64,000 nucleotides of DNA. It comes from a virus. Location: the IMG/VR virus record IMGVR_UViG_3300050821_009430, positions 1 to 64,000 of that record; one strand, 5' to 3'. The notes under the pieces are model-generated. The model saw only the letters and a list, made by a program, of their open reading frames with translations, had not been told where the DNA came from and did no database searches. The position numbers were made by a program, and so were the translations under genes. Shown piece by piece: positions 1 through 64,000 of the stretch; positions within the stretch are counted from its first letter, which is position 1, and every line of letters begins with the position of its first letter.

Positions 1-336
1 CTCCGGGTAAAGTACCGAAATAGGTGTGCCGGAAGGCCGCTGCTGAGCATTTTGCTGAAACTGTGCCCATTGCAGTGCAAAACGCCGTTTATCTACATCG
101 TTAGCGGGACGTTCAACCACATTCAGGCGCTCGCCGGGGGCTGCAATACGCACATAAGGGATATCATCAAAAATCTGACGGCCCTCCTCACGGGATTTGA
201 GGGCATTGTGCACCGGACGCATATAGAAAATAGCGTGAGTGTCTTTACCCTGTGCATATTCCACCGTCCCAACCGTGCGGTCGGCATTGTTCCAGTTAAT
301 CCCAGTATGCGGTTGCAGTTCACCCATGTCACTCAT
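1..336 (-). CDS. Conserved phage morphogenesis-module hypothetical protein (runs off the window start)
   Basis: Not in the ORF track. ATG at 336 overlaps the upstream TGA (ATGA) and follows a GAGGAG RBS. The frame stays open for 112 codons to base 1 (MSDMGELQPHTG...FDDIPYVRIAAPGERLNVVERPANDVDKRRFALQWAQF...GTPISVLYPE). Confidence 0.8.
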   Translation of the reverse strand, partial: MSDMGELQPHTGINWNNADRTVGTVEYAQGKDTHAIFYMRPVHNALKSREEGRQIFDDIPYVRIAAPGERLNVVERPANDVDKRRFALQWAQFQQNAQQRPSGTPISVLYPE

Positions 337-1805
337 ACCCTAAACTCCTCTGATATTACTGCCGAAGGCACGTACTTACGGCTTGGTTTTCCAGCCCATG
401 CTGTCTTATCGGCCATTTTAATTCTGCGCTGATCCGCCAGTTCACGCAATGCAGATGTCATTCTCTCTAGAACTTCTTCCCAATCGTGGGGCTTCTTCTG
501 AGTGAATAACTGCATGGTAGGATACCACGGCGTAGTGTCGCGGTCCATGAGCCACCGCCAGCAAGCATCATAGCGGCTCAATAGCCATGTAGGCTTGCCC
601 AAACCCCCCGCTACATGGGCTACTGATGTATCTACCGTGATCACAAGATCAAGGCATTGGATCAGTGCCGCTGTATCGAAGAAATCATATAGATCGGCTG
701 TCCAGTCACCAATAGTCATGCCCGGCAAGCCACCTTTTATCTGTTCTTTGGCTGGCCCCAATTGTAACGAGACCCATGAAATGCCTTTAAGCTGAGCCAG
801 TGGGGCAAACTGCTGTAAAGACATAGAACGACGTGCATCAATAGAACTAGCCAACGGATCGGCATCACGGTTCATGCCTGCCCAACACACCCCCACCAAC
901 AAACCGTCAGGCAGCGCCTTTAGGCGATCCCGCCAAACCGAAGCGCGGTAATCATCGTATGGAAGGTACGGGCATTCAGCCGGTATAGTTTCCAAAGTAA
1001 TACCAAGCACGCGGGGCACCGAAAGCATCGCAATACATGATTTGATGCCAAGCGGCGGCTTCTCACCTAACGTGATAATGCCATCAACGCCATCAACGCC
1101 ACGCAACAGCCGCGTCAACGGGTGCACTACCTCCAAATAAACCTTGCCACCCCATTTGGCTTTGGCCTGCTTGGCAAAACGGCAGAATTGCAAAACATCC
1201 CCCATGCCCTGTTCGCCGTAGATCAACAGAATATCTTCTGGCCGTGTTGCTGCTTCGCCCGCCCATATCGGGTAACCAAAACCACGCGGTTTCATGACAG
1301 GGCCTTGCCACCGCCATTCAAATTCTTCAAAGCCTTCCTTGAGAAGGCCCAAGGTCAATAATGCCATCGCTTTGCCCAAATGAGCATTGCCGTAATCCGG
1401 TTTTATCTTAATAGCGGTGTTGTATGCTTCAAGCGCTTCTTCAACACGACGCATCCGCATCAAGGCATTTGCTTTATTGTTCGGTATTTCTGGTATCTTA
1501 TTACTTCTACGGAATGCCCGTTTGAAGTCATCAATCGCTTTATCAAATTGTTCTAAATCCAAATAGGCCGCGCCCCGGTTATTATAAGATTCGGCAGAAT
1601 CAGGCACCAAAGCGATGGCACGGTCGTAATTCAGCACCGCATCAAACGGGTGGCCCAAACCTTGTAACGCAGCCCCCCTGCTGTTCCATGCCGGGGCAAA
1701 ATCAGGTTGCTTGAGTAGAGTAGCATCGAGAAATAACATTGCCTCACGTAACTGGCCTTTGGCTTGAGTGGCCAAAGCTTTGGTAAAAGACTCCCTGAAA
1801 TCCAT
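333..1805 (-). CDS. TPR-repeat protein fused to a GT-B glycosyltransferase (GT9/heptosyltransferase-like)
   Basis: N-terminal TPRs (AWNSRGAAL, SYNNRGAAY, NNKANAL). C-terminal EQGMGDVLQFCRF, VGVCWAG, DLVITVDTSVAHVAGGLGKPTW, WRW...PWYP, typical of TPR-GT9 proteins. The start could be 1817. Confidence 0.85.
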   Translation of the reverse strand: MDFRESFTKALATQAKGQLREAMLFLDATLLKQPDFAPAWNSRGAALQGLGHPFDAVLNYDRAIALVPDSAESYNNRGAAYLDLEQFDKAIDDFKRAFRRSNKIPEIPNNKANALMRMRRVEEALEAYNTAIKIKPDYGNAHLGKAMALLTLGLLKEGFEEFEWRWQGPVMKPRGFGYPIWAGEAATRPEDILLIYGEQGMGDVLQFCRFAKQAKAKWGGKVYLEVVHPLTRLLRGVDGVDGIITLGEKPPLGIKSCIAMLSVPRVLGITLETIPAECPYLPYDDYRASVWRDRLKALPDGLLVGVCWAGMNRDADPLASSIDARRSMSLQQFAPLAQLKGISWVSLQLGPAKEQIKGGLPGMTIGDWTADLYDFFDTAALIQCLDLVITVDTSVAHVAGGLGKPTWLLSRYDACWRWLMDRDTTPWYPTMQLFTQKKPHDWEEVLERMTSALRELADQRRIKMADKTAWAGKPSRKYVPSAVISEEFRV

Positions 1806-1817
1806 TCTACACTCCAT

Positions 1818-1860
1818 AAAACAAATAAACCCAGCCGAGGGGTAACACCCCGGCTGGGTA
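1818..1860 (-). terminator. Intrinsic terminator after the capsid-associated genes
   Basis: Minus strand ACCCAGCCGGGGTGTTACCCCTCGGCTGGGT hairpin followed by TTATTTGTTTT. Confidence 0.75.
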
Positions 1861-1871
1861 ACGCAAGTGTA

Positions 1872-2450
1872 TTAGCCTGTGGCCCCAACAACCGGCCAAT
1901 TCAGGACAGCCGTATTCGGGCCAGCCGTAGAACCGGTCGCCTGTGAGATCACCATGCCATTGATATTGTAGGTAGTACCCGAACCACCCGCCGTAACCGT
2001 GACCTGACCGGCAACGGTTGCGCTCGAGTGGAGCTGGGTAGCCTTCGTAGTTGAAGCCGCACTATTGACGTTTTGTGCATTACCGGCACGCTGGACCCAG
2101 AAATACGCCCCGGTTTGAGTACCGCTAGGCGCACCAACAGCAACCGTACCCGTTGCACCACCCACCACACCCAAAAGATCACCTGTGGGTGCGGTGGCAA
2201 TAGTGGCACCCCCAACAGGGGCAACCGACCAGGAACCGGGCACTTCAGAAACAATAACCACCGCGCCCGCACCGATAGTTTGGCTGGCGGTACAATAGAC
2301 CCATGCCGAACCGTCAGTACCCCACGCTGTCTCACCCGTCAGAAAGGGTGGTGCGGGGTACTCTGGGTGGCTGGCGGTATCAAGGTAGTACACTGAGTTT
2401 ATATCGATACCCGACTGTGTCGTTGTCGAGTAAATGATAGGGTTAGCCAT
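1872..2450 (-). CDS. Virion structural protein (probable capsid decoration/cement type), Thr/Ser/Gly/Ala-rich
   Basis: GAGGAGG RBS, downstream of the capsid gene, beta-rich small-residue composition (GTDGSAWVYC, GAYFWVQRAG). Confidence 0.6.
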   Translation of the reverse strand: MANPIIYSTTTQSGIDINSVYYLDTASHPEYPAPPFLTGETAWGTDGSAWVYCTASQTIGAGAVVIVSEVPGSWSVAPVGGATIATAPTGDLLGVVGGATGTVAVGAPSGTQTGAYFWVQRAGNAQNVNSAASTTKATQLHSSATVAGQVTVTAGGSGTTYNINGMVISQATGSTAGPNTAVLNWPVVGATG

Positions 2451-2570
2451 CACTGGCCTCCTCTAGTGGGGTTGAAGTTAATCCGTTCATCTCTTCCACC
2501 CCTCTGACATTGGTTTGCCTTGTGGTGGTCACGCCAACAAACCGGGGCATTGGTTTGCCACGGAAATTTC

Positions 2571-2927
2571 TTACGCAGTCAAGATAGTTGCCCAGAACTT
2601 CAGTTTATATTGCCAGATAATAACAGCCTTGTGTGTGGCAATGCTCAAGCTTCCGTTCAGGGTAGTATTCAAAGTGTGGCCAACCGGCACATACAACAGG
2701 CCGGTTGAAGCCGACGAGTTGAAGATGTAAAACGGCGAACCAATATGCGCCAATGGCAAGATGATGCCATCGGCCCCGGTTGCCGTCATCTCAACGCTAT
2801 GATTGTTGATAAGGGCAGCGGTGGCCTGGGTGGTACCCGCAGCAGCAAGAAGCTGCGGGTCGTTACCCAAAAGCGCAGCCAAAGGCCATGCTTCGCCTAC
2901 ACCCATCAAGTCTTGACTCTGTGGCAT
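2571..2927 (-). CDS. Small virion structural protein (hypothetical)
   Basis: GAGGAG RBS, directly downstream of the capsid gene; AAGTTQATAA...GIILP...VYVPVG-type motif. Confidence 0.55.
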   Translation of the reverse strand: MPQSQDLMGVGEAWPLAALLGNDPQLLAAAGTTQATAALINNHSVEMTATGADGIILPLAHIGSPFYIFNSSASTGLLYVPVGHTLNTTLNGSLSIATHKAVIIWQYKLKFWATILTA

Positions 2928-3020
2928 TGTGTTTCTCCTCTATGTCCAGACGACGATGTGTATTTACCCGTAGTCACACCGTCGTAATTGGCATCACGAA
3001 GCCAAAAAACCTCAACAAAA

Positions 3021-5281
3021 TCAAGAGGTTAACACGCCCTGCAGAAAGGCATTCGACAAAGACATGTTACCCGCCCAGCCGATAAGACGAACCATTGCGT
3101 CTTGATTGATGGAGAAGCGGTCTGGGTCAAGCGGTACCATGTTTCGGCGGGCATGCGGACGCCAGTGCAGATACTTCGTATTGAGGAAGTAGCCTGTAGT
3201 CGCAGGCGCACCGCCAACCGCACTAGTGGACGAGCTGACCTGGGGCGGCAGCGGGTCGGTGCTGAAGCCCTGGAAGCCGCCGTCCAGCACGACATCCGAG
3301 TTCAGGTACTTGAGCACCTGAAACCCGGCTTCGGCCATGTCACCCGGCACCGCTTCCGGCCCAATACGCTGAATGCTCTGAAGGGCCTGCAAATAGTAAC
3401 GATACATGATGTTATCCATGATAATCAAATCAGGATAATCACGCCCGCGCACCAATTGCACCCACAACGCATTCATTTGGCTGATGATGTTGGATGCCGA
3501 AAGGTTAACACCACCATTGGTGCTGGCAGACCACGCTTGGTTGCGCCAAAACTGCCACTGGGAACGATCGATGCCACCCACAACACCCGTAGTTGGCGAA
3601 CTGGCCACCAACAATTGCAGGCCACCAACCGAATTGGCGACCGTACCATCGCCGTACACGCCTTGGGAGAGACCGTTCATGACAAACTGTTACGCCTGGG
3701 GCACCTCTTCTTTGCCCAGGGGGCTGGTCATTTCTGCCAGCCTCTACACGTTCCCGTGTAGCTCGGAGCACATCTTCCCTTCCGGGGTTGGCCCATGCTC
3801 TCTACACACGCCCAGTGATCCTAAGATCACCTGCTTGGCTCGGTATTACCCTTCCGCACATACTTATTATACGTCTGCCGGGCATTGGGTTTCCACCGAA
3901 TTCGCCAACATTCTGACCACGTCCTTTTAACTACGTGGCAGCCCTCATGTCGAAGGTGTCTTCAGCATTCATAATTCTCGATTCGAGAAGATCAATTATG
4001 GCTTCTTCGCCGCTGTTCTGGAGTTCTTCCAGACCAGAAATCGAAACTGCCACAGCCGCCTGACGAATCGGGTACTCTGCCGCACTGAACACTTGACTCG
4101 GAGCGATGTTAAGCGTCTGATAACCTGAGTACCACTGATAGGTCTGGTTCAGTCAGTTCGCTATGTCGGCTCTTTATCCGACATGTCAACAGCTTCAAAC
4201 GTTCGCTGTTGCTCAGACTATCTCATCACAAGCAGGCCGACTGACAATCAACTTAGCTCTGGTAGGCCTCTTTCGTGCCGCCTCACTCAACTTGGCTCTA
4301 AAGGCTGGGTCCTTGAACCGCTTACGCCTCTCAGCAAGTTGTTTCTTGCGGTACTCCGGGTTTGCCCACATCGCCTTCGTAGCAGCACTAAGCTTCTCAC
4401 CGTTAGCTGCGGCATATTCTTTGTGCCGCTTCGTCTGGAGCTCCCTGTAAGCTGGATCTTGCCAATTGGCCCGCTTACTGGCCCCCATCCTAGCTTTTAC
4501 GCCCGGTTGCTTGCTTATGCTCCTCAGTTGCGCTATGCGCTTCACTCGGTATTCTGGGTCTTTCCACCGCTTACCCCAGTAAGCCTTCAGGTTCTTTGAG
4601 AACACAGAACCGTCAGGGAGCTTGCCTACGGTAGTCAGTAGATTAAACCCAAACTTAGGCTCACCTGCTTTGTAGAAGTCAATCCACCACTGTTCCCTAT
4701 GACGCCGATCACTTACTGCACAGACCTCAACCACCTTACCCGAGAAGGTTTCGGAACCATATTTATTCCAAGCCTTTTGCAGGTAGGAATTTATATGAAT
4801 CCCTTTACCCAACTCCCGCCAATGTGCCTTTAACCTTACACGGCTAACCTTGGCAGAACCAACATAAACACGGCCTGTCACAGAACACGTAATCACATAG
4901 ATATCAACAGTGGCAACCTTACTCATGCCGGGCGCTCGTGGGTGGGTTATTCTTTCGTCACCACCTAGTCGTTACACCTTCCGCAACCCTTTGACCACGC
5001 GTTTTTAAGAATTTGCGGGGTCATACATCTGCGGCTTGGCACGGTGTTGGCATCTCAGCGTTCACCGTAATTCACCCGGTTTAGCGCGGACCAACCAATT
5101 AATCCGCGTAATTTAACTCTTGGACGATAGTACGGCCACCCGAAAAAGTTTTCAGATTGCCACGCCGAGTCAGCCGCAACAGTGCCGCGTTATTACGCGA
5201 CATGTTATCGGCAAGTTCCCCGGTTCGATTCCGAAGCGTCGTAGTGACAATTTCGGACAGGTTGGGAAATGCGCTAGCCAT
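3021..5281 (-). CDS. Major capsid protein, spliced from 3 exons (5281-5102, 4149-3954, 3682-3021; about 345 aa)
   Basis: Exon1 MASAFPNLSEIVTTTLRNRTGELADN...QELNYAD. Exon2 NQTYQWYSGYQTLNIAPSQVFSAAEYPIRQAAVAVSISGLEELQNSGEEAIIDLLESRIMNAEDT plus one T. Exon3 TC plus MNGLSQGVYGDGT...VGGIDRSQWQFWRNQ...NQDAMVRLIGWAGNM. The joins are in frame and the gene follows portal and scaffold. Confidence 0.9.
3683..3953 (-). ncRNA. Group I intron 2 of the capsid gene (271 nt, no ORF)
   Basis: Exon ends in U (GACACCU) and the intron ends in G (CAGUUUG). IGS CAUGA-GGG pairs with exon3 UCAUG (P10) and with exon2 CCU (P1, U-G pair). P3 GUUGGC/GCCAAC, P4-type GAAUUCGGUGGAAAC...AAUACCGAGCCAAGC, P7 GAGCA/UGCUC. Confidence 0.88.
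4150..5101 (-). mobile_element. Group I intron 1 of the capsid gene (952 nt), carries a homing endonuclease
   Basis: Exon1 CGCGGAU pairs with intron GUCCGCG (P1, terminal U-G). UUGGUU pairs with exon2 AACCAG (P10). P3 CCGGGUG/CGCCCGG, R element GUAACGACUA, S element GAUAGUCU, terminal G at 4150. The intron begins with an in-frame UAA. Confidence 0.92.
4213..4926 (-). CDS. Intron-encoded GIY-YIG homing endonuclease
   Basis: DIYVIT...RVYVGSA...RLKAH...REQWWI...FGFN catalytic module. Basic C-terminus with four W/F-x-D/N-P-x-Y/F-R repeats. Lies between the P3 3' strand and P7. Confidence 0.9.
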   Translation of the reverse strand: MSKVATVDIYVITCSVTGRVYVGSAKVSRVRLKAHWRELGKGIHINSYLQKAWNKYGSETFSGKVVEVCAVSDRRHREQWWIDFYKAGEPKFGFNLLTTVGKLPDGSVFSKNLKAYWGKRWKDPEYRVKRIAQLRSISKQPGVKARMGASKRANWQDPAYRELQTKRHKEYAAANGEKLSAATKAMWANPEYRKKQLAERRKRFKDPAFRAKLSEAARKRPTRAKLIVSRPACDEIV

Positions 5282-5471
5282 TTTGGCCACCTCTTTCAGT
5301 TTCCCGTACACGTTAAAGTCTTTATGTAAGCTGCCCTACGGCGTGGTTCGAAGCGGCACCCTGTCCTTGGCCACTCTACTGACGCTCGTCCTACTCAGGC
5401 TTACACGGTTCATTTACGCTTGCGGTTTTATTTGCCTTGTGAGGCACCCCATACCGCTTTGGGTGTGTTCG

Positions 5472-6737
5472 TTAAGCTCGTTCCCTGACTTCCGCCAAAG
5501 ATTCTTCAAGCGATTCGCGCACCGACTTGCCGCGCTTCTGCTTTTGACCTGGCCGTGCAGCCGGAGTACCCGGCGCACTAATAGGAATACTTCCTGACGC
5601 CTTGCGCGCGGCTTCCAACTTGACCTTCTGCGCAGCTTTTTCGGCAGCAGCAGCTTCGGTCTTTTTGGCTTCCTCTGCCGTGCGGGTAGCTTCGGCCACC
5701 TTGGCGCGCACAGCCGGGTCGGCATACACCGCCATATCGTAGGCTTTGTCCAAATCGGCATTGCCATTAGGCAACGGCAGTACCACAGGCGGTTCGCCAT
5801 TCGGCCCCGGTGAAAGGAATTTTGCCATCAACACGCGAACATCCTCGTAAAATGGCTTATCCTTGGACCACATGCCAAGCATCTCGCTGGTCTTGGCCAT
5901 CGATTGCTGCTGAACGGTAGTTGAGAGCTGATTGATATGCTGGCCCACATTACCCAACACACTATCAAGGTATGCCTTGACGGCAGGGGGGATTTGCTCC
6001 TGCTGGCCCGGCTGCTGCTGATTGGGCTGTTGCTGCTGTTGTGGGTGCTGCACCATCTGCGCCAGCAATGCCACGGGGTCGATACCATAGCTTCTGGCCA
6101 GTGCAGGGAATGCTTCGGCAAGTTTTCCAGCCTTGATATTGGCCGCATCCCTGGTAAGTGCTTCCATCCATGAGAAGAGCTGCTTGACAGCAGCAGCAGG
6201 GGTGGTCTTGTTCTGCTGAATAGCCCCCAAATAGGGTTTAAGCGATTCGTCAATTTCAGCATAACCACGTTTCAACTGCTCAACGCCAGCCGCCATATCT
6301 GTTTCGCGCTTGGCAACAGCGGCCTGCACCGTAGGGGGTAGTTTGGCCCACTCAGCCTTAGCTTCCTTAGACCATGCTTCAGGAATTCCTGCTACCTGTT
6401 GAGCCGTGGGCTGCTTCTGCTGGCCTTCTTGTGCCTGTTGCCCTTCCTGCGTTTCAGTTTCGGCTTCGGCCCCCTCCTGCTCCTGCCGGGGCCGGCTCTT
6501 GTATTTCCCTTGATCGCGTGGTCCAGCTTTCTTGCTCTCAGTGCTGGCACTTTCAAGCTGTTTGCGAAGCTTGCTGCGCCCACTACCGGGGCCATCAGGC
6601 AATTGTTCGGTTTCTTGTGTTTCAGTTTCGGCACCAACTTCGCCACCAGCAGGCGGCAATGTCGTTTCCGCTGCTCCCGTATCGGCCCCAGTTTCGGTCT
6701 CAGGGGCAAAAACCGGCAAATACCTATCAACCAACAT
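5472..6737 (-). CDS. Capsid scaffolding protein
   Basis: Between portal and capsid. Acidic low-complexity N-terminus, PEAWSKEAKAEWAKLPPTVQAAVAKRE and LDKAYDMAVYADPAVR motifs, helical. Confidence 0.7.
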   Translation of the reverse strand: MLVDRYLPVFAPETETGADTGAAETTLPPAGGEVGAETETQETEQLPDGPGSGRSKLRKQLESASTESKKAGPRDQGKYKSRPRQEQEGAEAETETQEGQQAQEGQQKQPTAQQVAGIPEAWSKEAKAEWAKLPPTVQAAVAKRETDMAAGVEQLKRGYAEIDESLKPYLGAIQQNKTTPAAAVKQLFSWMEALTRDAANIKAGKLAEAFPALARSYGIDPVALLAQMVQHPQQQQQPNQQQPGQQEQIPPAVKAYLDSVLGNVGQHINQLSTTVQQQSMAKTSEMLGMWSKDKPFYEDVRVLMAKFLSPGPNGEPPVVLPLPNGNADLDKAYDMAVYADPAVRAKVAEATRTAEEAKKTEAAAAEKAAQKVKLEAARKASGSIPISAPGTPAARPGQKQKRGKSVRESLEESLAEVRERA

Positions 6738-6807
6738 ACCTGACTCCTTCGCACAAAACGTGCTGCTCGCTACTTGTCTATATTGTCTTCGTTAGGCCAG
6801 TCAATCG

Positions 6808-7107
6808 TTATTTGTTCCTGACTTCGTACAATGCCCGCTTGATGTCTTCGCGGCGCTGCCCACGATCCAAAGGAACCGGCTTGCGGGGCCGCGTCAAAAC
6901 CGGATCGTTTCCAAATTCCACACACCCCGAAGCTTTGGTGTCCTTACGAAACTCAGATTTTGACGTGTGCATACGACCAGTAGCCATATGCAAGGTTTCA
7001 GACATAATATCTGAAATAACATAAGGAGCACCCCCTTTTGTGACAACAAGATCCTCATCTGAACCACGTTCAACGATCTTACCGTTACGGTGCACATAAA
7101 CTGGCAT
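6808..7107 (-). CDS. Conserved phage hypothetical protein (portal-scaffold interval)
   Basis: VISDIM...MATGRMHTSKSEFRKDTKASGCVEFGND motif; operon position. Confidence 0.6.
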   Translation of the reverse strand: MPVYVHRNGKIVERGSDEDLVVTKGGAPYVISDIMSETLHMATGRMHTSKSEFRKDTKASGCVEFGNDPVLTRPRKPVPLDRGQRREDIKRALYEVRNK

Positions 7108-7118
7108 TTCAACAATCC

Positions 7119-7694
7119 TTACAAATTGGCGGTGGCGCTTGATCTATATAATTGTCCTCCCGTTGTTCTTGCGGGGTAGCTCTGCCCTGGTATTCCCTGC
7201 ACAAATCCTGTTGGTGACCAGTCAGGCGTAAGCAACGATCCGTGCCGCCCTTCACTGAACCGAAAGGTCGACCCTCCTATTGAAGCACCAAATAGGACGT
7301 TGGCAGCGATCAAAAGGATAACCACAAGCATTAAGCCGGCCAGAACGAACCTGATTATCCCGAGTGCTGGTGCTAAGAACGGTGCCCAACTCGCGGCGAT
7401 ATAACCCAAGATAGCGTCGATGACGTACCACACCAAAAGCGTGAGTATTACGCCGACGGCAAAGTAAAGAAAACCAAGCGGAGTAAGGTTCATGCCCCCC
7501 TCGCCGCCAGAGAAGACGGCTTTCACGGCAAAGAGGAACAGCACAACCAGAACGCCGCCAACAGCTATTTTGGCGATTTTCTTAAACCGCTCGTCGGTCG
7601 CGATGAAATCAATTGCAGCAAAGATCAAAGCACCAATAACACATAATTCAACCAAGATAATGAAAAAGTTGAACACTCCACTAAGATTAATCAT
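7119..7694 (-). CDS. Membrane protein with about four TM helices
   Basis: Four long hydrophobic segments; AGGAGG RBS. Confidence 0.65.
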   Translation of the reverse strand: MINLSGVFNFFIILVELCVIGALIFAAIDFIATDERFKKIAKIAVGGVLVVLFLFAVKAVFSGGEGGMNLTPLGFLYFAVGVILTLLVWYVIDAILGYIAASWAPFLAPALGIIRFVLAGLMLVVILLIAANVLFGASIGGSTFRFSEGRHGSLLTPDWSPTGFVQGIPGQSYPARTTGGQLYRSSATANL

Positions 7695-7705
7695 ATATTC
7701 CTCCT

Positions 7706-10348
7706 TTACGCAGCCGGGTTGGCCGCTGGTTTTGGTACTTCGGGTGGCTGCATGGCCTCTTGATGTAACTTCGCACCTTCAAAAGCCATGCGCATCTGTT
7801 CCATTTGTACTTCCATTTCTCGCATCTTCACTTCAAGCTGCTTGACCACAATGTCTGCCTGCGAATTCTGCTGTTCGGTAGCACTGTCAAGCTGTGCGCG
7901 TTGTATCTCAGCCTGATCCTGACGGGCCTCGGCCGTCGATTGCAATTGAGTTGATTGAATATCGGCCTGAGCCTTGGCGGTTTCAGTTTGTGCCTTGATC
8001 TTGCTTACTGCAATATCCGATTGGCCCTTGGCCGCAGCAACCTGTGCCTTGATCTGTTCCGGATTAGGTTGCTGTTGCTGCTGTGCTACTCGCTTCTTGG
8101 CTTCAACCACCATTTCATCGCATAACTGCTCTATTGCGGTCTCAAGATCACGGCCCACCCTAAAAGAACGTGCGCCAAATTGCAGAAGCTTACCCAATAG
8201 CGGGATGGCTTCAGGCACTTGAGCACCCAATTGGGCGGCTTCGCCAATATATTTCGTTACCGAAGCCACAAATTCAATGCGATCCTGCTTATCTTGGGCT
8301 GCATCTGGAAAAATAGTGCTGTCAACTTCAATATCTACCCTGAAACCACGCAATCTTTCATCACGCAACAGCCCAATAGCCTTGGAAATGCGCTGCATGG
8401 CCTGCATTTTGGCCAAAAGTTCAGGCGGCATAGGCGGTTGTGGGGGTAAAATTGTGCCATTGAGGGCCAGTGGCACCGAAGGTGGTGCCTGACCCGGCAC
8501 ACTAGGCTGCATTTGGCCCCTGAAGGGCACTACATTTGAGGGCTGTTGAGGTGCCCCCATTGACATAGGCCCAGCCGGTGGCCCGTTTTGGGGCATTGCC
8601 GGGGCAGGTAATGCAGGACGCGGTGGCACGGCCCCAGCGGCCTGCGGCGGTGCACTAGGGGCAGCACCGGGGGGTGCTTGGGCAGGTGTTGGCGGTGAAA
8701 GCTCGCTCAACGGTGGCATATCGTCGGGGCCGAGCCCCTCTTCGTAAAGTGCACCTGAAACTTCAATAAGGCTTTGTGGCGAAAAGTGCTGGCACATAAT
8801 ATCTGCCATTATTCTGACCGTATCGCGTGCAAGCCGAGCCACTTCATTCTGCCGTTGAGTAAGACGGGTACCTGTTGAATTTGATTTGATACGGACGCCA
8901 CCCAATGTCTCGCGAGCATCAGAGGTGCCACGCATGATGTCGTTTATTCCAGTGAGCCGGTCCATATCCTCAAGCAATTTGCTCTTGACCATGACCAGCT
9001 CGTTAATAAGCCCAACAATATCCTTTATTGGCATGAAACTGATATTGCCGGCCACGCCGCCTTCTTCGGCAAACGCCGCCCAATCGTCCACGGGGATCAG
9101 TTCGTTCTCAACCGATTCCTGGAACATACGCTGAATATCTTTAGCGGCAGCATTATAAACGCCAGTTATTTTGGCCGCCTTGGTGAGCATCGCAATACGT
9201 TGCGTCAGCTCGTCAATCTGAATGGCCTGATCTTCGTATTGAATATAATCAGGAACAGGGATCAGAGTATTATTGGTTGGATTGGCATAAATGGGTTTGG
9301 GGGTAGGGTAAAAATTATCAAGGTTGAGCGGATCGTCTTTACGGTCACAAAGATAGTCATAGCCCATGGCAACCCAATACACGGTTTGATCGTCACGGTT
9401 CCAAATCTCAAAGACTTCACCCTTATCCTGATCGGCTGCCTGCATCGTGGTGTTTTGCGTCCTGTCACCGCGCTTATCCTTCTCAAGCGCAATGGCTTTG
9501 CCAATCTTTTTTCCGAAGCGCTTAATCAATTGATCGCGTGACAAATAGACACGCTTGCCTACCGCCGTGACCTCCTTCCAAATTCTAGCCCTTACCGGAA
9601 AGGTAAAGAAATCATTCCAGGGGATATAATCAACCGGCGTCGACTCCCGCACTACCCGATCGTCCGTATCTTCAAGTTTTTGGGTCTCAAGTTCCTTTTC
9701 TGGGTCCTCTTCAGCTTCTTCACTACCATCTTCGTCATTCAGTTGGGGGCGCTTGCGTCCTTTGGGGGTAAGCAGTTCCCTATCGTCTGGCCCAGCATCG
9801 TCATCATCACTTGAACCATAATCCCTATCTGAACCTGATGGTATATTGCCCTGCGAGTCACGCATGTCGGTTTGCGATTCAACCGGCAATGAAATACCTT
9901 CGGCAATCTCAGGCTCATAACGAACCCAGATAACGCCCTGACCGGGCAGCAAATAATCGCTGACCGATTGGCTCATGGATTCATTGAAGCCACAGATTTC
10001 AATTTCATTACGAAGAGCACGTTCAAGAATAGATGCAGCGCCACGCGCCACCGGGTCCTTATCTTTGAACCTCCGTTCGGCAATAGGCATCGGCTCACGG
10101 CCGTAAAGGGCCGGTTTTAGGATCTCCACATTGGACCACAAGGAACCATAGCGCCGTGCCCCATCCTCATTACCCAGACGGGTTCGCTCGTCACGGTAGC
10201 GCTTAACAATCTGTTCGCCGCGCTTGTAATAGCGCTTCATTTCGGAATTATCTAAAACCGTGGCAATTTGATCCAGCCAATGCTTGGCTAAACGACGGCT
10301 TTCATCACCGCCCTCAGGCCCCGCCAGTTCGTCAAGAGGAATTGCCAT
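7706..10348 (-). CDS. Portal protein
   Basis: 880 aa directly after TerL. LWSNVEILKPALY, EVFEIWN, FYPTPKP, LIPVPDY, TGINDIMRG, FRVDIEVDST motifs and a C-terminal Q/A coiled coil. Confidence 0.85.
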   Translation of the reverse strand: MAIPLDELAGPEGGDESRRLAKHWLDQIATVLDNSEMKRYYKRGEQIVKRYRDERTRLGNEDGARRYGSLWSNVEILKPALYGREPMPIAERRFKDKDPVARGAASILERALRNEIEICGFNESMSQSVSDYLLPGQGVIWVRYEPEIAEGISLPVESQTDMRDSQGNIPSGSDRDYGSSDDDDAGPDDRELLTPKGRKRPQLNDEDGSEEAEEDPEKELETQKLEDTDDRVVRESTPVDYIPWNDFFTFPVRARIWKEVTAVGKRVYLSRDQLIKRFGKKIGKAIALEKDKRGDRTQNTTMQAADQDKGEVFEIWNRDDQTVYWVAMGYDYLCDRKDDPLNLDNFYPTPKPIYANPTNNTLIPVPDYIQYEDQAIQIDELTQRIAMLTKAAKITGVYNAAAKDIQRMFQESVENELIPVDDWAAFAEEGGVAGNISFMPIKDIVGLINELVMVKSKLLEDMDRLTGINDIMRGTSDARETLGGVRIKSNSTGTRLTQRQNEVARLARDTVRIMADIMCQHFSPQSLIEVSGALYEEGLGPDDMPPLSELSPPTPAQAPPGAAPSAPPQAAGAVPPRPALPAPAMPQNGPPAGPMSMGAPQQPSNVVPFRGQMQPSVPGQAPPSVPLALNGTILPPQPPMPPELLAKMQAMQRISKAIGLLRDERLRGFRVDIEVDSTIFPDAAQDKQDRIEFVASVTKYIGEAAQLGAQVPEAIPLLGKLLQFGARSFRVGRDLETAIEQLCDEMVVEAKKRVAQQQQQPNPEQIKAQVAAAKGQSDIAVSKIKAQTETAKAQADIQSTQLQSTAEARQDQAEIQRAQLDSATEQQNSQADIVVKQLEVKMREMEVQMEQMRMAFEGAKLHQEAMQPPEVPKPAANPAA

Positions 10349-10356
10349 CTAAACCC

Positions 10357-11979
10357 TCAGTGAATTCGCACCGAACCAATTGGATGCTTTTGCTCGTTGG
10401 CTTCAAACATATCAGTCAGCGTCACCGTACAATCCACTGGATTGGTTGAGAACACTTTGGGTTTCTCAGCAGCAGGCCCCGGCTTGCGACCTGAAATCAT
10501 TTTATCAAGCACCTGACCAATGAGACCCAAAGCGTCAACAATATCGTCATTGCGGCCTGCCGGGAACGTCATCAATTCTCTCTTGAACTCTGAGAACCAT
10601 GACAAATGAAACGGACAGTAGAGCCCGTCCATCGCCATGCGGCCCCTGATTGATTGAGCACGAATTGACTTATCGCCTTTCGTTGGAAATTTAGCACGAG
10701 CAATATAAAGCTTGCGCTCACGCAAACGCTTTTCAAGAAATGGGCCGACACCACTTTTTATCTGACCTGTTTCTTCGGCCCACCCAAGGGGCCGCCATTT
10801 CTCAACCAAATTACAAAACGCTTCGATCCACTTATCAGAAGATGCTTGCTGACGCCAGAGGTCGAGCAAGAATATCCTGCTTGCATGATCCACCCCCACT
10901 ACAAGGTGGACTGTGTAGTCACCTTTGCCATCGCTGACAGCGTAATCGCTGGCCCCGTAAATGTGTAGGGCATCGCGTGCCGGGGCTTTGTTATTAGGCC
11001 ACGGCTTTAGCCAGTCACCCTGGAAGAAATCGCCTGTATCCGGTGCGGGCCGCTGCTGATAAAGCGAGGACCAAGTACGTGGCTGGCGTTTGAATGTTTC
11101 AAAATGATCTTCAGGGAACCATTCAGGCCAAATACGTTCGCCCACTTTACGGCCTATGGGATCATCAGCCCGTTCACAAATTGCTGGCAGGCAAACTACA
11201 TACCAATCATTACCATCCCGGCATTTCACCCAACCAGATTCACCATTATAATCTTCTGGCAAAATCCGACCGGCTGGATCGTCCTCATGCCATCTAGTAA
11301 CGATACCAATTTCGAAAGCATTCGGCTTTTTGCGGGTCAGCAAGTCGTCGGTATATGCATCCCAAGTTTTATTTCTAACCAATTCAGAATCAGCTTGCTC
11401 ACGACCCTTAATCAGATCATCCCAAATAATACCATCAGCACGATTACCAGTAATACCTGTTAGAATACCGGCCGCCATCCATTCACTGCCATTAGTGAGT
11501 GACCATTCGTCCACTGCCGCAGATTCTTCAGATAAAGTTGAATCGAAAATACGCCTGAAATTGGTTTGTTGCACAATTGAACGAGCGCGCCTGCCAAACT
11601 TCTTAGGAAGCTCACTGCCATAACTGGCCACAATTATTGAGCGTTTTAGGAAGCGCCCAAGATAATGGGTTGGGAATACAACACTCGTATACGTGCTTTT
11701 AGCACTACCTGGGGGCATCAGCCCCATAAGGCGGGGGATTTGTCCATCTTCTACTTTTTGGAGACAATCAAGCCATAAAAGGTGGTGAGCACCAAAATGC
11801 TTAGGGGCCGGTACAAACTGTTCGCGTTCCTGGTCGTCCTCAATTGAGCCGTTCGTCGGGACCGTGGGGATTTCTATCGAGCTTGCGTAAGTCAGCAGGC
11901 TGTTCCTTGCCCTTAACCGTTTTTGCCGTTCGTCCTGCAATAGCTTCAACTCGTCTGAGAGCCTCTTCAACTCTCTCAT
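10357..11979 (-). CDS. terL: Terminase large subunit
   Basis: Walker A MPPGSAKST, GITGNRAD, Walker B IIWDD, TRWHEDD, SLYQQRP; nuclease DYA...DYT and FPAGRNDDIVDA. The start is uncertain (11979 or 12027). Confidence 0.93.
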   Translation of the reverse strand: MRELKRLSDELKLLQDERQKRLRARNSLLTYASSIEIPTVPTNGSIEDDQEREQFVPAPKHFGAHHLLWLDCLQKVEDGQIPRLMGLMPPGSAKSTYTSVVFPTHYLGRFLKRSIIVASYGSELPKKFGRRARSIVQQTNFRRIFDSTLSEESAAVDEWSLTNGSEWMAAGILTGITGNRADGIIWDDLIKGREQADSELVRNKTWDAYTDDLLTRKKPNAFEIGIVTRWHEDDPAGRILPEDYNGESGWVKCRDGNDWYVVCLPAICERADDPIGRKVGERIWPEWFPEDHFETFKRQPRTWSSLYQQRPAPDTGDFFQGDWLKPWPNNKAPARDALHIYGASDYAVSDGKGDYTVHLVVGVDHASRIFLLDLWRQQASSDKWIEAFCNLVEKWRPLGWAEETGQIKSGVGPFLEKRLRERKLYIARAKFPTKGDKSIRAQSIRGRMAMDGLYCPFHLSWFSEFKRELMTFPAGRNDDIVDALGLIGQVLDKMISGRKPGPAAEKPKVFSTNPVDCTVTLTDMFEANEQKHPIGSVRIH

Positions 11980-12463
11980 TGAGTTCGGTGCTGCTGACTT
12001 CGGTGAGTTTGCCATTGGCATCAACATTCAGGTTAGTATTGGTCTGGTTTGGCTTGCCATAGGCCCGATTAAAGATAACCTCTGCCGCTGCAACCGCGAT
12101 ATTATCCGGCGCGTTTGGATCATTGACGATTTCAGCCATCCGCTTCATGGCCTGCGTAGCGTGCGTCCGCGCCATGTTTTGAATTTCACGGGCCTCACGA
12201 GCCACCGTCGTTCGTAATCTTATCCGTGGGCTTCTAAGCTTGGCTTTTTCCTTACTTTTTGACATTTTTCTTTTTCCTACAGCTCTAAGTTCTGCGTGCC
12301 TTTTCCAAGTCTTCCTTAACCCCGCAAAACGCCTGCTGTTGGCTTCCGGTGTTAAATTCTCGGCAAGAGCATAGCTGTTACCTTCCCCAAAAAATCCAGC
12401 CCCCTGAACCAAATGAAGCCGTACAGGGCCTTTATAGGGCATCGAAAGACGACGCTTAGCCAT
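11840..12463 (-). CDS. Probable terminase small subunit
   Basis: Immediately upstream of and overlapping TerL; AMKRMAEIV...AAAEVIFNRAYGKP helical motif. The start may be later (12265). Confidence 0.6.
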   Translation of the reverse strand: MAKRRLSMPYKGPVRLHLVQGAGFFGEGNSYALAENLTPEANSRRFAGLRKTWKRHAELRAVGKRKMSKSKEKAKLRSPRIRLRTTVAREAREIQNMARTHATQAMKRMAEIVNDPNAPDNIAVAAAEVIFNRAYGKPNQTNTNLNVDANGKLTEVSSTELNERVEEALRRVEAIAGRTAKTVKGKEQPADLRKLDRNPHGPDERLN

Positions 12464-12474
12464 TGTAATTTTTC

Positions 12475-12774
12475 TTACGGACGATACACATTTGGTACTT
12501 TGTATTTGCCCTTGCCAAGTTGGTGAGCATCCGGGGCACCTGACAATCTCAAATGCCCTTTGTGGGCGTGTGGGGGGTGGCCATAGCCATGGGCACCTTT
12601 GACATGCCCCGGCTTGAACGGCTTCTGTAACGTCCCAAGCCCGTGTGCCATACCGGGCTTCTCAGGCACCGTTGGTGAAGCATAGCCACCAATTGCCGGC
12701 CCTTGGATTGGGTTCTTGCCCGCAATTTCACTCTCTGGAACAACAGGCGTTTGGCTGTAGAACTTCTTCGGCAT
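12475..12774 (-). CDS. His/Gly/Lys/Pro-rich small protein
   Basis: Translationally coupled (TAATG); low complexity. Confidence 0.6.
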   Translation of the reverse strand: MPKKFYSQTPVVPESEIAGKNPIQGPAIGGYASPTVPEKPGMAHGLGTLQKPFKPGHVKGAHGYGHPPHAHKGHLRLSGAPDAHQLGKGKYKVPNVYRP

Positions 12775-13448
12775 TAACGCTTGCCCACCTGATGAGCACC
12801 TTTGTGGCCAGAGACCCGGTGAAATCCACTCTTATGCGTCCCGGTAAAGCCGTGTGCACCATCGGTTTTGGGCATCTTGAAAGTATGTGCCGGCCCCATG
12901 CCATGCCCAATATGATGTTCTGCTATATCTTTCCTGCCCGCACCAATGCTCTTACCATGCGGTTGCTTATGATTTTCGTCAGTGTTGGTCTTACCGACAA
13001 GTTCGGTGCCACGCTTCTCACTGCCAACATTGGCCACCGGCTCTTCTGAATGATGTTCCTTGCCGCTGGCTTCACTGCCCCAATGTTCCCAAAGCTCACC
13101 CTGATAATCGTTGTGCCCATGAGGCTTATCAATAGGCGGTTCGCCAGTTGATTTGCCATGAGGCTGCTTCGCCTGAGCGCCCCCATCGTATTCGCCATAC
13201 GGTGGCTTACCCTCGCGCTTGAAGCCCGGATTACCGGGGAAGTGCCCGCTCCGGTCATACCCATCTTCTTTTTTTGGTTTTGACTGTTTGCTTTCTGAAA
13301 GACCAATAGCAATTGCTTGCTTGGGATTTTTGACCACGGGGCCTTTCTTTGAACCGGAATGAAGGTCACCTTCAGAGAATTTATGCATCTCAGTGTGCAT
13401 GACTTTTCTCTTCTCAGCTTTGGTCCGTGTCGGTCCGATTGGCATCAC
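12774..13448 (-). CDS. His/Gly/Lys-rich protein with N-terminal DUF6496-like motif
   Basis: MHKFSEGDLHSGSKKGPVVKNPKQAIAIGLSE motif; internal KQPHGKS repeats; AGGAG RBS. Confidence 0.7.
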   Translation of the reverse strand: MMPIGPTRTKAEKRKVMHTEMHKFSEGDLHSGSKKGPVVKNPKQAIAIGLSESKQSKPKKEDGYDRSGHFPGNPGFKREGKPPYGEYDGGAQAKQPHGKSTGEPPIDKPHGHNDYQGELWEHWGSEASGKEHHSEEPVANVGSEKRGTELVGKTNTDENHKQPHGKSIGAGRKDIAEHHIGHGMGPAHTFKMPKTDGAHGFTGTHKSGFHRVSGHKGAHQVGKR

Positions 13449-13454
13449 ATTCTC

Positions 13455-13838
13455 CTAGTTGGAAAGACCTTCAACAATTCGCAGCGTGGTAGTGCTGGTA
13501 CTGGTTATGGCCGCCACATACCAACCTGCTGCATTAGGCGTGGGATTTGGCACCGTCAAGGTTACCGAAGTATTTCCCGGCAACGAATAATTACTGGTGG
13601 TAGCGGCAGTATTTGAAGCACTGCCAATGTTATAGAAAAGTTCCTGTGACGATATATTGTAAAGAATAACACTGGGGCCGCATCCAGAAAGCTGAACATT
13701 CCCCGAAGACCCGCTAACTGACAAAGTATGTGCGGAACAAGGAGCCATCCCAGTAGGTGGCTGCTGTGCCCAAGAAACCTGGATACATGAAAGAGCAGCA
13801 ACTAGAAGGGCTAAAATAAGTCTGCCCGTCATATTCAT
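13455..13838 (-). CDS. Signal-peptide-bearing Ser/Thr-rich beta protein
   Basis: MTGRLILALLVAALSCIQVSWA signal-like N-terminus; YVAAITSTSTTTLRI C-terminus. Confidence 0.6.
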   Translation of the reverse strand: MNMTGRLILALLVAALSCIQVSWAQQPPTGMAPCSAHTLSVSGSSGNVQLSGCGPSVILYNISSQELFYNIGSASNTAATTSNYSLPGNTSVTLTVPNPTPNAAGWYVAAITSTSTTTLRIVEGLSN

Positions 13839-14080
13839 GATGTTGCCTTTTCGTCTTTTACTTTGACTTCCGTAGCGTAGAGGCCTTTTGGGCCTTTGAC
13901 AGCGGCAAAACTTACCTGAAGGCCATCGTTGAGCAGTACAATGCCTGACTTTCTTAATTCTTTTATGTGAACAAAAATATCCTGTTTTCCATCCGGCAAT
14001 GTGATAAAACCATAGCCTTTTTGCGGATCAAACCATTTCACACGGCCTTCTGAGGGAAGAACTTCACCTTCCATAGACAT
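13835..14080 (-). CDS. Cold-shock domain protein (CspA family)
   Basis: GRVKWFDPQKGYGFI (RNP1), DIFVH (RNP2), GPKG..A..V. Confidence 0.95.
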   Translation of the reverse strand: MSMEGEVLPSEGRVKWFDPQKGYGFITLPDGKQDIFVHIKELRKSGIVLLNDGLQVSFAAVKGPKGLYATEVKVKDEKATS

Positions 14081-14126
14081 TGTTCAACCTCACCATCACG
14101 CTTTGTCGCTGAAATAAACAACACGA

Positions 14127-14155
14127 TGGCTAGTTTATTCCGTGTGTTCTGTCAA
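14127..14155 (-). promoter_or_regulatory. sigma70-type promoter upstream of the cold-shock gene
   Basis: TTGACA-17 nt-TAGCCA on the minus strand in the intergenic gap. Confidence 0.55.
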
Positions 14156-14167
14156 GATGGACGAAGA

Positions 14168-14890
14168 TCAATCAGCCAGCCGATCAAGTATTATGGCCCT
14201 ACGTCCCTGCTCCAATTCGTGAAGCTTATGGCCTGAGCTAATATAAGAATTTGATCGCATCAATTGTAAACGCTCATTCAGCCGTTCTGGTTCCAAAACT
14301 ACCGAGAAATTAAAGCTATCGTGAAACATGAAATGCTTGGACCACACCGCTGGACGTGCACATTCGAATGAAAACCGTGAGGCAAGCTTCTCAGGAGCCC
14401 ATTTGAAGCCATTTGCTTCCAACTTAGGCCGGTAAACGCGGCCTAGTACTTCGTCCTCCTTAGCTTTAACTGGAAAAACGTCACGATTCTTAGATAAAAA
14501 CTGCATAAGCTTGTTGGAACGCACACCAAGACCGTTTCCTACATTAAAACCATCGTCATGCCACCATGGAGCACCGATAAAATCATATTTCAGATACTCG
14601 TCCGACCACTGCCCCGCATCAATCACCCACCCATCCCATTCAATACTCAAAAACCAGGGAGTTTTTACGAACTTATGCTGTTCATGCCAAAAGAAAGTAC
14701 AGTGATCCAACAATGTAGACCATTTCGGCACCTTTACCCATTCAGTTTTCGGTATATTCAGGTCAATATCCGAAAAAATAAGTGTATCTTCAGGTTCAAT
14801 AAGTGCCAAAGTGTCAAGAACAGCTAGACGAGCCAATTCAGGGCACAGAACATCACGCAAAACCAGTGTCACGCCCGGCAGTTTTAGCAT
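14168..14890 (-). CDS. DUF5672-like protein (glycosyltransferase-associated)
   Basis: EWDGWVID...WSDEYLKYDFIGAPW...VGNG...RS...EDE...FSFE motif set; TGATG coupling. Confidence 0.7.
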   Translation of the reverse strand: MLKLPGVTLVLRDVLCPELARLAVLDTLALIEPEDTLIFSDIDLNIPKTEWVKVPKWSTLLDHCTFFWHEQHKFVKTPWFLSIEWDGWVIDAGQWSDEYLKYDFIGAPWWHDDGFNVGNGLGVRSNKLMQFLSKNRDVFPVKAKEDEVLGRVYRPKLEANGFKWAPEKLASRFSFECARPAVWSKHFMFHDSFNFSVVLEPERLNERLQLMRSNSYISSGHKLHELEQGRRAIILDRLAD

Positions 14891-15756
14891 CAACCAGCAC
14901 GCCAAATTGAGAACATGTTCCTGTTTATTTTATTGTGAGAATGTTCTGAATTGAAAGCATCTTCAAACTCTCTACACGGCTGCATTGGGGGAAAATGAGT
15001 AGCAGGGTTTGTCAGTTCGGCCAGAAAAAACCCATCAGACGAACCAATAACACGCTGCCGGCCCGCATCGGCTAGAACGGCGGGCCACCGATGATCCCAA
15101 GAATCACCGCCGAGTGATTCTAAAAATACAATATCTGCTTCGGTGAAACGTGCCAAGTAAGGCGTTGGCAAAAGATGGCACACGGCATAATGCCCTGGAA
15201 CTGGAAGCTTCCTTAAAGTGTGGCCAGATTCAGGGGTATTAAGCATAGACTGGTCAGGATCACATTCACGCCAAACCCTATGCAATACAGAAAGTGCCAA
15301 ACTGACCAATTGGGGATTGGCTAAAACACCTTCAGGCAAAGCTTGTAGAAAAGGTTCATGCTCTACCCGCACATGCGGGGCCAGCACACACAAATCAGCC
15401 CTGTTACCGGCCATGGCAATCAGGTTAGGCAATGAGCCATCCCCCCAAAACGAGTCAGGTGGGGCCATTATCATCGTGGCTTTGGCTGAAAAACATTTCT
15501 TTGCTTCAGCAATCAGACAACGGTGCAATACATCAGAAACCCCACCGCTCAAATCAATGAAATTAATCTCAAGGCTGGCATGCAGTGACATAATCGATCT
15601 AATTTGTTCTTCATTTTCTCTCAATGTATAGATAGACCACAGCACCCCTGCCGCAACACTGGCATTAAGTGGCTGACGCAGCAAAGAACGCAATGTTATA
15701 TTGTTAAATAGCTTGCAGAAAGCATCCCCGTAAACAACAGAGAAAATTCTTATCAT
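14890..15756 (-). CDS. Hypothetical protein, possibly a GT-A-like glycosyltransferase
   Basis: N-terminal IFSVVYGDAF strand and APPDSFWGDGSL (DxD-position-like); within the glycosylation cluster. Confidence 0.45.
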   Translation of the reverse strand: MIRIFSVVYGDAFCKLFNNITLRSLLRQPLNASVAAGVLWSIYTLRENEEQIRSIMSLHASLEINFIDLSGGVSDVLHRCLIAEAKKCFSAKATMIMAPPDSFWGDGSLPNLIAMAGNRADLCVLAPHVRVEHEPFLQALPEGVLANPQLVSLALSVLHRVWRECDPDQSMLNTPESGHTLRKLPVPGHYAVCHLLPTPYLARFTEADIVFLESLGGDSWDHRWPAVLADAGRQRVIGSSDGFFLAELTNPATHFPPMQPCREFEDAFNSEHSHNKINRNMFSIWRAG

Positions 15757-16929
15757 CTATAACCCCAGATCCTTCAAAACCTGAGCGCCCCGGTGTTCCC
15801 ACAAATGCTTCGCAGCAATAATCTTGCGGCTCTCTGCAATTGCAAATTCACGTTCCTGCATATTTTTCAACCAAAATTTGGCATGATCAACAAAGTTATC
15901 TGAAGTAAACTCACCAAAATGAACATTTGGCTCAAAATATTCGTTCATCAAGCCTATTTTCGGTTCACCGCTAACAACGTGGGTCATGATGAAACCGCCA
16001 ACAGCCATAGCCTCAAGCACCCTTGAGTGTGGGCCAAAACCATGAGAATTCGTGTGCAGGTTTATCTTGGACGAAGAATATACCCCATAAAGTTCTTTCT
16101 CGTCCTTCGTATGAGGGGCAGATACCTTAGCAAATTCAGGATATTTATTCCAATTATTACCTTGAAATAGACAATTATCTGAAACTGTCAAAACCATCGA
16201 TGCAAGAAGAAACCTGTCGGCCCGGCGTGGGTGGTCAATGATCCAGTAACCCACCGCCTCAACTATTCTACGCCACGCCTCCTCAACCTTATCAATTTCA
16301 TGATCTCTGCTTAAGGTCTCAATAAAAGCCGCCCGCAGCGGCTCCATAAATAGGTTACCCCGCAAGCTGCCACTCAGCGGCTTGTATATCTTATCCATTT
16401 CGTTATGACAAAAAATCCCAAATGACACAGGCCCGGGCCAACGAATATCAGGAAACTCAAATTGTTCTAACGGTGGTGGGATGTACCCACAAATTGAAAT
16501 ATCGATACTTGGTTGAGGAATAGCATAAGTCAAAAGTTCTTTATCAACCCCCGTCAAAAGTACACCATCCACCCATTTGGCTGGCAGCCCCAGAGCATCA
16601 GAATCGGCCATGGCATAGATCAGATCATTCTTACCCTTGCGCTCACCGTAATAGGGCGTAGTGCCAGGGCGGAAATCCTGTACCCAGGCAATGTGCAGAA
16701 CACCCGCCGGGAGCCAACCGGGGCGCGATCTGTTTATGTCAAAAACAATATCGTGTTGTCGTAAATTTCCAATTGTGTATTCCATAGGGGGCAGCAACGT
16801 GACTTGGTGCCCGGCCCCGGCAATAGCCCCGGACAAACGGCGCAGCATGCGCCAATCATAGGGATTGTCTTCGGCAGGGGTAAAAACAAAACGCATTGCA
16901 CTATAATCGATTCCTTGCGGTGGCATCAA
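15757..16929 (-). CDS. GT-B glycosyltransferase (CgeB/GT1_2-like)
   Basis: C-terminal YSSSKINLH...HSRVLEAMAVGGF...YFEP...HLWEHR signature. Confidence 0.8.
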   Translation of the reverse strand: MMPPQGIDYSAMRFVFTPAEDNPYDWRMLRRLSGAIAGAGHQVTLLPPMEYTIGNLRQHDIVFDINRSRPGWLPAGVLHIAWVQDFRPGTTPYYGERKGKNDLIYAMADSDALGLPAKWVDGVLLTGVDKELLTYAIPQPSIDISICGYIPPPLEQFEFPDIRWPGPVSFGIFCHNEMDKIYKPLSGSLRGNLFMEPLRAAFIETLSRDHEIDKVEEAWRRIVEAVGYWIIDHPRRADRFLLASMVLTVSDNCLFQGNNWNKYPEFAKVSAPHTKDEKELYGVYSSSKINLHTNSHGFGPHSRVLEAMAVGGFIMTHVVSGEPKIGLMNEYFEPNVHFGEFTSDNFVDHAKFWLKNMQEREFAIAESRKIIAAKHLWEHRGAQVLKDLGL

Positions 16930-17263
16930 AGCCTTTTACGGCATTGAATTGATCCGTGTGCACCGTAATTGACGTAGGGTCGCCCCGTAATGCCTCAAGC
17001 ACCGCCCAATCGTCTGTGCGTTGCAGCAGCGGCATATCAGGGTCGCCGGCCCCTTCTTCGTCTCTGTACCCCTCAAACATTTCTACAAAACCAAGCACAG
17101 TTTGAACATAAGCCGGGTCCATACCCAGCTTCTTTGCTTCCTCTGCATAGGCCCTGAGCGCAGCCGGTGCAGCCGGGTCACGCGCACCCAATACAAAATG
17201 TGGCCATTTCGGAACTGTTGCATCCCTGCGAACAACAAGATACTTGCTGGACAACTGAGCCAT
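16901..17263 (-). CDS. Conserved phage hypothetical protein
   Basis: KYLVVRRD...FVLGARDPAAPAALRAYA motif; AAGGA RBS. Confidence 0.6.
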   Translation of the reverse strand: MAQLSSKYLVVRRDATVPKWPHFVLGARDPAAPAALRAYAEEAKKLGMDPAYVQTVLGFVEMFEGYRDEEGAGDPDMPLLQRTDDWAVLEALRGDPTSITVHTDQFNAVKGFDATARNRL

Positions 17264-17264
17264 T

Positions 17265-17579
17265 TTACTTTCCTTTTTTCAGTGCGGTTTTTGCTCGATT
17301 ATAAAACAGAGACTTTTTGTGCCGAAGAATATGTGAAGCATAGGCCCGTAGGTGTGCCTCTGACAGCACAATTTCAGATGATTGGCCACGCCGGGGCGCT
17401 GACATGCTCTTGACGGCCCGCACAAGTGACTGAGGGAACCACCAACTTTCGTTTGTTTCAAAAATCCAGCAGTGGAACTCTGACATGGTATCAATTGAAT
17501 CTGATACCCACATAAGATCGGCTTCCGCTTCACCAAGCGGCGTCAGCAATATTTTTTCAATGTGGACTATTTCAGGCAC
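17265..17579 (-). CDS. Hypothetical protein
   Basis: Fits operon spacing; TPLGE motif. Confidence 0.5.
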   Translation of the reverse strand: MPEIVHIEKILLTPLGEAEADLMWVSDSIDTMSEFHCWIFETNESWWFPQSLVRAVKSMSAPRRGQSSEIVLSEAHLRAYASHILRHKKSLFYNRAKTALKKGK

Positions 17580-17584
17580 AGCAC

Positions 17585-18142
17585 TCAGCGATATTCTTTG
17601 GCATATTCAACAAGAACCGTACTGCCCTTGGCTTCGAATGCGTTCTGATACGCTGACACAATCATGCCTGCATCAATCAATCTTACAAGAGCCGTAGTTC
17701 GAAACATGCGCCTGAATGCTTCGGTGAAATCGGCGTCATGCTGGGATTGCGGATTGAAAGGGTGCGAACTGGGGGCAGCTACCCTGATAATGACCTTGGG
17801 CCAATAACCGCCACTAGAATACAACGGAATACGATCAAGATGATTAACAAGCTGATCGGCTGCCCGCAACATGAAGTTCCATCTTGGAATAATACAAACC
17901 GGAACATAACCGTTCAGGCTCATGCCAATACACATGCCCATTTGCATTTCTTCGGCCACTGGCATTTCAATACGCTTGTCAATAGGCACACCCGTCAAAG
18001 AACTACTTAGCGCCGTGCCCTCACAGCCAACACCCTGACCAAAGAACATCACTCGTTCCTGCTGACCAAGCCACGTCATGGCCCGGCTTAGCTCACCATT
18101 ATAGCTCACGGTTCTCCCGAATAAGCTTCCGTACAAACTCAT
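17585..18142 (-). CDS. TPP-dependent enzyme beta subunit (pyrimidine-binding domain only; E1-beta/transketolase-like)
   Basis: FFGQGV, IEMPVAEEMQMGMCIGMSL, PRWNF, DQLVNHLD, QH motif; lacks the C-terminal domain. Confidence 0.85.
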   Translation of the reverse strand: MSLYGSLFGRTVSYNGELSRAMTWLGQQERVMFFGQGVGCEGTALSSSLTGVPIDKRIEMPVAEEMQMGMCIGMSLNGYVPVCIIPRWNFMLRAADQLVNHLDRIPLYSSGGYWPKVIIRVAAPSSHPFNPQSQHDADFTEAFRRMFRTTALVRLIDAGMIVSAYQNAFEAKGSTVLVEYAKEYR

Positions 18143-18732
18143 TGCATGTGAACCCAACGGCCACTTCCGACATGCGGATAAGATAATTCATAATGGTATC
18201 TGCGAACGTTTATATCGTGATTGCCACCCCACACCGCTTTGGTATCGGTAGCTACCGACTTGCCATTGTCCTCGACAATAACGACCAAGGGCAAGTCATG
18301 GCCGCGTGCATAGCGAGTGCACTCGTGCACAATGCCTGACATCGCCGCCATATCGCCAATGAAGCAATAGACCTTGTCACCTTTACCGTCACGCTTAGCG
18401 GCCCAAGCCAGCCCCAGCGCCACCGGCACTATGCCCCCTACCATGGCTGAACAAATCACACGCTGTTGGGGAAAGCACAACGCAATGGAACGGCCTTCAA
18501 GAATGGCAGCTTTGAGTTCTTCAGGGGGCACACCCTTCAAGAGGCAATGCAGGTGGCTTCGCCAAGTCCCACCTACCCAATCGTTTTCTTTTATATTGTC
18601 AAATATGTCAATCAGGGTTTGCTCATTGCCCCCGCCCAAATGAACCGGGGCCTTGATCTTACCCGCATTGAATTTGGCAACAATATCTGCTTCAAACGCC
18701 TTCAGCGTTTCAACCGTGTGCCCGGTATCCAT
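18139..18732 (-). CDS. TPP-dependent enzyme alpha subunit (short E1-alpha-like)
   Basis: PVHLGGGNE, TWRSH, SAMVGG, GDM...EDNG TPP-binding motif, PHVGSG. Confidence 0.85.
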   Translation of the reverse strand: MDTGHTVETLKAFEADIVAKFNAGKIKAPVHLGGGNEQTLIDIFDNIKENDWVGGTWRSHLHCLLKGVPPEELKAAILEGRSIALCFPQQRVICSAMVGGIVPVALGLAWAAKRDGKGDKVYCFIGDMAAMSGIVHECTRYARGHDLPLVVIVEDNGKSVATDTKAVWGGNHDINVRRYHYELSYPHVGSGRWVHMQ

Positions 18733-19856
18733 TACAAAAATTCCATATGCGGGGGCTGCGGCTCGTTTGAAAAGGCCACGGTGCCTTTCATGAATTTATC
18801 CAGCCAAGAATTAGTGTTCGTCTGCAAACAATTAGGCCCGCAAGATTTCTGTGCATCAAATTCATCGGAGCCAAGATACCTGATCACTTCCCAGTAACGG
18901 TCACTGGCCCAAATGTCTTTGAACCGTGTGTCGCAGATATTCCCAATATGAAATTTTTTGTACTTTTCGTTAAAAAGGAACCCACAGGGGGCCACAAGAC
19001 CGCTACCGGATACCTGAAGAATAAACGGAGGGCCATAACAGCGCTGATAGTCACGTTTGCCCTCATTGACCAGCCTGCCCCACTTCACACTCACCCTGAA
19101 AGTATCGTCTGTATAGGTTTCAATCTCACGAAACTTATCTTCAAGTGCGGCATACTTAGAGTAATCAACGCCAAGCTGCCCCTCCACATCATCAGCACAA
19201 TGCTTGATGACCAAATAATCGGGCCTAAGGACATCACGACAAAGCTTGGCCAACGGTATGATTTCATCCTCGTCTTCAGGCATACAAACCATCTGGACAT
19301 TAATATTGACCGGCAAATTATCGCGGTGCTTGATTGCCATGGCATCCTTGATGTTCTGAATAACACGATCAAAGAACACCTTATTCAAACCCATGGTTTT
19401 GGCGTAGCCCTCACGGGTGCCTGCACCAAAATGAAAGCGCAAATAGCTGAGACACGGCAGCAACCGTTCCAACACCACCTTGTTCAGCACCACGCCATTG
19501 CTGGAAGCGCCAGTGGCAATGCCAAGCGCATGAGCATATTCCACAGCCTCAAGATAGTTCTTGTGCACCGTAGATTCGCCATCGCTGATAAATGAAATGC
19601 CCTTGACACCAATCTCGGCCGCATCTTCAAGAAAGTTGAACACCACTTCCTTGGTCTGATACTTGCGCTCGTTTTCCTGAAGCATGGCGTAGCAACACCG
19701 GCAGGAAGCCTGACATTCTCTCGTCATGGCATAATCAATGGTGATAGGAGCTATTTTTTCGCCGCGTTGCCATGCCAAAACTCTATCTTTATACCAGCCT
19801 ACTTTGGTGCCATCAATGATAAGCTGCTTGGTGAAATCCTGTGTCTGTTCGCTCAT
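18732..19856 (-). CDS. Radical SAM protein with SPASM/twitch domain
   Basis: CQASCRCC (CxxxCxxC), SDGES; C-terminal CY...G.VAPC...IGNI...IW...CGPNC. Confidence 0.9.
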   Translation of the reverse strand: MSEQTQDFTKQLIIDGTKVGWYKDRVLAWQRGEKIAPITIDYAMTRECQASCRCCYAMLQENERKYQTKEVVFNFLEDAAEIGVKGISFISDGESTVHKNYLEAVEYAHALGIATGASSNGVVLNKVVLERLLPCLSYLRFHFGAGTREGYAKTMGLNKVFFDRVIQNIKDAMAIKHRDNLPVNINVQMVCMPEDEDEIIPLAKLCRDVLRPDYLVIKHCADDVEGQLGVDYSKYAALEDKFREIETYTDDTFRVSVKWGRLVNEGKRDYQRCYGPPFILQVSGSGLVAPCGFLFNEKYKKFHIGNICDTRFKDIWASDRYWEVIRYLGSDEFDAQKSCGPNCLQTNTNSWLDKFMKGTVAFSNEPQPPHMEFL

Positions 19857-20041
19857 ATGGCATCGTCTTTCTTCAATTTCTGCCGGGGCTTGTTCTGATC
19901 GCGCATCGTATCCATGAACACTTCGGCGCGCACACCAAGCATCTTTCTGGCTAAGCGCTCAACCTCAAGCAAGAACGACCCCTTGTCAATGCCGTGGAAA
20001 CCTTCGCCAAGAAACTTGATATTGATCGGGTAATCAGACAT
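19853..20041 (-). CDS. Small hypothetical protein coupled to the radical SAM gene
   Basis: MSDYPINIKF...GSFLLEVERL...DQNKPR; ATGA overlap. Confidence 0.5.
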   Translation of the reverse strand: MSDYPINIKFLGEGFHGIDKGSFLLEVERLARKMLGVRAEVFMDTMRDQNKPRQKLKKDDAI

Positions 20042-20042
20042 T

Positions 20043-20186
20043 TCAATCACCATAGATGCCATACCGAGGGCCACATTCAAGGCACACACCGCCTATAAAA
20101 TAAATTAGAAGAAATGGAAACCAGAACCCGCGCACACCGGCTATGACCATGCCAACCGCACAAATTATGGCAAAAGGCTTTCTCAT
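20043..20186 (-). CDS. Small membrane protein (47 aa)
   Basis: Read by hand: MRKPFAIICAVGMVIAGVRGFWFPFLLIYFIGGVCLECGPRYGIYGD; ATGA coupling to the upstream gene. Confidence 0.45.
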   Translation of the reverse strand: MRKPFAIICAVGMVIAGVRGFWFPFLLIYFIGGVCLECGPRYGIYGD

Positions 20187-20767
20187 GCCGCTATTTCTTT
20201 ACTTCGTTTTTCTTCCATGAGAGCATCACACACCGCATGTAAAAGAATACTGTGAGCCAGTTCAACGCAGCCGTAGCTTTCCGACGGCACATAAAAGCTT
20301 ATATCGCCAATGATGCGTAACTTGTTGTGTGGATGGAAGCCGGTAAAGGTCATGACAAACATCCGCTTCTCATGCCCGGCTTTTGCCGCCTGAATAATAT
20401 TTCGTGAAGCACCTGAACTTGAAATAGCAATTAAAATATCGTTCGGTCTGCCGTGACATTCAACCTGCTTGGCATAAGCTTCGTCATAGCCAAAATCATT
20501 GGCTAAGCAGGTCAATGCCGAGGGATCGGAAAGCACCATGGCCCGCAGCCCGGCATTTTTCACAAGGTCAATCACAACGTGACTGGCAATGGCCGAGGAA
20601 CCGCCATTGCCAATAACCAGTATCTTGCCGCCGTTACCGTCAACCCAGCGAAGCAGGCTGACAACTTCACCCAATCCTTTTTCCAATGTCAGTTCGCCCG
20701 TGACCAGTGTATTGCCCACCGCCACCATAAGCGACGCAATGTAATCTTTTATCATTTGAGAAGCCAT
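20183..20767 (-). CDS. gmhA: Phosphoheptose isomerase-like SIS-domain protein
   Basis: GNGGSSAIASH, LTCLANDFGYD, ISSSGASRNII, TG, E..H motifs of the GmhA family. Confidence 0.85.
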   Translation of the reverse strand: MASQMIKDYIASLMVAVGNTLVTGELTLEKGLGEVVSLLRWVDGNGGKILVIGNGGSSAIASHVVIDLVKNAGLRAMVLSDPSALTCLANDFGYDEAYAKQVECHGRPNDILIAISSSGASRNIIQAAKAGHEKRMFVMTFTGFHPHNKLRIIGDISFYVPSESYGCVELAHSILLHAVCDALMEEKRSKEIAA

Positions 20768-22077
20768 TCGATGTTTTTCAAAATGTCATCGCGGCCAACA
20801 TGCTGGCGGTGACCCAATATAGCGGTTTTGAGGCCACCCGCAACATTGCCTACAAAGGCCGCCAGTTCAAGCGGCAGCCCGGCCGCTACCAGGGGGGCAC
20901 TCACGGCTAAAAACGCATCACCGGCCCCCATAGTGTCAAAGCCGGTGCTTACAAACGCGGGTATGGCAACATCACCCACCAAGCAACCGTAGCGGCCCCG
21001 CGTGATGACTATATTTTCGGTTTGCAGCCTGTTGGCAATCCGCCGAACAATCTGCGGTAATGCAATATGACGGTCCCTGACCGTCAGCATGGCTTCCGGC
21101 TCGTCCACGCAAACATAATCGGCCCGGTGATAATTGAACACACTATTGAAACCGTAGTTCCCGGCATTGGCCTGGGCCGTCACGGCAAGGAACTTTGCGG
21201 TTTGCAACGCCTCACGCTCAAGCTGACCCAGCAAGCCATGACCAAAATCAAAAGCAATGCACAAGTCAGCCTGAACAATCAGTTCACCAAGTTTCTTTCT
21301 AAAGCTGACCCGTTCGTCGGCTTCAATTTCTATTTCCCTGCTTGAATAAACCTCAAACAGCTTGCGTGAGAAATCGGCATCGACAAAACGTGTTTTGGTG
21401 ATGGTGGCAAAACTGGTAATCACTTCGGCCCCGCGCCACTCACCGTGCTTGGCGGCGGCCCGCACCCCACCATTGAACTTTTCCGTGTTGGTGCCTACCA
21501 CCGCAAGGATAAATTCCTTTGACGGCTTGGCCAAAGGCTTCACGTAACGGTATTCGTCTATGACGGTTTCACCTATAAAGGCTATCTTGAGTTTATCCGC
21601 CCTTTCAAATGCCTGAAGAATATCTGGCAGGTATTTACGCACACCTTCAATATAGGCCAAGGCAGCATCGCTGAGTTTGACGGTACGCAATAGTTCGGTT
21701 GAGGACCACTTTTCGGCGGTAGTGATATGAAAGCTGCCGCCAATCAGCTCCACCGCCTCACGTTCAATGGCCAGATAAGGATTATCGGTATTGGCATAAT
21801 CGGGGCCTTTGACGTAAACCGCAGGCTTGATTTTATAGATAGAATCAACCGCCGTGCCGGTTTCACTGATAATCACTTCGTCCACACATTCCAGCGATAA
21901 TAATGCTTCGCGGCGCTGCTCGGCGGTGAAGTGCGGCCTACCGGGGCCTTTATTGACGTGGGCATCGCAGGTGATGCTGACCACCAGCCGGTCACCCAAG
22001 GAACGGGCTTCCGTCAAATGACGGATATGACCCAAATGCAATAAATCAAAACAGCCATGGGCTAGAACGGTATTCAT
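20752..22077 (-). CDS. Bifunctional nucleotidyltransferase plus PfkB kinase (HldE/RfaE-like, nucleotidyltransferase first)
   Basis: HGCFDLLHLGHIRHL, VNKGPGRP, YVKGPDY, SST; kinase IGETVIDEY, DFGHG, ITRG..G, DTMGAGDAF. Start set at 22077 by coupling to the upstream small ORF. Confidence 0.88.
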   Translation of the reverse strand: MNTVLAHGCFDLLHLGHIRHLTEARSLGDRLVVSITCDAHVNKGPGRPHFTAEQRREALLSLECVDEVIISETGTAVDSIYKIKPAVYVKGPDYANTDNPYLAIEREAVELIGGSFHITTAEKWSSTELLRTVKLSDAALAYIEGVRKYLPDILQAFERADKLKIAFIGETVIDEYRYVKPLAKPSKEFILAVVGTNTEKFNGGVRAAAKHGEWRGAEVITSFATITKTRFVDADFSRKLFEVYSSREIEIEADERVSFRKKLGELIVQADLCIAFDFGHGLLGQLEREALQTAKFLAVTAQANAGNYGFNSVFNYHRADYVCVDEPEAMLTVRDRHIALPQIVRRIANRLQTENIVITRGRYGCLVGDVAIPAFVSTGFDTMGAGDAFLAVSAPLVAAGLPLELAAFVGNVAGGLKTAILGHRQHVGRDDILKNIEWLLK

Positions 22078-22205
22078 GGAAAGTACCAATACCAAGCATA
22101 TTCCAACAAAGGCCACCAAATCAAAATACCCAAAACGGTCACACTCATAAAACACAACAGCAGAAGCGCCACGATCAGGTTTTCAATAGTGAAGTAGTGG
22201 ATCAT
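22074..22205 (-). CDS. Small membrane protein (43 aa)
   Basis: Read by hand: MIHYFTIENLIVALLLLCFMSVTVLGILIWWPLLEYAWYWYFP; its TGA overlaps the next ATG. Confidence 0.45.
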   Translation of the reverse strand: MIHYFTIENLIVALLLLCFMSVTVLGILIWWPLLEYAWYWYFP

Positions 22206-22214
22206 AAGAAATCT

Positions 22215-22397
22215 TTACCCCAGATCATCACCACAACACTGACAACGCATATCAGGCGAATTACCGCTGGAATACCAGATCACCCCGGCAGGGTGACCGC
22301 GTAACCGGCACCAAAGGATCTGCCACGTTTGTTCTTCACGATCCCATTCAACAGGAGCGAACAGGTAACGCCACCAGGACAGGTAAAACCAGCGCAT
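22215..22397 (-). CDS. Small Trp-rich protein with C-x4-H...CxxC; first, apparently leaderless, gene of the left-arm transcript
   Basis: WCRLRGH...CQCCG; the ATG starts 5 nt after a TATAAT. Confidence 0.55.
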   Translation of the reverse strand: MRWFYLSWWRYLFAPVEWDREEQTWQILWCRLRGHPAGVIWYSSGNSPDMRCQCCGDDLG

Positions 22398-22402
22398 GCC
22401 TG

Positions 22403-22431
22403 ATTATACGTTCGTAGGGGTAAGAATACAA
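22403..22431 (-). promoter_or_regulatory. sigma70-type promoter heading the sugar cluster
   Basis: TTGTAT-17 nt-TATAAT on the minus strand; palindrome GTTATC-N5-GATAAC immediately upstream. Confidence 0.7.
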
Positions 22432-22665
22432 TGTTATCTAAACGATAACAATTATCGAATCTTACTCAGCGATTCGTGGGGACTTGATTTTATGCACGTA
22501 TGCAGGAATACTATTACTTCTTTCGATAATCATTTTAGAATCTTGGTGCGTAATTCGACGGGAACCGGCACAGCCACACAGGGGGAGGGGGACCTCTTTT
22601 CATCTTCATCGCACATCCATGCCCCAGCCCGGTATTGTGCTCTAGAGCCATGGTGGCCGTGCGGT

Positions 22666-22696
22666 AGCTCCTGATCCAGAGGAAGGATCAGGAGCT
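22666..22696. repeat. Perfect 12-bp inverted repeat
   Basis: AGCTCCTGATCC-AGAGGAA-GGATCAGGAGCT. Confidence 0.8.
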
Positions 22697-22755
22697 TGGA
22701 TGCTTTGACTACCCCATAAGAGTTAGGTTAGCGGCATTCGCGCCGCGCTGCCCAT

Positions 22756-22992
22756 TTAACCCTGTTGCTGGTCGAACCGCTTTTCCATTTCCAAATCTCG
22801 CAATTCCGTTCCACTCTCGCCAATCTCGGAATAGAACACGTAATCAGCCGGTCCCTCATATTCGTCATACGCGGGGCAACCCCAAGTGCCCGGACCGTTC
22901 TCCGGATCGCCGTCGTCAAATTCAGCTTCATGTGCGGTGTACTTATACCCCAACGCCAACAGATGCTCGTGTAAAGCTAAGTTGAATGGCAT
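22756..22992 (-). CDS. Small acidic hypothetical protein
   Basis: AAGGAG RBS before MPFNLALHEH; DDGDPENGP motif. Confidence 0.6.
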   Translation of the reverse strand: MPFNLALHEHLLALGYKYTAHEAEFDDGDPENGPGTWGCPAYDEYEGPADYVFYSEIGESGTELRDLEMEKRFDQQQG

Positions 22993-23121
22993 AGCTTTGC
23001 TCCTTTGATTTGAGTTCACTCTAGACAGATAGCAGAACACAAAGCATCTTTCGAGATAATAAGCTATAAAAGATAACATACCGCCATGCAGAAATAACAT
23101 GGGTTTTATCGTTTATAGCTA

Positions 23122-23150
23122 TTGAAATTATCACGGCTTTAAAGTACTTT
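23122..23150 (+). promoter_or_regulatory. sigma70-type promoter
   Basis: TTGAAA-17 nt-TACTTT upstream of the 23251 gene. Confidence 0.55.
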
Positions 23151-23250
23151 CGTTTTGTTAGCTGGCGCACACATACCCGTTACAAGCGCCCTTGAAACCC
23201 TCACAGTGGCAGCCCTGACAAGCTGCGGTAACGGGCAGAAGGAAGAAGCT

Positions 23251-23772
23251 ATGAGCAACGTGAAACATATCAGCTATTACACCAACGTCACGCAGCAGTG
23301 GTCAAAGCCCCTGGGGGCCAAACCCACTGAGGCGCAACTGTCACTGGCCCATGTGTTTGGGCGACCGGGCAAGCAAAGCTTGGCGGTGGCAATGGCGTTG
23401 CGTGACGGCGGCGTGACCGGCAGTCAGGTCAAACTGGCGTCAAGCCTGTTTGACGGCAAAGCTACCCCGCAGTTGAACCACATGCGTGACTTGATCAAGG
23501 CCCGCATGTTCAACCGTGAGGCGGTGCCGGGTGCCTACGCCATTACCCTGGGGCCAAAGGGTCAACAGTTTGTTGACCTGCATGGTGCCAAGGCGGTTGA
23601 AAAACTGGCTGACAAAGCGGCCGGTGACAAGCCCGTCAAGGCCGGCAAAAAGGCCAAGGTGAGCAAGCCGCGTAAGGCCAAGGCTGAAACCGTGACCATC
23701 ACTGAAACCGCGCCTGAGGCGGTTGTGGTGCCGGTCAGCGGTGAAGCCCCGGCTAAGCACGCTACCGCGTAA
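23251..23772 (+). CDS. Putative DNA-binding protein (wHTH-like core plus Lys/Ala-rich tail)
   Basis: AAGGAAG RBS; FGRPGKQSLAVAMALRDGGVT core and KPVKAGKKAKVSKPRKAK tail; has its own promoter and terminator. Confidence 0.65.
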   Translation: MSNVKHISYYTNVTQQWSKPLGAKPTEAQLSLAHVFGRPGKQSLAVAMALRDGGVTGSQVKLASSLFDGKATPQLNHMRDLIKARMFNREAVPGAYAITLGPKGQQFVDLHGAKAVEKLADKAAGDKPVKAGKKAKVSKPRKAKAETVTITETAPEAVVVPVSGEAPAKHATA

Positions 23773-23778
23773 CTGAGC

Positions 23779-23811
23779 TAGCCCCGCGCAAATGCGGGGC
23801 TACTTTCATTT
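23779..23811 (+). terminator. Intrinsic terminator
   Basis: TAGCCCCGC-GCAAAT-GCGGGGCTA-CTTTCATTT. Confidence 0.75.
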
Positions 23812-24141
23812 GCTTGTCCTGCATCTTCCTCTAGAGTCACCCACATCTAATCCCATCGTCGTTTTCCAGACGAACCAAGCCATAACCTCATCGGCTCATC
23901 GCCCGTGAAAACTCATCCAGTGATCTTCCAGAGGAAGGGTAAGGCCGTCGTCCAGAGCGGCCTAAATGGCTCATCTCACTGGTTCAGGAAGTAATGATTG
24001 GGTGTCTTCGGGAGGAGCTGAAGCCGTCGTCGCCGTTGGCCGCCAAGCGACGCGTCGGCGACGATAGCTCCTAAAGATCACCTTGTCAAGCCCCTAAACC
24101 TCATCCAGCATGATCCAGACAACCCCAATAATCAATAAACC

Positions 24142-25606
24142 TCATCGTCTAACCCTGTATACGGCTCCGCAGGAAGCATAAGCAGCAGCAAGCGTACGTC
24201 GCATGATCTCATCTGATTGGATCTTCCAACACACAGGGCAATAGGTGCGTCTGCATATCAATAGCCGTGGTTCCTTACCATTCCATCCACCACCCCTCTT
24301 AGGCGCTCTTACCAGCATTACCTGCCTATGCTGCCCGCAAAACCACTCCCCCACCATGGTGCGAAGTATCTCCTCAGAACCACGATAGAAAACTTCCACC
24401 TTTGCGCTTCGCACCATATAAAGCTTCATTCTGGGCCTTCATGGCAACGTCCTGTTCCTTGAAAACATAATTTGCATACTCAAATTGAGTCCCCTGTTTC
24501 TTCACCCATACCTTGCCACCCCTAAGTTCCATCGTACCTTTGGCTTGTCCTTCTATGAATTTAGGCAATCCTATTGACTTATTGAGTGGTTCCCACCACT
24601 CAACCTTGGCAGTTAATGCGCCCAATAAATTGCCTAGATCATCCATCATCCTGATCTACCCCGCTCTTCGCCCTTACCCATCTTCCACCATAATCTGATT
24701 CTTCATATTATTGGTGTCTTCGTAGGATCATCTACAAAGTACCATTCAACCGGCTCAGGGCGGCCGCTGATCCCCGGCCTCCACTTTAATTTAACCTGAC
24801 GGCTAACATGATTTAATCCAACGTCCCGCATGGTTTTTCTAGCTAAACCCTCAATATATTGAGGAATGGTAATCCCTGCTTTTGGCACCAACGGTATCCA
24901 AAAAGTGCCATCCGGGCGTGCCTGTGGCCTATTGCCCGGTGTTAGGATTGGAGCGACCATGATACTTCTTCATTCCTGTTCTACCCTGCTTGAGCAATAT
25001 ACTGATCTCATCCTTGCTCATAGTAGGTATCTTGGCCAACAATTCCCGCTTCTTGGGGCACCTTGGCCTTGATTGTTTGTTTATCTTCCTCATAAGGGCA
25101 CAACAATTGGCCCTGGGCCTCTTGGTTTTAACGCCATCCGTCGTGATATAGCCAAGAATAATAGCCAAAGCGGCTATCCGTCCATATTCATAGGGCGTTT
25201 TTGTAATGATCTTTTTAATGACAACCTCTGGATGGCCCCTGGTTTCGGATGCAGCCATTTGCATCCTACCCTTGGCGCGCTCCTTGATGAACTCTGGAAG
25301 TGGAATTGTTCCACGGTCGCAAATCTCCCAATGCCACCTGATATGATGCTTCGTCTTGGTTGGCATCTGGGCCACTGCATCGCGCCATTTGGCGAACCAG
25401 TAATCTTTATCCCTCGTATCCCATTCGTGCTTGAGTGGAATGGCCATGCGTGGTGAGGCATTCTTGTTCAAACCTTTGAATGCCTGAATAGCTTCTTCCA
25501 GGGCATTTGCCGGTGTCAGGCAATGACGTTCACATGGTAAATTATCGTCTAGGGCCATGAATGATCTTGGCCCGCTAAAATCCCAATATCTAACGTCATA
25601 CCACAT
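24142..25606 (-). CDS. Four hypothetical ORFs (24929-25606, 24703-24960, 24374-24649, 24142-24429)
   Basis: Tandem, partly overlapping minus-strand ORFs with no recognisable motifs. Confidence 0.45.
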
Positions 25607-25643
25607 GGGGCCAGCCTAGCACTGAATGAACGAAGTTTCAGCC

Positions 25644-25680
25644 AAAACAAAGGACCCGCAGCTTTAGGGGCCACGGGTCC
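25644..25680 (-). terminator. Intrinsic terminator
   Basis: Minus strand GGACCCGTGGC...GCTGCGGGTCC followed by TTTGTTTT. Confidence 0.7.
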
Positions 25681-25829
25681 AACTTGCAGAACAGAATTAC
25701 AAGGTAGTTTCCAAAGGTTTTCGGAATGGTTATGTTTTGGGTTTACTTCATGCCGTCGCTCTCCTGCGTAAGGGTTGATGTATGCTCAGGCAGTGCAGCA
25801 AATTTATGGGAGCGTTTCAAGCTTTTTAT

Positions 25830-25866
25830 AAGAAAACGGCCCCGAAAGCGTGGAGCTCTCGGGGCC
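25830..25866 (-). terminator. Intrinsic terminator
   Basis: Minus strand GGCCCCGAGAGC-TCCAC-GCTTTCGGGGCC followed by GTTTTCTT. Confidence 0.7.
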
Positions 25867-27084
25867 TCTATAAGTGGCTGTGGTGCCGTCCACTAAGGGG
25901 TTGCCATGACACCCCTCCGACCATGTGCCCGGAAAGCCACCGTTGTTTTCATCTGTGGGTCTTCAAACCCAGCACAACGGCTGGGGCATAAACTGAGTAA
26001 GAAGTGGCGTTCCACAGGGTATCTGAAAGAAGCGTGCCCATGAGCGGGGCTCTGGGGGAGGACGGGGGAAGTTGCAACCACCCACAGGCACGGTCAGCAA
26101 CAAATCACAGGCTAAAAGAACTTTCAAGTAAAACTTACGATAACACTTCCTACATATTCGTAAATCTGCCTGTTATATTCGTTTGCAATTTGCTTCAATC
26201 AGTTTGTGTGACCGGCAATCGCGTGGTTTAGTTGCGGTTTTGGCCGGTCACGTTTTGAAAGGGCGCTGATAACCCTTGCTGAGCCGCGCCAGTGAACTTG
26301 CGCGGCCTATGAACAATAACGGGCACACTTCAAACACCGCTAATCAATGGGCACCTAAAGCCCGCTGCACTTGATGGGAAGCTTATACAGATGCGCGCCC
26401 CACAATACGGCCAAGGCAACAAACGGGTGAAGCCGCCCGCGTTGCCGCGTGAGAATGCACTATTGGGCCGTGTGCAATTACCCCAACGTGAAAAACGCAA
26501 GTCACGCGAGGATAACAGGGTTGTGCATTGGGGTTTCGGCCGTGATTTTGGCCGTCACCCGTGGGCCGAGCATCACTAAGCGGCAAGCGGCAGTAAAGAA
26601 ATAACCCGTACCCCTACCGGGCCGCCTGAAACAGGGCGAGCGGTTTAACGTGAGCCTTTAGGCTCATAGTTAGCTGCGTCACGGGGCTACAAGCCAATTG
26701 CATGCCTTTGCTGCCCTGGCGCTCACTGTTGTGCACTACGCATGATTTGCAAGGCCATAACGCAAGCTTGGCTGACTACAGCCCATACGTAAAATTCCCA
26801 AGGGTTCCACGCCTTGGGCCGGGCGTTCCCCGCGTCATACTTGGGTGTATCTTTTCTTGTATGCCAAGCTTTTGTTCTCCTTGCTGAAAGCGCACCAATA
26901 ACTGTATGTATCGTTTACTTGACTTAAACTGAATAAGAAACCGCGTTTTGATCTCATGCCGCGCAACCTTTGCTATGGCAGCACCGCAAACAAGGCTTGA
27001 AACCAACAACACACACAATCTATTGGGCCGGGCGCTCGAAGTGCCCGGCCTGTTAGTCAATTTTGACAAGAAGGAGATTTAGCT

Positions 27085-27627
27085 ATGTCAACCCGCGCAT
27101 TATACACCTTCAAAGGGGATGAAGGAAGCTTCAACGTCTACAAACATCATGACGGGTATCCATCCGGCGCAGCGCAAACGCTGAAGACAGCCATTGATTG
27201 GTTTGCGTGGCAGTTGCCACGCTTTGAAGCCGATGAATTTGCGGCGGCTTTCTGTGCCGCCGGGAAAATTGGCTGGGTTAGAACGGCTAAAGAAATAGCC
27301 GAATGGGCACGGGAACACGGCCCCACAAGTTCTACCCGTGCATGGGTTGGCGGTGGCGTCCGTTTGATGCCTGCCGGTGATCCTACGGCAGTCGCTCTCG
27401 CAAACTGTAGCGATATTGAATATCGTTACGAAATCACAGTTGGCACACCACTCCCCAAAGCCATTGAAGGTATTGCCCGCAAGAAGCCGGTTGCGCCGGA
27501 ACTGTTAATCAGAGCCTTCAAAGGAAATTGGTGGGATTCAAAAGCCGAAGAAAACGAAATCTTTAATGGCACATTCACTCGCTTCCATCTTTGGGCGCTT
27601 AAGAAAGACAAAGTTAGAGTAACTTGA
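27085..27627 (+). CDS. Conserved early phage hypothetical protein
   Basis: MSTRA...VYKHHDGYPSG...DIEYRYEI motif; AGGAG RBS. Confidence 0.7.
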   Translation: MSTRALYTFKGDEGSFNVYKHHDGYPSGAAQTLKTAIDWFAWQLPRFEADEFAAAFCAAGKIGWVRTAKEIAEWAREHGPTSSTRAWVGGGVRLMPAGDPTAVALANCSDIEYRYEITVGTPLPKAIEGIARKKPVAPELLIRAFKGNWWDSKAEENEIFNGTFTRFHLWALKKDKVRVT

Positions 27628-27868
27628 TCATGCCCGAAACCATTCATTTGCACTGGCTCTTTGCGGTTCCTGGGTGCACTGGAGGTGTAGCTGGTTTACG
27701 CGGGGTTACGCTCGGCACATCTATCTGTGGCAAATACAATTTACCGCGTAACGAACTGACGGCGTTTATAGACGATGCCACCTGTGAACGCTGTCTAGAG
27801 ATAGCAGATCAACCACCGAAGCCTCAACGGATGCCCCGTGAAAGGCTTCTCAAAAAAGGAACTTGGCT

Positions 27869-28744
27869 ATGAAACTCTCAGAGAGAGCTATGCTCTCAAC
27901 ACTTCATCGAGGCATGTGGTCAGGATCAAAGCACGACCAGCAAGTCACCGAAGATACCGCCGAGGCGCATAAGGTCGATACCAAAGAAGCCGGGCGCTAC
28001 AGCAAGCAACTCATCTCACGTAAGTTCCTGTCCAAAGTTGCCAGCAAGATGACAGTAGCGCGTCAGACCCACCGCATTCTCACGTTGCCTTGGGATGACG
28101 AAGGGACGCGCATCCTGAGCGCCCAAGGCTACCTGCACTATACGCAAGTCATGCGAACCTGCCGTTTGGGTGTTGAAAGCGCTGCCGGTGAGTTCTTGAA
28201 GAACTATCCGGATCATATCCGGGTAGCCAAAACCCTGTTGGGCAATATGTTCAACAGTGAAGATTATCCTTCCGCTGAAGAACTTAAGAAAAAGTTTTAT
28301 CTCGACGTTGAGATAAAGCCAATTCCAGAAGCCGGTGACTTCCGCACCAAGCTTGCCAACAACACCGTAAAGGCCATAGCGGACGACATTGAGCGCCGCA
28401 CCAACGAGCGCATTGAAGCCGCAGTCAAGGATGTGTTCCAACGCATCGTTGACGTGACGGGCAAGATGGCTGAACGGCTTGGCAGCTACGAACCGTCACA
28501 GGGGGAAGGGAAAGCCAGCGGGTTGTTCCGCGATAGTCTTATCTATAATGTTAAAGAATTGGCTGACCTGTTGCCATCTCTCAATATTGTGGATGACCCA
28601 CGGTTGGATGGCTTAGCCAAGCAGTTGAATGCTGATCTTGTGCAGCACTCGCCTGAGATACTTCGAACTGACGCCAAGATCAGGAAGCAAACGGCTCTGA
28701 AAGCCGATAAAATATTCAAGAAGGTAAGCACTTATCTTGCTTAA
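27869..28744 (+). CDS. DUF3150-like protein
   Basis: TLPWDDEGTRIL, LGNMFNSEDYPSAEEL..KF, FRDSL, LLPSLNIVDDPRL; neighbours the AAA and VWA genes. Confidence 0.65.
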   Translation: MKLSERAMLSTLHRGMWSGSKHDQQVTEDTAEAHKVDTKEAGRYSKQLISRKFLSKVASKMTVARQTHRILTLPWDDEGTRILSAQGYLHYTQVMRTCRLGVESAAGEFLKNYPDHIRVAKTLLGNMFNSEDYPSAEELKKKFYLDVEIKPIPEAGDFRTKLANNTVKAIADDIERRTNERIEAAVKDVFQRIVDVTGKMAERLGSYEPSQGEGKASGLFRDSLIYNVKELADLLPSLNIVDDPRLDGLAKQLNADLVQHSPEILRTDAKIRKQTALKADKIFKKVSTYLA

Positions 28745-28778
28745 GCAACCCCAACCCCGCACTAAAGGATATTTAGAT

Positions 28779-29180
28779 ATGGGCCTAGATATGTACCTAC
28801 GCGGTGAGAAGTTCTTTTGGACTGATTGGGAAAAGCCTGCGAACAACCGCATGGAAGATAGCTTCAAAGTCAGCTCTCTAGAACTTGAATTGGGCTACTG
28901 GCGCAAGCATCCAAATCTGCATGGTTATATTGTCCAAACCTTTGCGGGTGGCAAGGATGAATGCCAAAAGATAGAGTTGGATCAAAACCGGCTCCACCAA
29001 TTGGTGGTGGCTATACGGGAAAACCAACTGCCACTCACCGAAGGATTTTTCTTTGGTGTCAGTGAGAAGTCCAAAAAGCAGGATGCGGAAGATCTTGGGA
29101 TTCTTGCCAAGGCCATTGCTTGGCTTGGCACAGAAGAAAAAGGTGTCTCCCGAACTGTTTACTACCATGCTTCTTGGTAA
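28779..29180 (+). CDS. Conserved phage hypothetical protein
   Basis: MGLDMYL...YWRKHPNLHGYIV...LPLTEGFFFG...YYHASW family signature. Confidence 0.75.
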   Translation: MGLDMYLRGEKFFWTDWEKPANNRMEDSFKVSSLELELGYWRKHPNLHGYIVQTFAGGKDECQKIELDQNRLHQLVVAIRENQLPLTEGFFFGVSEKSKKQDAEDLGILAKAIAWLGTEEKGVSRTVYYHASW

Positions 29181-29211
29181 ATCACCACTCTAACCCAAAG
29201 GAAACTAAGCT

Positions 29212-30204
29212 ATGACTGAGACAATCAAAACAGCCCGTGATCTTTGCAAGTTCTATATGGGTCAGAATATTCCTGTCCTTGTTAGTGGGCCGCCCGGCGT
29301 CGGCAAGAGCGATATGTGGCTGCAAATTGCCCAAGAGACGAACCGTGGCTTCATCGATCTGCGCTTGGGTATGATGGACCCGACCGACCTTCTTGGCTTG
29401 CCAAGCGTTCACGAGGGCACCACGCGGTGGAACCGCCCGGCATGGTTCCCGGATGAGAAACGGGATGGCAAACAAGGCATCATCTTATTTGACGAGATTG
29501 CCGATATTGGCCGTGCCATGCAAAGCGCAGCCTATCAGTTGATCCTTAACGGCAGGGCTGGCCCGCATGTTCTTGGCGATGGATGGTACCGTTGCGCGGC
29601 AGGCAACCGACGCGAGGACCGTGCCGCCGCACAGGCCATGTCTACGGCATTGGCGAACCGTTTCGCCCACATTGACATTGTGTCGGATGTGGATGCTTTC
29701 ATTGAGTGGTGCAACAGGAACGATATTGACCCGCTAATCCCCGGTTTTATCCGGTTCAGGCCAAACCTGTTGCACAGCATGGAGGGGGCTGATCTCAGAG
29801 CCTTCCCTACCCCCCGTGCCTGGGCACGCGTCGCCAAATGTGTGCAAGCAGATGCCTCAATGCGCTTCCGTTTGGTGCAAGGCTTGGTAGGGGAAGGCCC
29901 TGCCGGCGAATTTGAGGTCTACATGCGTGGCCTTGACCTGCCATCGCTGGAAGACATCCTGGCCGATCCGAAGCGTTGCCCCATCCCCAAATCGCCCTCG
30001 AGTAAATATGCCCTAAGCTCCATGCTGGCGCGCTACGCCAAGCGTGACAACTTCGGCAAGATTGTCACCTACATTTCACGGCCTGATTTTGGCCGTGATT
30101 TTGAGACCGTGACAGCATTGGATGCCACCAAGCGGGATTCGTCACTGTGCGATACCAAAGCCTGGATTGAGTGGGCCAATAGAAACAATGATCTTCATCT
30201 GTGA
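29212..30204 (+). CDS. MoxR-type AAA+ ATPase
   Basis: GPPGVGKS, DPTDLLGLP, ILFDEI, AAGNR, ALANRF, FPTPRAW. Confidence 0.9.
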   Translation: MTETIKTARDLCKFYMGQNIPVLVSGPPGVGKSDMWLQIAQETNRGFIDLRLGMMDPTDLLGLPSVHEGTTRWNRPAWFPDEKRDGKQGIILFDEIADIGRAMQSAAYQLILNGRAGPHVLGDGWYRCAAGNRREDRAAAQAMSTALANRFAHIDIVSDVDAFIEWCNRNDIDPLIPGFIRFRPNLLHSMEGADLRAFPTPRAWARVAKCVQADASMRFRLVQGLVGEGPAGEFEVYMRGLDLPSLEDILADPKRCPIPKSPSSKYALSSMLARYAKRDNFGKIVTYISRPDFGRDFETVTALDATKRDSSLCDTKAWIEWANRNNDLHL

Positions 30205-30213
30205 GGTTCAGCC

Positions 30214-30960
30214 ATGCAATGCTCAGAATGTCGCTTTTTTAAGGGACCAACCCCCAGGACTGATCGCGGTGGTTACTGCCACCGCTTCCCACCACAAATA
30301 ATCTATGAAAGCTACAACAACGAAAATCACGGTCAAATCACTCAGCATTTCCCTTGGATGGAAAATACTGAATGGTGTGGCGAGTTCCGTTCAATGGTAG
30401 ACCCAAGGATATAAAATGAGCGAGCCAAAGTATCCAGATATCAAAGTCAAGCTCGTGGGTAACAACGGCAACGCTTTTGCTGTTCTTGCCAACGTGGCCG
30501 GGGCCTTGAAGAAGGCCAAGGTGCCTACCGAGGAAGTGGCCAAGTTCTATCAGGAAGCCACGGGCGGCAATTACGATCACCTTTTAGCAACCTGCATGAA
30601 ATGGGTGGATGTATCATGAAGCTTGTCACACAAACCGATCTTGAAGACCTTGCTCTGCTGCTGGAAGACCTTGTCAAGCGGTTGCCCAAGATGAAGCGTG
30701 AGGAACGCATTGACGTGGCCGCGCGTGTTCGCACCGCAGCCAAGCATCTTGAAGCCATAGATAAAATAGTCAAGGACGAAGTCAAGGAAGTGCGAAAAGG
30801 TAAGGAAGGCTACGTCAACGGCGAAACCTGGAAGGCCAAGCTCTCACTGGTGTCGGTCACACGTCTGGATCAGAAAGCCCTCAAGGAAGTCAAACCCAAT
30901 ATCTGGAATGAATTTGCCAAGGACAATGAGGATCAGCGCGTCTCATTTGAGCCACGATAA
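30214..30960 (+). CDS. Three small conserved phage proteins (30214-30414 CxxC/C type; 30416-30619; 30616-30960)
   Basis: CSECRFF...CHRFPP...WCGEF; VKLVGNNGNAF...GNYDHLL; TRLDQKALKE motifs. Confidence 0.6.
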
Positions 30961-30972
30961 GGGAGAAGGACC

Positions 30973-32184
30973 ATGGTCAACAAAAAAGCATTTGATGCTG
31001 TTATACGAGCACGTACCATTTTAGTGGTAGGGCAACCTTTTTTCGGCACGCTCGCCCTGCATCTGAATGTAGTGGAGGTTACCAATCCGGCTCAGGTCAA
31101 TACCATGGCCGTGGACGGCGTGAACCTCTATTTCTATGCACCGTTTGTTCTTGGGCTGAGTGAAGAGGAAATTGTTGGTGTCATTGCCCACGAAACGATG
31201 CACTGCGCCTATAGCCACTTCTCGAGACGTGGGCACCGCGATGCCCGCAAGTTCAATATTGCCGGTGACTTTAGAATTAACGACGACCTGAGAAAAGTTC
31301 CATTTACATTGCCAATGAAGCCAATCAATCTCAAACAATTGATGGCCGGCGAACAGGGTCATTTGTACGATCCCCAATTTGCCAATATGAGCACCGAAGA
31401 GATCTATGAAAAGATACCTGACCCGCCGCAAGCCCCGCAAGGGGGCAGGGGGCTTGATGACGGCGGCTGTGGGGCCGTGCTTGATGCAGGCAGTGGCGCG
31501 GCTGATGGCCCTGACAAGGCCAGTGCTGAGCAAATAGCCCATGAATGGCAGGCTAACGTGCGTATGGCTGTCAGCGTGGCCCGTGCCGCCAATGCGGGCA
31601 GCACACCGGGCTACCTTGAGCGGCTAGTCACGCAATTGAAGCGCCCCAAGGTTTCATGGCGTGACCTGACCCGGCAGTTCATTGACCAGTCAATGACCAC
31701 TGATTACAGCTACCGCAAGCCTAACCGCCGTCACATTGCCAGCGGTTTGATCCTGCCCGGCAGCGTGCCCGATGCTTTGCACGAACTGGTCATGTTCGTT
31801 GACTGCTCAGGCAGTATCAGCGACGAAATGATGCACAGTTATGTCAGCGAAGTGGCCGGTGCATTGGACGACGGAACAGCCGATAAGCTGTGGGTTGTCT
31901 ACGCCGATGACGGGGTGCGGCATGTGGACGAGTACATGCCGGGTGACGTCGTGAAGTGCAAAACACTTGGGGCCGGTGGTACTAACTTCGATGACAGCTT
32001 CAAATGGCTTGTGAAGAATGCCCCCGATGCCGCCTGCGCTATTTACCTCACCGACATGGAAACTGGATCGTTCGGCCAGGACCCCGGTATCCCAACTATG
32101 TGGGGGTGCTATTCGACCGAAGAAAGACTAAAATCAATCAAGCCACCATTCGGAACTCTTATCTTGGTGGAAGGCCCTCACTAA
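30973..32184 (+). CDS. Metallopeptidase-like (HExxH) plus VWA domain protein (DUF2201-like)
   Basis: TMAVDG, AHETMH, NIAGD..IN, EEIY, VSWR; MIDAS DCSGS, GGTNF, YLTD. Confidence 0.85.
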   Translation: MVNKKAFDAVIRARTILVVGQPFFGTLALHLNVVEVTNPAQVNTMAVDGVNLYFYAPFVLGLSEEEIVGVIAHETMHCAYSHFSRRGHRDARKFNIAGDFRINDDLRKVPFTLPMKPINLKQLMAGEQGHLYDPQFANMSTEEIYEKIPDPPQAPQGGRGLDDGGCGAVLDAGSGAADGPDKASAEQIAHEWQANVRMAVSVARAANAGSTPGYLERLVTQLKRPKVSWRDLTRQFIDQSMTTDYSYRKPNRRHIASGLILPGSVPDALHELVMFVDCSGSISDEMMHSYVSEVAGALDDGTADKLWVVYADDGVRHVDEYMPGDVVKCKTLGAGGTNFDDSFKWLVKNAPDAACAIYLTDMETGSFGQDPGIPTMWGCYSTEERLKSIKPPFGTLILVEGPH

Positions 32185-32839
32185 CATGTATCCATGCAGT
32201 CCGTTTCCATATTGCATAAATTGCAGTAACAGATATTCCAAATTCCTGCGCTAACATAGGTCCACTCTTTTTACTCATATAAATATATCTAACCTGATTA
32301 AGCGTCAATTTAATATTTTGACGGGTTTTCTTATCTTTGTGGTAAGTATGATAACCTTGAACACATGCAGTGCCGTTCGGGCATTTACATTTACTGCCAA
32401 GTTTTAATTTTCTGGTTTCCCGCTTCCAAATTTGTTTAGTTCGAATATCATAAATCGTGTCATAACTTACCCCATATTGGGTGCTTAATTTTCTCATACA
32501 TGCGTTTTTGGCTATAAAAATTTCCTTCACTTTTTTAGTGGTCAAAATGTTTCCACCAGAAGATTCGCCGTGTACTTGAGAACCATTAACAATTCTATCT
32601 TTGCTATTCTGTTCATGAAGAATGCACTCAACATTCCAAGGGGCATAAGGGCCTTTGTCGCCCTTGCGGGCCATCACATATCGGCCCCGTCCCCGCCCAC
32701 GTTTCTTCATCCAATTATAGCCTAAATGATCCTCCCACCACTCAACCCATTCTTCAAAAGTAAATTTCCATACTATATTTCGTTCAAAAGCGGTTTGCCG
32801 TTGTTCTCTAAAACGTTGTTTTACTAAGTTAATACCCAT
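32159..32839 (-). CDS. Free-standing His-Me finger (HNH-type) homing endonuclease-like protein
   Basis: FTFEEWVEWW...RG...YVMARKGDKGPYAPWNVECI...N, then two HTH repeats (LT..V..I...L...GVS/GIS...I..I...W). AT-rich and antisense to its neighbours; GAGG RBS at 32839. Confidence 0.7.
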   Translation of the reverse strand: MGINLVKQRFREQRQTAFERNIVWKFTFEEWVEWWEDHLGYNWMKKRGRGRGRYVMARKGDKGPYAPWNVECILHEQNSKDRIVNGSQVHGESSGGNILTTKKVKEIFIAKNACMRKLSTQYGVSYDTIYDIRTKQIWKRETRKLKLGSKCKCPNGTACVQGYHTYHKDKKTRQNIKLTLNQVRYIYMSKKSGPMLAQEFGISVTAIYAIWKRTAWIHVSEGLPPR

Positions 32840-32840
32840 C

Positions 32841-32877
32841 TTGCTTTCCTCACCGTAAATTAGTATAGTTACTATAC
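32841..32877 (+). promoter_or_regulatory. Promoter with a palindromic operator over the -10
   Basis: TTGCTT-17 nt-TATAGT; GTATAG-TTA-CTATAC at 32863-32877. Confidence 0.55.
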
Positions 32878-32900
32878 CTATAGGCCATAGGAGGCAATAC

Positions 32901-33104
32901 ATGAATTGGTTTGCATTGCAACGCCAACAATGGATTAAAGAAACGATAGAAATATTTGGATTCATTAATAGAGAGCACCTGGAACTAAAATTTGGGATAT
33001 CAACTCCCAAAGCTTCTAAAGACTTGCAAGAATATCAAAAGCTTTATCCTAAAACGATAATTTATAATAAAACATCTAAAAGATATGAAAAAGGGCCACA
33101 CTGA
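32901..33104 (+). CDS. Stand-alone wHTH resembling the N-terminal domain of CapW/BrxR-type WYL regulators
   Basis: R..WI...FGFINREHL..KFGISTPKASKDL..Y....P..I.Y..TSKRY; AGGAGG RBS. Confidence 0.7.
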   Translation: MNWFALQRQQWIKETIEIFGFINREHLELKFGISTPKASKDLQEYQKLYPKTIIYNKTSKRYEKGPH

Positions 33105-33255
33105 GAATTTCATGAGTAAAAACCAGCTTTTCATCATCATGAACTACAATCTGATCTTGATGCAAAACTACCGTGAAAAGCTGGTGGCCTGGAAGGTAGG
33201 AAAAGCCGAGGCCCTGCAATATGGGCTTTAATCCTAATCTTAAGAAACAAATTCC

Positions 33256-33284
33256 TTGACAGCCCTTTCTGCACCACTTATATC
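33256..33284 (+). promoter_or_regulatory. sigma70-type promoter
   Basis: TTGACA-17 nt-TATATC. Confidence 0.65.
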
Positions 33285-33330
33285 CAACCGAATTGGTGCT
33301 GACTGCGGCCAACCCCAGGTGATTGTTCTC

Positions 33331-33933
33331 ATGCAGCCCCACGAAGAACCGGCCCGGCCGCTTGACCTGTCAATACCAGAGGATGGTTCAATACCGGCTT
33401 TTCTGAAACGCCCATTTGAAAACGAAAGTGAGAACGGTGCCATGTGGAACAAGTTGTGGAGTGAACAGCGTAAGGTCTACGCCAGCGACGAAGCCAAGGC
33501 TGCTGCTGAGCCTGAAGCCGAAGCACCGGCCGCAAAGCCCAAACCTGTGAAGGCTGACAAACCGGCCAAAAAGGCAACGGCTAATGGTGCCAGCAAGCCC
33601 AAGGCTGAAGCCAAGGCCAAACCTGCGGCTAAGGCTGCGCCCGCTAAGGCCACTGCAAAGCCTGCCAAGGGCAAAGCCAAGGCTGAGCGTAAACAGGATC
33701 CGGCTAAACTGGACGCCTTTGGCTTCCGCAAAGAGAGCATCAAGTCCAAGGCAGCGGCCCTTTATGCCAAAGGCAAAGGTGCGACGCTGGCAGATGTTAA
33801 GGAAGCGCTTGGCAGCGTGCAATTCAACTTGCTTACGGAACTCAAGGAAAAGGGTTACGAGGTTGAAGAGTCGGAAGTCAAGAACACCAACGGCCGTATG
33901 GTGACCCGTTACAAGATAGTTTCCAAAGATTAA
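33331..33933 (+). CDS. Histone-like (Ala/Lys/Pro-rich) protein with C-terminal wHTH-like domain and N-terminal IPAFLKR peptide
   Basis: KPKPVKADKPAKKA...KPAAKAAPAKA linker; FGFRKESIKSKAAALY..G.GAT...LG...NLL..L..KG domain. The start is 33331 or 33442. Confidence 0.75.
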   Translation: MQPHEEPARPLDLSIPEDGSIPAFLKRPFENESENGAMWNKLWSEQRKVYASDEAKAAAEPEAEAPAAKPKPVKADKPAKKATANGASKPKAEAKAKPAAKAAPAKATAKPAKGKAKAERKQDPAKLDAFGFRKESIKSKAAALYAKGKGATLADVKEALGSVQFNLLTELKEKGYEVEESEVKNTNGRMVTRYKIVSKD

Positions 33934-33957
33934 GTAAGCGTTGCGTCCTGCGTATAG

Positions 33958-33988
33958 GGCCAAGGGCACCCCAGTCCTTGGCCTTTTT
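33958..33988 (+). terminator. Intrinsic terminator
   Basis: GGCCAAGGG-CACCCCAG-TCCTTGGCC-TTTTT. Confidence 0.75.
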
Positions 33989-34014
33989 CAATCCAAACCA
34001 AAAGGAGAAATAAA

Positions 34015-34581
34015 ATGATAGACCTTGCAGCAATTCCCGCTGAACGTCTTGCTATGTTGGACAACGCAAAGCTTTACAACGGTTCGCATGACGGCGGGAC
34101 TGGTGGCCCAGATTGCAAGCATTGTGCCCGTGAATTGCTCTATGAGGTTGTTACTGGTAATCATGCAGATAAAGTGCCGCCCGGATGTTCGGTCATGATT
34201 GGCGTTCTGCCAACATTCAATGATGGCCCTTGGCTCAACGACGATCATCGCACGGAGGTGATGCGTCCCTACCTCAAGAAAATGCTAACCCTTGATCCAG
34301 CAAGGGATGCTGAACGAGTTTTCTATCTGCTCGATCACGTCTACCGAGCCGACCTCCCAACCATCTGCGACCTGTTTAAGGAGGATGAGGCTGCAAAAAA
34401 GTTGCGCGGGTTGGCACCAATCACCAATAACAAATCTGCGCTGCGTGCGCTGGATGCGATGCGTGCGCTGGGTGCGCTGCGTGCGCTGCGTGCGCTGGAT
34501 GCGCTGGGTAAAAAGCAAATCGCCGAAGCGTGGGCCAAGAACTGTACCGACGCCCTCGATCTTATCTGCTCTATTGAATGA
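34015..34581 (+). CDS. Hypothetical protein with an (AL-R/D/G)n tract
   Basis: AAGGAG RBS; GSH...C..E...D.P.C...FND motif. Confidence 0.65.
   Translation: MIDLAAIPAERLAMLDNAKLYNGSHDGGTGGPDCKHCARELLYEVVTGNHADKVPPGCSVMIGVLPTFNDGPWLNDDHRTEVMRPYLKKMLTLDPARDAERVFYLLDHVYRADLPTICDLFKEDEAAKKLRGLAPITNNKSALRALDAMRALGALRALRALDALGKKQIAEAWAKNCTDALDLICSIE
34438..34509 (+). repeat. Eight tandem 9-nt repeats (consensus GCGCTGSRT)
   Basis: gcgctgcgt gcgctggat gcgatgcgt gcgctgggt gcgctgcgt gcgctgcgt gcgctggat gcgctgggt. Confidence 0.9.
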
Positions 34582-34593
34582 TAGGATCAGATC

Positions 34594-35096
34594 ATGATGT
34601 CAAAACCGCTTAACTTTGAAACCGCGCAATCCAGAAACGACTGGATCATTGAGCATGCGGAATATTTCACTACGTGTCGGATGATAAACAGAAAATACAT
34701 CCGCAACGAACATAAAACTCTGGACGAAGCGCGGCGGCATGCCAAAACGATGCTGGCCGAGAACGGCACCAAGCCGGTTCTCATCTACGCGGTACAGGGT
34801 AATTCAGATACCTACATTGAAATGGTCAAGCCCTGATCTCATCCACCCCCAACCAAAGGAACCCAATCATGGCCTACAGAAACGATAAGCCAGAAGTTGT
34901 GACCAAGCTACAACTACAAGGACGAACTAACTCATCTCAACCTTGGGGTATCTATAATACCGTACCACTTGGTCACGAACCGGATGAAAACGAAGGCAAA
35001 GCCTTACGGCGTGCCAAGGCTGAGATTGCCCGGCTTAAGGCCAATTGGCATGATAATTACGATCAAACCATTGAGTTCCGGGTAATTGAGCTATAG
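34594..35096 (+). CDS. Two small hypothetical proteins (34594-34836, 34869-35096)
   Basis: RBS-preceded ORFs in operon orientation. Confidence 0.55.
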
Positions 35097-35435
35097 GCCG
35101 TTGCCCTTATAAGCCACGCTGATGCGGGTTTAGCTGAAAGGGCCACCCACGTAGCCCATGAGCCTGAAGCCTTACCAGCAGTCACCCCAAGCCAGTTATA
35201 CCATGCTTGGCGCTGCGTGCTTCATGGGGTACAGTCATAACCATCAAAGGAGGGCAATCTCCTGCCGCAGCCGCGCGGGGCAACGGGCGAGTGTAGGCCA
35301 CCGGGGTTTTGTCATAGCGGCCCCGGCCAAGCGAGCCACTACAAGTTATCCCTCTGGGCCTTCCTTTGACCGGCGTGGGTCATGACCAGCGAAGGGGTAA
35401 AAGCCCCGCAGTTTCTTTCACAAAAGGAATTAAGG

Positions 35436-35918
35436 ATGATTGAGCATACCGATCCGTTCTATCAGAAAATTGCCAGCACCATTGAACTACACGGTAGACA
35501 GCTACTAGCCATAGGGGCGGGGGCCAAGGAACCGGCATTTGCCTATTCAATAGGAAATCATTTGAAGGGTTTCCCTGAATTGCTTATCATTGGCAACATG
35601 CAGCCTGAAATAGCCCAAAGCATTCTCAATAAATTATCAGATCAAGTAATTGCCGAGAATAAGGCATTCCTCAACGGTGCGCTGGTCAATATTGGGGGCA
35701 AGTTTGATTTGCAGGTGTGGGATACGACCATCATAGCCAAAGTGCAATACACCCTCCAAGCCACTGAGTTCTACCGGCATCAAGAATACGCCGTCCAGCA
35801 AATCATCCTGCCCGATCCAAAAGGGCATTACCCTACCGATAAGCGCTGCCACAAACGCTACCGCGTGCCGGTGCTGCGTAGCACTACAGCCATCATGCAA
35901 TCTCTAAAGATTCACTAG
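35436..35918 (+). CDS. DUF4262-like protein
   Basis: IELHG...PAFAYSIG....GFPELLIIG...ILN...QIILPDPKG.YP. Confidence 0.75.
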   Translation: MIEHTDPFYQKIASTIELHGRQLLAIGAGAKEPAFAYSIGNHLKGFPELLIIGNMQPEIAQSILNKLSDQVIAENKAFLNGALVNIGGKFDLQVWDTTIIAKVQYTLQATEFYRHQEYAVQQIILPDPKGHYPTDKRCHKRYRVPVLRSTTAIMQSLKIH

Positions 35919-36340
35919 GACGTATAGCTTGAAAGCTCGGCTTGTGGTTGGGCGGATCTGCAAACCACAGCGCAAGCCGTGATCTACCGCGTTACTGTGG
36001 GGCCAACAAAGCGCAAACCCCGGTCCACTAATTTGTCCTTTGGGGGTATTGGCAGTGCTCCTGTTATGGCACTGAAAAGAAGCAGGACAGGCTTGGGCAG
36101 TTCAGGTGGCTCAAGTGAACCGGCGAAGCGGCTCCGTTGGGTATAGCTTCGTAGCTTGGTTCGGGGACTACCTTCCAGTATCCAGCTCTAAGGATACCTG
36201 GGGGTAGGCGTAGCTGTCGCTTCGCCTTGGTCCTTCGAACCGGCTCAGCTCTCACATTGGGTATAGAACATATAGTGGACATTAGAACTAGAAATTCTAA
36301 GGAATATTCCAGTAGAACTTCCAACTATAGGAACTATTCT

Positions 36341-37565
36341 ATGGCACGAACTGTCTCAAGTTCTCAGGAACCCAAGAAACTTCCGTACAAATTCTACGGA
36401 GAAGAACAAAATTCCAAGATCAAGCGTCAATATAAACTCAGTGAGCTAAGGAAGCTTCTTGAGAATAAAACCTGGGAACAGGTGATTGATGCCACCATTT
36501 ACGGCCGTGAATTCAGCGGTGTGTATTTTAGCGGGAGGATCGGCAAATTCATGAACCAAATGGCCTTGGCCGTTGTGGCCTTTGACCGCATCGTGGTCAT
36601 GAAGTTCCTGAATTCTAAAATAACACCCTTCACCTTTCACGCTTCTGCCATTCTCAACGGTTCCCACAATGGCGGCTTCCTGCTTTGCAAAGCCGATTTC
36701 ATGAGTAGGCACACGGGCGATATAAAGCTGACCGATTTGGTCGTTTTGGAGGAGAATGATGATAATGCAGCAACACTACCGAATAGATTGTGAATGCAAA
36801 GGGACCGGCCGCATAAAACGATATATTGGTCACCCAGGTAGAATTGCAATTTTTGTTTGCTTTGCGTGCACGGATAATACCACCGATGACAACCCCAACC
36901 CTCAACAAACTGCTGGCGTCATTGCCGAGCTTGAGCAAAGCTGATTTAGCCACGGTATGTGCCGCTGCTGATAGCCTGCTAGGCTTAATAGGGGGCTTAC
37001 CGGCTACGTCAAATAACCCGGCCGCTACCCCCCTATTTGACGCGGTGACGCACGCGCTGGGGCTGCGCCTGGGCTTTGCGGCGTTTCAAGCTACAGCGAC
37101 GTATAAAACCTTTAGACGGGGTGAAGTTGCCGTAAACGATTTTGTTGATGCTGCCTTCCCCGAAGCTTGTGATAAGGTATCACGCAATGCCATCCTGATC
37201 TTTCTGGTTGAATGCCTCATGGATGACCTGAAAGCACGGCATGTTCCATTATCTATCGGGGCATTATGTAATAATCTGGAACGCGCCCCACAGGTGTTCC
37301 GTGATGCCTTCCCCGGCTATGTTGAGAACGGGTTGGCTCACCTCATCTTCAAGTCAATGACAAGGAGAGACTAATGTTTGGCCGGTGGCCCTTAATGCTG
37401 AAAAGCACTCACGAAGCGGTCAGACGAGAAAATTATACGCTTCGTGATGCCCTACGTGAAGCCAATAAAGAACTGCAAAAGCACCGGGCACTGATTGGTG
37501 GTTTGCGTAGCGGGGCAATCGATCTTGCACAAACCCTGACCAAGAAAACAGAAAAAGCACGCTGA
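36341..37565 (+). CDS. Three hypothetical proteins upstream of the helicase (36341-36793, 36886-37374, 37374-37565)
   Basis: Contiguous plus-strand ORFs with no recognisable family. Confidence 0.5.
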
Positions 37566-37567
37566 TT

Positions 37568-38980
37568 GTGCTGTTAGGTGCCCTCCAAGAGAATCTACTT
37601 ACAGTCCTTTCCTGGGATGATGAACGCGCGCCATTGGTCCGCAGTCTCATCGGGCCTGAACTGTACGGGGGGCATTACCGAACCATAGCCCTCAGAATCT
37701 ACGATTACATAGATAAGTACAAGAAGGCCCCCAAGGATCATCTGCCCGATATCCTGATGGATAAGCTTGAGGCAGAAAATGCCCGCGAAGCTGAATTATA
37801 TGAGAGTACTATCTCATCTATTTCAGTTGCGCGTGAAGGGCTTAATATCGAATATGTAATGTCTCAGTTGGAGACATTCATCAAGCGCCAGTCATTGCGT
37901 GGCGTGGCCATTGACTTGGCCAAGGCGCTGCAAAAGGACACCGAAGAATCGCTTGAAGAAGCAGCCACGCTGATTGCACGGGCCAATACCGGCACGCTGT
38001 CAGTGTTTGATCCAGGCATCAGGCTCAGCGACAAGAAAGCCATGAGCTTCCTTGATTTGCAGGAAGCTTCGTTCCCTACCGGAATACCTGAATTGGATAA
38101 GCGCGGCTTCGGCCCTACCCGCAAGGAACTTTGGCTGTTCATAGCGAATACAAAGTCCGGAAAAAGTTGGGGTTTAATGCAGTTAGGAAAGATGGCTGCT
38201 TTGCATCGTTTCAAAGTATGCCATATTTCATTGGAAATGTCACGCGAAAGATGTGCTCAACGCTACTACCAAAGCCTGTTTGCCATTTCAAAACGCAAGG
38301 AAACCTTCAGGAACACCAAGTTTCAGAAAGACAAGTTAGGCAGGATCACTGGTTATGATGATATACGGGTGCAGCCCTCATTGAGTTATGATGATCCTAA
38401 AGTTAGAAAGAAACTTGGCCGACGCATCGACCGCTGGTCTGATCGGCTACTTAAGAATGTCATCATCCGTGACTTTCCAATGGGCACCATGACCGTCAAT
38501 CATTTGCGTGCCTATTTAGATAATCTTGAACAGACCGAACACTTTGTACCGGATCTCCTTATTATTGACTACCCTGATTTAATGAAGCTGGACAAAGATA
38601 ATTACCGCCTGTCAATAGACCAAGCCTACAAGGATATCCGTGGCATAGCAGGCACACGTAACATAGCCGTGGCCGTGGTCAGTCAGTCACACCGGGCCGG
38701 GGCCAAGGCCAAACAATTAGGCGCTGAAAACGTGGCCGAAGCCTACTCAAAGATAGCACATGCCGATACCATCGTTACGTATAGTTCCACGCCACAAGAG
38801 AGAAAACTTGGGCTTGCCCGGTTATATGTGGCAGGTGGCCGTAACGACGAAGATAAAATTAGTGTGGTTATCTCACAACAATACGGCATGGGTGCTTTCG
38901 TCATAGATTCCTCATTGATGATTGGAAACTACTTTGAGAACATCCCCCAAGATGGCTTTAGCGAGGATGAGGATGAATAA
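37568..38980 (+). CDS. Replicative DNA helicase (DnaB/SF4-like)
   Basis: PTGIPELD, ANTKSGKS, SLEMS, LLIIDYPDL, VSQSHR, VAEAYSK...AD, GRND. Confidence 0.88.
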   Translation: MLLGALQENLLTVLSWDDERAPLVRSLIGPELYGGHYRTIALRIYDYIDKYKKAPKDHLPDILMDKLEAENAREAELYESTISSISVAREGLNIEYVMSQLETFIKRQSLRGVAIDLAKALQKDTEESLEEAATLIARANTGTLSVFDPGIRLSDKKAMSFLDLQEASFPTGIPELDKRGFGPTRKELWLFIANTKSGKSWGLMQLGKMAALHRFKVCHISLEMSRERCAQRYYQSLFAISKRKETFRNTKFQKDKLGRITGYDDIRVQPSLSYDDPKVRKKLGRRIDRWSDRLLKNVIIRDFPMGTMTVNHLRAYLDNLEQTEHFVPDLLIIDYPDLMKLDKDNYRLSIDQAYKDIRGIAGTRNIAVAVVSQSHRAGAKAKQLGAENVAEAYSKIAHADTIVTYSSTPQERKLGLARLYVAGGRNDEDKISVVISQQYGMGAFVIDSSLMIGNYFENIPQDGFSEDEDE

Positions 38981-39582
38981 GAACCCAACAGATCCACCAA
39001 CCGGGGCTTTGTATATTGAAGACCATATGAAGGCTAGATGGGTGGTCTATCACGATTCAGGTCTAATTAGGAAAAAGCAAATATCCGACTTTGGAAGTTG
39101 GTGGTGCCCCGAAAAGGCTTGGAGAATAAATAGGCGTGATTATCTGCCCAAAATGGGCTATGCTTTCGAGAATTACTTCCACGCTTATGCCTATTCTTTA
39201 AAGTGCAAGAACAATGAACGCAATCATCCAACCTGAAAGGGCACTCATTGCCGATGTTCTAAAAGAACTGCCGGTAGGTGCTGTACAAACATGGGGGCAA
39301 GTAGAGCTTCTCATTAAAAATTCAGATAATCCAATCTATCTATTTGTTATTGAAATTCAAGGCAATAACCCTATGCTGCAATTCAAACAGCCTAAGATAA
39401 CACTGAAGATGAGCGGCGAAACTCTTATGTACCACACTGGCGAAACTGTGGCCATCAAGAAGTTCTTTAATAGATTATTTCTGCCAACATTCTTTGTTTT
39501 TGATAATTATCTACATGCCTATGCACTTGAACAAAGGTTGGCACCAGCCGGGCATTTGGTGCAGAAGCAAAAATTCAAGTGA
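38933..39582 (+). CDS. Two hypothetical proteins with similar C-terminal motifs (FENYFHAYAY / FDNYLHAYAL)
   Basis: ORFs ending at 39236 and 39582 share F[ED]NYxHAYA; the first start is uncertain. Confidence 0.55.
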
Positions 39583-41138
39583 TCAATAAATATGCCATTA
39601 AGAAATTCCTTGCCAGAAAGCTGGATAATTTTGACTGGGTGAAACAATATAAGAAACAAGAGCTTTCAGCCGAATTGGATCAATTAAAGCCCAAGCCTGA
39701 TTTTGGTAGTATTACGCCTTGGCAACACCAAATGGTGTGTTTCCTGATTATGCTGATGCTCAAGCGTTTCATGCTCACACTTGACATGGGCGCTGGCAAA
39801 ACGGCTCTCGTTTTGATGTTACTCCTTTATAGGAAGCAACAGGGTGAGAAACCGAAGGCTATCGTTTTTGTACCTTATATAACCAGTGTGCTGACCTGGA
39901 TTGAGCAAGTTGAAGAGCACGCCCCGCAATTACGCTGCGTGGCTTTACTCGGTACAACCGAAAAAAATTTAGCAGCACTGAAAACCGATGGTGACCTGTT
40001 TGTGATCTGTTACCAAAGTGCCGTTGCCATGGTCACGGAAAAGGTTTTCAATAAAAAGAAAAACAAGAACCAATGGCAGTTGACGGCAGCCGAAGTACGG
40101 AAGTACTTCGATGGTTTTGACATGCTCGTATGTGATGAAGTGCACAATTGCCGGTCAGTTTCAAGCCTCACTTACCGCATGTGCCGGGCCATTTCAGCCC
40201 AGTGTGAATGGGCTTTTGGCCTTACCGGCACACCCTTTGGCAGTGACGTGGCAGCCCTGTGGCCCCAATATTACTTGATTGATTTTGGTGAAACGCTTGG
40301 CCCCACACTTGAGTTTTTCAAGGCTGTATTCTTCAAGCAGGGTTTCAACTATTGGGGGGGCTACGAATTCACATTCAAAAAGAAGTTATTACCTGACTTA
40401 AGAAGGATGTTGAAGAACCGATCAATTCATTATGCCATTGATGAATTGCACGATATGCCCCAGAAAATAGATACAATTAAGACCATGCCGCCACCGCCAG
40501 ATAGCGAAGGCTATTGCAAGGCAGCGCTTCAGCAAATCAACGAGGCCATCAAGGGCAAAGGCAAGACAGCCTACCACGTTGTAGAAAATAATTACCTCAA
40601 GCTCCGTCAATTATCATCCGGTTTCATGACTTTACGTGGCGAAGATAATGATAAAATACAGGTTAAGTTTGAAGAAAGCCCCAAACTTGAAGCATTGATT
40701 GACTTGATTGAGAGTATGCCCGAGGGGGCAAAGATGGTGGTGTTTCACCACTTTGTTTACACTAACCAGCTAATCAGCGATGAATTGAAGAAACTGAAGA
40801 TAGGCCATGCCCGTGTATGGGGCAAAGCCCGTGATCCTATTGGTCAGTTGCGGAAGTTCAAAGCCGACGCTAATTGTAGGGTACTGGTTATCAATGTGCG
40901 GTCCGGTTCAAGTTCACTGAACTTGCAGATCGCTAACTATGTGGTGTTCTTTGAGCAGCCAGATAACCCCATTGATAGGCAACAGGCTGAACGCCGCGTA
41001 TGGCGGCCGGGCCAACTCAAGCGTGTCTTTATTTATGATCTTTTGGTCAAAGCTACCAAAGATCATGCCCTTTATAACAGCAACAAAGCTGGGGAAGACC
41101 TACTCAAGTCAATAATTTCTGGTCACACCAAGTTGTAG
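39579..41138 (+). CDS. SNF2-family helicase/ATPase
   Basis: PWQHQ, DMGAGKT, DEVH, LTGTP, KLRQLSSGF, SLNLQ, QAERRVWRPGQ. Confidence 0.9.
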   Translation: MINKYAIKKFLARKLDNFDWVKQYKKQELSAELDQLKPKPDFGSITPWQHQMVCFLIMLMLKRFMLTLDMGAGKTALVLMLLLYRKQQGEKPKAIVFVPYITSVLTWIEQVEEHAPQLRCVALLGTTEKNLAALKTDGDLFVICYQSAVAMVTEKVFNKKKNKNQWQLTAAEVRKYFDGFDMLVCDEVHNCRSVSSLTYRMCRAISAQCEWAFGLTGTPFGSDVAALWPQYYLIDFGETLGPTLEFFKAVFFKQGFNYWGGYEFTFKKKLLPDLRRMLKNRSIHYAIDELHDMPQKIDTIKTMPPPPDSEGYCKAALQQINEAIKGKGKTAYHVVENNYLKLRQLSSGFMTLRGEDNDKIQVKFEESPKLEALIDLIESMPEGAKMVVFHHFVYTNQLISDELKKLKIGHARVWGKARDPIGQLRKFKADANCRVLVINVRSGSSSLNLQIANYVVFFEQPDNPIDRQQAERRVWRPGQLKRVFIYDLLVKATKDHALYNSNKAGEDLLKSIISGHTKL

Positions 41139-41148
41139 GATGGATTAG

Positions 41149-41664
41149 ATGATACCTTCCTTAATCAAACCAGCTACCAGAAATACCCCGTGGCCTGAAG
41201 AACAAACAGAAAAACTGAGGAACCTTGTACTTGATCCCAATATGACTGCTTCAAAGATAGCAATAGAGCTGGGCGATGGCCTTACGCGGCATGCGGTCAT
41301 AGGCAAAATTCACAGATTAGGCTTACAAAATAATATATGGGGAAAGGGGCAAAAAAACGGAAGGCCAAGAAAGACAAATCACAGGGGGCAATCTGCGCAA
41401 AGCAAACAGACGGCCCTTTATTTCACCAAGCGAAAACGCTTAAGAGTGCTTTTAGTTGAGCCGGCATCCTCACAATTTCCAAATGTTGAGCCTTCCGCCT
41501 TTGATAATGCAATCCCACAAGAACAACGCAAAACACTTATGCAGTTGAACGGTCACACTTGCCGGTGGCCTGTTGGTTACCCAGGCGAACCAAATTTTTT
41601 CTTTTGTGGGGCATTAACTGATACCACCTATTGTGATTATCACACTACCCGATCAATTAGATAA
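41149..41664 (+). CDS. gcrA: GcrA-family cell-cycle regulator
   Basis: W..E..EKL...TASKIA.ELG..LTRHAVIGKIHRLGL N-domain; L..L....CRWPVG.P....FFFCG......YC..H C-domain. Confidence 0.9.
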   Translation: MIPSLIKPATRNTPWPEEQTEKLRNLVLDPNMTASKIAIELGDGLTRHAVIGKIHRLGLQNNIWGKGQKNGRPRKTNHRGQSAQSKQTALYFTKRKRLRVLLVEPASSQFPNVEPSAFDNAIPQEQRKTLMQLNGHTCRWPVGYPGEPNFFFCGALTDTTYCDYHTTRSIR

Positions 41665-42955
41665 TAAGCGAGTGTGGTTCTGAGTTTACTTTTGATTGAT
41701 CACTGCGGACGAAAATAGGAGAGTGTGATGCTATACGGCGAAGCCTCAATGGTTATTCTGGCACACCTTCGCGCCTACCGGGATCACTTGGATTCCCTCA
41801 TAAAATATCTTGAGGAAATCAAGGTCTACCAGGAAAAGAATAGCATGGTCGTTACCAACCCGGCACCAAATGGTGCCGCGCCTGCCGCTCCTCTTGGGTC
41901 TTACATGATTGGGTCCATCGGGGGAGGACCGGTGCCGCCGGCCATCCCCGTTGTGCCGAAGCAGGCGAATGAAGTTAGGAGTTTTTGTGGTCTGCCGGAA
42001 ACTCCAAAGGCACTTTGAGCCATGCGCCGCTTTAAACCCACGCGCACGCGCAATGGTGGCTTCGGCCATTGCACTGCCAAATACTCGAAACACCCTGGAA
42101 TACAGCATGGCCGCGCTTTGGAAGGTCAGCGCGCGGCCAGAAAACGAGCGCCTATCAAGAATCCATGTGCGTCAGTGCCCGAGGCCATAGCTGCATATCG
42201 GCCGCCTGGGAAAACCGTCACGCTCACCAAGGCCAAGTAAAATGAAAGCGGTGCACAAAAAGCGGATCGACTTCGGCAACCCCGTCAGAAACCTTGTGGG
42301 GCAGCCGGCCTACGGTAAGTCCCCGGCACGCGACAAAATACTAGACGCGCTGCTTGATGCGATGGCGGCATTCGGAGGGACGTGCTGGGCACCCGTTGAA
42401 AAGGTCACGGACGGTAAAGCTGTGGAATGGACCTTGATGTTAAATCAGTGTCCAGGTGCATGCGGTCACGTCTGGAACTTGGTCATGAAAGACGATGCAA
42501 TTTGCCAGTGGTTGGTGAACGAGATCAACCAACGCCGTTTGCTTTCTCCCACAGACCAAACAAATAAGTAATATTATGAGTAGACGCAAAAAACTTCGGT
42601 GGTCACTCCGTGAAGACCGTATCCTTGGTGAGTGGTCAAATCGCGGATTTGCATCTTGTTGTGCGCACCTAAAACGCCGCAGTGCTTCGGCGGTTTACCA
42701 GCGGCTACGCAAACTAGGTCTTGTGAAAAGATGAAAACAAAACTCACGGAAACCGGATTTGTTGCCGTCAACGTCCTCACTAAGCCGCAGCACATGATGG
42801 TGTGGTCTGTTGCTGGTCAGGCCAGCGCGGTACGAAAGACAATCGCTGCGGCGTGGCCCGAGCGTCCAAACTCGCCAGATGGGTGGAAGAATGCAAAACG
42901 CGATGGCGTTCGTATTCGCAAGGTAAAAATCACCGCGCTCTAAAGACCTGACTGC

Positions 42956-43027
42956 GGCCATTTTGGCACTGTAACAATTCGTGATAATAGGCCATATTGA
43001 CCGCTAGGCCGAATTGGCCCATATAAG
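42956..43027 (+). promoter_or_regulatory. Promoter with three GGCC-N5-GGCC-type operators
   Basis: TTGACC (42997)-17 nt-CATATA; GGCCATTTTGGCA at 42956, GGCCATATTGACC at 42990, GGCCGAATTGGCC at 43007. Confidence 0.65.
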
Positions 43028-43235
43028 ACTTGTCACGGGCGCTTGATGCCCAGATGGAGAAGCAGATGACCCGCAAAGAACATTTCCACCTCTTAAGCAC
43101 CCTCCACGAATACCGGGAAGTGTGTGAGCGAATTGCGGATAACGAGGATCAGGTTATCACGCTCGGCATGTTCCGGCGCTTGAGTGCTGCGATCAAAATT
43201 ATCGAAAATCAGCCAAGCGAAATTGAGAGCGGGGA

Positions 43236-43436
43236 ATGACCGCCAACCAATACCGCGCAATGCTCAGCCGCCTTGGTCTCTCTCAGGCCGGGGCGGCACG
43301 CCTTCTTCAGATCGGCGAGCGCACCGCGCGGCGTTGGGCACAAGAGGGCGTGGAAGGAACGGCGGTTATTGTGCTTCGGCTGTTGGCCGCTAAGAAGATC
43401 ACTCAGGAAGATGTCGAATCCGTCCACGAACATTAG
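43236..43436 (+). CDS. Small XRE/Cro-like HTH protein
   Basis: MT..QYR..L..LGLSQAGAARLL.IGERTARRW. Confidence 0.85.
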   Translation: MTANQYRAMLSRLGLSQAGAARLLQIGERTARRWAQEGVEGTAVIVLRLLAAKKITQEDVESVHEH

Positions 43437-45000
43437 TTCACTTGTCCACAGGGACCGGGCATGATTTTACAAATTCGCCAGAGGGTAAGGAGCCGACGCG
43501 CACCTGAGATTATGGCGGCAAACGGCGGATCCGGTTTAACCGGGGTCTTACCCCGCCACCTGTCTGCGGCGAGCCGCTTTGGTTTCGGCCAAGCGCGTCA
43601 GCGGTATTCATCGCAGCGGGATTTCGGCCCCACAAAATTGCTAAACTCATTCGCAGAGACCGCACAGGCAGGAGCCAATTATGACCGTTGCCGCCGATGT
43701 CGATATGAGCGCCGAAAGGCTTTTCCAAATCAGTTGGGGCCTCGTTTACAAATGTGTCTGCGCTCCGGCTGCCTGGGATGCTGACAGGGTATCCGACGAG
43801 GCGACGCGCGCTACAGCCGTGGCAGCACGGATAAGATCGCCGAGGTTATGAAGCTTCGGGCCGGCGCGCGAGAGGTTGCGTGATGGCTGATCGAGCACAC
43901 CTAGAACGCCTGACCCGCGAACTTACCGATTCCGGCAAGCTGATCGAGGTTGGCTGGATCAGTATGCGTCTCGCCTGCGATCTAATTGATGCACCAGCAG
44001 ACCAACTCCACGAAATGTGGATGGCATTCTTTGCCGGCGCGCAGCACTTGTTCGGCAGCATCATGACCGTCCTTGATCCCGGCGAGGAACCGACCAACAA
44101 AGATTTGCAGCGCATGGACCTGATCGACAAAGAACTTAAGGCGTTCATCGCTGATTTTTCAATGCGACACATTCCAACGAAAGGCACAGCATGACCGACC
44201 TTGAGCACTTGCTTACTGGCGCGATGCACGAAATTCGCGACCTGCGACGGCGCAATGAAATCCTTTCGGCCAAGGTCGAAATGATCGACCTCTTTGCCGT
44301 TGTGCTTCACACCGAGCCAAAATACCCCTCGATCGGCATGTCTGAGGACGTGGCTTGGAAACTCCAAAAGAAGCTCGATGAATTGCGGTTGGAGGAAGAA
44401 CGTCGGCCGCGAGCGGCAGAGATTGTGTGCTAGTAACGGGAGAGCGCGATGATCTGGACAGAGAACGACGCGAAGGCCCTGTGGTGTCCGATGACGCGAG
44501 TCGGCGATTTCAACTTAGGTGGCACCGCCAATCGCCCGGATGGCAGCGTCAATTGCTTGGCCTCGGGCTGCATGATGTGGCGCAAGTCCGGTCAGATCGG
44601 ACTCGGCCCCAACGGCGAGAAGCGCGACCGAGATATGGACGGCCGCACGCGCTGGCTGGACACCGGATATTGTGGGCTGGCGGGGAAGCCAGATCGCTCA
44701 AGCTAATGAATGGGAAGCAAGGCAATGCCGCTTGAACTTAACCAGGTAGCCACTCTCGCCCGCGCTCTTGAGCTCGGCGAAGGGCAAATATGGCGTCGCG
44801 ATGAAAAACGCTTCCGAGGGCGGCAACGGTATGTGCGCATACAGTTTGTTTGCATCGGCGGCAAGCGTGTCCGCGTGCAGGCTTGCAAACGTGATGGAAC
44901 GATCCCGGCCGGTTCACGATCAACGGAAGTTGCTGCAAGCCGTTTCGGCCGGCGCGGCGGGTTTGCGCGATAATGATGAATAACCGAACGAGGATTTGAA

Positions 45001-45294
45001 ATGAGGCCGCCAGTCATCGTCGAAATTGCCCGTGAGCGGGAACGTCAAATCAGCGGCGAAGGTTACAATTACGGCCACGACGATGCTCATCACACCGGCG
45101 ACATCGCCCGGCTGGCCTGCATGTACGCAAATCCGACGCGCGACCTTGTTTATGCGGCGATGGAAAAATATTGGGGCGACGTTTCTGATTGGCTAAAGCA
45201 CAAGACACGCAGGCGCGATCTAATCCGCGCGGCGGCTCTTATCGTCGCAGAAATCGAACGGTTGGATCGGTCGGAAGAAAAGAGCACGCGGTGA
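45001..45294 (+). CDS. Conserved phage protein (ERERQ..EG....HDD.H...RRRDLIRAAALIVAEIERLDR family)
   Basis: Recognisable widespread phage motif; function unknown. Confidence 0.7.
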   Translation: MRPPVIVEIARERERQISGEGYNYGHDDAHHTGDIARLACMYANPTRDLVYAAMEKYWGDVSDWLKHKTRRRDLIRAAALIVAEIERLDRSEEKSTR

Positions 45295-48200
45295 CGGACG
45301 GTATGCTGACATGGCTCGATGCGAAGCAAAACTCTCGAAGGACTATCTTCGGTCGTGTCGTGACCGGCCAGAAATCGATGGTCAATGTCGGCGTGTTGCG
45401 ATGTGGTTGATCGACGGCAAGAAGGTCTGCGGAGAGCACGCATCGCTTATCTTGCTTGAGCACGCGAAGCGCGCGGGCGTTATTGAGCCTGTAGAGGTCG
45501 CCCCAGGGGAGCGGGAATACCGCCAAACTGTTGCGGAATAAGCGGGAGAAAATTATGGCGAATGGAGCAAAGATCATTCAAGGGTTGAAGCAAGCCGTAG
45601 CTGGCAATTTTGTCCGCGTTACGGTCGAAGGCCAAACCTGGGTGCGGCTGCCAGATCGCGACGCGAGCGCCGACAACTATCCATCACAGTTTGCAATGGA
45701 GGGGGCTGTCGAGCTTGAGGTCTATAATGCTCTTGGTCGCGTGCAGACGCAGACCATAGGCAAGGTTATTCAGCGCGCCATCGACAAAGCTCTGAACGCT
45801 AAAGCTACTGCGCCATGACTGCGAAGGGAAATAAGGTGCTCAATTTTGTCTGGCCCGAGAAAAGCTATCAGTCGCTTGATCGCGGCATCCGCTTCGCAGT
45901 GCGCGTTTTACATGCGGCTGGGTTTGAGACGTGTCAGTCGTGCCAAGGAGGCAAAGGACACGCCTACGATCAACCTACTGTCGATCTGAGGGCCGAAGCC
46001 GACGACGCTCGTGGCTTTGGGGCACTCGCCGCGCTGCGAACTTATGGCCTGCCGATTGCAGAGGTCGCAATCGTTTGGCCCGTGCGCAATGGCTATCCCT
46101 ACGAAAAGCTGTGGCGCATCACATTCAATAAAACGATGGAAGATCGCGCAGACGAAAAGCCCATTTTCGTTTTTGGCTACATGGCGACTTAACGCGCTAA
46201 CGCGGCATAAGCTTGGAGAGATCGACGTGCCTTGGTTTCCAGATAGCGAGAGCGGTGCCTTCGCCGACGTGGTCGAGGACCATGTTGCTATTGGAGATCA
46301 AGTCAAACGCTTCGGCGGAACGAGCAAATATAGGAGTGGCCGAGTGACTGGGTTTTGCCCCAACGGCGAGGTCCGCGTTGACGTTGGCGGAGGCCAAGGT
46401 CGTATTTGGCCACGAGATCAAACGAGAGTCTACTATGGCACCACGGAAAGCATTCCGGCACAGACCTCAGAGCCCACGCAGCCATCCCCGACGATAGAGG
46501 CCACTGAAATTGAAGTTGTATCGCACGTCACTTGGACGCCAGAGGGTGCCGCAAAAAGACCGCGATGGCGCAAGGTAGGTCGCGCCGGAGTCGTGGAGAA
46601 GTTTTTCTATTGGAACGATTCACCGACGACAGTCCGCGTCAATTTTCCGCACGACTTCGATATCTGCTTTATCTATGACCTAAAACTTGTACGTTGATGG
46701 GGAGATAGCGCAAATGACCTTAAAACTTACAAATACGCCTGCCGGTGTCGTGATCCGAGAGATATCGGCCAGCGGAGAATGCGCCTATCGCGTCACGCCG
46801 TTGGGTGAATGGCACTATTGCGGCGATCACAAAGGACCATGGCTCTGCATTTCTGCTGACAAGGTGCCCGCGCGCGTTCGGGATGCGTTAGCCAAATTTG
46901 ACACCGCGAACGGATTAGCGGTCGCTTAAATTCGATTACGCTAAACAGGAGTGACCGATGTCAAACTGCGAACTCTGCGGCGAACCGATGCCGGAAGGCG
47001 AAGAAATGTTCAAATACCACGGCTACAGTGGGCCATGCCCAAAGCCGCCATTGGAAAAGGTCCGCGCCGGGGTTAGCGGCATTGTTCCTCAAGGACCGAC
47101 TTTCCACTGGAAAGATGGTTGGTTCTTTTGCCGAGGCGAAGGGTTGGCCGTTCATATCTGGAACACGGAGCACGGCGCCGAACTGATAATCCCGCGCGGC
47201 GAATGGGATTCAATAGTCGGCCATCTTTCCCATCCCGATACGCCGCGCTGAGCATCCGAAAGCAAGGACTGCCATGAACATCGTTCATCCGATCCACGAT
47301 ACCAATGTCACGAAGATCAGGCGCGCACTGGTAGCAGCCCTTCCCGTCGTCAAGGACGACATCAGGTCCATAATTGAGGGGCACTGTCATCCCGAGACAA
47401 CACGGCGCCCAGGATCGATCCAATCTATAACCGGACACTGGTTCAACGAGGATACGATCGATCAAGAGGTTCTTAAAGAGCTTAAGAAACTTCGCTCAAT
47501 TGAAGCCAAGATCGTCGCTGCGGTCGAGATACTGAATTTTTGATCGCAGTGAGCGTCAGTGAATGCGAGGGACGATGAGCCAAAGATCAATGCTTGAATT
47601 TAACCACGACTATTGCCCGTCTGCCGGCGATGAGGCGGCTTTCGTTCACGCACTTGTTAGTTATTTACGCTCTGGTGACCCAGGACAGTTGCCGCGCGGC
47701 GTCACGTGGTTTGGCCGCCGCCATCATTCCGATGAATGCTCTCTTGGTGAACCGCCGCTCGGATGGGACAATTTAGGGAAGCGGGCGGCCACGTCATGAG
47801 ACTACGCAAACTCCTTTGTTGGTGGAGAGGCTTTCATACCTGGAAGCACCGCCGTAATCATGCCAAGCGGGATTGCACCTGCTGCGGCCGAGAAGAATGG
47901 TTATTTAGCGGAGAGTGGGGCGGCAATCCCCAATGGAAACAAATGCGCCGTACTTGGGCAATTCGCTAGCGTGTCGTCACGGAACAGACAAATGACTGAG
48001 GATTGGCGAACATTCGAGTGCATGGAGTGCGGCGACATTGAGGATATCGACGTTTCGGAAATGACCGCTGTAACCATATACCCATGCAAATGCTGCGGCT
48101 ATCCTCTCGAATGTATTGACGGCGTAATCGAGTTTGCAGATCAGTAGTCACAAAAATGAAACAGCAGCCGACATTCACCTATCAGATTTGGCAAGATGGC

Positions 48201-49982
48201 ATGATGGTTGCCAGCGCCACATCGACCGACAAGGCCACCGCCAAACGCGAAGGACTGCGCTATCTCCACCAGTACGCCCAGGACGGCTCCGCAACGATAC
48301 GCGGCCCCGATGTGGATATGACGGTCGAACATTCACGCTGACATCACACAAATGAACCTCACCGCGCTCAAAAATCAATGCGAACTCTCTGGTGGGTGCC
48401 GGTCGCCGCTGTATCAATGTGGCCGCTGTCCGTTCCGGGCGGGAGTCGCTTGGCGAGCGTCCGAGCTTGAGCGCGTGCTGCGGATGGGATTGCAGTTGGG
48501 AGAGAGCGGCGGCCACGGCTCAGGAAACAAGTGCCCCACATGCCACTTTGTCCGTGAGGCGCGTAAGGCTCTCGGTAATATCAAAGGAGAAAACTAAAAT
48601 GGCTGAAATCGAACGCGGGGAGTTGCTGAACAGTCTAATGCCGTTTGCGCTCTACTATGAGAACAAGATCAAGAACACGATGGCTCAATTGCCTGGAAAC
48701 ACTCCGCTATTTGATGGCGCGTTCACTATTGATGATTTTCTCGGGCCCTGGATGATAATGCACAATGACGACCAGGGCGCTCCTGTCTTTGATGCAGTCG
48801 TTAAAGATCAAGCGCGGTGACGATGACAAACCGAGGACAGAATGGCTGACACTTTAGCTAGTTTGATTGGCGGCGCATGGCTGATCTTCATGATCGTGGC
48901 CGTTGTGATGGCGATCTGCCGGGGATGTGGGTCATGCTGAGAGCCGAAGTCATCTGGCGCGCTAGACTGGCATGGGACGCCATAGCCGCGATCGGCTGCA
49001 TCCTGTCAGTCATAGCAGCCTTCGCAATCTTCGCGCCCTGTGCCGTCCTGTGGCTCGCTGTACCACCATGGAGAACGTCATGAACAGAGCTCAACTTATT
49101 GAATGGCTGCGTGGGTGCACCCATGGACGCCCAACGGCTTCCGGCTTTCCGAGCCAAGATGGTGCTCCGTTTCAGGAGGCGGCGCACATGCTTGATCGGG
49201 ATGGTGGGGCGCTGCAAATGGCGCTCGATGACCTTGAGCGCGTGGCCGGCGATGATGATGACTTCTCGGACACGATCCAGGTAATCAATTCGGCGCTCGG
49301 TTGTGAGCAGAAAGCGGACTCCAAATGATGAGATTTGTAATCGAAACATGGCCGATCTGGATGTGGATTGGTTTAAGCGGCCTCGCCATTCTCGCCACAA
49401 TTTCACGCATGTAAGTGATGAGTTTGGAGGTATTTATGACAACAAAAATAACAATCGATAGTACCTCTTATGCTGGAGAGGATGATGAGTTTGTGTTGCT
49501 CATTAGCCTTTCCGGTTTTGCTGACAAGGGACAGGTCGTGCGGATGCAAGACCATATTCATCATTTTTTTCTTGAACGGTTTTCTGGCAAAGATATTGAG
49601 CGCGCTCCTGGACAACAAGTAGATTCAAAATGAAACTTGCCTGTGTGCTATTGGGCTTCGCTTGTCTCCGCGATCCAGCAATGGAAACACCATTCAATCC
49701 GCCGTCATGGCCTTGGCCCGGTGAATGGGCCGTCGAATATAATGGACAGACAAGTGCGCCTGCTCCGTTTGGAGAGGCCATCAAGATATTCATTCCAGCC
49801 TGCCAGCCCTTCAAGGTCGTCGGTTATGTATCAGGAGAGAACTGGTTTATGTTCCGTACCCAACGAGAAGCGGGCACTGATGATATTATGATTTTGACGC
49901 TTGGTGACCCAAACAAAGAATCTTTGGTGCCGCCCGTTAAACCATGTTCAGCACCAGTTTCGTGATAGATGAGTAGTAAACA

Positions 49983-50936
49983 ATGGATTGGCCTTCTTTC
50001 CTAACAACACACAATATCGATTATATAACTGCCGGGCCAAATACAAGGAAAGGAGAAATATCCATTAGATGCCCGTGGTGTGGTGATGACGACCCATCTG
50101 AACATTTATCAATTTCATTAAGCAAAGATGCTTTTGGATGTTGGAGAAACACTAAACATGCCGGTTACAAGCCCACTCGTTTGATAGCTGCTCTATTGGG
50201 GTGCTCTTTCAGTCATGCACAAAACATTGTGCAGCAATATAGTGCCCCCGACGCAGGTGCTTTTGATGATGCCATGGCAATGCTACAAGCCACGGCTAAG
50301 CCACCACAGCGGCCCAATGCTTTAGTAGGGGGGCTACCTAGTGCATTTAGGCAAATCAAGCCAGCGGGCCTTACAGGCCGCTTTTGGCACTACCTATTGC
50401 AGCGGGGCTTTGATGATGTTCTTGCATTAATTACCGAATACAAACTTTTGTGCTGCCAAACCGGCCGTTGGAAAGATAGGATAATACTACCGCTGTACCA
50501 GAAACAATCACTAATCGGGTGGACTGGGCGTGCCATTCAGCCCACCACCAAAGCCCCGCGCTACTTAAGCTCTTCAGAAGCAATTAAGCATACTATCTTC
50601 AATGAAGACCATTTAACTGATGGGGGCAAAACTCTTTACATAACCGAAGGGCCATTTGATGCTCTGAAAATAGATTTCTACGGCAAAAAATTTGGGTCAC
50701 AAGCCACTTGTCTTTTTGGTGTCAACCCTACAATTAGTCAGATAGCCATCTTACATACTATTCTGTCCAGTTTTGAGAAGGTTGTAATTCTATTTGATGC
50801 AGAAGCATTTGAAGCGGCTCTTTCATTACACGATTCACTCTCTGTAAAAAATGTAACTATTGGAAGCCTACCTACCGGGGTTAAAGATCCCGGTGAACTC
50901 TGCCCCCCTCAGGTAGAGCAATTCCTTAAAACTTAA
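49983..50936 (+). CDS. DNA primase (Zn finger plus TOPRIM)
   Basis: CPWC...H...CW, YL..RGF, RIILP, GWTGR, ITEGPFDA, FDAE, KDPGE. Confidence 0.88.
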   Translation: MDWPSFLTTHNIDYITAGPNTRKGEISIRCPWCGDDDPSEHLSISLSKDAFGCWRNTKHAGYKPTRLIAALLGCSFSHAQNIVQQYSAPDAGAFDDAMAMLQATAKPPQRPNALVGGLPSAFRQIKPAGLTGRFWHYLLQRGFDDVLALITEYKLLCCQTGRWKDRIILPLYQKQSLIGWTGRAIQPTTKAPRYLSSSEAIKHTIFNEDHLTDGGKTLYITEGPFDALKIDFYGKKFGSQATCLFGVNPTISQIAILHTILSSFEKVVILFDAEAFEAALSLHDSLSVKNVTIGSLPTGVKDPGELCPPQVEQFLKT

Positions 50937-51009
50937 TTTTTCTTATTGTATCCTGACCTGACTGCATTGTAGCATTCTTGGGACTACTCGAATTTAAGGG
51001 TGGGGTGAC

Positions 51010-51552
51010 ATGCGGCATGAGCGCATAGCAACAGTGTGGGAGCCAGAGTGGGAAGGGGCAATCAAAAATTGGGCAACTTCCTTTATCAAAAAACAACAAT
51101 GGCGCTGCGATAAAATTTACGAATTTGAGGACCTTCTACAAGAAGCCTACGTTCTTTTTCTAAAGCTGGCAGCGCGTTACCCCAGAGTAGTTGAACCGGC
51201 CCATTTCATGGCCTTGTTCAAAACATCACTGAGTAATTTCATCCATGACAAATCAATTTACCTCCAACGAAAAAAAGAATGTCATGTCGACGTTGGAGTT
51301 GATATATCGGACTTTTGTATTAGTCATATCGGTGAGACTACCAATGCCGGGCTGACCATGCTCTTGCTTAACGAAGCACCGCAAGAACTGCGTTTGGCAT
51401 TGGCGTTAGTAACCGATGATCCAGCCTCTTTGGGGGCACCTATTAACCCCAGAAAACCCCGTGAGAACTTGAATATGAAGTTGAGACGTATTCTTGGTCT
51501 TGAGAACACTTTTGATTTCAAAGCAGCACTTATCGATCTGCTACTCAACTAA
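51010..51552 (+). CDS. Sigma-factor-like protein (sigma70 region-2-like)
   Basis: EFEDLLQEAYVLFLK....Y......F..LF...L.N resembles region 2; region 4 is not clear. Confidence 0.55.
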   Translation: MRHERIATVWEPEWEGAIKNWATSFIKKQQWRCDKIYEFEDLLQEAYVLFLKLAARYPRVVEPAHFMALFKTSLSNFIHDKSIYLQRKKECHVDVGVDISDFCISHIGETTNAGLTMLLLNEAPQELRLALALVTDDPASLGAPINPRKPRENLNMKLRRILGLENTFDFKAALIDLLLN

Positions 51553-51564
51553 GGAGCATCCCGA

Positions 51565-52188
51565 ATGCCGAATGATATAGAAAACGAATTGATCGAAGCC
51601 ACTAAGTTCAGGACACCCCCAGGGGGCTATTCAGCGCGCCAAGATCATTTGGGTGGCTTAGCACGGGCTGCCAATAAACTCACCGACGATCAATTTGACG
51701 AGCTGACCGATGATGCAGCAAATTGGGTTTCTTCTGCAATCAAAGCATTAAATGGCAAAGCTGAGATACCAGAATTTGACGATTACAAAGCTGCTGAAGA
51801 AGCTGGAAGTGAGATTGAGGAAGAAGGGGCTGAGACTAAAACAGCACGATCAAAAACTCCTAAAAAGAAGGATGCCCAAGAAGTCATAGCCAAGCCTTCT
51901 AAACTCAAGCCTTCAGGCAAGAAACAAAAAGTATCTGAAACCCGTTATGACAACTTGACGGGAGAACGCAACCGCTATGGGATCATTGTAGGAACTAAAA
52001 CCCACGAAGCTATCTTACTCTATGAAGAAGGCATCACATCCGCCGGTATCAAAGAGAAGCTTGGTGGCAGATTCTACAACATCCTTAAAACACTTGAAGA
52101 AAAAGGCCACCGCGTAGAACGGTTGCCGGGTGGGGTTTTCAAGCTAACTCATGCTGAAGATATAGGGACTAAAAAGGGTAAGAAATGA
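51565..52188 (+). CDS. Putative DNA-binding protein with C-terminal wHTH-like domain
   Basis: Charged linker, then YGIIVGTKTHEAILLYEEGIT...KEKLGG..YNILKTLEEKG, similar to the 33331 protein. Confidence 0.6.
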   Translation: MPNDIENELIEATKFRTPPGGYSARQDHLGGLARAANKLTDDQFDELTDDAANWVSSAIKALNGKAEIPEFDDYKAAEEAGSEIEEEGAETKTARSKTPKKKDAQEVIAKPSKLKPSGKKQKVSETRYDNLTGERNRYGIIVGTKTHEAILLYEEGITSAGIKEKLGGRFYNILKTLEEKGHRVERLPGGVFKLTHAEDIGTKKGKK

Positions 52189-52442
52189 ACCGGAATCCAA
52201 AGGAGCTTGCCAAACGAATATTGGAAATAGAAGCCGTTTATTCCAATGACATCCAATTCAGCTTAACTAATCTTGGGTTACGGCTAACATTTGGCGAAAC
52301 ATCGCTCATTCAGGATGAGCCACCAACTCATCGAATCGCGGTGTTCATCCCAGCCCCTATTATTGAACCGTTCATGACTGGGCTTAAAAACGTCATGGAA
52401 CAACACGCTCAGAATAATGCTCCGCCAGAAAAAACCAACTGA
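52185..52442 (+). CDS. DUF3467-like small protein
   Basis: VYSN.......L.LTFG.......V.IP motif. Confidence 0.55.
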   Translation: MNRNPKELAKRILEIEAVYSNDIQFSLTNLGLRLTFGETSLIQDEPPTHRIAVFIPAPIIEPFMTGLKNVMEQHAQNNAPPEKTN

Positions 52443-53353
52443 TGCTCTACCGTACCAAAAGTGGTACCAGGACGCTTTACCGTAGCCGCCCGCTATTGCT
52501 TACCCCGCAGCAAGCCTACACACGCCCCAGCCCCGGCAAAGCATGGTTTGCCACTACAACCAGCGTGTGGCGTGTTGATGAAATCATTAAGCGAAGTGTA
52601 CGTGACTGGCGCAGGCTGACTGGGGAAACTGGCCACACTGGCGAACGTGCTGAAACGATGCGAGCCGATCATGAGAGTGTGTATACCGGCACGCACAGCG
52701 TATTCGCTGCCCCATTGGTAGAATGGATTTTACTTCGATACGGCGGCGAACCGGGTGGGCATATACTTGATGCCTTTGCCGGTGGCCCACCACGGGCGTT
52801 AGTTTCAACCATTATGGGCTATCGGTATACTGGGTTTGAGATACGCCAGTCACAAATTGATGAAAATAAGAACACATTGAAGCAATTGGGCCTTACCGAG
52901 TGCAACTATATCCTTGCAGATGGCCGGTATCTTGCCGATGATATTGGTCCTTTCGATGTTGCACTAACATGCCCGCCTTATTACGATCTCGAAGTTTACA
53001 GTGATCTTGAGAATGATCTCAGTAATTTGGCTACCTATGGGCAGTTCAATTTTGGGATGTACTCTTGTGCATTAGCTCACGCCAAGGTGATGAAGCCTGG
53101 GGCTTTTGTTTGTATTGTTGTTGGAAATTTCAGAGATAAAAAAGGTGAATTAGTAGATTTCAGAGCACACACTGTTGAGAATTTCCAAGAAGTTGGATTT
53201 GTGTTTTGGCAAGATGTGATCTTGGTTAAAAACACTGGGAGTGCCACGATCAGATCCACTAACGCATGGCGTGGGAAAAAACTCGTCCCGATACATGAAC
53301 ATTTACTTGTCTTCAGACAACCAGAAAACAAAAAGGTTGAAGCAGATGAATAG
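52442..53353 (+). CDS. DNA amino-methyltransferase (N6-A or N4-C)
   Basis: SVF.APL.E, ILDAFAGG (motif I), GFEIR, TCPPYYDLEVYS (motif IV), HE.LLVF. Confidence 0.85.
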   Translation: MLYRTKSGTRTLYRSRPLLLTPQQAYTRPSPGKAWFATTTSVWRVDEIIKRSVRDWRRLTGETGHTGERAETMRADHESVYTGTHSVFAAPLVEWILLRYGGEPGGHILDAFAGGPPRALVSTIMGYRYTGFEIRQSQIDENKNTLKQLGLTECNYILADGRYLADDIGPFDVALTCPPYYDLEVYSDLENDLSNLATYGQFNFGMYSCALAHAKVMKPGAFVCIVVGNFRDKKGELVDFRAHTVENFQEVGFVFWQDVILVKNTGSATIRSTNAWRGKKLVPIHEHLLVFRQPENKKVEADE

Positions 53354-54389
53354 AGCTGAATTAACAGCAAAGCTGGAACTGGTCAGCTATGCCTTGGCCG
53401 ATCATAATTTGGTCCCTCTATTTCAGTGTTTCTGCTTTGATACAAAAACTGTCAATTGCTATAACGATACACTCGGGGTTATTGCCCCCTGTGAGATTAA
53501 TGATGCTTTTGCGGTCAATGGCACCACCTTGCTTGGGCTACTGAAAAACAGCCACAGTGAAGAAGTTGAGTTTTCAATCGAGGACAAACACGATATTGTC
53601 ATAAAAACCGGCAAGAGCCGTTTCAAATTGCCTTACTTTCCTAAGGAAGATTTCCTCTTCAAAAAGCCAGCCAACAAGTGGACTATCACACTGACTATAG
53701 ACGAAAACTTATTGAAGGGCTTGGAAGCCTGCCTATTGACTTCATCGCGTGATATGGCTCAACCAAAATTGCTTGGCGTTAGCCTTGGATCCTATTCTAA
53801 AAAGGTAGCTTTGTATTCCTGTGATGGGGACGCACTCACTCGTCATCTTACAAATACCAAAGCCGTAGAAAATTTATCTTATTTGATGCCCAATATGTTC
53901 TGCGAAGCCTTGGTTCGTATTTGCAAGGAATCCAAGATCGATGCCGGGCAACTGAATATTAATTCTGAATGGACCCACGCAGAACTAGATAACGGTTATC
54001 AAATCTACGGCCGTTTGATTGAAGTTGATGCCCCAGTAGATTACGAACAATTGATCACCAAAACCGTCAAAGGTGAGGTTAGCTTCCTGCCGTTGCCAAA
54101 AGGGTTGGATCATGCCCTATCACGCGCCCGCGTGATTGCTGATCCTGACAGTGCCAAAACCGTATTTGAGATAACAAGTGAGAAGCTTCGTCTAATAACC
54201 GAAACCCACATGGGCATTGTCAGAGATGTGATGCCTTACCCTAAACATGAGGATATTAGCGCCAATGCTTCGGCCGCCATGGTGCAACGGGCTATTGGGC
54301 TTTGTGACGAAATGGCCATTCTTGAACGCTGCACGGTATATAGACAGGGCACTACCCTGTTCATGGTTGTGAGCAATATGGGTGAATAA
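53346..54389 (+). CDS. DNA polymerase sliding clamp (beta/DnaN-like)
   Basis: About 347 aa, three-domain pattern, MNRAEL...L, IKTGKSRFKLP, SCDG, GRLIE...DY; replication context. Confidence 0.7.
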   Translation: MNRAELTAKLELVSYALADHNLVPLFQCFCFDTKTVNCYNDTLGVIAPCEINDAFAVNGTTLLGLLKNSHSEEVEFSIEDKHDIVIKTGKSRFKLPYFPKEDFLFKKPANKWTITLTIDENLLKGLEACLLTSSRDMAQPKLLGVSLGSYSKKVALYSCDGDALTRHLTNTKAVENLSYLMPNMFCEALVRICKESKIDAGQLNINSEWTHAELDNGYQIYGRLIEVDAPVDYEQLITKTVKGEVSFLPLPKGLDHALSRARVIADPDSAKTVFEITSEKLRLITETHMGIVRDVMPYPKHEDISANASAAMVQRAIGLCDEMAILERCTVYRQGTTLFMVVSNMGE

Positions 54390-54822
54390 AATGGATAGTG
54401 AAATAGAGCGATTACGGACCCGCGTTGCAGAATTGGAATTTCATATTTCTGAGATGGTGAAAGAATTACAACGAGTTGCTGAATCTTGGCCCCTGCGGCT
54501 TCCCCCAACATATGCATTGGTTTTAAGCGTTTTTCTTAAGCACCCAAAAATGGTTTTGACCAAAGAATTCTTATGGCGAAATATTTACGCTGCCCGTATT
54601 GGCCACGAAGATGAATGGCCTGATCCAAAAATTATTGATGTTTTTATCTGTAAACTTCGGCCAATCATTAAACGCTATGATATCTATATAGAAACAATTT
54701 GGGGTAGGGGCTGGCGTATAGATGAAGTCAACCACACCAAATTAGTGGCATTGAGTAACGTGCCATTCGGCACGTCACCTGAAGCCTTTACTCAAGCTAA
54801 TGCAGCAGGATGCGCTCAATAG
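54382..54822 (+). CDS. CtrA-like OmpR-type DNA-binding domain with an N-terminal coiled coil and no receiver domain
   Basis: LTKE.L...IY....DEWPDPKIIDVFICKLR......IETIWGRGW closely matches the CtrA C-terminal pattern (EPELKIIDVFICKLRKKL...IETVWGRGY). Confidence 0.8.
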   Translation: MNKMDSEIERLRTRVAELEFHISEMVKELQRVAESWPLRLPPTYALVLSVFLKHPKMVLTKEFLWRNIYAARIGHEDEWPDPKIIDVFICKLRPIIKRYDIYIETIWGRGWRIDEVNHTKLVALSNVPFGTSPEAFTQANAAGCAQ

Positions 54823-55100
54823 ATCAAATCATAGCTGCCGTAGAAGCAGCCGCCCGTGTCCCTCAAGGCTCAACCCGCGATACATCATGCCGGGTCTATG
54901 AGATCAGCCTTGCACGTCATATTGCCTGTTACATTGCCAGAAAAGAAACACATCTATCGTTCAAAAGAATAGCCACAGCTTTTGGCACCGACGATCATAA
55001 GATTGGCCTTTATGCCTTCAATAAAATTTCGATAGCCCTGCTTAATAGGGACCCTCATGTAATTCGAGTAGTGAATGAAGCTTCAAGCCCGGTGGCTTGA
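54810..55100 (+). CDS. Stand-alone DnaA domain IV-like HTH protein
   Basis: IDQII..V...ARHIACYIARKETHLSF..IA..FG.DDH.....A..KI matches the DnaA C-terminal pattern. Confidence 0.75.
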   Translation: MRSIDQIIAAVEAAARVPQGSTRDTSCRVYEISLARHIACYIARKETHLSFKRIATAFGTDDHKIGLYAFNKISIALLNRDPHVIRVVNEASSPVA

Positions 55101-55102
55101 AG

Positions 55103-57808
55103 ATGTCATTCTTTTTTACCAAAAGTACCCCCCGTGCCAAAGCCACGGAGGCGGTCACTGGTAAGGGTTTTTTAGCGGGCACCCTACCTACCACAATAAG
55201 GCGGAATCCTGCCGTATGGGCACGTCTAGGCTGTGCTGGCTGTCCCCTCAATAAAGCTTCTGGCATAGTCACGCCGTTGATGGAACCAACCCTAAGCAAA
55301 GGGGGGCAAATCTATTTCCTTGCGGAAGCACCGGGGCGTGATGAAGATGAGAACACAGGCAGGCCTCTTACCGGGCCGTCAGGTTCATTATTGCGCGAAT
55401 GTATTCCTGAGGATTGGCAAGATGAATGTTCGTTTGATAATATAATAAACTGCCGACCGCCGGGCAATAGAACACCACAATGGCAAGAAATTGAATGTTG
55501 CCGCCCAAGACGTACGAAATACATAGAACAGGCAAAGCCCAAGCTGATTGTGGGATTAGGCGCGGTACCGTTACAGGCTATCCTTGGTTCATCTGATTTG
55601 CAGGGAATGCGTGGCAGGCTCTTTGCCGTTAAATTTGGTGAACATCATTGCTGGTTCCTCCCTACTTATCATCCATCATTTATTCTGAGAATAGCCAAGA
55701 ACAAAAGGAAGCCACTCAATTCAATGATGGGCCATTGTTTCAGGATGGACATCAGAAAAGCATTTGAACTGGTGGCCGATCTTGAATTGCCCCACATTGA
55801 TACTGAGGCAGAGATTAGATCAGGAATACAATGTTTTGACGGTTCCAAACAAAGCCACCATCAAGCTATTATTGATCTTTTATATGAAGCCCGTAAGGCA
55901 CCCCTCAAAGCGGTAGATATAGAAACCAAAGGGCTACGCCCGTACAAAACCGACGCAGCCATCATGACCTGTGCCCTCAGTTTTGAGGATACCAATTTTG
56001 CATTTGCCTTGGATCATCCACATTCTAAATGGCCCGCGCACATTAAAGAGAAAATACGAATATTGCTTGAAAGCATTCTAAAGGATGACACTGTAAAGAT
56101 AGCTCACAATGTCCCATTCGAACTCGAATGGTTTATCTGGTATTTTGGCAAACACATAATCAATCACCATGCGTGGCACTGCACGCAGATGCAGGCTCAT
56201 TTTCTCGATGAGCGTCGTGGCAAGTCACGAAGTTCAGATGAAAACGACCGCCGCGCCGCCTATCAGGCATTAGATTTCCTCTGCAAACAACATTTTGGCT
56301 TCACCTACAAATCGCTGTTCAAGCTAAATAAGAAGGATATGTCCAAATCTGATCTTGGCGAAACGTTACTCTATAATGGCGTCGATACCAAAATAACGCT
56401 GCGGTTACATCATTGGCAGATCAGACTGCTGAAGAAGTTTGGCCTCTATAAAGCCTACCTTGAGGCACGCCCACGCCAAACCTCAGTAGCCATGATGCAA
56501 TACCTCGGCGTTAATGTGGATCAGGCCGAGGTTAAGAAAGCCCAAAAGAAGCTTGGCCCTCAGATCAAAGTATTAGAGGCCAATATTGCCGAATTGAAAG
56601 TGGTGAAAGCCTTTGTACAGGATCACAAAGAGTTCAATCCACTCTCAAACGATCATGCTATCACAATTTTCAAGGATTACCTGAAAAGGCCCGAAGTTCA
56701 GATCAAACAGGAACGTCACGAAGCACATAATTTCAACAAATCATCCGATAGCAAAAAGCGTTTCGATAAAGGGCCTGAAATACGATACTCAGTTGATAAA
56801 GGTGTTCTTGCGCAGATTGACCACCCCCTAGCTGGAAAAATTATTGACCTCCGCAACCGCACCAAACTGAAAAGCACCTATGTAGATTGCCTAGAACTTG
56901 GCAAAGGAGAAATGATTTACCCGGATGGAGCAATTCATTGTAATTTCAATACAACTTTTGCAGAAACCGGACGCACAAGTTCCGATGATCCAAATATGCA
57001 GAATTATCCTCAACGCACTGATGCGTGGGTGCGCAATCAAATAGCTGCTAAGGATGGGCATCTTTTGCTGGCCTTTGACTACGGCCAATTGGAAGCCTGC
57101 ACAGCCGCGATGTGTTCCCAGGACAAAGTGTTGGTAAAAGCACTGTGGGAGGATTACGATATTCATATGGAATGGGCAATCAAAACAGCCCACCAGTACC
57201 CGGCCATTATAGGGGGCAAGAAGTGCATCCAAGATAAAGACGTAATGAAGAAGTTTAGGTCAAAGATAAAGAACAAATTAGTCTTTCCGGCAATATTTGG
57301 GGCACAGAATTCATCTATTGCTGGCTACCTTGATATGCCAGTTGAGGAAATTGATGTTTTGATGCGTGAATTTTGGAAAACGTTCTATGGCCTTGCTGAA
57401 TGGCAAGATAAATTGATGAAGAAATATTATGAAGATGGTTATGCTGAAAGTCCTACCGGACGTAGGCGTCACTACCCTATGACCCGCAATCAGGCAATTA
57501 ACGATCCAATTCAAAGCGTGGCATGCGATATAGTTTGTCGTTCAATGAATGATCTTTCAGAGTTAGCGACGGTTGAGAAAAAATGGTACTTACATCCAAT
57601 TTTGAACATTCATGATGATCTCTCATTTCAGGTACAAAACAACGATAGAATTATTGAAAAAGCCATTAAAGATATATATAGAATTATGCTAACTCCAAAC
57701 TATGACTTCATTAATGTACCGTTATCAGTTACTTGTTCTATAGGAAAGCACTGGTTTGGCATGGAAGAAATTGGAAAGTTTTGGTCTCACAAAGACATTA
57801 AGAAATAA
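55103..57808 (+). CDS. Family-4 uracil-DNA glycosylase domain fused to a 3'-5' exonuclease and family A DNA polymerase
   Basis: CAGCPL, AEAPG.DED..GRP..GPSG, NCRPPGNR, PTYHPS; Exo DIET, HNVPFE, YNGVD; Pol TGRTSS.DPNMQN, DYGQLE, R...K...F....G, IHDD. Confidence 0.92.
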   Translation: MSFFFTKSTPRAKATEAVTGKGFLAGTLPTTIRRNPAVWARLGCAGCPLNKASGIVTPLMEPTLSKGGQIYFLAEAPGRDEDENTGRPLTGPSGSLLRECIPEDWQDECSFDNIINCRPPGNRTPQWQEIECCRPRRTKYIEQAKPKLIVGLGAVPLQAILGSSDLQGMRGRLFAVKFGEHHCWFLPTYHPSFILRIAKNKRKPLNSMMGHCFRMDIRKAFELVADLELPHIDTEAEIRSGIQCFDGSKQSHHQAIIDLLYEARKAPLKAVDIETKGLRPYKTDAAIMTCALSFEDTNFAFALDHPHSKWPAHIKEKIRILLESILKDDTVKIAHNVPFELEWFIWYFGKHIINHHAWHCTQMQAHFLDERRGKSRSSDENDRRAAYQALDFLCKQHFGFTYKSLFKLNKKDMSKSDLGETLLYNGVDTKITLRLHHWQIRLLKKFGLYKAYLEARPRQTSVAMMQYLGVNVDQAEVKKAQKKLGPQIKVLEANIAELKVVKAFVQDHKEFNPLSNDHAITIFKDYLKRPEVQIKQERHEAHNFNKSSDSKKRFDKGPEIRYSVDKGVLAQIDHPLAGKIIDLRNRTKLKSTYVDCLELGKGEMIYPDGAIHCNFNTTFAETGRTSSDDPNMQNYPQRTDAWVRNQIAAKDGHLLLAFDYGQLEACTAAMCSQDKVLVKALWEDYDIHMEWAIKTAHQYPAIIGGKKCIQDKDVMKKFRSKIKNKLVFPAIFGAQNSSIAGYLDMPVEEIDVLMREFWKTFYGLAEWQDKLMKKYYEDGYAESPTGRRRHYPMTRNQAINDPIQSVACDIVCRSMNDLSELATVEKKWYLHPILNIHDDLSFQVQNNDRIIEKAIKDIYRIMLTPNYDFINVPLSVTCSIGKHWFGMEEIGKFWSHKDIKK

Positions 57809-57871
57809 TAAATGTACAGACGGCCCCCACCCATCTTAGCTCACTTATAGAGATAACAAAGATATATCTAA

Positions 57872-58822
57872 ATGACCAGTCTTCATACAAAGTATAGGCC
57901 AACTATCTTCGACGAAGTGGTAGGCCAAGATCATGTGGTCAAGGGCCTCAAGCGCGTAGTCAAAGACAGCCGTGCCAAAACTTTCTTGTTCACGGGGCCA
58001 TCAGGGACCGGAAAGACCACTCTTGCTAGAATATTAGCAAATTCCTTCGCCAAAAACGAAGCTACGGCAGCCAATATAGAAGAAATAGCTGCCGCCGATA
58101 CTACCGGCGTAGATGCCATGCGCGAAGTAATCAAACACACGTTGTACCGGGCTATTGGCACTTCACCAATCAAAGCTGTCATTTTGGACGAAGCACATCG
58201 TTTGTCAGGCGCGGCATGGGACGTCCTCCTTAAGCCAGTCGAGGAACCACCCACTCACGTTTACTGGATGATCTGTTCTACTAATCCGGGCAAAATACCG
58301 AAAACAATACTGACCCGATGCCTACGCTACGATCTGAAACCTGTTTCTGAGGAAGACCTGCTTGAGCTATTACTGCGCGTAGCTGAGGCTGAGAAACTTG
58401 AAACACCAGATGCAATATTGGAAGCCATTGTTGAGGAAGCTTCAGGCTCACCACGTCAGGCTTTAGTATTTTTGGAGGCCTGTTCCTATGCCGAAACAGC
58501 CGGTGAGGCGCGTATTGTTATGCGTAGCGCCGGGCAGTCTAAAGAAGTAAGTGACCTGTGCAAATTCTTGCTTGGGCAACGTGGCCGTACCTGGGCCGAA
58601 GCCATGAAATATGTAAAGGCACTTGAGGGAACCGATACTGAAAGCATCAGGATAATAATTGTAAATTATCTAAGTGCCGTTTTGACAAATACCAAAAGCA
58701 ACGATAAGGCTATTCCGCTTCTTGGGCTACTGGAATGTTTTTCTGCCCCCTATCAACCAATAGATAAACTTGCGCCACTCCTGCACTCGATAGGCATGGC
58801 ACTCAACCTGGATAAAGCATGA
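57872..58822 (+). CDS. Clamp loader AAA+ subunit (DnaX gamma/tau-like)
   Basis: KYRP..FDEVVGQ, GPSGTGKTT, LDEAH, LLK.VEEPP, TILTRC, GSPR.A. Confidence 0.9.
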   Translation: MTSLHTKYRPTIFDEVVGQDHVVKGLKRVVKDSRAKTFLFTGPSGTGKTTLARILANSFAKNEATAANIEEIAAADTTGVDAMREVIKHTLYRAIGTSPIKAVILDEAHRLSGAAWDVLLKPVEEPPTHVYWMICSTNPGKIPKTILTRCLRYDLKPVSEEDLLELLLRVAEAEKLETPDAILEAIVEEASGSPRQALVFLEACSYAETAGEARIVMRSAGQSKEVSDLCKFLLGQRGRTWAEAMKYVKALEGTDTESIRIIIVNYLSAVLTNTKSNDKAIPLLGLLECFSAPYQPIDKLAPLLHSIGMALNLDKA

Positions 58823-59307
58823 CCGTTGACATTGAAGAATTCAAGAATTATCTGAAAATAGACAAACATGGGCTCGATCAAGAACTCATGGAACAGCCTA
58901 TGCTATTTTTCAAAATCAGCGAAGCGTTTGCTCAAGCCACTGCTGAACGTGACATGCTCAAGGAGCAGCTTGCCAGTACAGACGCTAGACTCGATAGTGA
59001 CATGCGTCGTGTTTTTGACAAAGCGGGTGAAAAGTATACCGAAGCCATGGTCAAAAATGCCGTACAAACCGACAAAAAGCATGAAGCAGCGATCAAGAAG
59101 TTCTTTGACGCCAAAGAACAGGCTGACTTGTTTTTGGCACTGAAAGAAGCTTTCCAATCCAGGGCCTACATGCTTCGAGATCTTTGCTCTCTCTATACAG
59201 CCAACTATTTTGAAGAATCATCGGCCCGTGGCTCTGGGCAAACTAACCATGCGACGTATAGAATGGGCAGGGAACGCATTGCAACTGCACGGAGCAAACG
59301 TGAGTGA
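58819..59307 (+). CDS. UvsY-like recombination mediator
   Basis: LKID...LD.E...QP, K.TEAMV...V..D, L.EAF..R..ML helical pattern; next to the SSB and RecA genes. Confidence 0.55.
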   Translation: MTVDIEEFKNYLKIDKHGLDQELMEQPMLFFKISEAFAQATAERDMLKEQLASTDARLDSDMRRVFDKAGEKYTEAMVKNAVQTDKKHEAAIKKFFDAKEQADLFLALKEAFQSRAYMLRDLCSLYTANYFEESSARGSGQTNHATYRMGRERIATARSKRE

Positions 59308-59461
59308 TGCCTTGTGGCAGTACATTTTACCGATTGCTGTCATAGCATTGATCCTTTGGCTCACATGCAAAGCAATTATTGGGTCCTACTTTAAAGCAAA
59401 GGACGGTTTCGTTAATCGGCTAGTTGACAAACTCAAAGGAGCCAACAGTGGCGAAAAGTGA
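59300..59461 (+). CDS. Small single-TM protein
   Basis: GTG start with GGAG RBS; ILPIAVIALILWL segment. Confidence 0.5.
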   Translation: MSDALWQYILPIAVIALILWLTCKAIIGSYFKAKDGFVNRLVDKLKGANSGEK

Positions 59462-60503
59462 GAGTAAAAGATCGTTTCATTACGAACACCGTTCCAAGGA
59501 GGACGTAAAAGCCCGCGCCAATATGCGGGGCGGTGGCTATGACAGCTTTGTAAAGCCCGAATTCAAGCGCTACAAGGTGCGCGACGGAAAAAACTTGGTG
59601 CGCATCCTGCCAGCAACATGGGAAAAGCCCAAGCATTACGGTTACGATATTTGGGTGAATTACGGCATTGGTGCAGATAACCAATCGTACCTTTCTCTTT
59701 CAAAAATGAACGACGAAGCCGATCCGTTGGCCGAAGCCCGCAAGCAGGCTCAACGCGAAGGGGATGACGAAACCGCCAAGGCATTATCACCGCGCCAGCG
59801 GGTACTGGTTTGGGTCATTGATCGTAATGAAGAGGATGAAGGCCCACAACTGTGGGATATTCCTTTCAGTGTTGACAAGGATTTTATCAACCTCTGCCTT
59901 GATGAAGACACCAAGGAGGTCATCTATCCTGATGATCCTGATAATGGACATGATCTTCGGTTTTACAAGGAAGGCTCAGGGCTTGGCACCAAATACCCGG
60001 CGTCTCGCATGAAGCTTCTTGATGAATCGCCGCTTCATGAAGATCAAGGCACTCAGGATGAATGGCTTGAATTTGTGAAGGAAAACCCGGTGCCTGACTG
60101 CCTGCAATTCTACAGTGCCGATCAGATTGCCTCGGCCTTTGACGGGCAGGTTCGTACCAAAGATGACAATGACGAAAAGCCACGCAAAAAATTGCGTGAT
60201 GAAGATGACGAAGGTACAAAACCAAAGCGCCGTCCTGTTGCCGATGAGGATGATGACTCTGAAGAGAAACCAAAACGTCGGGCCACCAAAGATGACGATG
60301 AAGATGAACCGGATGAAAAACCACGTCGTGCCCGTACTCAACTGAAGGACGAGGATGAGCCGGACGAGGCGGATGAAAAACCGCGCAAAAAGGCAAAGCC
60401 TGCCAGAGATGAAGATGAAGAACAAGACGAAAAGCCACGCCAAAGTATCCGTGAACGGTTAGCTGCACGCCGTTCTAAAAGCACCGATGAGGATGACGAC
60501 TGA
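59448..60503 (+). CDS. ssDNA-binding protein (gp32-like) with a long acidic/basic tail
   Basis: G.N.VRILP, VIDR..E..GPQ.W, DP..G.D....K.G.G..T.Y; tail of DDEDE/KPRK repeats. Confidence 0.75.
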   Translation: MAKSESKRSFHYEHRSKEDVKARANMRGGGYDSFVKPEFKRYKVRDGKNLVRILPATWEKPKHYGYDIWVNYGIGADNQSYLSLSKMNDEADPLAEARKQAQREGDDETAKALSPRQRVLVWVIDRNEEDEGPQLWDIPFSVDKDFINLCLDEDTKEVIYPDDPDNGHDLRFYKEGSGLGTKYPASRMKLLDESPLHEDQGTQDEWLEFVKENPVPDCLQFYSADQIASAFDGQVRTKDDNDEKPRKKLRDEDDEGTKPKRRPVADEDDDSEEKPKRRATKDDDEDEPDEKPRRARTQLKDEDEPDEADEKPRKKAKPARDEDEEQDEKPRQSIRERLAARRSKSTDEDDD

Positions 60504-60940
60504 CCGCAGGGCTGAAATGCTGAAGCGCGGCGGCATAGACCCTGTTAGGGTTGATAACCGCCCGCTCAGTGCCATTATGAATGACGCTATACCTTATGAG
60601 AAATTCGAGCGGCAGTGGTGGCTCATTCAACGGTTGGGTTATAAAAGCCATCAATGCTTTTTGCAGGCTATATATGACCGAAAACACGTCAGAAGTAATT
60701 CCTGCTGAGCTATTTTCAATTCATCAGGCTTTACTAAAAGAAGGATGGGGGGTTTGGGCCACTCACCGTGACCTGAACAAAGAAATAGGCCAAGAAAAGT
60801 TCTCACGTATATCTATTGTAACCTTCACCCATCTGGCGGCCGTCACAGCGGTTGATGTTGGGATGGGTGAAAGTGATTTCTTGGCCACCTGCAAAGCCAA
60901 TTACCAGGAAGCGGTACGGCGTGCCCCACGATGGGGGTAA
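60487..60940 (+). CDS. Two small hypothetical proteins (60487-60708, 60674-60940)
   Basis: Overlapping ORFs in operon orientation. Confidence 0.45.
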
Positions 60941-60946
60941 GTGTAA

Positions 60947-62785
60947 GTGTTTGACATCATCAAAATTGAACTGGAAGATTTCAGGTCGTTCAGGGGAAAA
61001 CACAGTTTCGAATTTCCAACCGAACCGGGGCTGTATGCCATAACCGGCGTTAATCTTGACAACCCCGAACTTGGTCCTAACGGTGTTGGCAAATCAACTC
61101 TTTTAGAAGCCATTTATTGGTGCAATTACGGGCGTACCACACGCGGTCTAAAAGCTACTGACGTGATCAATTGGGGTGCCAAAGGCTGTGCCGTGACCGT
61201 ACAGCAACTTATTGGGGGCCAGCACCTTACCGTCACCCGTACTCAAAGCCCCAACAGCCTCATGCTGAACGGGCAACCAGTGGATCAGACTGAGTTACAA
61301 GTAGCCCTACGTATTGGGCCTGAAGCTTTCACCTATGCCGTGATGGCCCCACAGTTTGGGCAAGCATTCTTTGATCTGACACCCAGTGACAAACTGACCC
61401 TATTTTCACAAATAATGGAACTTGATTTCTGGCTTGAAAAGAGCAAAAGAGCCTCTGAATTGGCCGAAGAAATACTTATTGAAAAATCAGCCGTTGAAAA
61501 GAATGCTGCGCGGCAAAATGGTCAGCTTGAAACAATTACAGATGACCTAAGGCAGTTAGCTGAAAAGGAAATTAAGTTCTCTGAGGATCAACGTAGCTTG
61601 ATGGCTTCCATGACTGGGCAAATAACAGAAATACAAACTTCTATAAAAGTTCAGGGGAAGGTCCTAAACGAAACCAAATTAGCAATTGATGGGCTTGAAA
61701 AAAGACGAGACAAACTCATTGCCAAAATAGATACGTTACTGAATGAGAAGGATAAGTTTGAGGCCAACCACTCAGAAATACGAACTCAAAAATCAGTCAT
61801 AGAAAACAGGTTAAGTGCTGTAACCGCTACCAGTAAGCGCCTTGAAGGTGTCGGCGCTGAATGCCCTACCTGTTTGCAGGAAGTAGATGCTGTTCACCTA
61901 ACAACAGAAAAACAAAAGTACAAAAAACAATATCAGTCAATTTCAAAAGAACTAGAAGACTGTATTGAAGCTTTTGAGGGGGCATCTACCAATAAGGATA
62001 ACATCGTCACTGCCATCAAATCAAACCAGAAAGATTTAGAAACCATAGAACAGAATTTAGAGGATTTTAGGATTGAGAGGAACAAGCTGTCATCTAAATC
62101 AGAACGGTGTGAAGCTGACTTGAGGCAGCTCCGCACCAACATTGCTAATGAACAGAAAAAACCCAATCCATATAGTATCTTGATTGAAGAAAAACAAGCA
62201 CAAAAAGCCCTACTAAAAAAGGCCATTAAACAAACCACCGAAGAGATAGATCAACTAGCCAAGGATAATCTAACCGTCAATTATTGGATAGGTGGTTTTA
62301 AGAAGATACGCTTGTTTGTTATTGAAGAAACCCTCAGACAATTGGAACTTGAGATCAATAACAATCTTGCCAGTCTGGGCTTGCTGACGTGGCGTGTAGA
62401 ATTGGACGTGGAACGTGAGAACAAATCAGGTGGCATTACCAAAGGGTTTACGGTAGCCATACAAGCCTCAGGCAATGAAAAGCCAGTCAAGTTTGAGGCA
62501 TGGTCGGGCGGTGAAACCCAACGGTTACGGCTGGCAGGTGACTTGGGCCTAGCCAACCTGATTATGGAAAACGCGGGGTTGCGAAGCACTATTGAGTTCT
62601 TCGACGAACCGTCACGGCATCTAAGCCAAGAAGGAATGCTTGATCTGGCCGAAACTCTACATCAACGGGCCATAGATTCAAAAAAACGTATATTCGTAGT
62701 AGAACACAACTTGACAGATTACCCCTATACGGCAACGCTGCCCATCGTGAAAAGTTCAGACGGTTCCTATTTTGAGAGGGTGTAA
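60947..62785 (+). CDS. SbcC/Rad50 (gp46-like) ATPase
   Basis: FRSF, NGVGKST, Q-loop, coiled coil with CPTC hook, WSGGE signature, FFDEP, VEH. Confidence 0.92.
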   Translation: MFDIIKIELEDFRSFRGKHSFEFPTEPGLYAITGVNLDNPELGPNGVGKSTLLEAIYWCNYGRTTRGLKATDVINWGAKGCAVTVQQLIGGQHLTVTRTQSPNSLMLNGQPVDQTELQVALRIGPEAFTYAVMAPQFGQAFFDLTPSDKLTLFSQIMELDFWLEKSKRASELAEEILIEKSAVEKNAARQNGQLETITDDLRQLAEKEIKFSEDQRSLMASMTGQITEIQTSIKVQGKVLNETKLAIDGLEKRRDKLIAKIDTLLNEKDKFEANHSEIRTQKSVIENRLSAVTATSKRLEGVGAECPTCLQEVDAVHLTTEKQKYKKQYQSISKELEDCIEAFEGASTNKDNIVTAIKSNQKDLETIEQNLEDFRIERNKLSSKSERCEADLRQLRTNIANEQKKPNPYSILIEEKQAQKALLKKAIKQTTEEIDQLAKDNLTVNYWIGGFKKIRLFVIEETLRQLELEINNNLASLGLLTWRVELDVERENKSGGITKGFTVAIQASGNEKPVKFEAWSGGETQRLRLAGDLGLANLIMENAGLRSTIEFFDEPSRHLSQEGMLDLAETLHQRAIDSKKRIFVVEHNLTDYPYTATLPIVKSSDGSYFERV

Positions 62786-63808
62786 ATGTCTAAACGAGAG
62801 CGTGCAAAATTAACCGAATCCAAAAATGCCTATTTTGTTGAAGATAAAACAGACTACAGTTTCGTTTCAAGCGGATGTACATTATTGGATTGTGTACTTG
62901 GTGGCGGCTTCCCACTTGGCAGAATAGTTAACATTGTCGGGGATAAGTCGACGGCAAAAACCGCATTGGCCACTGAAGCCCTTATCAACTTCAGTCAAAT
63001 CTACCCTAACGGTGTAGCGGCCTACCGTGACACCGAGGCTGCCTTTGACCAGGGCTACGCCAAAGCCATGGGGCTTGATCTTGACAAAGTTGATTTTGGA
63101 GACAAAGACGAACCGCTGATTACGGTTGAACAATTTTCCCATGACTTCGATGCATTCTTGGAAGCCCGGCTGAAAACCGAGACACCCGGTATTTATGTGG
63201 TTGACAGTCTTGATGCCCTTTCAGATGACGCTGAAATGGAACGTGATATTGAGAAGGGAACTTTTGGCGCTGCCAAGGCTAAGCTGCTGAGCATATTCTT
63301 CAGGAAGACAGCACACCGCATTGAACAAAGCAGGGTACTTCTCCTTGTTATTTCGCAAGTACGGGATAACATTGGGGCCATGTTTGGTGAGAAGCATAAG
63401 CGCTCCGGTGGCCGTGCTTTGGATTTTTATGCCTCCCAGATTCTTTGGCTGGCTCATATTGAAACTCTCAGGCGAGAGATCAGCAAGGTCAAGCGGCCGT
63501 ATGGCGTAACCATCAAAGCCAAATGCAAAAAGAATAAAGTGAGCCTGCCATTTCGTGACTGTGACTTCCAATTTATTTTTGGATACGGAGTTGAAGACCT
63601 GGGGGCCAGTGTTGAATGGCTCAAGGAAATTGGGCGTTTGAAAGATGCAGGAATCAACCCCACTCAAGTCAAGGATTACCTTAAAGGCATTGATGAAATG
63701 GATGTGGCTGAGTACAATAAAGAACGTGAAACCGTATCAGCAGCCGTCAAGCAAGCTTGGCGTGAAATTGAGACCAGTTTCCTGCCCAAGAGAGCTAAAT
63801 ACCAATGA
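62786..63808 (+). CDS. RecA/UvsX-like recombinase
   Basis: SSG...LD..LGGG.P.GRI, GDKSTAKT, DTE, VVDSL, ISQVR, SGGRAL.FYAS, KNKV..PF. Confidence 0.93.
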   Translation: MSKRERAKLTESKNAYFVEDKTDYSFVSSGCTLLDCVLGGGFPLGRIVNIVGDKSTAKTALATEALINFSQIYPNGVAAYRDTEAAFDQGYAKAMGLDLDKVDFGDKDEPLITVEQFSHDFDAFLEARLKTETPGIYVVDSLDALSDDAEMERDIEKGTFGAAKAKLLSIFFRKTAHRIEQSRVLLLVISQVRDNIGAMFGEKHKRSGGRALDFYASQILWLAHIETLRREISKVKRPYGVTIKAKCKKNKVSLPFRDCDFQFIFGYGVEDLGASVEWLKEIGRLKDAGINPTQVKDYLKGIDEMDVAEYNKERETVSAAVKQAWREIETSFLPKRAKYQ

Positions 63809-64000
63809 AGATAATTGCATTCGATCTTGGCAAAAACTTCGCTTGGGCGTGGCGGGACAAAAAAGGCATTATTGCCAAAACGATAGAACTTCAGGGGATC
63901 AGATCACACAGATTAGGTGAATTGGCAAAGCTCTTACCTTCCATCTTTCATAAGCATCAATTTGACGTGGCAGTCTACGAAACACCATTTGCCCGTGGCC
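63805..64000 (+). CDS. RuvC-like Holliday junction resolvase (partial)
   Basis: Read by hand: MKIIAFDLG..FAWA...DVAVYETPFARG; ATGA coupling to the recombinase; runs off the window end. Confidence 0.7.
   Translation, partial: MKIIAFDLGKNFAWAWRDKKGIIAKTIELQGIRSHRLGELAKLLPSIFHKHQFDVAVYETPFARG

Follow-up and report, generated by a model that had tools for sequence, protein, structure and literature searches.

Both a receiver-less phage CtrA encoded beside a DnaA-like helix-turn-helix (HTH) protein and a phage GcrA have already been published. The Caulobacter phage phiCbK (gp222) and its relatives encode a full-length protein of the GcrA family, and for phiCbK it has been suggested that this protein changes the replicative state of the host (PMC3556154). 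GcrA itself is a cofactor of sigma70 (PMC4647560). In the roseophage RDJL Phi 1, a GafA homologue (gp38) adjoins a receiver-less CtrA-type winged-helix protein (gp37), and this pairing of a CtrA domain with a DnaA-like HTH was tied to the activation of gene transfer agents (GTA) and late genes (PMC5026251, PMC6363796). Relatives of the gp37 type occur in RDJL3/6, the Rhodobacter RcSalem cluster, Paracoccus vB_PmaS-R3 and Rhizobium RHph_X2_30; in RDJL3, a single protein fuses a DUF6456 segment, a CtrA domain and a sigma-r4-like HTH. The GTA activators GafA (Rhodobacter capsulatus) and GafY/GafZ (Caulobacter) are small proteins of phage origin, resembling either the DNA-binding domain of DnaA or sigma factors, which recruit sigma70 RNA polymerase and are wired to CtrA (PMC6363796, PMC11150451).

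Here we analysed a window of 64,000 nucleotides from the 78-kb record of a metagenomic, probably lytic phage of an alphaproteobacterium. The best reading of the region is that it forms the early/middle block of replication and regulation genes of this phage. An earlier note had interpreted six of its features (GcrA, a CtrA-type protein, DnaA domain IV, a methyltransferase, a sigma-like factor and an IPAFLKR peptide) as a coordinated cell-cycle kit with a counterpart of nearly every node of the host circuit. All six are present where they had been placed, and the domain calls hold; the coordinated system holds in part only. The features are as follows:

33331..33933, +, 200-aa protein with IPAFLKR (translation; homologues in relatives)
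37568..38980, +, DnaB-like replicative helicase (PF03796, E 1.2e-12; kept in lineage relatives)
39579..41138, +, SNF2-family helicase (PF00176, PF00271)
41149..41664, +, full-length GcrA homologue (PF07750, E 3.7e-28, both domains covered)
49983..50936, +, DNA primase (phrog_47, E 9e-31)
51010..51552, +, divergent ECF-type sigma factor, lineage core (profile against PDB, AF2 model, synteny)
52442..53353, +, orphan amino-methyltransferase, not CcrM-like (partial match to PF01555; phrog_12517; phrog_498)
53241..54389, +, sliding clamp, DnaN-like (phrog_947, E 8e-27; PF00712), true start probably downstream of 53353
54382..54822, +, receiver-less CtrA-type winged helix with N-terminal heptad repeats, a putative coiled coil (PF00486)
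54810..55100, +, free-standing DnaA domain IV-type HTH, 96 aa (PF08299, E 2e-12)
55097..57808, +, fusion of UDG, exonuclease and family A DNA polymerase (PF00476, E 1.5e-54; PF03167; PF01612)
57872..58822, +, clamp-loader AAA+ subunit (PF13177, E 3.9e-18)

The GcrA gene starts 11 nt past the stop of the SNF2-family helicase gene, an order also found in L087 and L091. As claimed, the protein is a full GcrA: the Pfam match spans both the N-terminal DNA-binding domain and the C-terminal sigma70-interacting domain, and the Caulobacter GcrA structures 7ye1 (E 7.8e-16), 5yiu (DNA-binding domain) and 5yix (sigma-interacting domain) are matched as well. Its score against the NCBIfam equivalog is 78, far under the cut-off of 280, indicating a diverged homologue. 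It would be expected to bind region 2 of the host sigma70 and to act as a promoter cofactor.

The product of 54382-54822 carries a CtrA-type DNA-binding domain (Trans_reg_C) at residues 38-112 (E 3.4e-9), and CtrA is its top NCBIfam model (2.5e-9; next model 7e-6). Bona fide CtrA proteins share the helix and wing motifs of the phage protein, DPKIIDVFICKLR and IETIWGRG, without any change. The receiver is absent; residues 1-35 form a heptad-repeat segment, in which L11 is invariant and L18 almost so in an alignment of 24 receiver-less homologues. The coiled coil proposed earlier is putative. The protein may dimerise via this N-terminus and, as a dimer, would recognise TTAA-N7-TTAA boxes independently of the CckA-ChpT phosphorelay. 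It would also escape receiver-dependent proteolysis and could serve as a constitutive, phosphorylation-independent CtrA surrogate.

The adjacent DnaA domain IV (DnaA-IV) gene shares a 13-nt overlap with the CtrA-type gene, as described earlier, and itself overlaps the start of the downstream polymerase gene. The Bac_DnaA_C match covers the full model length. However, when aligned to the DnaA domain IV of M. tuberculosis and of another DnaA, the signature reads DDHK/Y instead of RDHT/H (two of four aligned residues changed), identity to DnaA from three alphaproteobacteria is only 29-31%, and no word-sharing homologue was found among 5.8 billion proteins. Judged by its sequence, the protein is a real but distant member of the DnaA domain IV fold. 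We infer that it is a sequence-specific HTH which may act as an activator contacting sigma70, much as the N-terminal, DnaA-like domain of GafA/GafY does, rather than competing for DnaA boxes at oriC. GafY corresponds to the DnaA-like HTH half of GafA and is an activator that works through sigma70 domains 3-4 (PMC11150451). As similarity to the RDJL Phi 1 GafA homologue was not detectable, and DUF6456 was not found in the present phage, the analogy to GafY is functional only.

The sigma-like protein has no Pfam match. A profile of 74 sequences matched the ECF factor SigE in the PDB (E 0.0065), and more than 1000 representative homologues were found. In its AF2 model (pLDDT 92.6), the sigma-2 domain superimposes at 3.0 Å across 76 residues; the top structure matches (Foldseek and VIA lists) are nearly all sigma factors, with Z up to 7.4, and the ESM Atlas score to Sigma70_r2 clusters is 0.96. 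The earlier assignment as sigma-like is therefore supported.

CcrM is the GANTC-specific N6-adenine methyltransferase of Alphaproteobacteria. Like CcrM, which has an xPPY catalytic motif and belongs to PF01555, the phage enzyme is an amino-methyltransferase: it matches N6_N4_Mtase (E 9.7e-11), phrog_12517 over its full length (2e-52) and phrog_498. The lack of an adjacent nuclease gene makes the label "orphan" fair. In contrast, its proposed role as the CcrM counterpart did not stand. The SAM motif ILDAFAGG (around residue 108) precedes the catalytic CPPY (around residue 177), the reverse of the order in CcrM, and no CcrM-type NCBIfam model was matched. Moreover, the enzyme belongs to the lineage core: its counterparts in L086-L092 and L098 share 57-79% identity with it, whether GcrA is present or absent.

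Core and accessory status was derived from the synteny of 24 lineage relatives and from whole-record HMM surveys. The sigma factor is syntenic in 24 related contigs and, together with the methyltransferase, is kept throughout the close clade. The lineage core comprises the replisome, the ECF-like sigma factor, the non-CcrM amino-methyltransferase and the Ala/Lys/Pro-rich winged-helix-like protein. The other three regulators (GcrA, the CtrA domain and DnaA-IV) count as accessory, and their combinations vary among the closest relatives: GcrA is found in G051, G052, G053 and G055; G052 has the CtrA domain, G051 a truncated and G053 a diverged version of it; and DnaA-IV occurs in G053 and G054. 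Elsewhere, the association of the three is recurrent but loose. In 50 IMG/VR records that encode a CtrA-like domain, GcrA was matched in 20 (15 above the cut-off), Bac_DnaA_C in ten (five above the cut-off) and the sigma factor in none. GcrA adjoins a CtrA or CtrA-domain gene in L010, L017, L028 and L037, and a DnaA-IV gene in G004.

The three accessory regulators thus look like transcription factors acquired separately, as add-ons of a kind partly known already. We slightly favour the reading in which they are independent additions to a replisome-lineage backbone that steer the host sigma70 RNA polymerase early in infection. The backbone would have acquired three small regulators, whose folds derive from alphaproteobacterial global regulators, and these would together direct the host polymerase before the phage sigma factor takes over, as separate additions and not as one interlocked circuit.

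The window contains no perfect CtrA box (1.1 expected), nor does the whole 78-kb record, in which boxes with one mismatch are also scarce (19 vs 33 ± 7 expected). As the record is 84% complete, a cluster of boxes could sit in the missing part. The relative G055, which has no CtrA domain of its own, carries five perfect boxes within 490 bp, and G051 has two within 235 bp. The G055 homologue of gene 32159-33010 lies about 1 kb from the G055 cluster; in the present phage, the intergenic region adjoining this gene (33011-33255) is devoid of perfect boxes. The lack of a box in the phage DNA somewhat favours host CtrA boxes as targets, a preference that we hold at a little below even probability; phage promoters are a lesser but serious candidate. 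In the close relatives G052 and G053, the recognition helix of the CtrA-like protein has diverged from the CtrA consensus, a drift that would be unexpected if conserved host boxes were the shared target. Overall, interplay with host CtrA/GcrA biology is plausible from the sequence, because the phage protein has the host-type recognition helix unchanged, the record lacks a CtrA box and a relative without the domain carries the five-box cluster.

The drift is expected, on the other hand, if phage sites co-evolve with a late-gene switch, in which the CtrA domain, DnaA-IV and the ECF-like sigma factor would activate structural and lysis genes with no host target; the CtrA-to-GafA control of gene transfer agents would descend from such a switch. 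The consecutive GafA-like, CtrA-domain and rcc01866-like genes of RDJL Phi 1 (PMC5026251, PMC6363796), the RDJL3 fusion and the box clusters of G055 and G051 also fit such a switch. Nevertheless, we consider it rather unlikely, given the dearth of perfect and near-perfect boxes described above; a search for a repeated intergenic motif found none, and the accessory status of the CtrA-domain and DnaA-IV genes rules them out as an essential late switch of the lineage.

The conserved C-terminal peptide of FtsZ is the docking site for FtsA, ZipA, MinC, SlmA and ZapD. IPAFLKR (33391-33411) was regarded as a mimic of this tail; its coordinates and its match to the alphaproteobacterial FtsZ tail were confirmed, but it occupies residues 21-27 of 200 and hence is not a C-terminal tail. 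The core IPAFL[KR]R is identical to that of the FtsZ tails of Roseobacter, Ruegeria and Aminobacter, which terminate in EIPAFLRRQAN. Whereas the FtsZ motif is C-terminal, the phage motif is N-terminal on a DNA-binding-like protein, followed by a linker rich in Ala, Lys and Pro and, at the C-terminus, by a DUF3489/winged-helix-like domain. The protein has no Pfam match; DUF3489 clusters (0.83; TM 0.70 by query, 0.65 by target) provide a lead that its C-terminal fold may be of this type. [DE]GIP[AD]FL[KR]R is kept in the three closest homologues (G051, G052 and P0015) and missing in the more distant ones of G053 and G055. The relaxed pattern was not found elsewhere in 2.78 million six-frame residues from 83 other loci. 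Free FtsZ tail fragments inhibit growth of E. coli (PMC10769210). This candidate mimic is the most novel lead of the locus.

Conservation of the motif is one point in favour of an integrated kit, in which the CtrA domain and DnaA-IV would silence the host origin, GcrA and the methyltransferase would lock S-phase transcription and the FtsZ-tail motif would block division. Every part lies in a single genome, the CtrA helix is of host type, the phage lacks CtrA boxes and other phages also carry the trio of GcrA, CtrA and DnaA-IV. With 80 sites against an expected 201 ± 14, GANTC is strongly depleted, and this suggests that the host has CcrM; between genes it is not enriched, and neither are DnaA boxes in the phage. 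Still, such a kit is improbable: the methyltransferase lacks the CcrM architecture, the sigma factor is not related to the circuit, the DnaA-IV signature is altered and the parts are found independently of each other in the closest relatives. In addition, replication is under CtrA control only in some alphaproteobacterial orders.

Least probable is a role of DnaA-IV and/or the CtrA domain in marking or regulating the phage origin. In its favour, the pair sits translationally coupled between clamp and polymerase in the replisome operon, L086 and L088 have DnaA-IV-like genes in this slot and the window yielded no further recognisable initiator. Against it, the slot is a variable hotspot with unrelated genes in L090, L092 and L098, searches for an iteron or DnaA-box cluster found none, and both genes are missing from several close relatives, so that neither can be the initiator of the lineage.

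Compared with the described systems, the DnaA-IV and sigma-like proteins resemble GafA, GafY and GafZ in kind rather than by demonstrated sequence homology; GafZ is a single HTH, whereas the present sigma-like protein is a two-domain ECF-type factor of a large phage family. The GcrA homologue is 29% identical to phiCbK gp222 across 91% of the protein, but phiCbK belongs to another phage lineage, and the present phage encodes the CtrA domain and DnaA-IV in addition to GcrA. None of 26 isolated alphaproteobacterial CtrA-domain phages was among the tblastn records for the present GcrA (E ≤ 1e-3). The CtrA-type protein is 40% identical to RDJL Phi 1 gp37 (annotated "CtrA") and, as there, is paired with a small DnaA-like HTH protein. 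Unlike in RDJL Phi 1, however, this partner, 96 aa long, is a genuine Bac_DnaA_C domain and lacks DUF6456, heptad repeats precede the winged helix, the pair is located within a replisome operon, and a GcrA gene is present too.

The regulator look-alikes of this phage sit within a long run of plus-strand genes for a complete replisome, with SbcC-like and RecA-like genes following the clamp loader. All six features proposed by the earlier note were found where it had placed them, but its interpretation of them as a coordinated kit for hijacking the host cell cycle was supported only in part. The best-supported reading is a replication and regulation block with three accessory DNA-binding factors (GcrA, the CtrA domain and DnaA-IV) that are independent of one another, directed at sigma70 and descended from host regulators.

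Features discussed here (window positions)
33331-33933, 200-aa protein with an IPAFLKR peptide at 33391-33411
37568-38980, plus strand, DnaB-like helicase
39579-41138, plus strand, SNF2 helicase
41149-41664, GcrA homologue
49983-50936, plus strand, primase
51010-51552, sigma-like protein
52442-53353, amino-methyltransferase
53241-54389, plus strand, sliding clamp
54382-54822, CtrA-type domain
54810-55100, free DnaA domain IV (DnaA-IV)
55097-57808, plus strand, UDG-exonuclease-PolA fusion
57872-58822, plus strand, clamp loader

The IMG/VR record is linear, 78,457 bp long and estimated to be 84% complete, and the window represents its first 64 kb. A megablast comparison of window positions 40-56 kb with isolated phages gave no match, so none of these phages has closely related DNA. 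No integrase was found among the window ORFs tested. At 29212-32184, a MoxR-like AAA+ ATPase is followed by a small ORF (30601-30960) and a DUF2201 metallopeptidase/VWA protein. As called from 53241, the clamp ORF shares 112 nt with the methyltransferase ORF, and its true start is probably later.

The GcrA homologue matches Pfam PF07750 (E 3.7e-28, model positions 3-142). This family combines an N-terminal HTH DNA-binding domain with a C-terminal sigma70-interacting domain carrying the signature CxWPxG...FCG...YC..H. Both domains of the phage protein align to Caulobacter GcrA structures, which bears out the claim of a full-length GcrA, and an alignment of GcrA proteins shows that it keeps the Cys, Gly and His residues of the signature. 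It scored 78 bits against the NCBIfam GcrA equivalog, for which the cut-off is 280; because it falls so far below this value, it is regarded as a diverged phage homologue and not as an orthologue of cellular GcrA. A search for related loci using this protein alone returned no close relative. GcrA is a sigma70 cofactor (PMC4647560), and a phage GcrA is known from phiCbK (PMC3556154).

The protein encoded at 54382-54822 contains a single Trans_reg_C domain (residues 38-112 of 146), and no match to the receiver model (PF00072) was detected in it, indicating that the N-terminal receiver with its phospho-acceptor Asp is missing. Its best NCBIfam model is CtrA. The recognition helix and wing specific for CtrA (KI[IV]DVFICKxR ... 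TIWGRG) are present, and the motifs DPKIIDVFICKLR and IETIWGRG do not differ from those of bona fide CtrA proteins. The pattern [VI]DVFICKxR occurs in more than 600 genomic stretches, and the best 80 loci kept are, with few exceptions, titled as alphaproteobacteria. A scan of genome contigs for the host genus gave generic alphaproteobacterial CtrA matches only, among the best 80 loci kept. Residues 1-35 form heptad repeats, in which two Leu residues seven positions apart are invariant and near-invariant, respectively, in 24 receiver-less homologues. As the earlier note had described, the protein is a CtrA-type DNA-binding domain with a putative coiled coil at its N-terminus; it is not a CtrA response regulator. 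Judging from this architecture, it is likely to be a phosphorylation-independent surrogate of CtrA.

The adjoining gene overlaps that of the CtrA domain by 13 nt and encodes a complete Bac_DnaA_C domain (PF08299; E 2e-12, 47.4 bits against a gathering score of 31.5, 69 of 69 model positions), which confirms a free DnaA domain IV. The 96-aa protein comprises domain IV alone; domains I-III, including the AAA+ ATPase, are absent. Where DnaA has the signature R-D-H-T-T-V-x-H, DnaA-IV reads D-D-H-K-I-G-L-Y: the D and H are kept, while T is replaced by K and the final H by Y. We take these helix positions to be base-contacting, as in E. coli DnaA. Identity to the DnaA proteins of three alphaproteobacteria is 29-31%, and this value and the changed signature speak against a counterpart of the DnaA node. 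No word-sharing homologue was found in 5.8 billion proteins, and tblastn against isolated phages returned three weak matches only (two Enterococcus phage records and one unclassified record from human faeces). Because of the altered signature, the low identity and the lack of word-sharing homologues, competition for DnaA boxes at oriC appears doubtful. An ORF of 177 aa in a provirus (G008; L120 573-1106) seems to contain two tandem DnaA-IV-like HTH repeats and is flanked by two genes, each with a GcrA N-terminal domain.

The methyltransferase had been proposed as the counterpart of CcrM. Profile matches identify it as an amino-methyltransferase, and in its translation the SAM motif ILDAFAGG (around residue 108) precedes the catalytic CPPY (around residue 177). 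CcrM and the beta class of N6-adenine methyltransferases, with the target GANTC, are defined by the reverse order, with motif IV (DPPY) N-terminal to the SAM motif. No CcrM-type model matched, and the gene belongs to the backbone of the lineage, so the proposal is not supported. The family profiles start at about residue 51; residues 1 to about 50 (52442-52600) look unlike coding sequence, and the real start may lie farther downstream.

The sigma-like protein had no match in Pfam, but its family counts more than 1000 representative members. A 74-member profile of this family matches ECF SigE across regions 2 to 4 (E 0.0065), and Sigma70_r2 was found in 4 of the 74 relatives; ECF (group 4) sigma factors are defined by sigma-2 and sigma-4 domains. 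An AF2 model built with the alignment reached a pLDDT of 92.6 (46 from the single sequence), and its top structural matches were almost all sigma factors, with middling Z-scores of up to 7.4. ESM Atlas features of the protein agree with sigma factors.

Using the sigma-like protein as a handle, we collected 24 viral contigs from the lineage of this phage, in all of which the genes run in the order DnaB, SNF2, primase, sigma, ORF, methyltransferase, clamp, a variable slot, PolA and clamp loader. The closer clade retains the methyltransferase (57-79% identical) and the sigma factor throughout, and, judged by this retention, both are ordinary backbone genes. The content of the slot between clamp and PolA differs among the contigs.

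Content of the clamp-PolA slot in contigs of the lineage
This phage: CtrA domain and DnaA-IV
L091: CtrA domain, 138 aa
L087: 91-aa truncated CtrA-domain remnant without the recognition helix
L088, L086: DnaA-IV-like gene
L090, L092, L098: unrelated ORFs

The polymerase ORF of the closest relative (L087 15656-19672) is 1338 aa long compared with 903 aa in this phage; an insertion, for example of an intein or a homing-endonuclease domain, may account for the difference.

HMM searches of whole records of lineage relatives detected GcrA in G051, G052, G053 and G055 and weak remnants of it in G054 and G062; Trans_reg_C in G052, with a diverged copy in G053; and Bac_DnaA_C in G053 and G054. Therefore, each of the three factors can be found on its own, unaccompanied by the other two, in some close relative. 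This separability is the outcome that the earlier note had named beforehand as refuting its view that the parts belong together.

Outside the lineage, a pattern search found the CtrA-like domain on at least 80 IMG/VR contigs, mostly in ORFs of 115-180 aa whose N-terminus has the same heptads. In 50 IMG/VR records with such a domain, GcrA was matched in 20 (15 over the cut-off), Bac_DnaA_C in 10 (5 over the cut-off) and a PF01555 methyltransferase in 16, methyltransferases being common in phages; the sigma family was found in none of the 50. GcrA and CtrA genes are direct neighbours in four (pro)viral contigs, with a full-length, receiver-containing CtrA in L010 (7120-8855) and L017 (3-1168) and the domain alone in L028 (9980-10859) and L037 (9176-9937). 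To our knowledge, such adjacency is not typical of bacterial chromosomes. Apparent GcrA-CtrA fusions in L010, L028 and L035-37 were rejected, as frame analysis resolved them into adjacent separate genes. GcrA and DnaA-IV genes adjoin in another viral record (G004). Among isolated phages, the CtrA domain occurs in 26 alphaproteobacterial phages and GcrA in phiCbK-like phages and two Synechococcus phages; no phage belongs to both sets. Taken together, these findings indicate that the three domain types tend to share the same kind of phage. Their association is a loose one, and in the 50 records it does not extend to the sigma family.

We also searched for target sites. The perfect CtrA box TTAA-N7-TTAA is absent from the 64-kb window (1.1 expected) and from the whole record, which contains 19 one-mismatch boxes versus 33 ± 7 expected. 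No CtrA half-site TTAACCAT was found, with no enrichment; canonical DnaA boxes occur at chance level, and repeated intergenic words yielded nothing convincing. GANTC is strongly depleted (80 sites versus 201 ± 14 expected; 0.57 of the Markov expectation) and not concentrated between genes. Since many 6-bp palindromes are depleted as well (ACCGGT 2 versus 28, CCCGGG 1 versus 25, CCGCGG 0 versus 21, TGATCA 13 versus 44), the GANTC depletion may be simple restriction avoidance, and the counts suggest broad avoidance of restriction sites in this phage.

A different picture emerged in G055, a complete relative of 102.6 kb that has no CtrA domain of its own. It carries five perfect TTAA-N7-TTAA boxes within 490 bp (C1:97375-97862; L208 3376-3863), inside a 1.4-kb gap free of ORFs, and four of the five read TTAA-N6-GTTAA or its reverse complement. 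By analogy with phiCbK-type phages, this cluster looks like a CtrA-controlled regulatory region. A homologue of window ORF 32159-33010 is located about 1 kb from it; no CtrA box was found beside that ORF in the window (33011-33255). G051 has two boxes within 235 bp. As some members carry the boxes and others the protein, CtrA signalling clearly matters to this lineage. The box-carrying members presumably respond to the CtrA of the host, in line with the lytic-deferment model (PMC9437464). For the CtrA domain itself, a helix of host type and the absence of boxes from the phage tilt the balance towards an action on host targets. A phage-directed role is only somewhat less probable, because 16% of the genome is missing and the helix has drifted in G052 and G053. 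Whether such factors rewire the host or drive phage promoters bears on how phages cope with replication competence and surface receptors that change over the cell cycle, and the answer would also explain the origin of CtrA/GafA control of gene transfer agents.

The IPAFLKR peptide occupies residues 21-27 of its protein (ATG at 33331). The core of the FtsZ C-terminal peptide is [DE]-[IL]-P-x-F-[LM]-[RK]-[RK], and the FtsZ proteins of five alphaproteobacteria end in EIPAFLRRQAN (3 of 5), LDIPAFMRRPS (1 of 5) or DLPRFLHRQ (1 of 5), from which we conclude that the match to the tail core is real. The motif claimed by the earlier note is therefore present, but it is N-terminal and not a tail. Homologues of the protein exist in the lineage, and the three closest keep the motif (DGSIPAFLRR in G052, DEGIPDFLRR in G051, DGSIPAFLKR in P0015) within an otherwise variable N-terminus; those of G053 and G055 consist of an Ala/Lys/Pro-rich linker and the C-terminal domain only. 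A relaxed pattern found no other occurrence in 2.78 million six-frame residues of other loci, and a word-based search with the N-terminus returned one homologue only. The likeness of the C-terminal domain to DUF3489 or a winged helix is a lead only.

In a bolder, joint reading, this protein would truly mimic the C-terminal peptide of FtsZ and would act together with a GcrA cofactor and a constitutively dimeric surrogate of CtrA, in a clade that resets the host cell cycle; we consider this unlikely. The mimic would then occupy FtsA and other tail-binding partners and stop division, or alternatively anchor DNA of the phage or the host at the division apparatus. In E. coli, growth is inhibited by free fragments of the FtsZ tail (PMC10769210). 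No phage mimic of the FtsZ tail was found in the literature searched; if the reading were true, the division block would be of a sort that these papers do not describe for any phage. The motif would be a natural peptide inhibitor and the coiled-coil CtrA domain a natural phosphorylation-independent CtrA, both useful as tools.

Turning back to the reading of three independent accessory factors, one of the closest known systems is that of roseophage RDJL Phi 1, in which a GafA homologue, annotated with a bacterial DnaA domain and an HTH, is followed by a receiver-less CtrA ORF and an rcc01866 homologue (Hynes et al.; Fogg; PMC5026251, PMC6363796). In Caulobacter, the DnaA-like half of GafA corresponds to GafY, which binds domains 3-4 of sigma70 and thereby activates transcription (PMC11150451). 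In RDJL3, a single protein (L082 4758-5597) joins a DUF6456 (GafA-type) segment, a CtrA-type winged helix and a sigma-r4-like HTH; it is annotated as a 'CzcR-like response regulator'. The two systems differ in the DnaA-like partner: gp38, the GafA homologue of RDJL Phi 1, has DUF6456 and an N-terminal HTH, whereas DnaA-IV has no detectable similarity to it (BLASTP E > 5) and DUF6456 (PF20057) has no match in the 78-kb record. DnaA-IV is therefore not a member of the GafA family, and its candidacy as a GafA/GafY homologue was rejected; by analogy, it is plausibly a functional analogue of GafA. They agree in pairing a receiver-less CtrA domain with a DnaA-like HTH, the RDJL Phi 1 domain (gp37) being 40% identical to that of the window. 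This pairing and phage GcrA were already known. What appears new from the sequences is the joint, recurrent occurrence of GcrA, the CtrA domain and DnaA-IV, the replacement of the receiver by heptad repeats, and the FtsZ-tail motif. Alphaproteobacterial phages and gene transfer agents repeatedly acquire DNA-binding modules of the GcrA, CtrA and DnaA-IV types.

Follow-up and report, generated by a model that had tools for sequence, protein, structure and literature searches.

The protein P0001, encoded by an uncultured soil phage, is predicted to bind DNA by its fold and composition and, judging from its sequence and those of its relatives, carries near its N-terminus a conserved and translated match of about ten positions to the FtsZ C-terminal conserved peptide. 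Its gene probably makes two products, a long form with this tail and a short form without it, and the long form probably plugs into or jams the division machinery of the host. The reading preferred here, with a probability of roughly 45%, is that the long form docks via the peptide onto a host protein able to read the FtsZ tail and would titrate anchors and regulators, delaying division, or tether the coated DNA. The features of the gene are collected in Table 1.

Table 1. Features of the gene encoding P0001 and of its flanks (positions in the window)
Feature	Position	Strand	Basis or property
Sigma-70-like promoter: TTGACA 33256-33261, 17-nt spacer, TATATC 33279-33284	33256..33284	+	Unique in the window
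Imperfect inverted repeat TCTGCACCACTT / AATTGGTGCTGA flanking the -10 element	33268..33302	.	12-nt arms, 83% complementary
Shine-Dalgarno-like AGGTGAT, 7 nt upstream of the ATG of the long form	33317..33323	+	Same element in relatives
Long-form ORF, P0001, 200 aa	33331..33933, stop included	+	Translation; conservation of ATG and M1
FtsZ-tail-like peptide PEDGSIPAFLKR, residues 16-27; core IPAFLKR 33391-33411	33376..33411	+	Conservation
Purine-rich GAAAGTGAG, weak internal Shine-Dalgarno, 9 nt before the internal ATG	33424..33432	+	Duplex energy -4.9
Short-form ORF from Met38, 163 aa, without the motif	33442..33933	+	Conservation of M38
Lys/Ala/Pro-rich disordered linker, histone H1-tail-like, residues 65-122	33523..33696	+	Composition; pLDDT
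Winged-helix domain, residues 123-198	33697..33924	+	Predicted structure
Intrinsic terminator: 12-bp stem (33956-33985), 6-nt loop, T-run	33956..33988	+	-24.5 kcal/mol

Phage and gene neighbourhood

The window, that is the whole stretch of DNA analysed, comprises 64 kb of the IMG/VR virus record IMGVR_UViG_3300050821_009430 (78,457 bp). The sole DNA match among public sequencing runs was one soil metagenome, probably the sample of origin, and none of the public sequencing runs listed was an RNA run carrying the record. The phage is of lytic type and encodes a portal, a large terminase, DnaB, primase, DNA polymerase, a clamp and a clamp loader, as well as a GcrA-like cell-cycle regulator and an N6/N4 DNA methylase. 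No tRNAs were found in the 64-kb window, and a family search of the phage record revealed no members of the FtsZ family. The terminase and portal are nearest to those of Microcystis, Brucella, Bradyrhizobium and other phages, with 35-54% identity. An HldE-like phage gene, used as a clue to the host, had no relative in GTDB species-representative genomes, and the GcrA-like gene does not fix an alphaproteobacterial host, since it has relatives in Synechococcus phages too.

The gene for P0001 is located within the replication-gene arm of the genome and outside the structural module. In relatives, the gene order is a MoxR-type ATPase, a DUF2201 metallopeptidase/VWA protein, the histone-like gene, small ORFs and a DUF4262 protein, and the synteny with the MoxR and VWA genes is tight and the same in motif-bearing and motif-less relatives. 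In the preferred reading, it counts among the core genes, early or middle, of a group of uncultured soil phages.

A monocistronic unit with a TTGACA-17-TATATC promoter and a terminator had been described in the sequence-only reading of this stretch, and both signals were borne out. The -35 element, the spacer and the -10 element are all conserved across eight related loci, where the promoter columns CTTGACAGCC, TTT and TATAT are invariant or nearly so. A consensus promoter scan made no call at 33256-33284, because the -10 element ends in C, without the final T. The terminator was likewise not called at 33956-33988 by a pattern-based scan; its fold has a z-score of -3.35, and none of 200 shuffled sequences folds as well. 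With a promoter before the gene and a terminator after its stop codon, the monocistronic unit therefore holds.

The arms of the inverted repeat around the -10 element pair across relatives with compensatory changes (GCACCA/TGGTGC versus GTACCA/TGGTAC in the locus L018), and the repeat looks like a putative operator rather than an RNA structure. An RNA hairpin in the conserved leader was considered and rejected, because one arm lies inside the promoter spacer and thus upstream of the likely transcription start.

The FtsZ-like peptide and its conservation

Homologues of P0001 were collected by a word-indexed search, which gave 81 proteins, and by an exhaustive HMMER search, which gave 233 clusters at 50% identity; 23 related loci were compared at the DNA level. 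Every homologue stems from a metagenome or an uncultured virus: P0001 has no match by DNA or protein in the cultured-phage collection, and no relative of this histone-like family was found in GTDB species-representative genomes.

In Escherichia coli, the FtsZ tail is DYLDIPAFLRKQAD (residues 370-383), it is bound by ZipA, FtsA, MinC, ZapD, ClpX and SlmA, and I374 and L378 are crucial to the binding of ZipA, FtsA and MinC (PMC4117426). Across species, the Asp, Pro and Phe of this peptide are invariant and its core is D-[IV]-P-x-F-[LI]-[RK]-x, eight residues long (PMC9939409). Residues 11-27 of P0001 are LDLSIPEDGSIPAFLKR, with the local sequence GSIPAFLKR, and the motif occurs in a single real ORF of the window. 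The pattern [ILVM]-P-x-[FWY]-[LIM]-x-[KR] was found at residues 6-21 in 80 of 214 sampled family proteins, versus 0.1 in shuffled N-termini, and homologues with E-values of about 1e-10 also carry the motif. The conservation of IPAFL in homologues, which the sequence-only reading had proposed to check, is thus evident.

Among the motif-bearing members, the position-specific consensus is D-D-L-D-I-P-A-F-L-K/R-R-D/E. Pro is found in 80 of the 80, Phe in 77, Leu in 80 and Arg in 79; Ile, Leu or Met is present in all 80, as is Arg or Lys at the final position. P22, F24, L25 and R27 show no variation in the 25 closest homologues, and I21 is kept in at least 90% of them, while the linker varies. The residue before Ile is more variable (Asp in 25, Glu in 9, Gly in 21 and Ser in 16 of the 80); it is acidic in 34 of them, and acidic residues are common at positions -3 and -4 of the motif instead. 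P0001 itself has Ser where FtsZ has its invariant Asp. The sequence-only reading had noted that the motif is only seven residues long; the match extends to about ten positions. Many members have another conserved stretch after the motif, RD-x-NN-x-SE-[FIL]-x-x-M.

A PDB sequence search with a 29-residue N-terminal peptide returned nothing, because the peptide is too short, and an apparent motif match in the record L010 was rejected as lying in a spurious frame.

Start codons and two possible products

The peptide is encoded upstream of the internal ATG at 33442, so the choice of start matters. Both M1 and M38 are invariant in the 25 closest homologues. The upstream ATG (33331) is aligned in seven of eight relatives, and the AGGTGAT in front of it, which we take to be the complement of the AUCACCU end of 16S rRNA, is also present in L004, L017 and L019, with AGGTAGG in L016. 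The duplex energy of the long-form start to ACCUCCUUA is only -3.8, the AUCACCU tail being another sequence than the one scored. The frame is open in every motif-bearing locus. Within the motif, the codons vary synonymously across loci (ATA/ATT/ATC, CCG/CCT/CCA, TTT/TTC, CTG/TTG/CTC and CGC/CGT) while the residues remain constant, indicating that the extension is translated. Translation from 33331, on which the sequence-only reading depended, is therefore supported by the aligned ATG, by its Shine-Dalgarno element and by codons under protein-level constraint.

The internal start is conserved as well. A Met lies 5-22 residues past the motif in 78 of the 80 motif-bearing members, the Met frequency elsewhere in these proteins being 0.9%, and Glu is enriched at positions -3, -4 and -6 of this internal Met. 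The duplex energy to the anti-Shine-Dalgarno at the internal ATG is -6.9 to -7.1 kcal/mol in 6 of 11 related loci, and only 6% of in-frame positions reach -7; the internal site in the window (-4.9) is not above background. Which of the two starts has the stronger Shine-Dalgarno element differs from relative to relative, and in the window both elements are modest. Relatives without the extension (L006-8, L009-12 and L024) begin exactly at the internal Met, with a stop codon shortly upstream. The two ATGs had been treated as alternatives; both do exist, but that at 33442 is a second conserved start rather than an alternative to the first, and two isoforms, one with the tail and one without, are therefore likely. 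The simplest reading of these alignments is that an ancestral short protein may have gained an N-terminal extension and that both starts were kept.

It would be very improbable that only the Met38 product is made and that the upstream in-frame stretch is an untranslated leader. Many gene callers do place the starts of homologues at the internal Met, whose Shine-Dalgarno is strong in several relatives, and the assemblies L003 and L014, which represent one lineage, have ATC in place of the upstream ATG, with the extension otherwise intact. However, L015, the sister of this ATC lineage, has kept the ATG, the extension is conserved at the protein level despite its synonymous variation, the frame is open in all motif-bearing loci, and the upstream ATG is aligned and has an AGGTGAT element.

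Protein architecture

An N-terminal peptide, an Ala/Lys/Pro linker and a wHTH-like domain had been recognised from the letters alone, and translation, composition and structure prediction agree with this layout. Residues 1-37 of P0001 form an acidic N-terminus (pI 4.4) that includes PLDLSIPEDGSIPAFLKR; a further acidic stretch runs from Met38 onward, ahead of the linker. The FtsZ-like peptide thus lies on a disordered arm of the protein. The linker is 79% K/A/P, with a pI of 10.7. In an AlphaFold2 model built with the 81 homologues, the pLDDT is 85-95 (about 90) in the C-terminal domain, below 50 in the linker and about 75 at residues 11-30. The C-terminal domain is predicted to consist of helices 137-146, 153-160 and 167-173 and strands 177-184 and 190-197 (H-H-H-beta-beta), that is, the three-helix bundle with a beta-hairpin wing by which a winged helix is recognised.

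Structural comparison gave generic winged-helix matches only, both with Foldseek (probability up to 0.99, but E of at least 0.05 and none significant) and with VIA-align (Z 5-6.5); the matched folds were the winged helices of PadR, MarR, ArsR, ScpB and TFE. No significant Pfam family was found for P0001 or for any of the 81 family members, HTH_39 matching 4 of the 81 (best E 0.016) and DUF3489 none. The nearest named clusters in the Atlas are DUF3489, with a score of 0.83, which is under the Atlas reliability line and serves as a lead only. In PHROGs, P0001 has only a weak match, to phrog_8208.

Absence of the motif in relatives and its presence on other proteins

The motif is missing in 6 of about fifteen distinct lineages for which DNA is available. 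A pattern search of a complete 96-kb relative with terminal repeats found no [IV]-P-x-F-L-x-R peptide anywhere, and in one lineage the motif has decayed to DLPKALVR while the downstream flank RDKNNESELTKM is kept. Given that relatives including a complete genome do without it, the motif is dispensable in some lineages. The sequence-only reading was to be given up if the motif proved both unconserved and dispensable; it is conserved, yet missing in part of the family.

In two motif-less relatives (L009 and L012), small proteins encoded 1-2 kb downstream end in DVPAFLRK or EVPEFLRR. These proteins are weakly related to each other, and shorter homologues of them in L005 and L006 are without the tail; a homologue search with the L012 small protein, which bears the motif C-terminally, recovered only itself. 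A scan of IMG/VR for the exact peptide LDIPAFLRR yielded 16 contigs. Among the proteins carrying it are DNA methyltransferases of phages and prophages (MT-A70 and N6/N4) and a fusion of ParB_N with a methyltransferase, and the peptide is located in terminal or inter-domain tails; 6 of the 10 carriers examined act on DNA, which is most of those that could be named. Being spread over small proteins and methyltransferases, the peptide behaves as a portable module. A DNA-related or proteolytic partner would account for its presence on DNA methyltransferases no less well than one from the divisome.

On the evidence of the methyltransferases, the partner may not be divisomal. Another explanation could be that the peptide binds something outside FtsZ biology and that its likeness to FtsZ is convergent. 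It might then bind a phage protein, e.g. the MoxR-VWA pair next to it, or a factor of DNA metabolism, or might be a signal for capsid targeting or processing. The occurrence of the peptide on several DNA-acting families (methyltransferases, the ParB_N fusion and the histone-like protein), the lack of conservation of the FtsZ Asp in the family and the tight MoxR and VWA synteny are all in keeping with convergence, as is the conserved downstream RD-x-NN-x-SE-[FIL]-x-x-M stretch of many members, which FtsZ is not known to have. Nevertheless, we regard convergence as distinctly unlikely: a match over about ten positions, including the upstream acidic-Leu-Asp context, would be hard to reach in this way, the synteny is equal in motif-less relatives and therefore not tied to the motif, and the gene lies outside the structural module.

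Possible function of the peptide

For the preferred docking reading, the following mechanism may be proposed. The short form, initiated at Met38, would be the ancestral DNA binder, a DNA-coating protein made of the basic K/A/P linker and the winged helix, and the long form, initiated at Met1, would add a 37-residue acidic arm displaying a copy of the FtsZ peptide. This arm would dock onto one of the host's normal readers of the FtsZ tail, FtsA being the most widespread candidate and ZipA, FzlC, ZapD, MinC, SlmA and ClpX being other candidates, depending on the host. Many DNA-bound copies would present the peptide multivalently, like an FtsZ filament, and this multivalency might turn a weak micromolar contact into one of high avidity. 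Z-ring anchors or regulators might then be titrated off FtsZ, so that division is delayed, or, as an alternative outcome, the coated DNA might become tethered to them. How many tails are displayed would depend on the ratio of the two starts.

An avidity effect on FtsZ tail binding is reportedly named in the title of a study by Du et al. from 2015. For binding to SlmA, the free tail peptide of FtsZ is reported at 81 uM, versus 0.21 uM for full-length FtsZ, which is about 400-fold tighter (PMC4117426), and fragments of FtsZ comprising residues 354-383 inhibit the growth of E. coli in vivo and are predicted to bind subdomain 2B of FtsA (PMC10769210). The avidity of tail binding, the toxicity of free fragments and the multivalency expected from DNA coating together make the docking reading plausible. 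The portable behaviour of the peptide and, as context, the GcrA-like regulator and the DNA methylase of the phage also speak for it. There are also points against it, namely the Asp that is not conserved, the N-terminal site of the peptide, the motif-less relatives, the occurrence on DNA methyltransferases and the weak internal Shine-Dalgarno in the window.

The peptide might instead be a localisation tag, recruiting the coated phage DNA or the replisome to the membrane or to mid-cell via FtsA or another reader, with division left unblocked. Such a role would draw on the same evidence of motif conservation and translation as the docking reading, and the fusion of the peptide to a module that is DNA-binding by fold and composition, as well as the location of the gene in the replication-gene arm, would fit it. 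Nothing separates localisation from titration, and the motif-less relatives replicate without the peptide; on the whole, we consider a pure localisation tag unlikely.

A further explanation, which seems to us quite improbable, is that the peptide acts as a degron or as an adaptor tag, handing the long form to ClpXP or another AAA+ protease related to it, as the C-terminus of FtsZ does, and serving mainly timing rather than a division block. In that case, the short form would be stable, and the long form would either have a short life or compete for degradation with FtsZ; isoforms that differ only in a tag would suit such differential stability, and the presence of the peptide on DNA methyltransferases would fit regulated turnover. 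The C-terminal AKEPDYLDIPAFLRKQAD of FtsZ is listed as a ClpX degron and ClpX reads N-terminal degrons too (PMC8138137), while ClpX is also among the binders of the FtsZ tail (PMC4117426). However, the conserved I, P, F and L are the positions reported to be critical for the binding of ZipA, FtsA and MinC. The ClpX determinants, moreover, are located more in the basic residues that come next and in the linker, which counts against a degron.

The docking reading might be extended to mobile elements more broadly. Phages and other mobile elements would graft the FtsZ tail as a portable plug onto DNA-bound proteins, such as the histone-like protein and the methyltransferases, and the coated DNA would imitate a multivalent FtsZ filament, capturing FtsA or other Z-ring anchors in a kind of 'inverted nucleoid occlusion', with the two-start gene setting the density of plugs. 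We put this forward as a tentative idea that is possible but, for the present, doubtful.

Comparison with known systems

The phage motif resembles the FtsZ peptide (CTC/CCTP) in its core, [D/E]-[IV]-P-x-F-L-[RK]-[RK], in the upstream acidic residues and Leu, and in being exposed at one end of the chain, on a disordered spacer of some length; the binding hot spots of FtsZ, I, F and L, are the same residues in the phage motif. The topology is mirrored, since the peptide is found at the extreme C-terminus in FtsZ but at residues 6-21 from the N-terminus in 80 of 80 phage members, with the disordered linker coming after it. The tail of FtsZ is carried by a GTPase polymer, whereas in the phage a predicted DNA-binding protein carries the peptide. 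The Asp is invariant in FtsZ but Ser in P0001 and variable in the family, and many phage members have the further conserved stretch after the motif.

Phage division inhibitors such as lambda Kil, T7 Gp0.4 and SPO1 Gp56 act on the globular domain of FtsZ or on late divisome proteins. The outcome proposed here would be the same, with an early or middle phage protein interfering with host cytokinesis, but none of the three is known to copy the FtsZ tail. SlmA is similar in that arrays of a DNA-bound protein are linked to recognition of the FtsZ tail, with binding that depends on avidity in SlmA. The polarity is reversed, as SlmA reads the tail and the phage protein displays the peptide, and the fold of SlmA is of TetR type, in contrast to the predicted winged helix of the phage protein.

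The basic linker is what P0001 shares with histone H1-like Lys/Ala/Pro repeat proteins. The three-helix winged helix is shared with DUF3489 and HTH_39, from which the phage protein differs in having no significant Pfam match and an Atlas score that reaches only 0.83. Nested in-frame genes with dual starts are known in phages from lambda S107/S105 and T7 gene 4A/4B. The present gene resembles them in its two conserved in-frame starts and, if both are used, in products that would differ by a functional N-terminal extension, and is unlike them in that the extension would be a host-mimicking peptide.

A literature search revealed no paper on an FtsZ-tail peptide outside FtsZ or on a phage mimic of the FtsZ tail. 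That phages interfere with host division and that viruses mimic motifs are both known themes, and no match places the histone-like family within a characterised one. Mimicry of short linear motifs of the host is major in eukaryotic viruses and barely documented in phages. If the docking reading is true, it would represent a new phage route to the divisome, via the readers of the tail rather than FtsZ itself, and would provide natural competitor peptides for an interface already explored as an antibiotic target. The presence of the exact peptide on unrelated DNA methyltransferases of phages and prophages suggests that there may be a wider, unrecognised docking code on the proteins of mobile elements.

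Gene neighbourhood and promoter of P0001

The gene of P0001, a winged-helix protein with an N-terminal FtsZ-tail-like peptide, lies directly downstream of genes for a MoxR-type ATPase and a DUF2201-VWA protein, and this synteny is kept in all relatives, whether the motif is present or absent. The interval between the VWA gene and the P0001 gene is only about 500 bp in the relatives, versus an HNH-type gene at this place in the window, which therefore looks like an insertion particular to this phage. The ORF following the P0001 gene has its own AAGGAG Shine-Dalgarno sequence and contains a repeat-like ALRALDAMRALGALRALRALDALG stretch; neither a family match nor a counterpart in the related loci was found for it.

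Features in the window around the P0001 gene and elsewhere
Feature	Position	Strand	Remarks
MoxR-type AAA ATPase and DUF2201 metallopeptidase/VWA protein	29212-32184	+	HExxH
HNH-type homing-endonuclease-like gene	32159-33010	-	phrog_16521, phrog_59
Inverted repeat	33268-33302		arms TCTGCACCACTT / AATTGGTGCTGA, flanking the -10 of the P0001 gene promoter
188-aa ORF	34015-34581	+	
GcrA cell-cycle-regulator homologue	41149-41664	+	PF07750, E 3.7e-28
P0082, 207 aa	51565-52188	+	C-terminal winged helix after a charged linker
N6/N4 DNA methylase	52442-53353	+	

Across the relatives, the leader of the P0001 gene, GGTGCTGACTGCGGCCAAC, shows stronger conservation than the coding region, and the arms of the inverted repeat at the promoter show compensatory changes. 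The repeat is a possible operator, through which the P0001 gene might be autoregulated.

Start codon and N-terminal extension

A natural variant, in which the ATG of the long form (from Met1) is replaced by ATC, occurs in two related assemblies from different samples (L003:2983-2985 and the same position in L014), with the rest of the N-terminal extension intact. A third contig, nearly identical to these, retains the ATG (L015:308-310). Many family members share a second conserved stretch after the FtsZ-like motif, R-D-x-N-N-x-S-E-[FIL]-x-x-M (residues ~27-38 of P0001), which persists in one lineage with a decayed FtsZ-like core. This stretch either belongs to the putative binding site or reflects coding constraint near the internal start.

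Related peptides and proteins

In two related loci, whose P0001 homologues lack the N-terminal motif, a small protein encoded 1-2 kb further downstream ends in DVPAFLRK or EVPEFLRR (L009:4028-4366 and L012:5034-5381, both on the plus strand). These are the only two instances of such a tail on this protein; it is absent from shorter homologues in L005 (5430-5645) and L006 (3620-3823), and a homologue search brought up no others. Exact LDIPAFLRR, usually preceded by DDG, was found on MT-A70 or N6/N4 DNA methyltransferases and on a ParB_N-MT-A70 fusion, in each case in a tail (L027-L036, IMG/VR contigs, several of isolate-genome origin). In contigs L026, L037 and L038, small ORFs carry it three residues before their end. 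The winged helix of P0082 is of the P0001 kind (38% identity across 50 residues, E 1e-6), and P0082 carries no FtsZ-like peptide.

The closest relatives of the GcrA homologue among cultured phages are found in Synechococcus phages at 26% identity, so this gene does not fix the host. Together, the GcrA homologue, the N6/N4 DNA methylase and the FtsZ-tail peptide suggest that the phage has multiple handles on the host cell cycle.

Follow-up and report, generated by a model that had tools for sequence, protein, structure and literature searches.

A receiver-less CtrA-type winged-helix protein and a stand-alone DnaA domain IV encoded in the replisome operon of a soil virus

What do two small DNA-binding proteins, one recalling CtrA and the other DnaA, do between the sliding clamp and the polymerase of a virus? 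The locus lies in a soil virus record of 78 kb (84% complete), of which the stretch analysed here, the window, is 64 kb. A sequence-only reading had placed two small overlapping open reading frames, ORF1 and ORF2, between the clamp and polymerase genes, and the ORF calls, together with profile matches of the flanking genes, bear this out. The features discussed below are as follows:

53346..54389, + strand: β sliding-clamp gene (phrog_947, 8.3e-27; PF00712, 5.9e-6)
54391..54822, + strand: ORF1, a receiver-less protein with a presumed zipper and a CtrA-type winged helix (PF00486, 3.4e-9; NF045991, 37.2 bits; tree; AF2 model)
54388..54483, + strand: long N-terminal helix of ORF1 (residues 3–34) with a heptad repeat, the presumed zipper (AF2 model; family conservation)
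54628..54717, + strand: recognition helix K83–I96 and β-hairpin wing 104–112 of ORF1, carrying K83, I84, F88, C90, K91, W107 and R109 (column statistics)
54810..54822, + strand: overlap of ORF1 and ORF2, 13 nt (read from the sequence)
54810..55100, + strand: ORF2, a stand-alone DnaA domain IV (PF08299, 2e-12, full profile)
54984..55013, + strand: diverged DnaA signature GTDDHKIGLY of ORF2, residues 59–68 (comparison with 50 viral relatives)
55103..57808, + strand: UDG–exonuclease–PolA fusion (PF00476, 1.5e-54; PF03167, 3e-18; PF01612, 8.4e-10)
57872..58822, + strand: clamp-loader subunit, same operon (phrog_5846, 8.8e-74; PF13177, 3.9e-18)
41149..41664, + strand: GcrA homologue (PF07750, 3.7e-28)

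With the last of these, the phage has a third regulator of the alphaproteobacterial cell cycle. The clamp gene stops one base before ATG 54391, which is the likelier start of ORF1 because it lines up with the start of the homologue in a sister phage (L005). Read from this ATG to its end at 54822, ORF1 encodes 143 amino acids; from GTG 54382, from which its residues are numbered here, it encodes 146. The overlap with ORF2 (96 amino acids) could permit translational coupling, and the likely ATG of the UDG–exonuclease–PolA gene lies 3 nt past the ORF2 stop. A scan of 49–64 kb for promoters and terminators gave signals at chance level only. The replication proteins encoded by the phage itself include a DnaB-like helicase, a clamp, a clamp loader and PolA, and the host is probably an alphaproteobacterium. 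No blastn match to the ORF1–ORF2 region was found among cultured phages, and the sequencing runs containing this DNA comprise one DNA run, a soil metagenome that may be the sample of origin, with no RNA run listed.

ORF1 matches Pfam Trans_reg_C (PF00486) over residues 38–112 (3.4e-9, 37.1 bits; cut-off 26.2). Its AF2 model (pLDDT 92.9) shows a winged-helix fold of three helices followed by a C-terminal β-hairpin, for which the best Foldseek matches were the DNA-binding domains of PhoB, ArlR and NsrR (rmsd 1.9–2.5 Å over 76–78 columns). The four-stranded β-sheet that begins OmpR/PhoB effector domains is absent from the model, in which residues 3–34 form a helix and the first strand starts no earlier than residue 59. 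ORF1 gave no match to the receiver profile PF00072, residues 1–34 being a single helix, and two extra helices are modelled at its C terminus. The earlier description of ORF1 as only the DNA-binding part of CtrA needs correcting: besides the winged helix there are the zipper helix and the two C-terminal helices. Hydrophobic residues recur along the N-terminal helix at positions 8, 11, 15, 18, 22, 25 and 29, a spacing of 3–4, and these seven positions are 70–98% LIVMF across 40 family members, with Asn second commonest at position 8. This conserved heptad helix agrees with the proposal of a coiled coil able to dimerise without a receiver; dimerisation itself is predicted, and the heptad pattern suggests that the zipper most likely gives a constitutive dimer.

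To which branch of the OmpR family does this winged helix belong? The best NCBIfam model for ORF1 is that of CtrA (NF045991), with 37.2 bits over model positions 164–221 only, against a cut-off of 350, and the same model is the best for 39 of 40 members of the phage family to which ORF1 belongs. In PDPKIIDVFICKLR, which extends into the first part of the recognition helix, ORF1 has the same 14 residues as a bona fide CtrA (P0004, which scores 407.8 bits where NF045991 asks for 350). Phylogeny had been proposed as a check on whether the domain falls among non-CtrA OmpR regulators. In our tree, a quick search over 99 columns with a viral set retrieved by CtrA-like peptide patterns, ORF1 groups with CtrA: a branch with SH-aLRT 99 sets CtrA, the phage family and ORF1 apart from 26 other OmpR domains, paralogues drawn from five alphaproteobacterial genomes. 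Column statistics point the same way. K83, I84, C90, K91 and W107, all present in ORF1, occur in 100% of 26 CtrA sequences and 84–95% of 134 family members, compared with 0–12% of the 26 other paralogues; seven signature columns in all are common to CtrA and the phage family while reaching at most 15% in the other paralogues, and five of these lie in the recognition helix or wing. With the 14-residue identity and the CtrA-specific helix and wing residues kept, the CtrA recognition motif is intact in ORF1, as the sequence-only reading had it. ORF1 T60 aligns with CtrA T170, on which promoter choice critically depends (10.1101/739516).

The phage family of ORF1 comprises 1323 representative matches, the best 150 of which are almost all 110–160 amino acids long and aligned from about residue 5; 221 copies in IMG/VR were confirmed by tblastn. 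ORF1 matches phrog_731 over residues 6–114 (6.4e-5), belongs to phrog_31800, which is labelled 'transcriptional regulator', and has the family architecture, a heptad helix directly before the winged helix in a length class of about 110–160 amino acids. Elsewhere the family's gene neighbours are ParB-like, MT-A70 and GcrA genes, with DUF6551 the commonest (8 of 89 neighbour proteins), and 79 of 80 other loci show no linkage to replisome genes. A search of this genome for PF20188 (DUF6551) gave no match, and the control genomes gave none either. In the sister-phage homologue both the recognition helix (GSVDVFICKIR) and the wing (ISTVYKIGY) have diverged. No publication on CtrA-type domains encoded by phages came up in our literature search; phages that carry CtrA boxes in the genome have been shown to exploit the CtrA of the host (PMC9437464).

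ORF2 spans the complete Pfam Bac_DnaA_C profile (PF08299, positions 1–69 of 69; 2e-12, 47.4 bits, cut-off 31.5). Its model, built with DnaA sequences in the alignment, superposes on DnaA domain IV of E. coli (1J1V; TM 0.84, rmsd 1.4 Å) and M. tuberculosis (3PVP; TM 0.83), with rmsd 1.4–1.5 Å overall, and a separate ESM Atlas model gave TM 0.83–0.87 to DnaA clusters. Against the model for DnaA proper (TIGR00362), ORF2 scores 36.6 bits (cut-off 343.9) over the C-terminal 80 model positions only, without the AAA+ domain III. Residues 61–66 read DDHKIG in place of RDHTTV. This altered signature, already noticed from the letters, proved a true outlier against 50 viral relatives with RDHTTV-like motifs: these have R or K at position 61 (48 of 50), T or S at 64 (49 of 50) and at 65 (50 of 50), and H at 68 (45 of 50), where ORF2 has D, K, I and Y, respectively. 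ORF2 is without equivalents of T435, T436 and R432, and binding to a canonical DnaA box is therefore doubtful; judged by these substitutions, it probably binds a non-canonical site.

Bac_DnaA_C was the sole domain in 49 of 51 scanned members of a viral DnaA-IV-only class. This class is recurrent in viruses and itself uncharacterised in phages, and ORF2 is, as far as its residues predict, a natural specificity variant of it. GafA and GafY are small DnaA-IV-like transcription activators of gene transfer agents (PMC9638019, PMC11150451). The MucR / DnaA_C / DUF6456 locus was confirmed in a Devosia genome; in the 78-kb record (84% complete), PF20057, representing the GafZ-type DUF6456 partner, gave no match at E ≤ 1. 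Recent derivation of ORF2 from either alphaproteobacterial DnaA or GafY was rejected because its similarity to both is equally low (the Devosia GafY-type protein scores 13.6 bits, and DnaA from three alphaproteobacterial genomes 13.8–16.1 bits). A candidate cultured-phage relative, from three tblastn matches, was also set aside: the one inspected falls within an ORF of DnaA length (447 aa), behind which comes an ORF of 376 aa, and is probably bacterial contamination. A word-based protein search with ORF2 found only ORF2 itself, and a profile search with its alignment was dominated by truncated alphaproteobacterial DnaA fragments, and so uninformative on ORF2's own kin.

Do the two genes form a unit? 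The sister phage has clamp, winged-helix and PolA genes in the same order, its clamp being 66% identical (in an alignment that begins at Met36 of the listed ORF) and its polymerase 73% identical to those described here, and it has no ORF2. PF08299 found no match in the sister-phage record, and in the DNA alignment ORF2 corresponds to an indel of about 285 nt. Among 136 other viral loci, the partner gene was present in none of 80 winged-helix loci and none of 56 DnaA-IV loci; related-locus searches with the clamp alone and with ORF2 alone found nothing. The idea of a functionally coupled pair finds no support in this comparison. The pairing is an accident of one indel and not a module, and among the loci examined it is seen in this phage only. 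Recognizing it as the product of a single indel guards against over-reading the juxtaposition.

We searched the phage for candidate binding sites of either protein. TTAA-N7-TTAA occurs neither in the 64 kb nor in the full 78 kb (1.1 expected), TTAA itself is depleted (175 versus 233 ± 16 expected), and pairs of TTAA at spacings of 0–20 nt are all at chance in the phage genome. DnaA boxes with one mismatch show no excess (11 versus 13.4 expected), TTAACCAT does not occur in the phage genome, and neither iteron-like arrays nor a repeated operator-like motif was found in the phage. Beyond this phage, 763 kb flanking family genes at 80 viral loci held 1 canonical CtrA box against 0.7 expected, with no enrichment. 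The lack of CtrA boxes and of a DnaA-box excess argues against canonical phage-borne sites, without showing a host-origin target.

Given that the phage holds no TTAA-N7-TTAA and no excess of DnaA boxes, we read the two proteins as independent binders. We tentatively favour, stopping somewhat short of calling it probable, a model in which ORF1 and ORF2 are two independent small regulators co-transcribed with replisome genes, ORF1 standing in for CtrA without need of phosphorylation and probably acting on host DNA, ORF2 being a protein of changed specificity. Phosphorylation and proteolysis ordinarily control how active CtrA is. In ORF1, a zipper-like helix would replace the receiver and the N-terminal β-sheet of a CtrA-type effector domain and would hold the protein as a constitutive dimer. 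Because the CtrA-specific helix and wing residues are kept, this dimer should read CtrA-type (TTAA) half-sites, and would do so without the CckA–ChpT phosphorelay; because no canonical CtrA box is present in the phage genome, CtrA-controlled sites on the host chromosome would be its likeliest targets. ORF2 would be a lineage-specific gene insertion, working either as a GafY-like accessory regulator or as a competitor. Counting against this model, the diverged helix and wing of the sister-phage homologue are better explained by phage-specific sites that drift than by one fixed box in the host.

That divergence also speaks for phage-directed transcription factors, whereby ORF1, ORF2 or both would bind phage operators or promoters and time middle or late genes, with neither acting on host CtrA or DnaA sites. 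The 'transcriptional regulator' label of phrog_31800, the precedent of GafY and GafA as DnaA-IV-like activators of phage-derived clusters, and the unique ORF2 signature, as expected of a private site, are consistent with such a role, and two AT-rich stretches between genes (22.38–22.56 kb and 23.03–23.15 kb) hold clustered TTATC/GATAA motifs and an inverted repeat. We nevertheless consider it unlikely, since the operator-like repeats or iteron arrays that would serve such factors were not found, CtrA boxes are not enriched near family genes, and CtrA-specific residues held at 84–95% across a very diverse phage family are hard to square with private sites.

In Caulobacter the origin is silenced by CtrA~P, which overlaps DnaA boxes, and the two proteins might act as the origin blocker suggested by the sequence-only reading, with ORF1 on the CtrA sites and ORF2 on the DnaA boxes of the host origin, stopping host initiation as the phage copies its DNA with its own machinery. 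The intact reading residues of ORF1, the position of both genes within the replisome operon and the phage's own helicase, clamp, clamp loader and PolA would all suit this role. We regard it as very unlikely, however, because ORF2 lacks the T435, T436 and R432 equivalents kept by 48–50 of the 50 viral relatives and is missing from the sister phage, the pair is missing from the 136 other loci, and the winged-helix family elsewhere adjoins ParB-like, MT-A70 and GcrA genes and not replisome genes. DnaA domain IV derives from an origin-binding module, and one or both proteins could instead mark the phage origin, recruiting the clamp and polymerase encoded around them; the clamp–winged helix–PolA order kept in the sister phage fits this picture. 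Yet both proteins lack an ATPase or helicase-loading domain, no iterons or DnaA-box excess were found, and the family is unlinked to replisome genes in all but 1 of 80 other loci, making a role at the phage origin highly improbable.

If the favoured model is true, the zipper-dimerized CtrA reading surface of ORF1 would bypass control by phosphorylation and proteolysis, a simple way in which the alphaproteobacterial cell cycle could be rewired by phages. A bolder proposal, which we rate as quite unlikely, is that alphaproteobacterial phages repeatedly assemble kits of stripped-down host cell-cycle DNA binders (here a constitutive zipper-CtrA, a re-targeted DnaA-IV, GcrA and a methyltransferase), with the CtrA and DnaA modules acting jointly on the host origin or cell-cycle promoters and freezing the host cycle to favour phage replication.

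Set against known systems, ORF1 shares with CtrA the OmpR-type winged helix, the identity over PDPKIIDVFICKLR and IETIWGRG in the wing, but has no receiver, phospho-Asp or N-terminal effector-domain β-sheet; it carries instead the heptad helix and two C-terminal helices, and its α1 and α2 have diverged. It also resembles the phrog_731 / phrog_31800 family, found in alphaproteobacterial phages and sometimes near GcrA, with members in Roseobacter phage RDJL3, Paracoccus phage vB_PmaS-R3 and Rhodobacter RcSalem-like phages whose annotations read 'CzcR-like response regulator' or 'HTH DNA binding protein'. Architecture, length class, heptad positions and recognition motifs are alike, whereas ORF1 has a β-clamp gene upstream in place of the usual ParB-like (DUF6551) gene and a DnaA-IV gene downstream, and its Pro94 shortens the K-K-L end of the family's recognition helix.

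ORF2 keeps the equivalents of E. coli DnaA R399 (R28), the minor-groove Arg, and of R407, D433/H434 (D62/H63) and K443 (K72), but it is without domains I–III and differs by R432D, T435K, T436I and V437G, as well as by N for R442 and Y for H439. Like ORF2, the viral DnaA-IV-only proteins (IMG/VR; ESM Atlas clusters of 92–102 aa with PF08299) sit on viral contigs, where GcrA is the commonest recognizable neighbour; unlike it, most of them run to about 160–230 aa when ORFs are called from the first start, have an N-terminal part without assignment, and show the canonical RDHTTV. Although the MucR/sufE synteny of GafY and GafA is missing around ORF2, GafY and the N-terminal part of GafA offer a parallel as small stand-alone DnaA-IV-like DNA binders in alphaproteobacterial phage-like elements, and the signatures of GafY (RDRTTV in the Devosia protein) and ORF2 both depart from that of DnaA.

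The IMG/VR virus record (78,457 bp, an estimated ~84% complete), whose first 64 kb form the window, occurs in a sole sequencing run, a soil metagenome. From around 49.6 kb to the window end, the long ORFs are all on the plus strand and tightly packed, and ORF1 and ORF2 lie between the beta-clamp and the polymerase:

Genes around ORF1 and ORF2
52442-53353, plus strand, DNA methyltransferase
53346-54389, plus strand, beta-clamp, upstream of ORF1
54391-54822, plus strand, ORF1, zipper and CtrA-type winged helix
54810-55100, plus strand, ORF2, stand-alone DnaA domain IV
55103-57808, plus strand, UDG-exonuclease-PolA fusion (the polymerase), downstream of ORF2
57872-58822, plus strand, clamp loader

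ORF1 could start at GTG 54382 (from which we number its residues) or at ATG 54391, one base past the clamp stop; the ATG is the likelier start because the closest homologue uses the same one. The ORF2 ATG (54810) is 13 nt upstream of the ORF1 stop, and the ORF2 stop is 3 nt upstream of the polymerase ATG. Given this tight packing, and because a promoter and terminator consensus scan gave no signal above chance, the four genes from clamp to polymerase look co-transcribed. Elsewhere in the window, inspection by eye suggests an ECF-sigma-like region-2 motif in a 180-aa ORF (51010-51552) that the sister phage keeps; Pfam gives no match for this ORF, and its sole PHROG match is phrog_35491, of unknown function. 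A 9-nt tandem repeat (TGCGCTGCG, 7.8 copies; 34437-34509) within ORF 34015-34581 would encode a short peptide repeat, and GATGA(A/C)GA-rich repeated units (59826-60500) within ORF 59424-60503, which has no Pfam match, would give an acidic repeat protein rich in Asp and Glu.

The sequence-only reading had treated ORF1 and ORF2 as a coupled pair, which comparison with other phages does not support. L005, a 76-kb viral contig, is a clear sister (clamp 66% identical, polymerase 73%, winged helix 46-48%) with the order clamp, winged helix, polymerase. In a DNA alignment of L005 with the window, a clean ~285-nt indel coincides exactly with ORF2, and the whole L005 record has no match to PF08299 (Bac_DnaA_C). 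ORF2 relatives were found within 5 kb of winged-helix genes at 0 of 80 viral loci, and ORF1 relatives within 4 kb of DnaA-IV genes at 0 of 56. The two genes are thus not a unit. Among 89 immediate neighbour proteins of the winged helix elsewhere, the recognisable ones include the ParB-like DUF6551 (8), further Trans_reg_C proteins (6), MT-A70 methyltransferases (5), GcrA (2) and GapR (1); a GcrA homologue lies within ~4-5 kb of a zipper-CtrA gene at 9 of the 80 loci (L005-L084). GcrA is also the commonest recognisable neighbour of DnaA-IV-only genes (5 of 78 proteins; 4-5 of 56 loci, L203-L258), and the window phage has its own GcrA gene at 41149-41664. What recurs in alphaproteobacterial phages is the pared-down cell-cycle DNA binder, rather than the ORF1-ORF2 pair. 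As a separate observation on the sister, I-S-F-F-F-T-K at L005:5425-5445 aligns with the polymerase N terminus M-S-F-F-F-T-K at window 55103, and the aligned codon, ATC preceded by GGGGG, suggests a non-canonical start.

ORF1 matches Pfam Trans_reg_C over residues 38-112 (3.4e-9). Its AlphaFold model (mean pLDDT 92.9, from a 40-sequence alignment) has a long helix (3-34), helices at 42-53, 61-72 and 84-97, a hairpin (104-112) and two more helices. In Foldseek, the core superposes at ~2 Å on the effector domains of PhoB, ArlR and NsrR, but ORF1 lacks both the N-terminal beta-sheet and the receiver domain of such regulators. Residues 8, 11, 15, 18, 22, 25 and 29 of the long helix follow a 3-4 spacing; these heptad positions are 70-98% LIVMF among 40 family members, with Asn second in frequency at position 8, and the intervening positions are mostly charged. 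This pattern is the sequence signature of a dimeric coiled coil, through which ORF1 would be expected to dimerise. An exhaustive HMMER search (E <= 1e-3) yielded 1,323 representative proteins; among the best 150, lengths are almost always 110-160 aa and alignments begin around residue 5, so zipper plus winged helix is the family architecture. An IMG/VR pattern scan gave 221 tblastn-confirmed copies, and cultured relatives occur in phages of Rhodobacter, Roseobacter, Paracoccus and Rhizobium, where their annotation goes no further than HTH or 'CzcR-like'.

Several comparisons place ORF1 with CtrA. Its best NCBIfam model is the CtrA equivalog (37.2 bits; next model 25.7), which matches 39 of 40 family members and whose 350-bit cut-off the bona fide CtrA P0004 passes with 407.8 bits. 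ORF1 and P0004 share PDPKIIDVFICKLR and IETIWGRG, and a genome scan with the family motif returned 80 loci, almost all alphaproteobacterial, 79 of them encoding CtrA-like regulators of full length, receiver domain included. We built a tree of ORF1, 26 CtrA, 33 short viral proteins, four CtrA-like viral proteins of full length and 26 further OmpR-family domains drawn from five genomes of Alphaproteobacteria. In this quick search over 99 columns, with viral rows retrieved by CtrA-like patterns, a branch with SH-aLRT 99 separated the other OmpR paralogues from all remaining rows, and ORF1 was sister to the L005 protein (support 95); the CtrA affinity proposed from sequence is thus supported, and ORF1 does not fall among non-CtrA OmpR regulators. 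Column statistics on 134 family members from an unbiased search agree: K83, I84, C90 and K91 in the recognition helix and W107 in the wing, all carried by ORF1, are present in 100% of CtrA, 84-95% of the family and 0-12% of other paralogues. Helices alpha1 and alpha2 have diverged from CtrA. T60 corresponds to CtrA T170, which governs promoter-class choice, and V58 to T168, whose equivalent is Val in rickettsial CtrA (10.1101/739516). Four viral contigs (L027, L052, L054 and L078) encode CtrA-like proteins with a receiver domain that branch with or beside bona fide CtrA; they may represent full-length CtrA carried by phages, or host sequence at the edge of a provirus.

ORF2 covers the entire 69-position Bac_DnaA_C profile (2e-12), and its match to the DnaA equivalog is confined to the last 80 model positions. 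Its model (pLDDT 90.2, input alignment including DnaA sequences) can be superposed on the DnaA-box complex of E. coli domain IV (1J1V; TM 0.84, rmsd 1.4 Å) and on the M. tuberculosis domain; an independent ESM Atlas model gives TM 0.83-0.87 to DnaA clusters, and the nearest Atlas feature clusters are 92-102-aa viral proteins with PF08299 only. From the alignment, we take R28, R36, D62/H63 and K72 to be equivalent to E. coli R399, R407, D433/H434 and K443, and presume changes at D61 (R432), K64 (T435), I65 (T436), G66 (V437) and N71 (R442). Contact residues were compared with DnaA of five alphaproteobacterial genomes, using residue roles quoted in PMC9638019. An IMG/VR scan found 56 viral relatives, and Bac_DnaA_C stands alone in 49 of 51 scanned sequences (ORF2 included). 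Three signature positions keep R/K, T/S and T/S in 48-50 of 50 viral relatives and are D, K and I in ORF2, a comparison unbiased by retrieval because the retrieval pattern sat in a different helix. ORF2 is thus a genuine domain IV whose reading head has changed in a unique way, which bears out the altered signature noticed from sequence alone. An ORF2-like match in L202 (OR846603.1, 'Enterococcus phage Efs 1-1-1', UNVERIFIED_ORG) lies within an ORF of 447 aa that precedes one of 376 aa; this pair resembles bacterial dnaA-dnaN in size and order, and the record is probably bacterial DNA rather than phage.

We tentatively favour two independent regulators: ORF1 would be a constitutive zipper dimer acting as a CtrA surrogate or competitor that does not need the phosphorelay, and ORF2 would bind DNA as a monomeric domain IV of new specificity. 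The conserved reading residues are our basis for supposing that ORF1 reads CtrA-type sites. TTAA-N7-TTAA is absent from the 64 kb (1.1 expected) and from the full 78 kb, TTAACCAT is absent from the phage, its TTAA pair spacings show no enrichment, and canonical CtrA boxes are not enriched in 763 kb around family genes of other phages. If ORF1 does read such sites, they more likely lie on host DNA; the converse, box clusters in phage genomes acted on by host CtrA, has been published (PMC9437464). TTAA itself is depleted in the full record (175 observed versus 233 ± 16 in second-order Markov simulations), for which avoidance of restriction or of CtrA-type half-sites is a possible cause. The recognition helix and wing of the L005 protein have drifted, which counts against a fixed host target. 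We consider a host-origin blocker, one of the options raised by the sequence-only reading, quite improbable.

Purely phage-directed transcription factors, which we regard as unlikely, would have possible sites in two AT-rich non-coding stretches (22380-22560 and 23030-23160) flanking the minus-strand ORF 22756-23100. These carry ~4 TTATC/GATAA motifs per 100 bp (genome mean ~0.27) and inverted repeats (GTTATC-N5-GATAAC and a 15-nt pair at 23062/23106); they are candidate phage-borne sites, nothing more, and possibly an early regulatory region. A role as phage origin factors would suit the position beside the polymerase, but DnaA boxes occur in the phage at chance frequency and no iteron arrays were found there; we give this reading very little weight.

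For ORF2, the closest functional precedent is GafY/GafA-N: these small DNA-binding proteins resemble DnaA and switch on gene-transfer-agent promoters by contacting sigma-70 or RNAP (PMC9638019, PMC11150451). The published MucR / DnaA_C / DUF6456 arrangement is indeed present in a Devosia genome; no DUF6456 (GafZ-type) partner was found in the window phage, and ORF2 is no closer to the Devosia GafY-type protein than to DnaA. Both domain families are already known, and both domain-only phage classes are present, uncharacterised, in databases; searches of the literature for phage-encoded proteins of CtrA type, or with DnaA domain IV alone, found no paper on either. What is new is that a zipper-CtrA member lies inside a replisome operon, lacks the ParB-like gene that usually accompanies it, and adjoins a DnaA domain IV whose signature has diverged.
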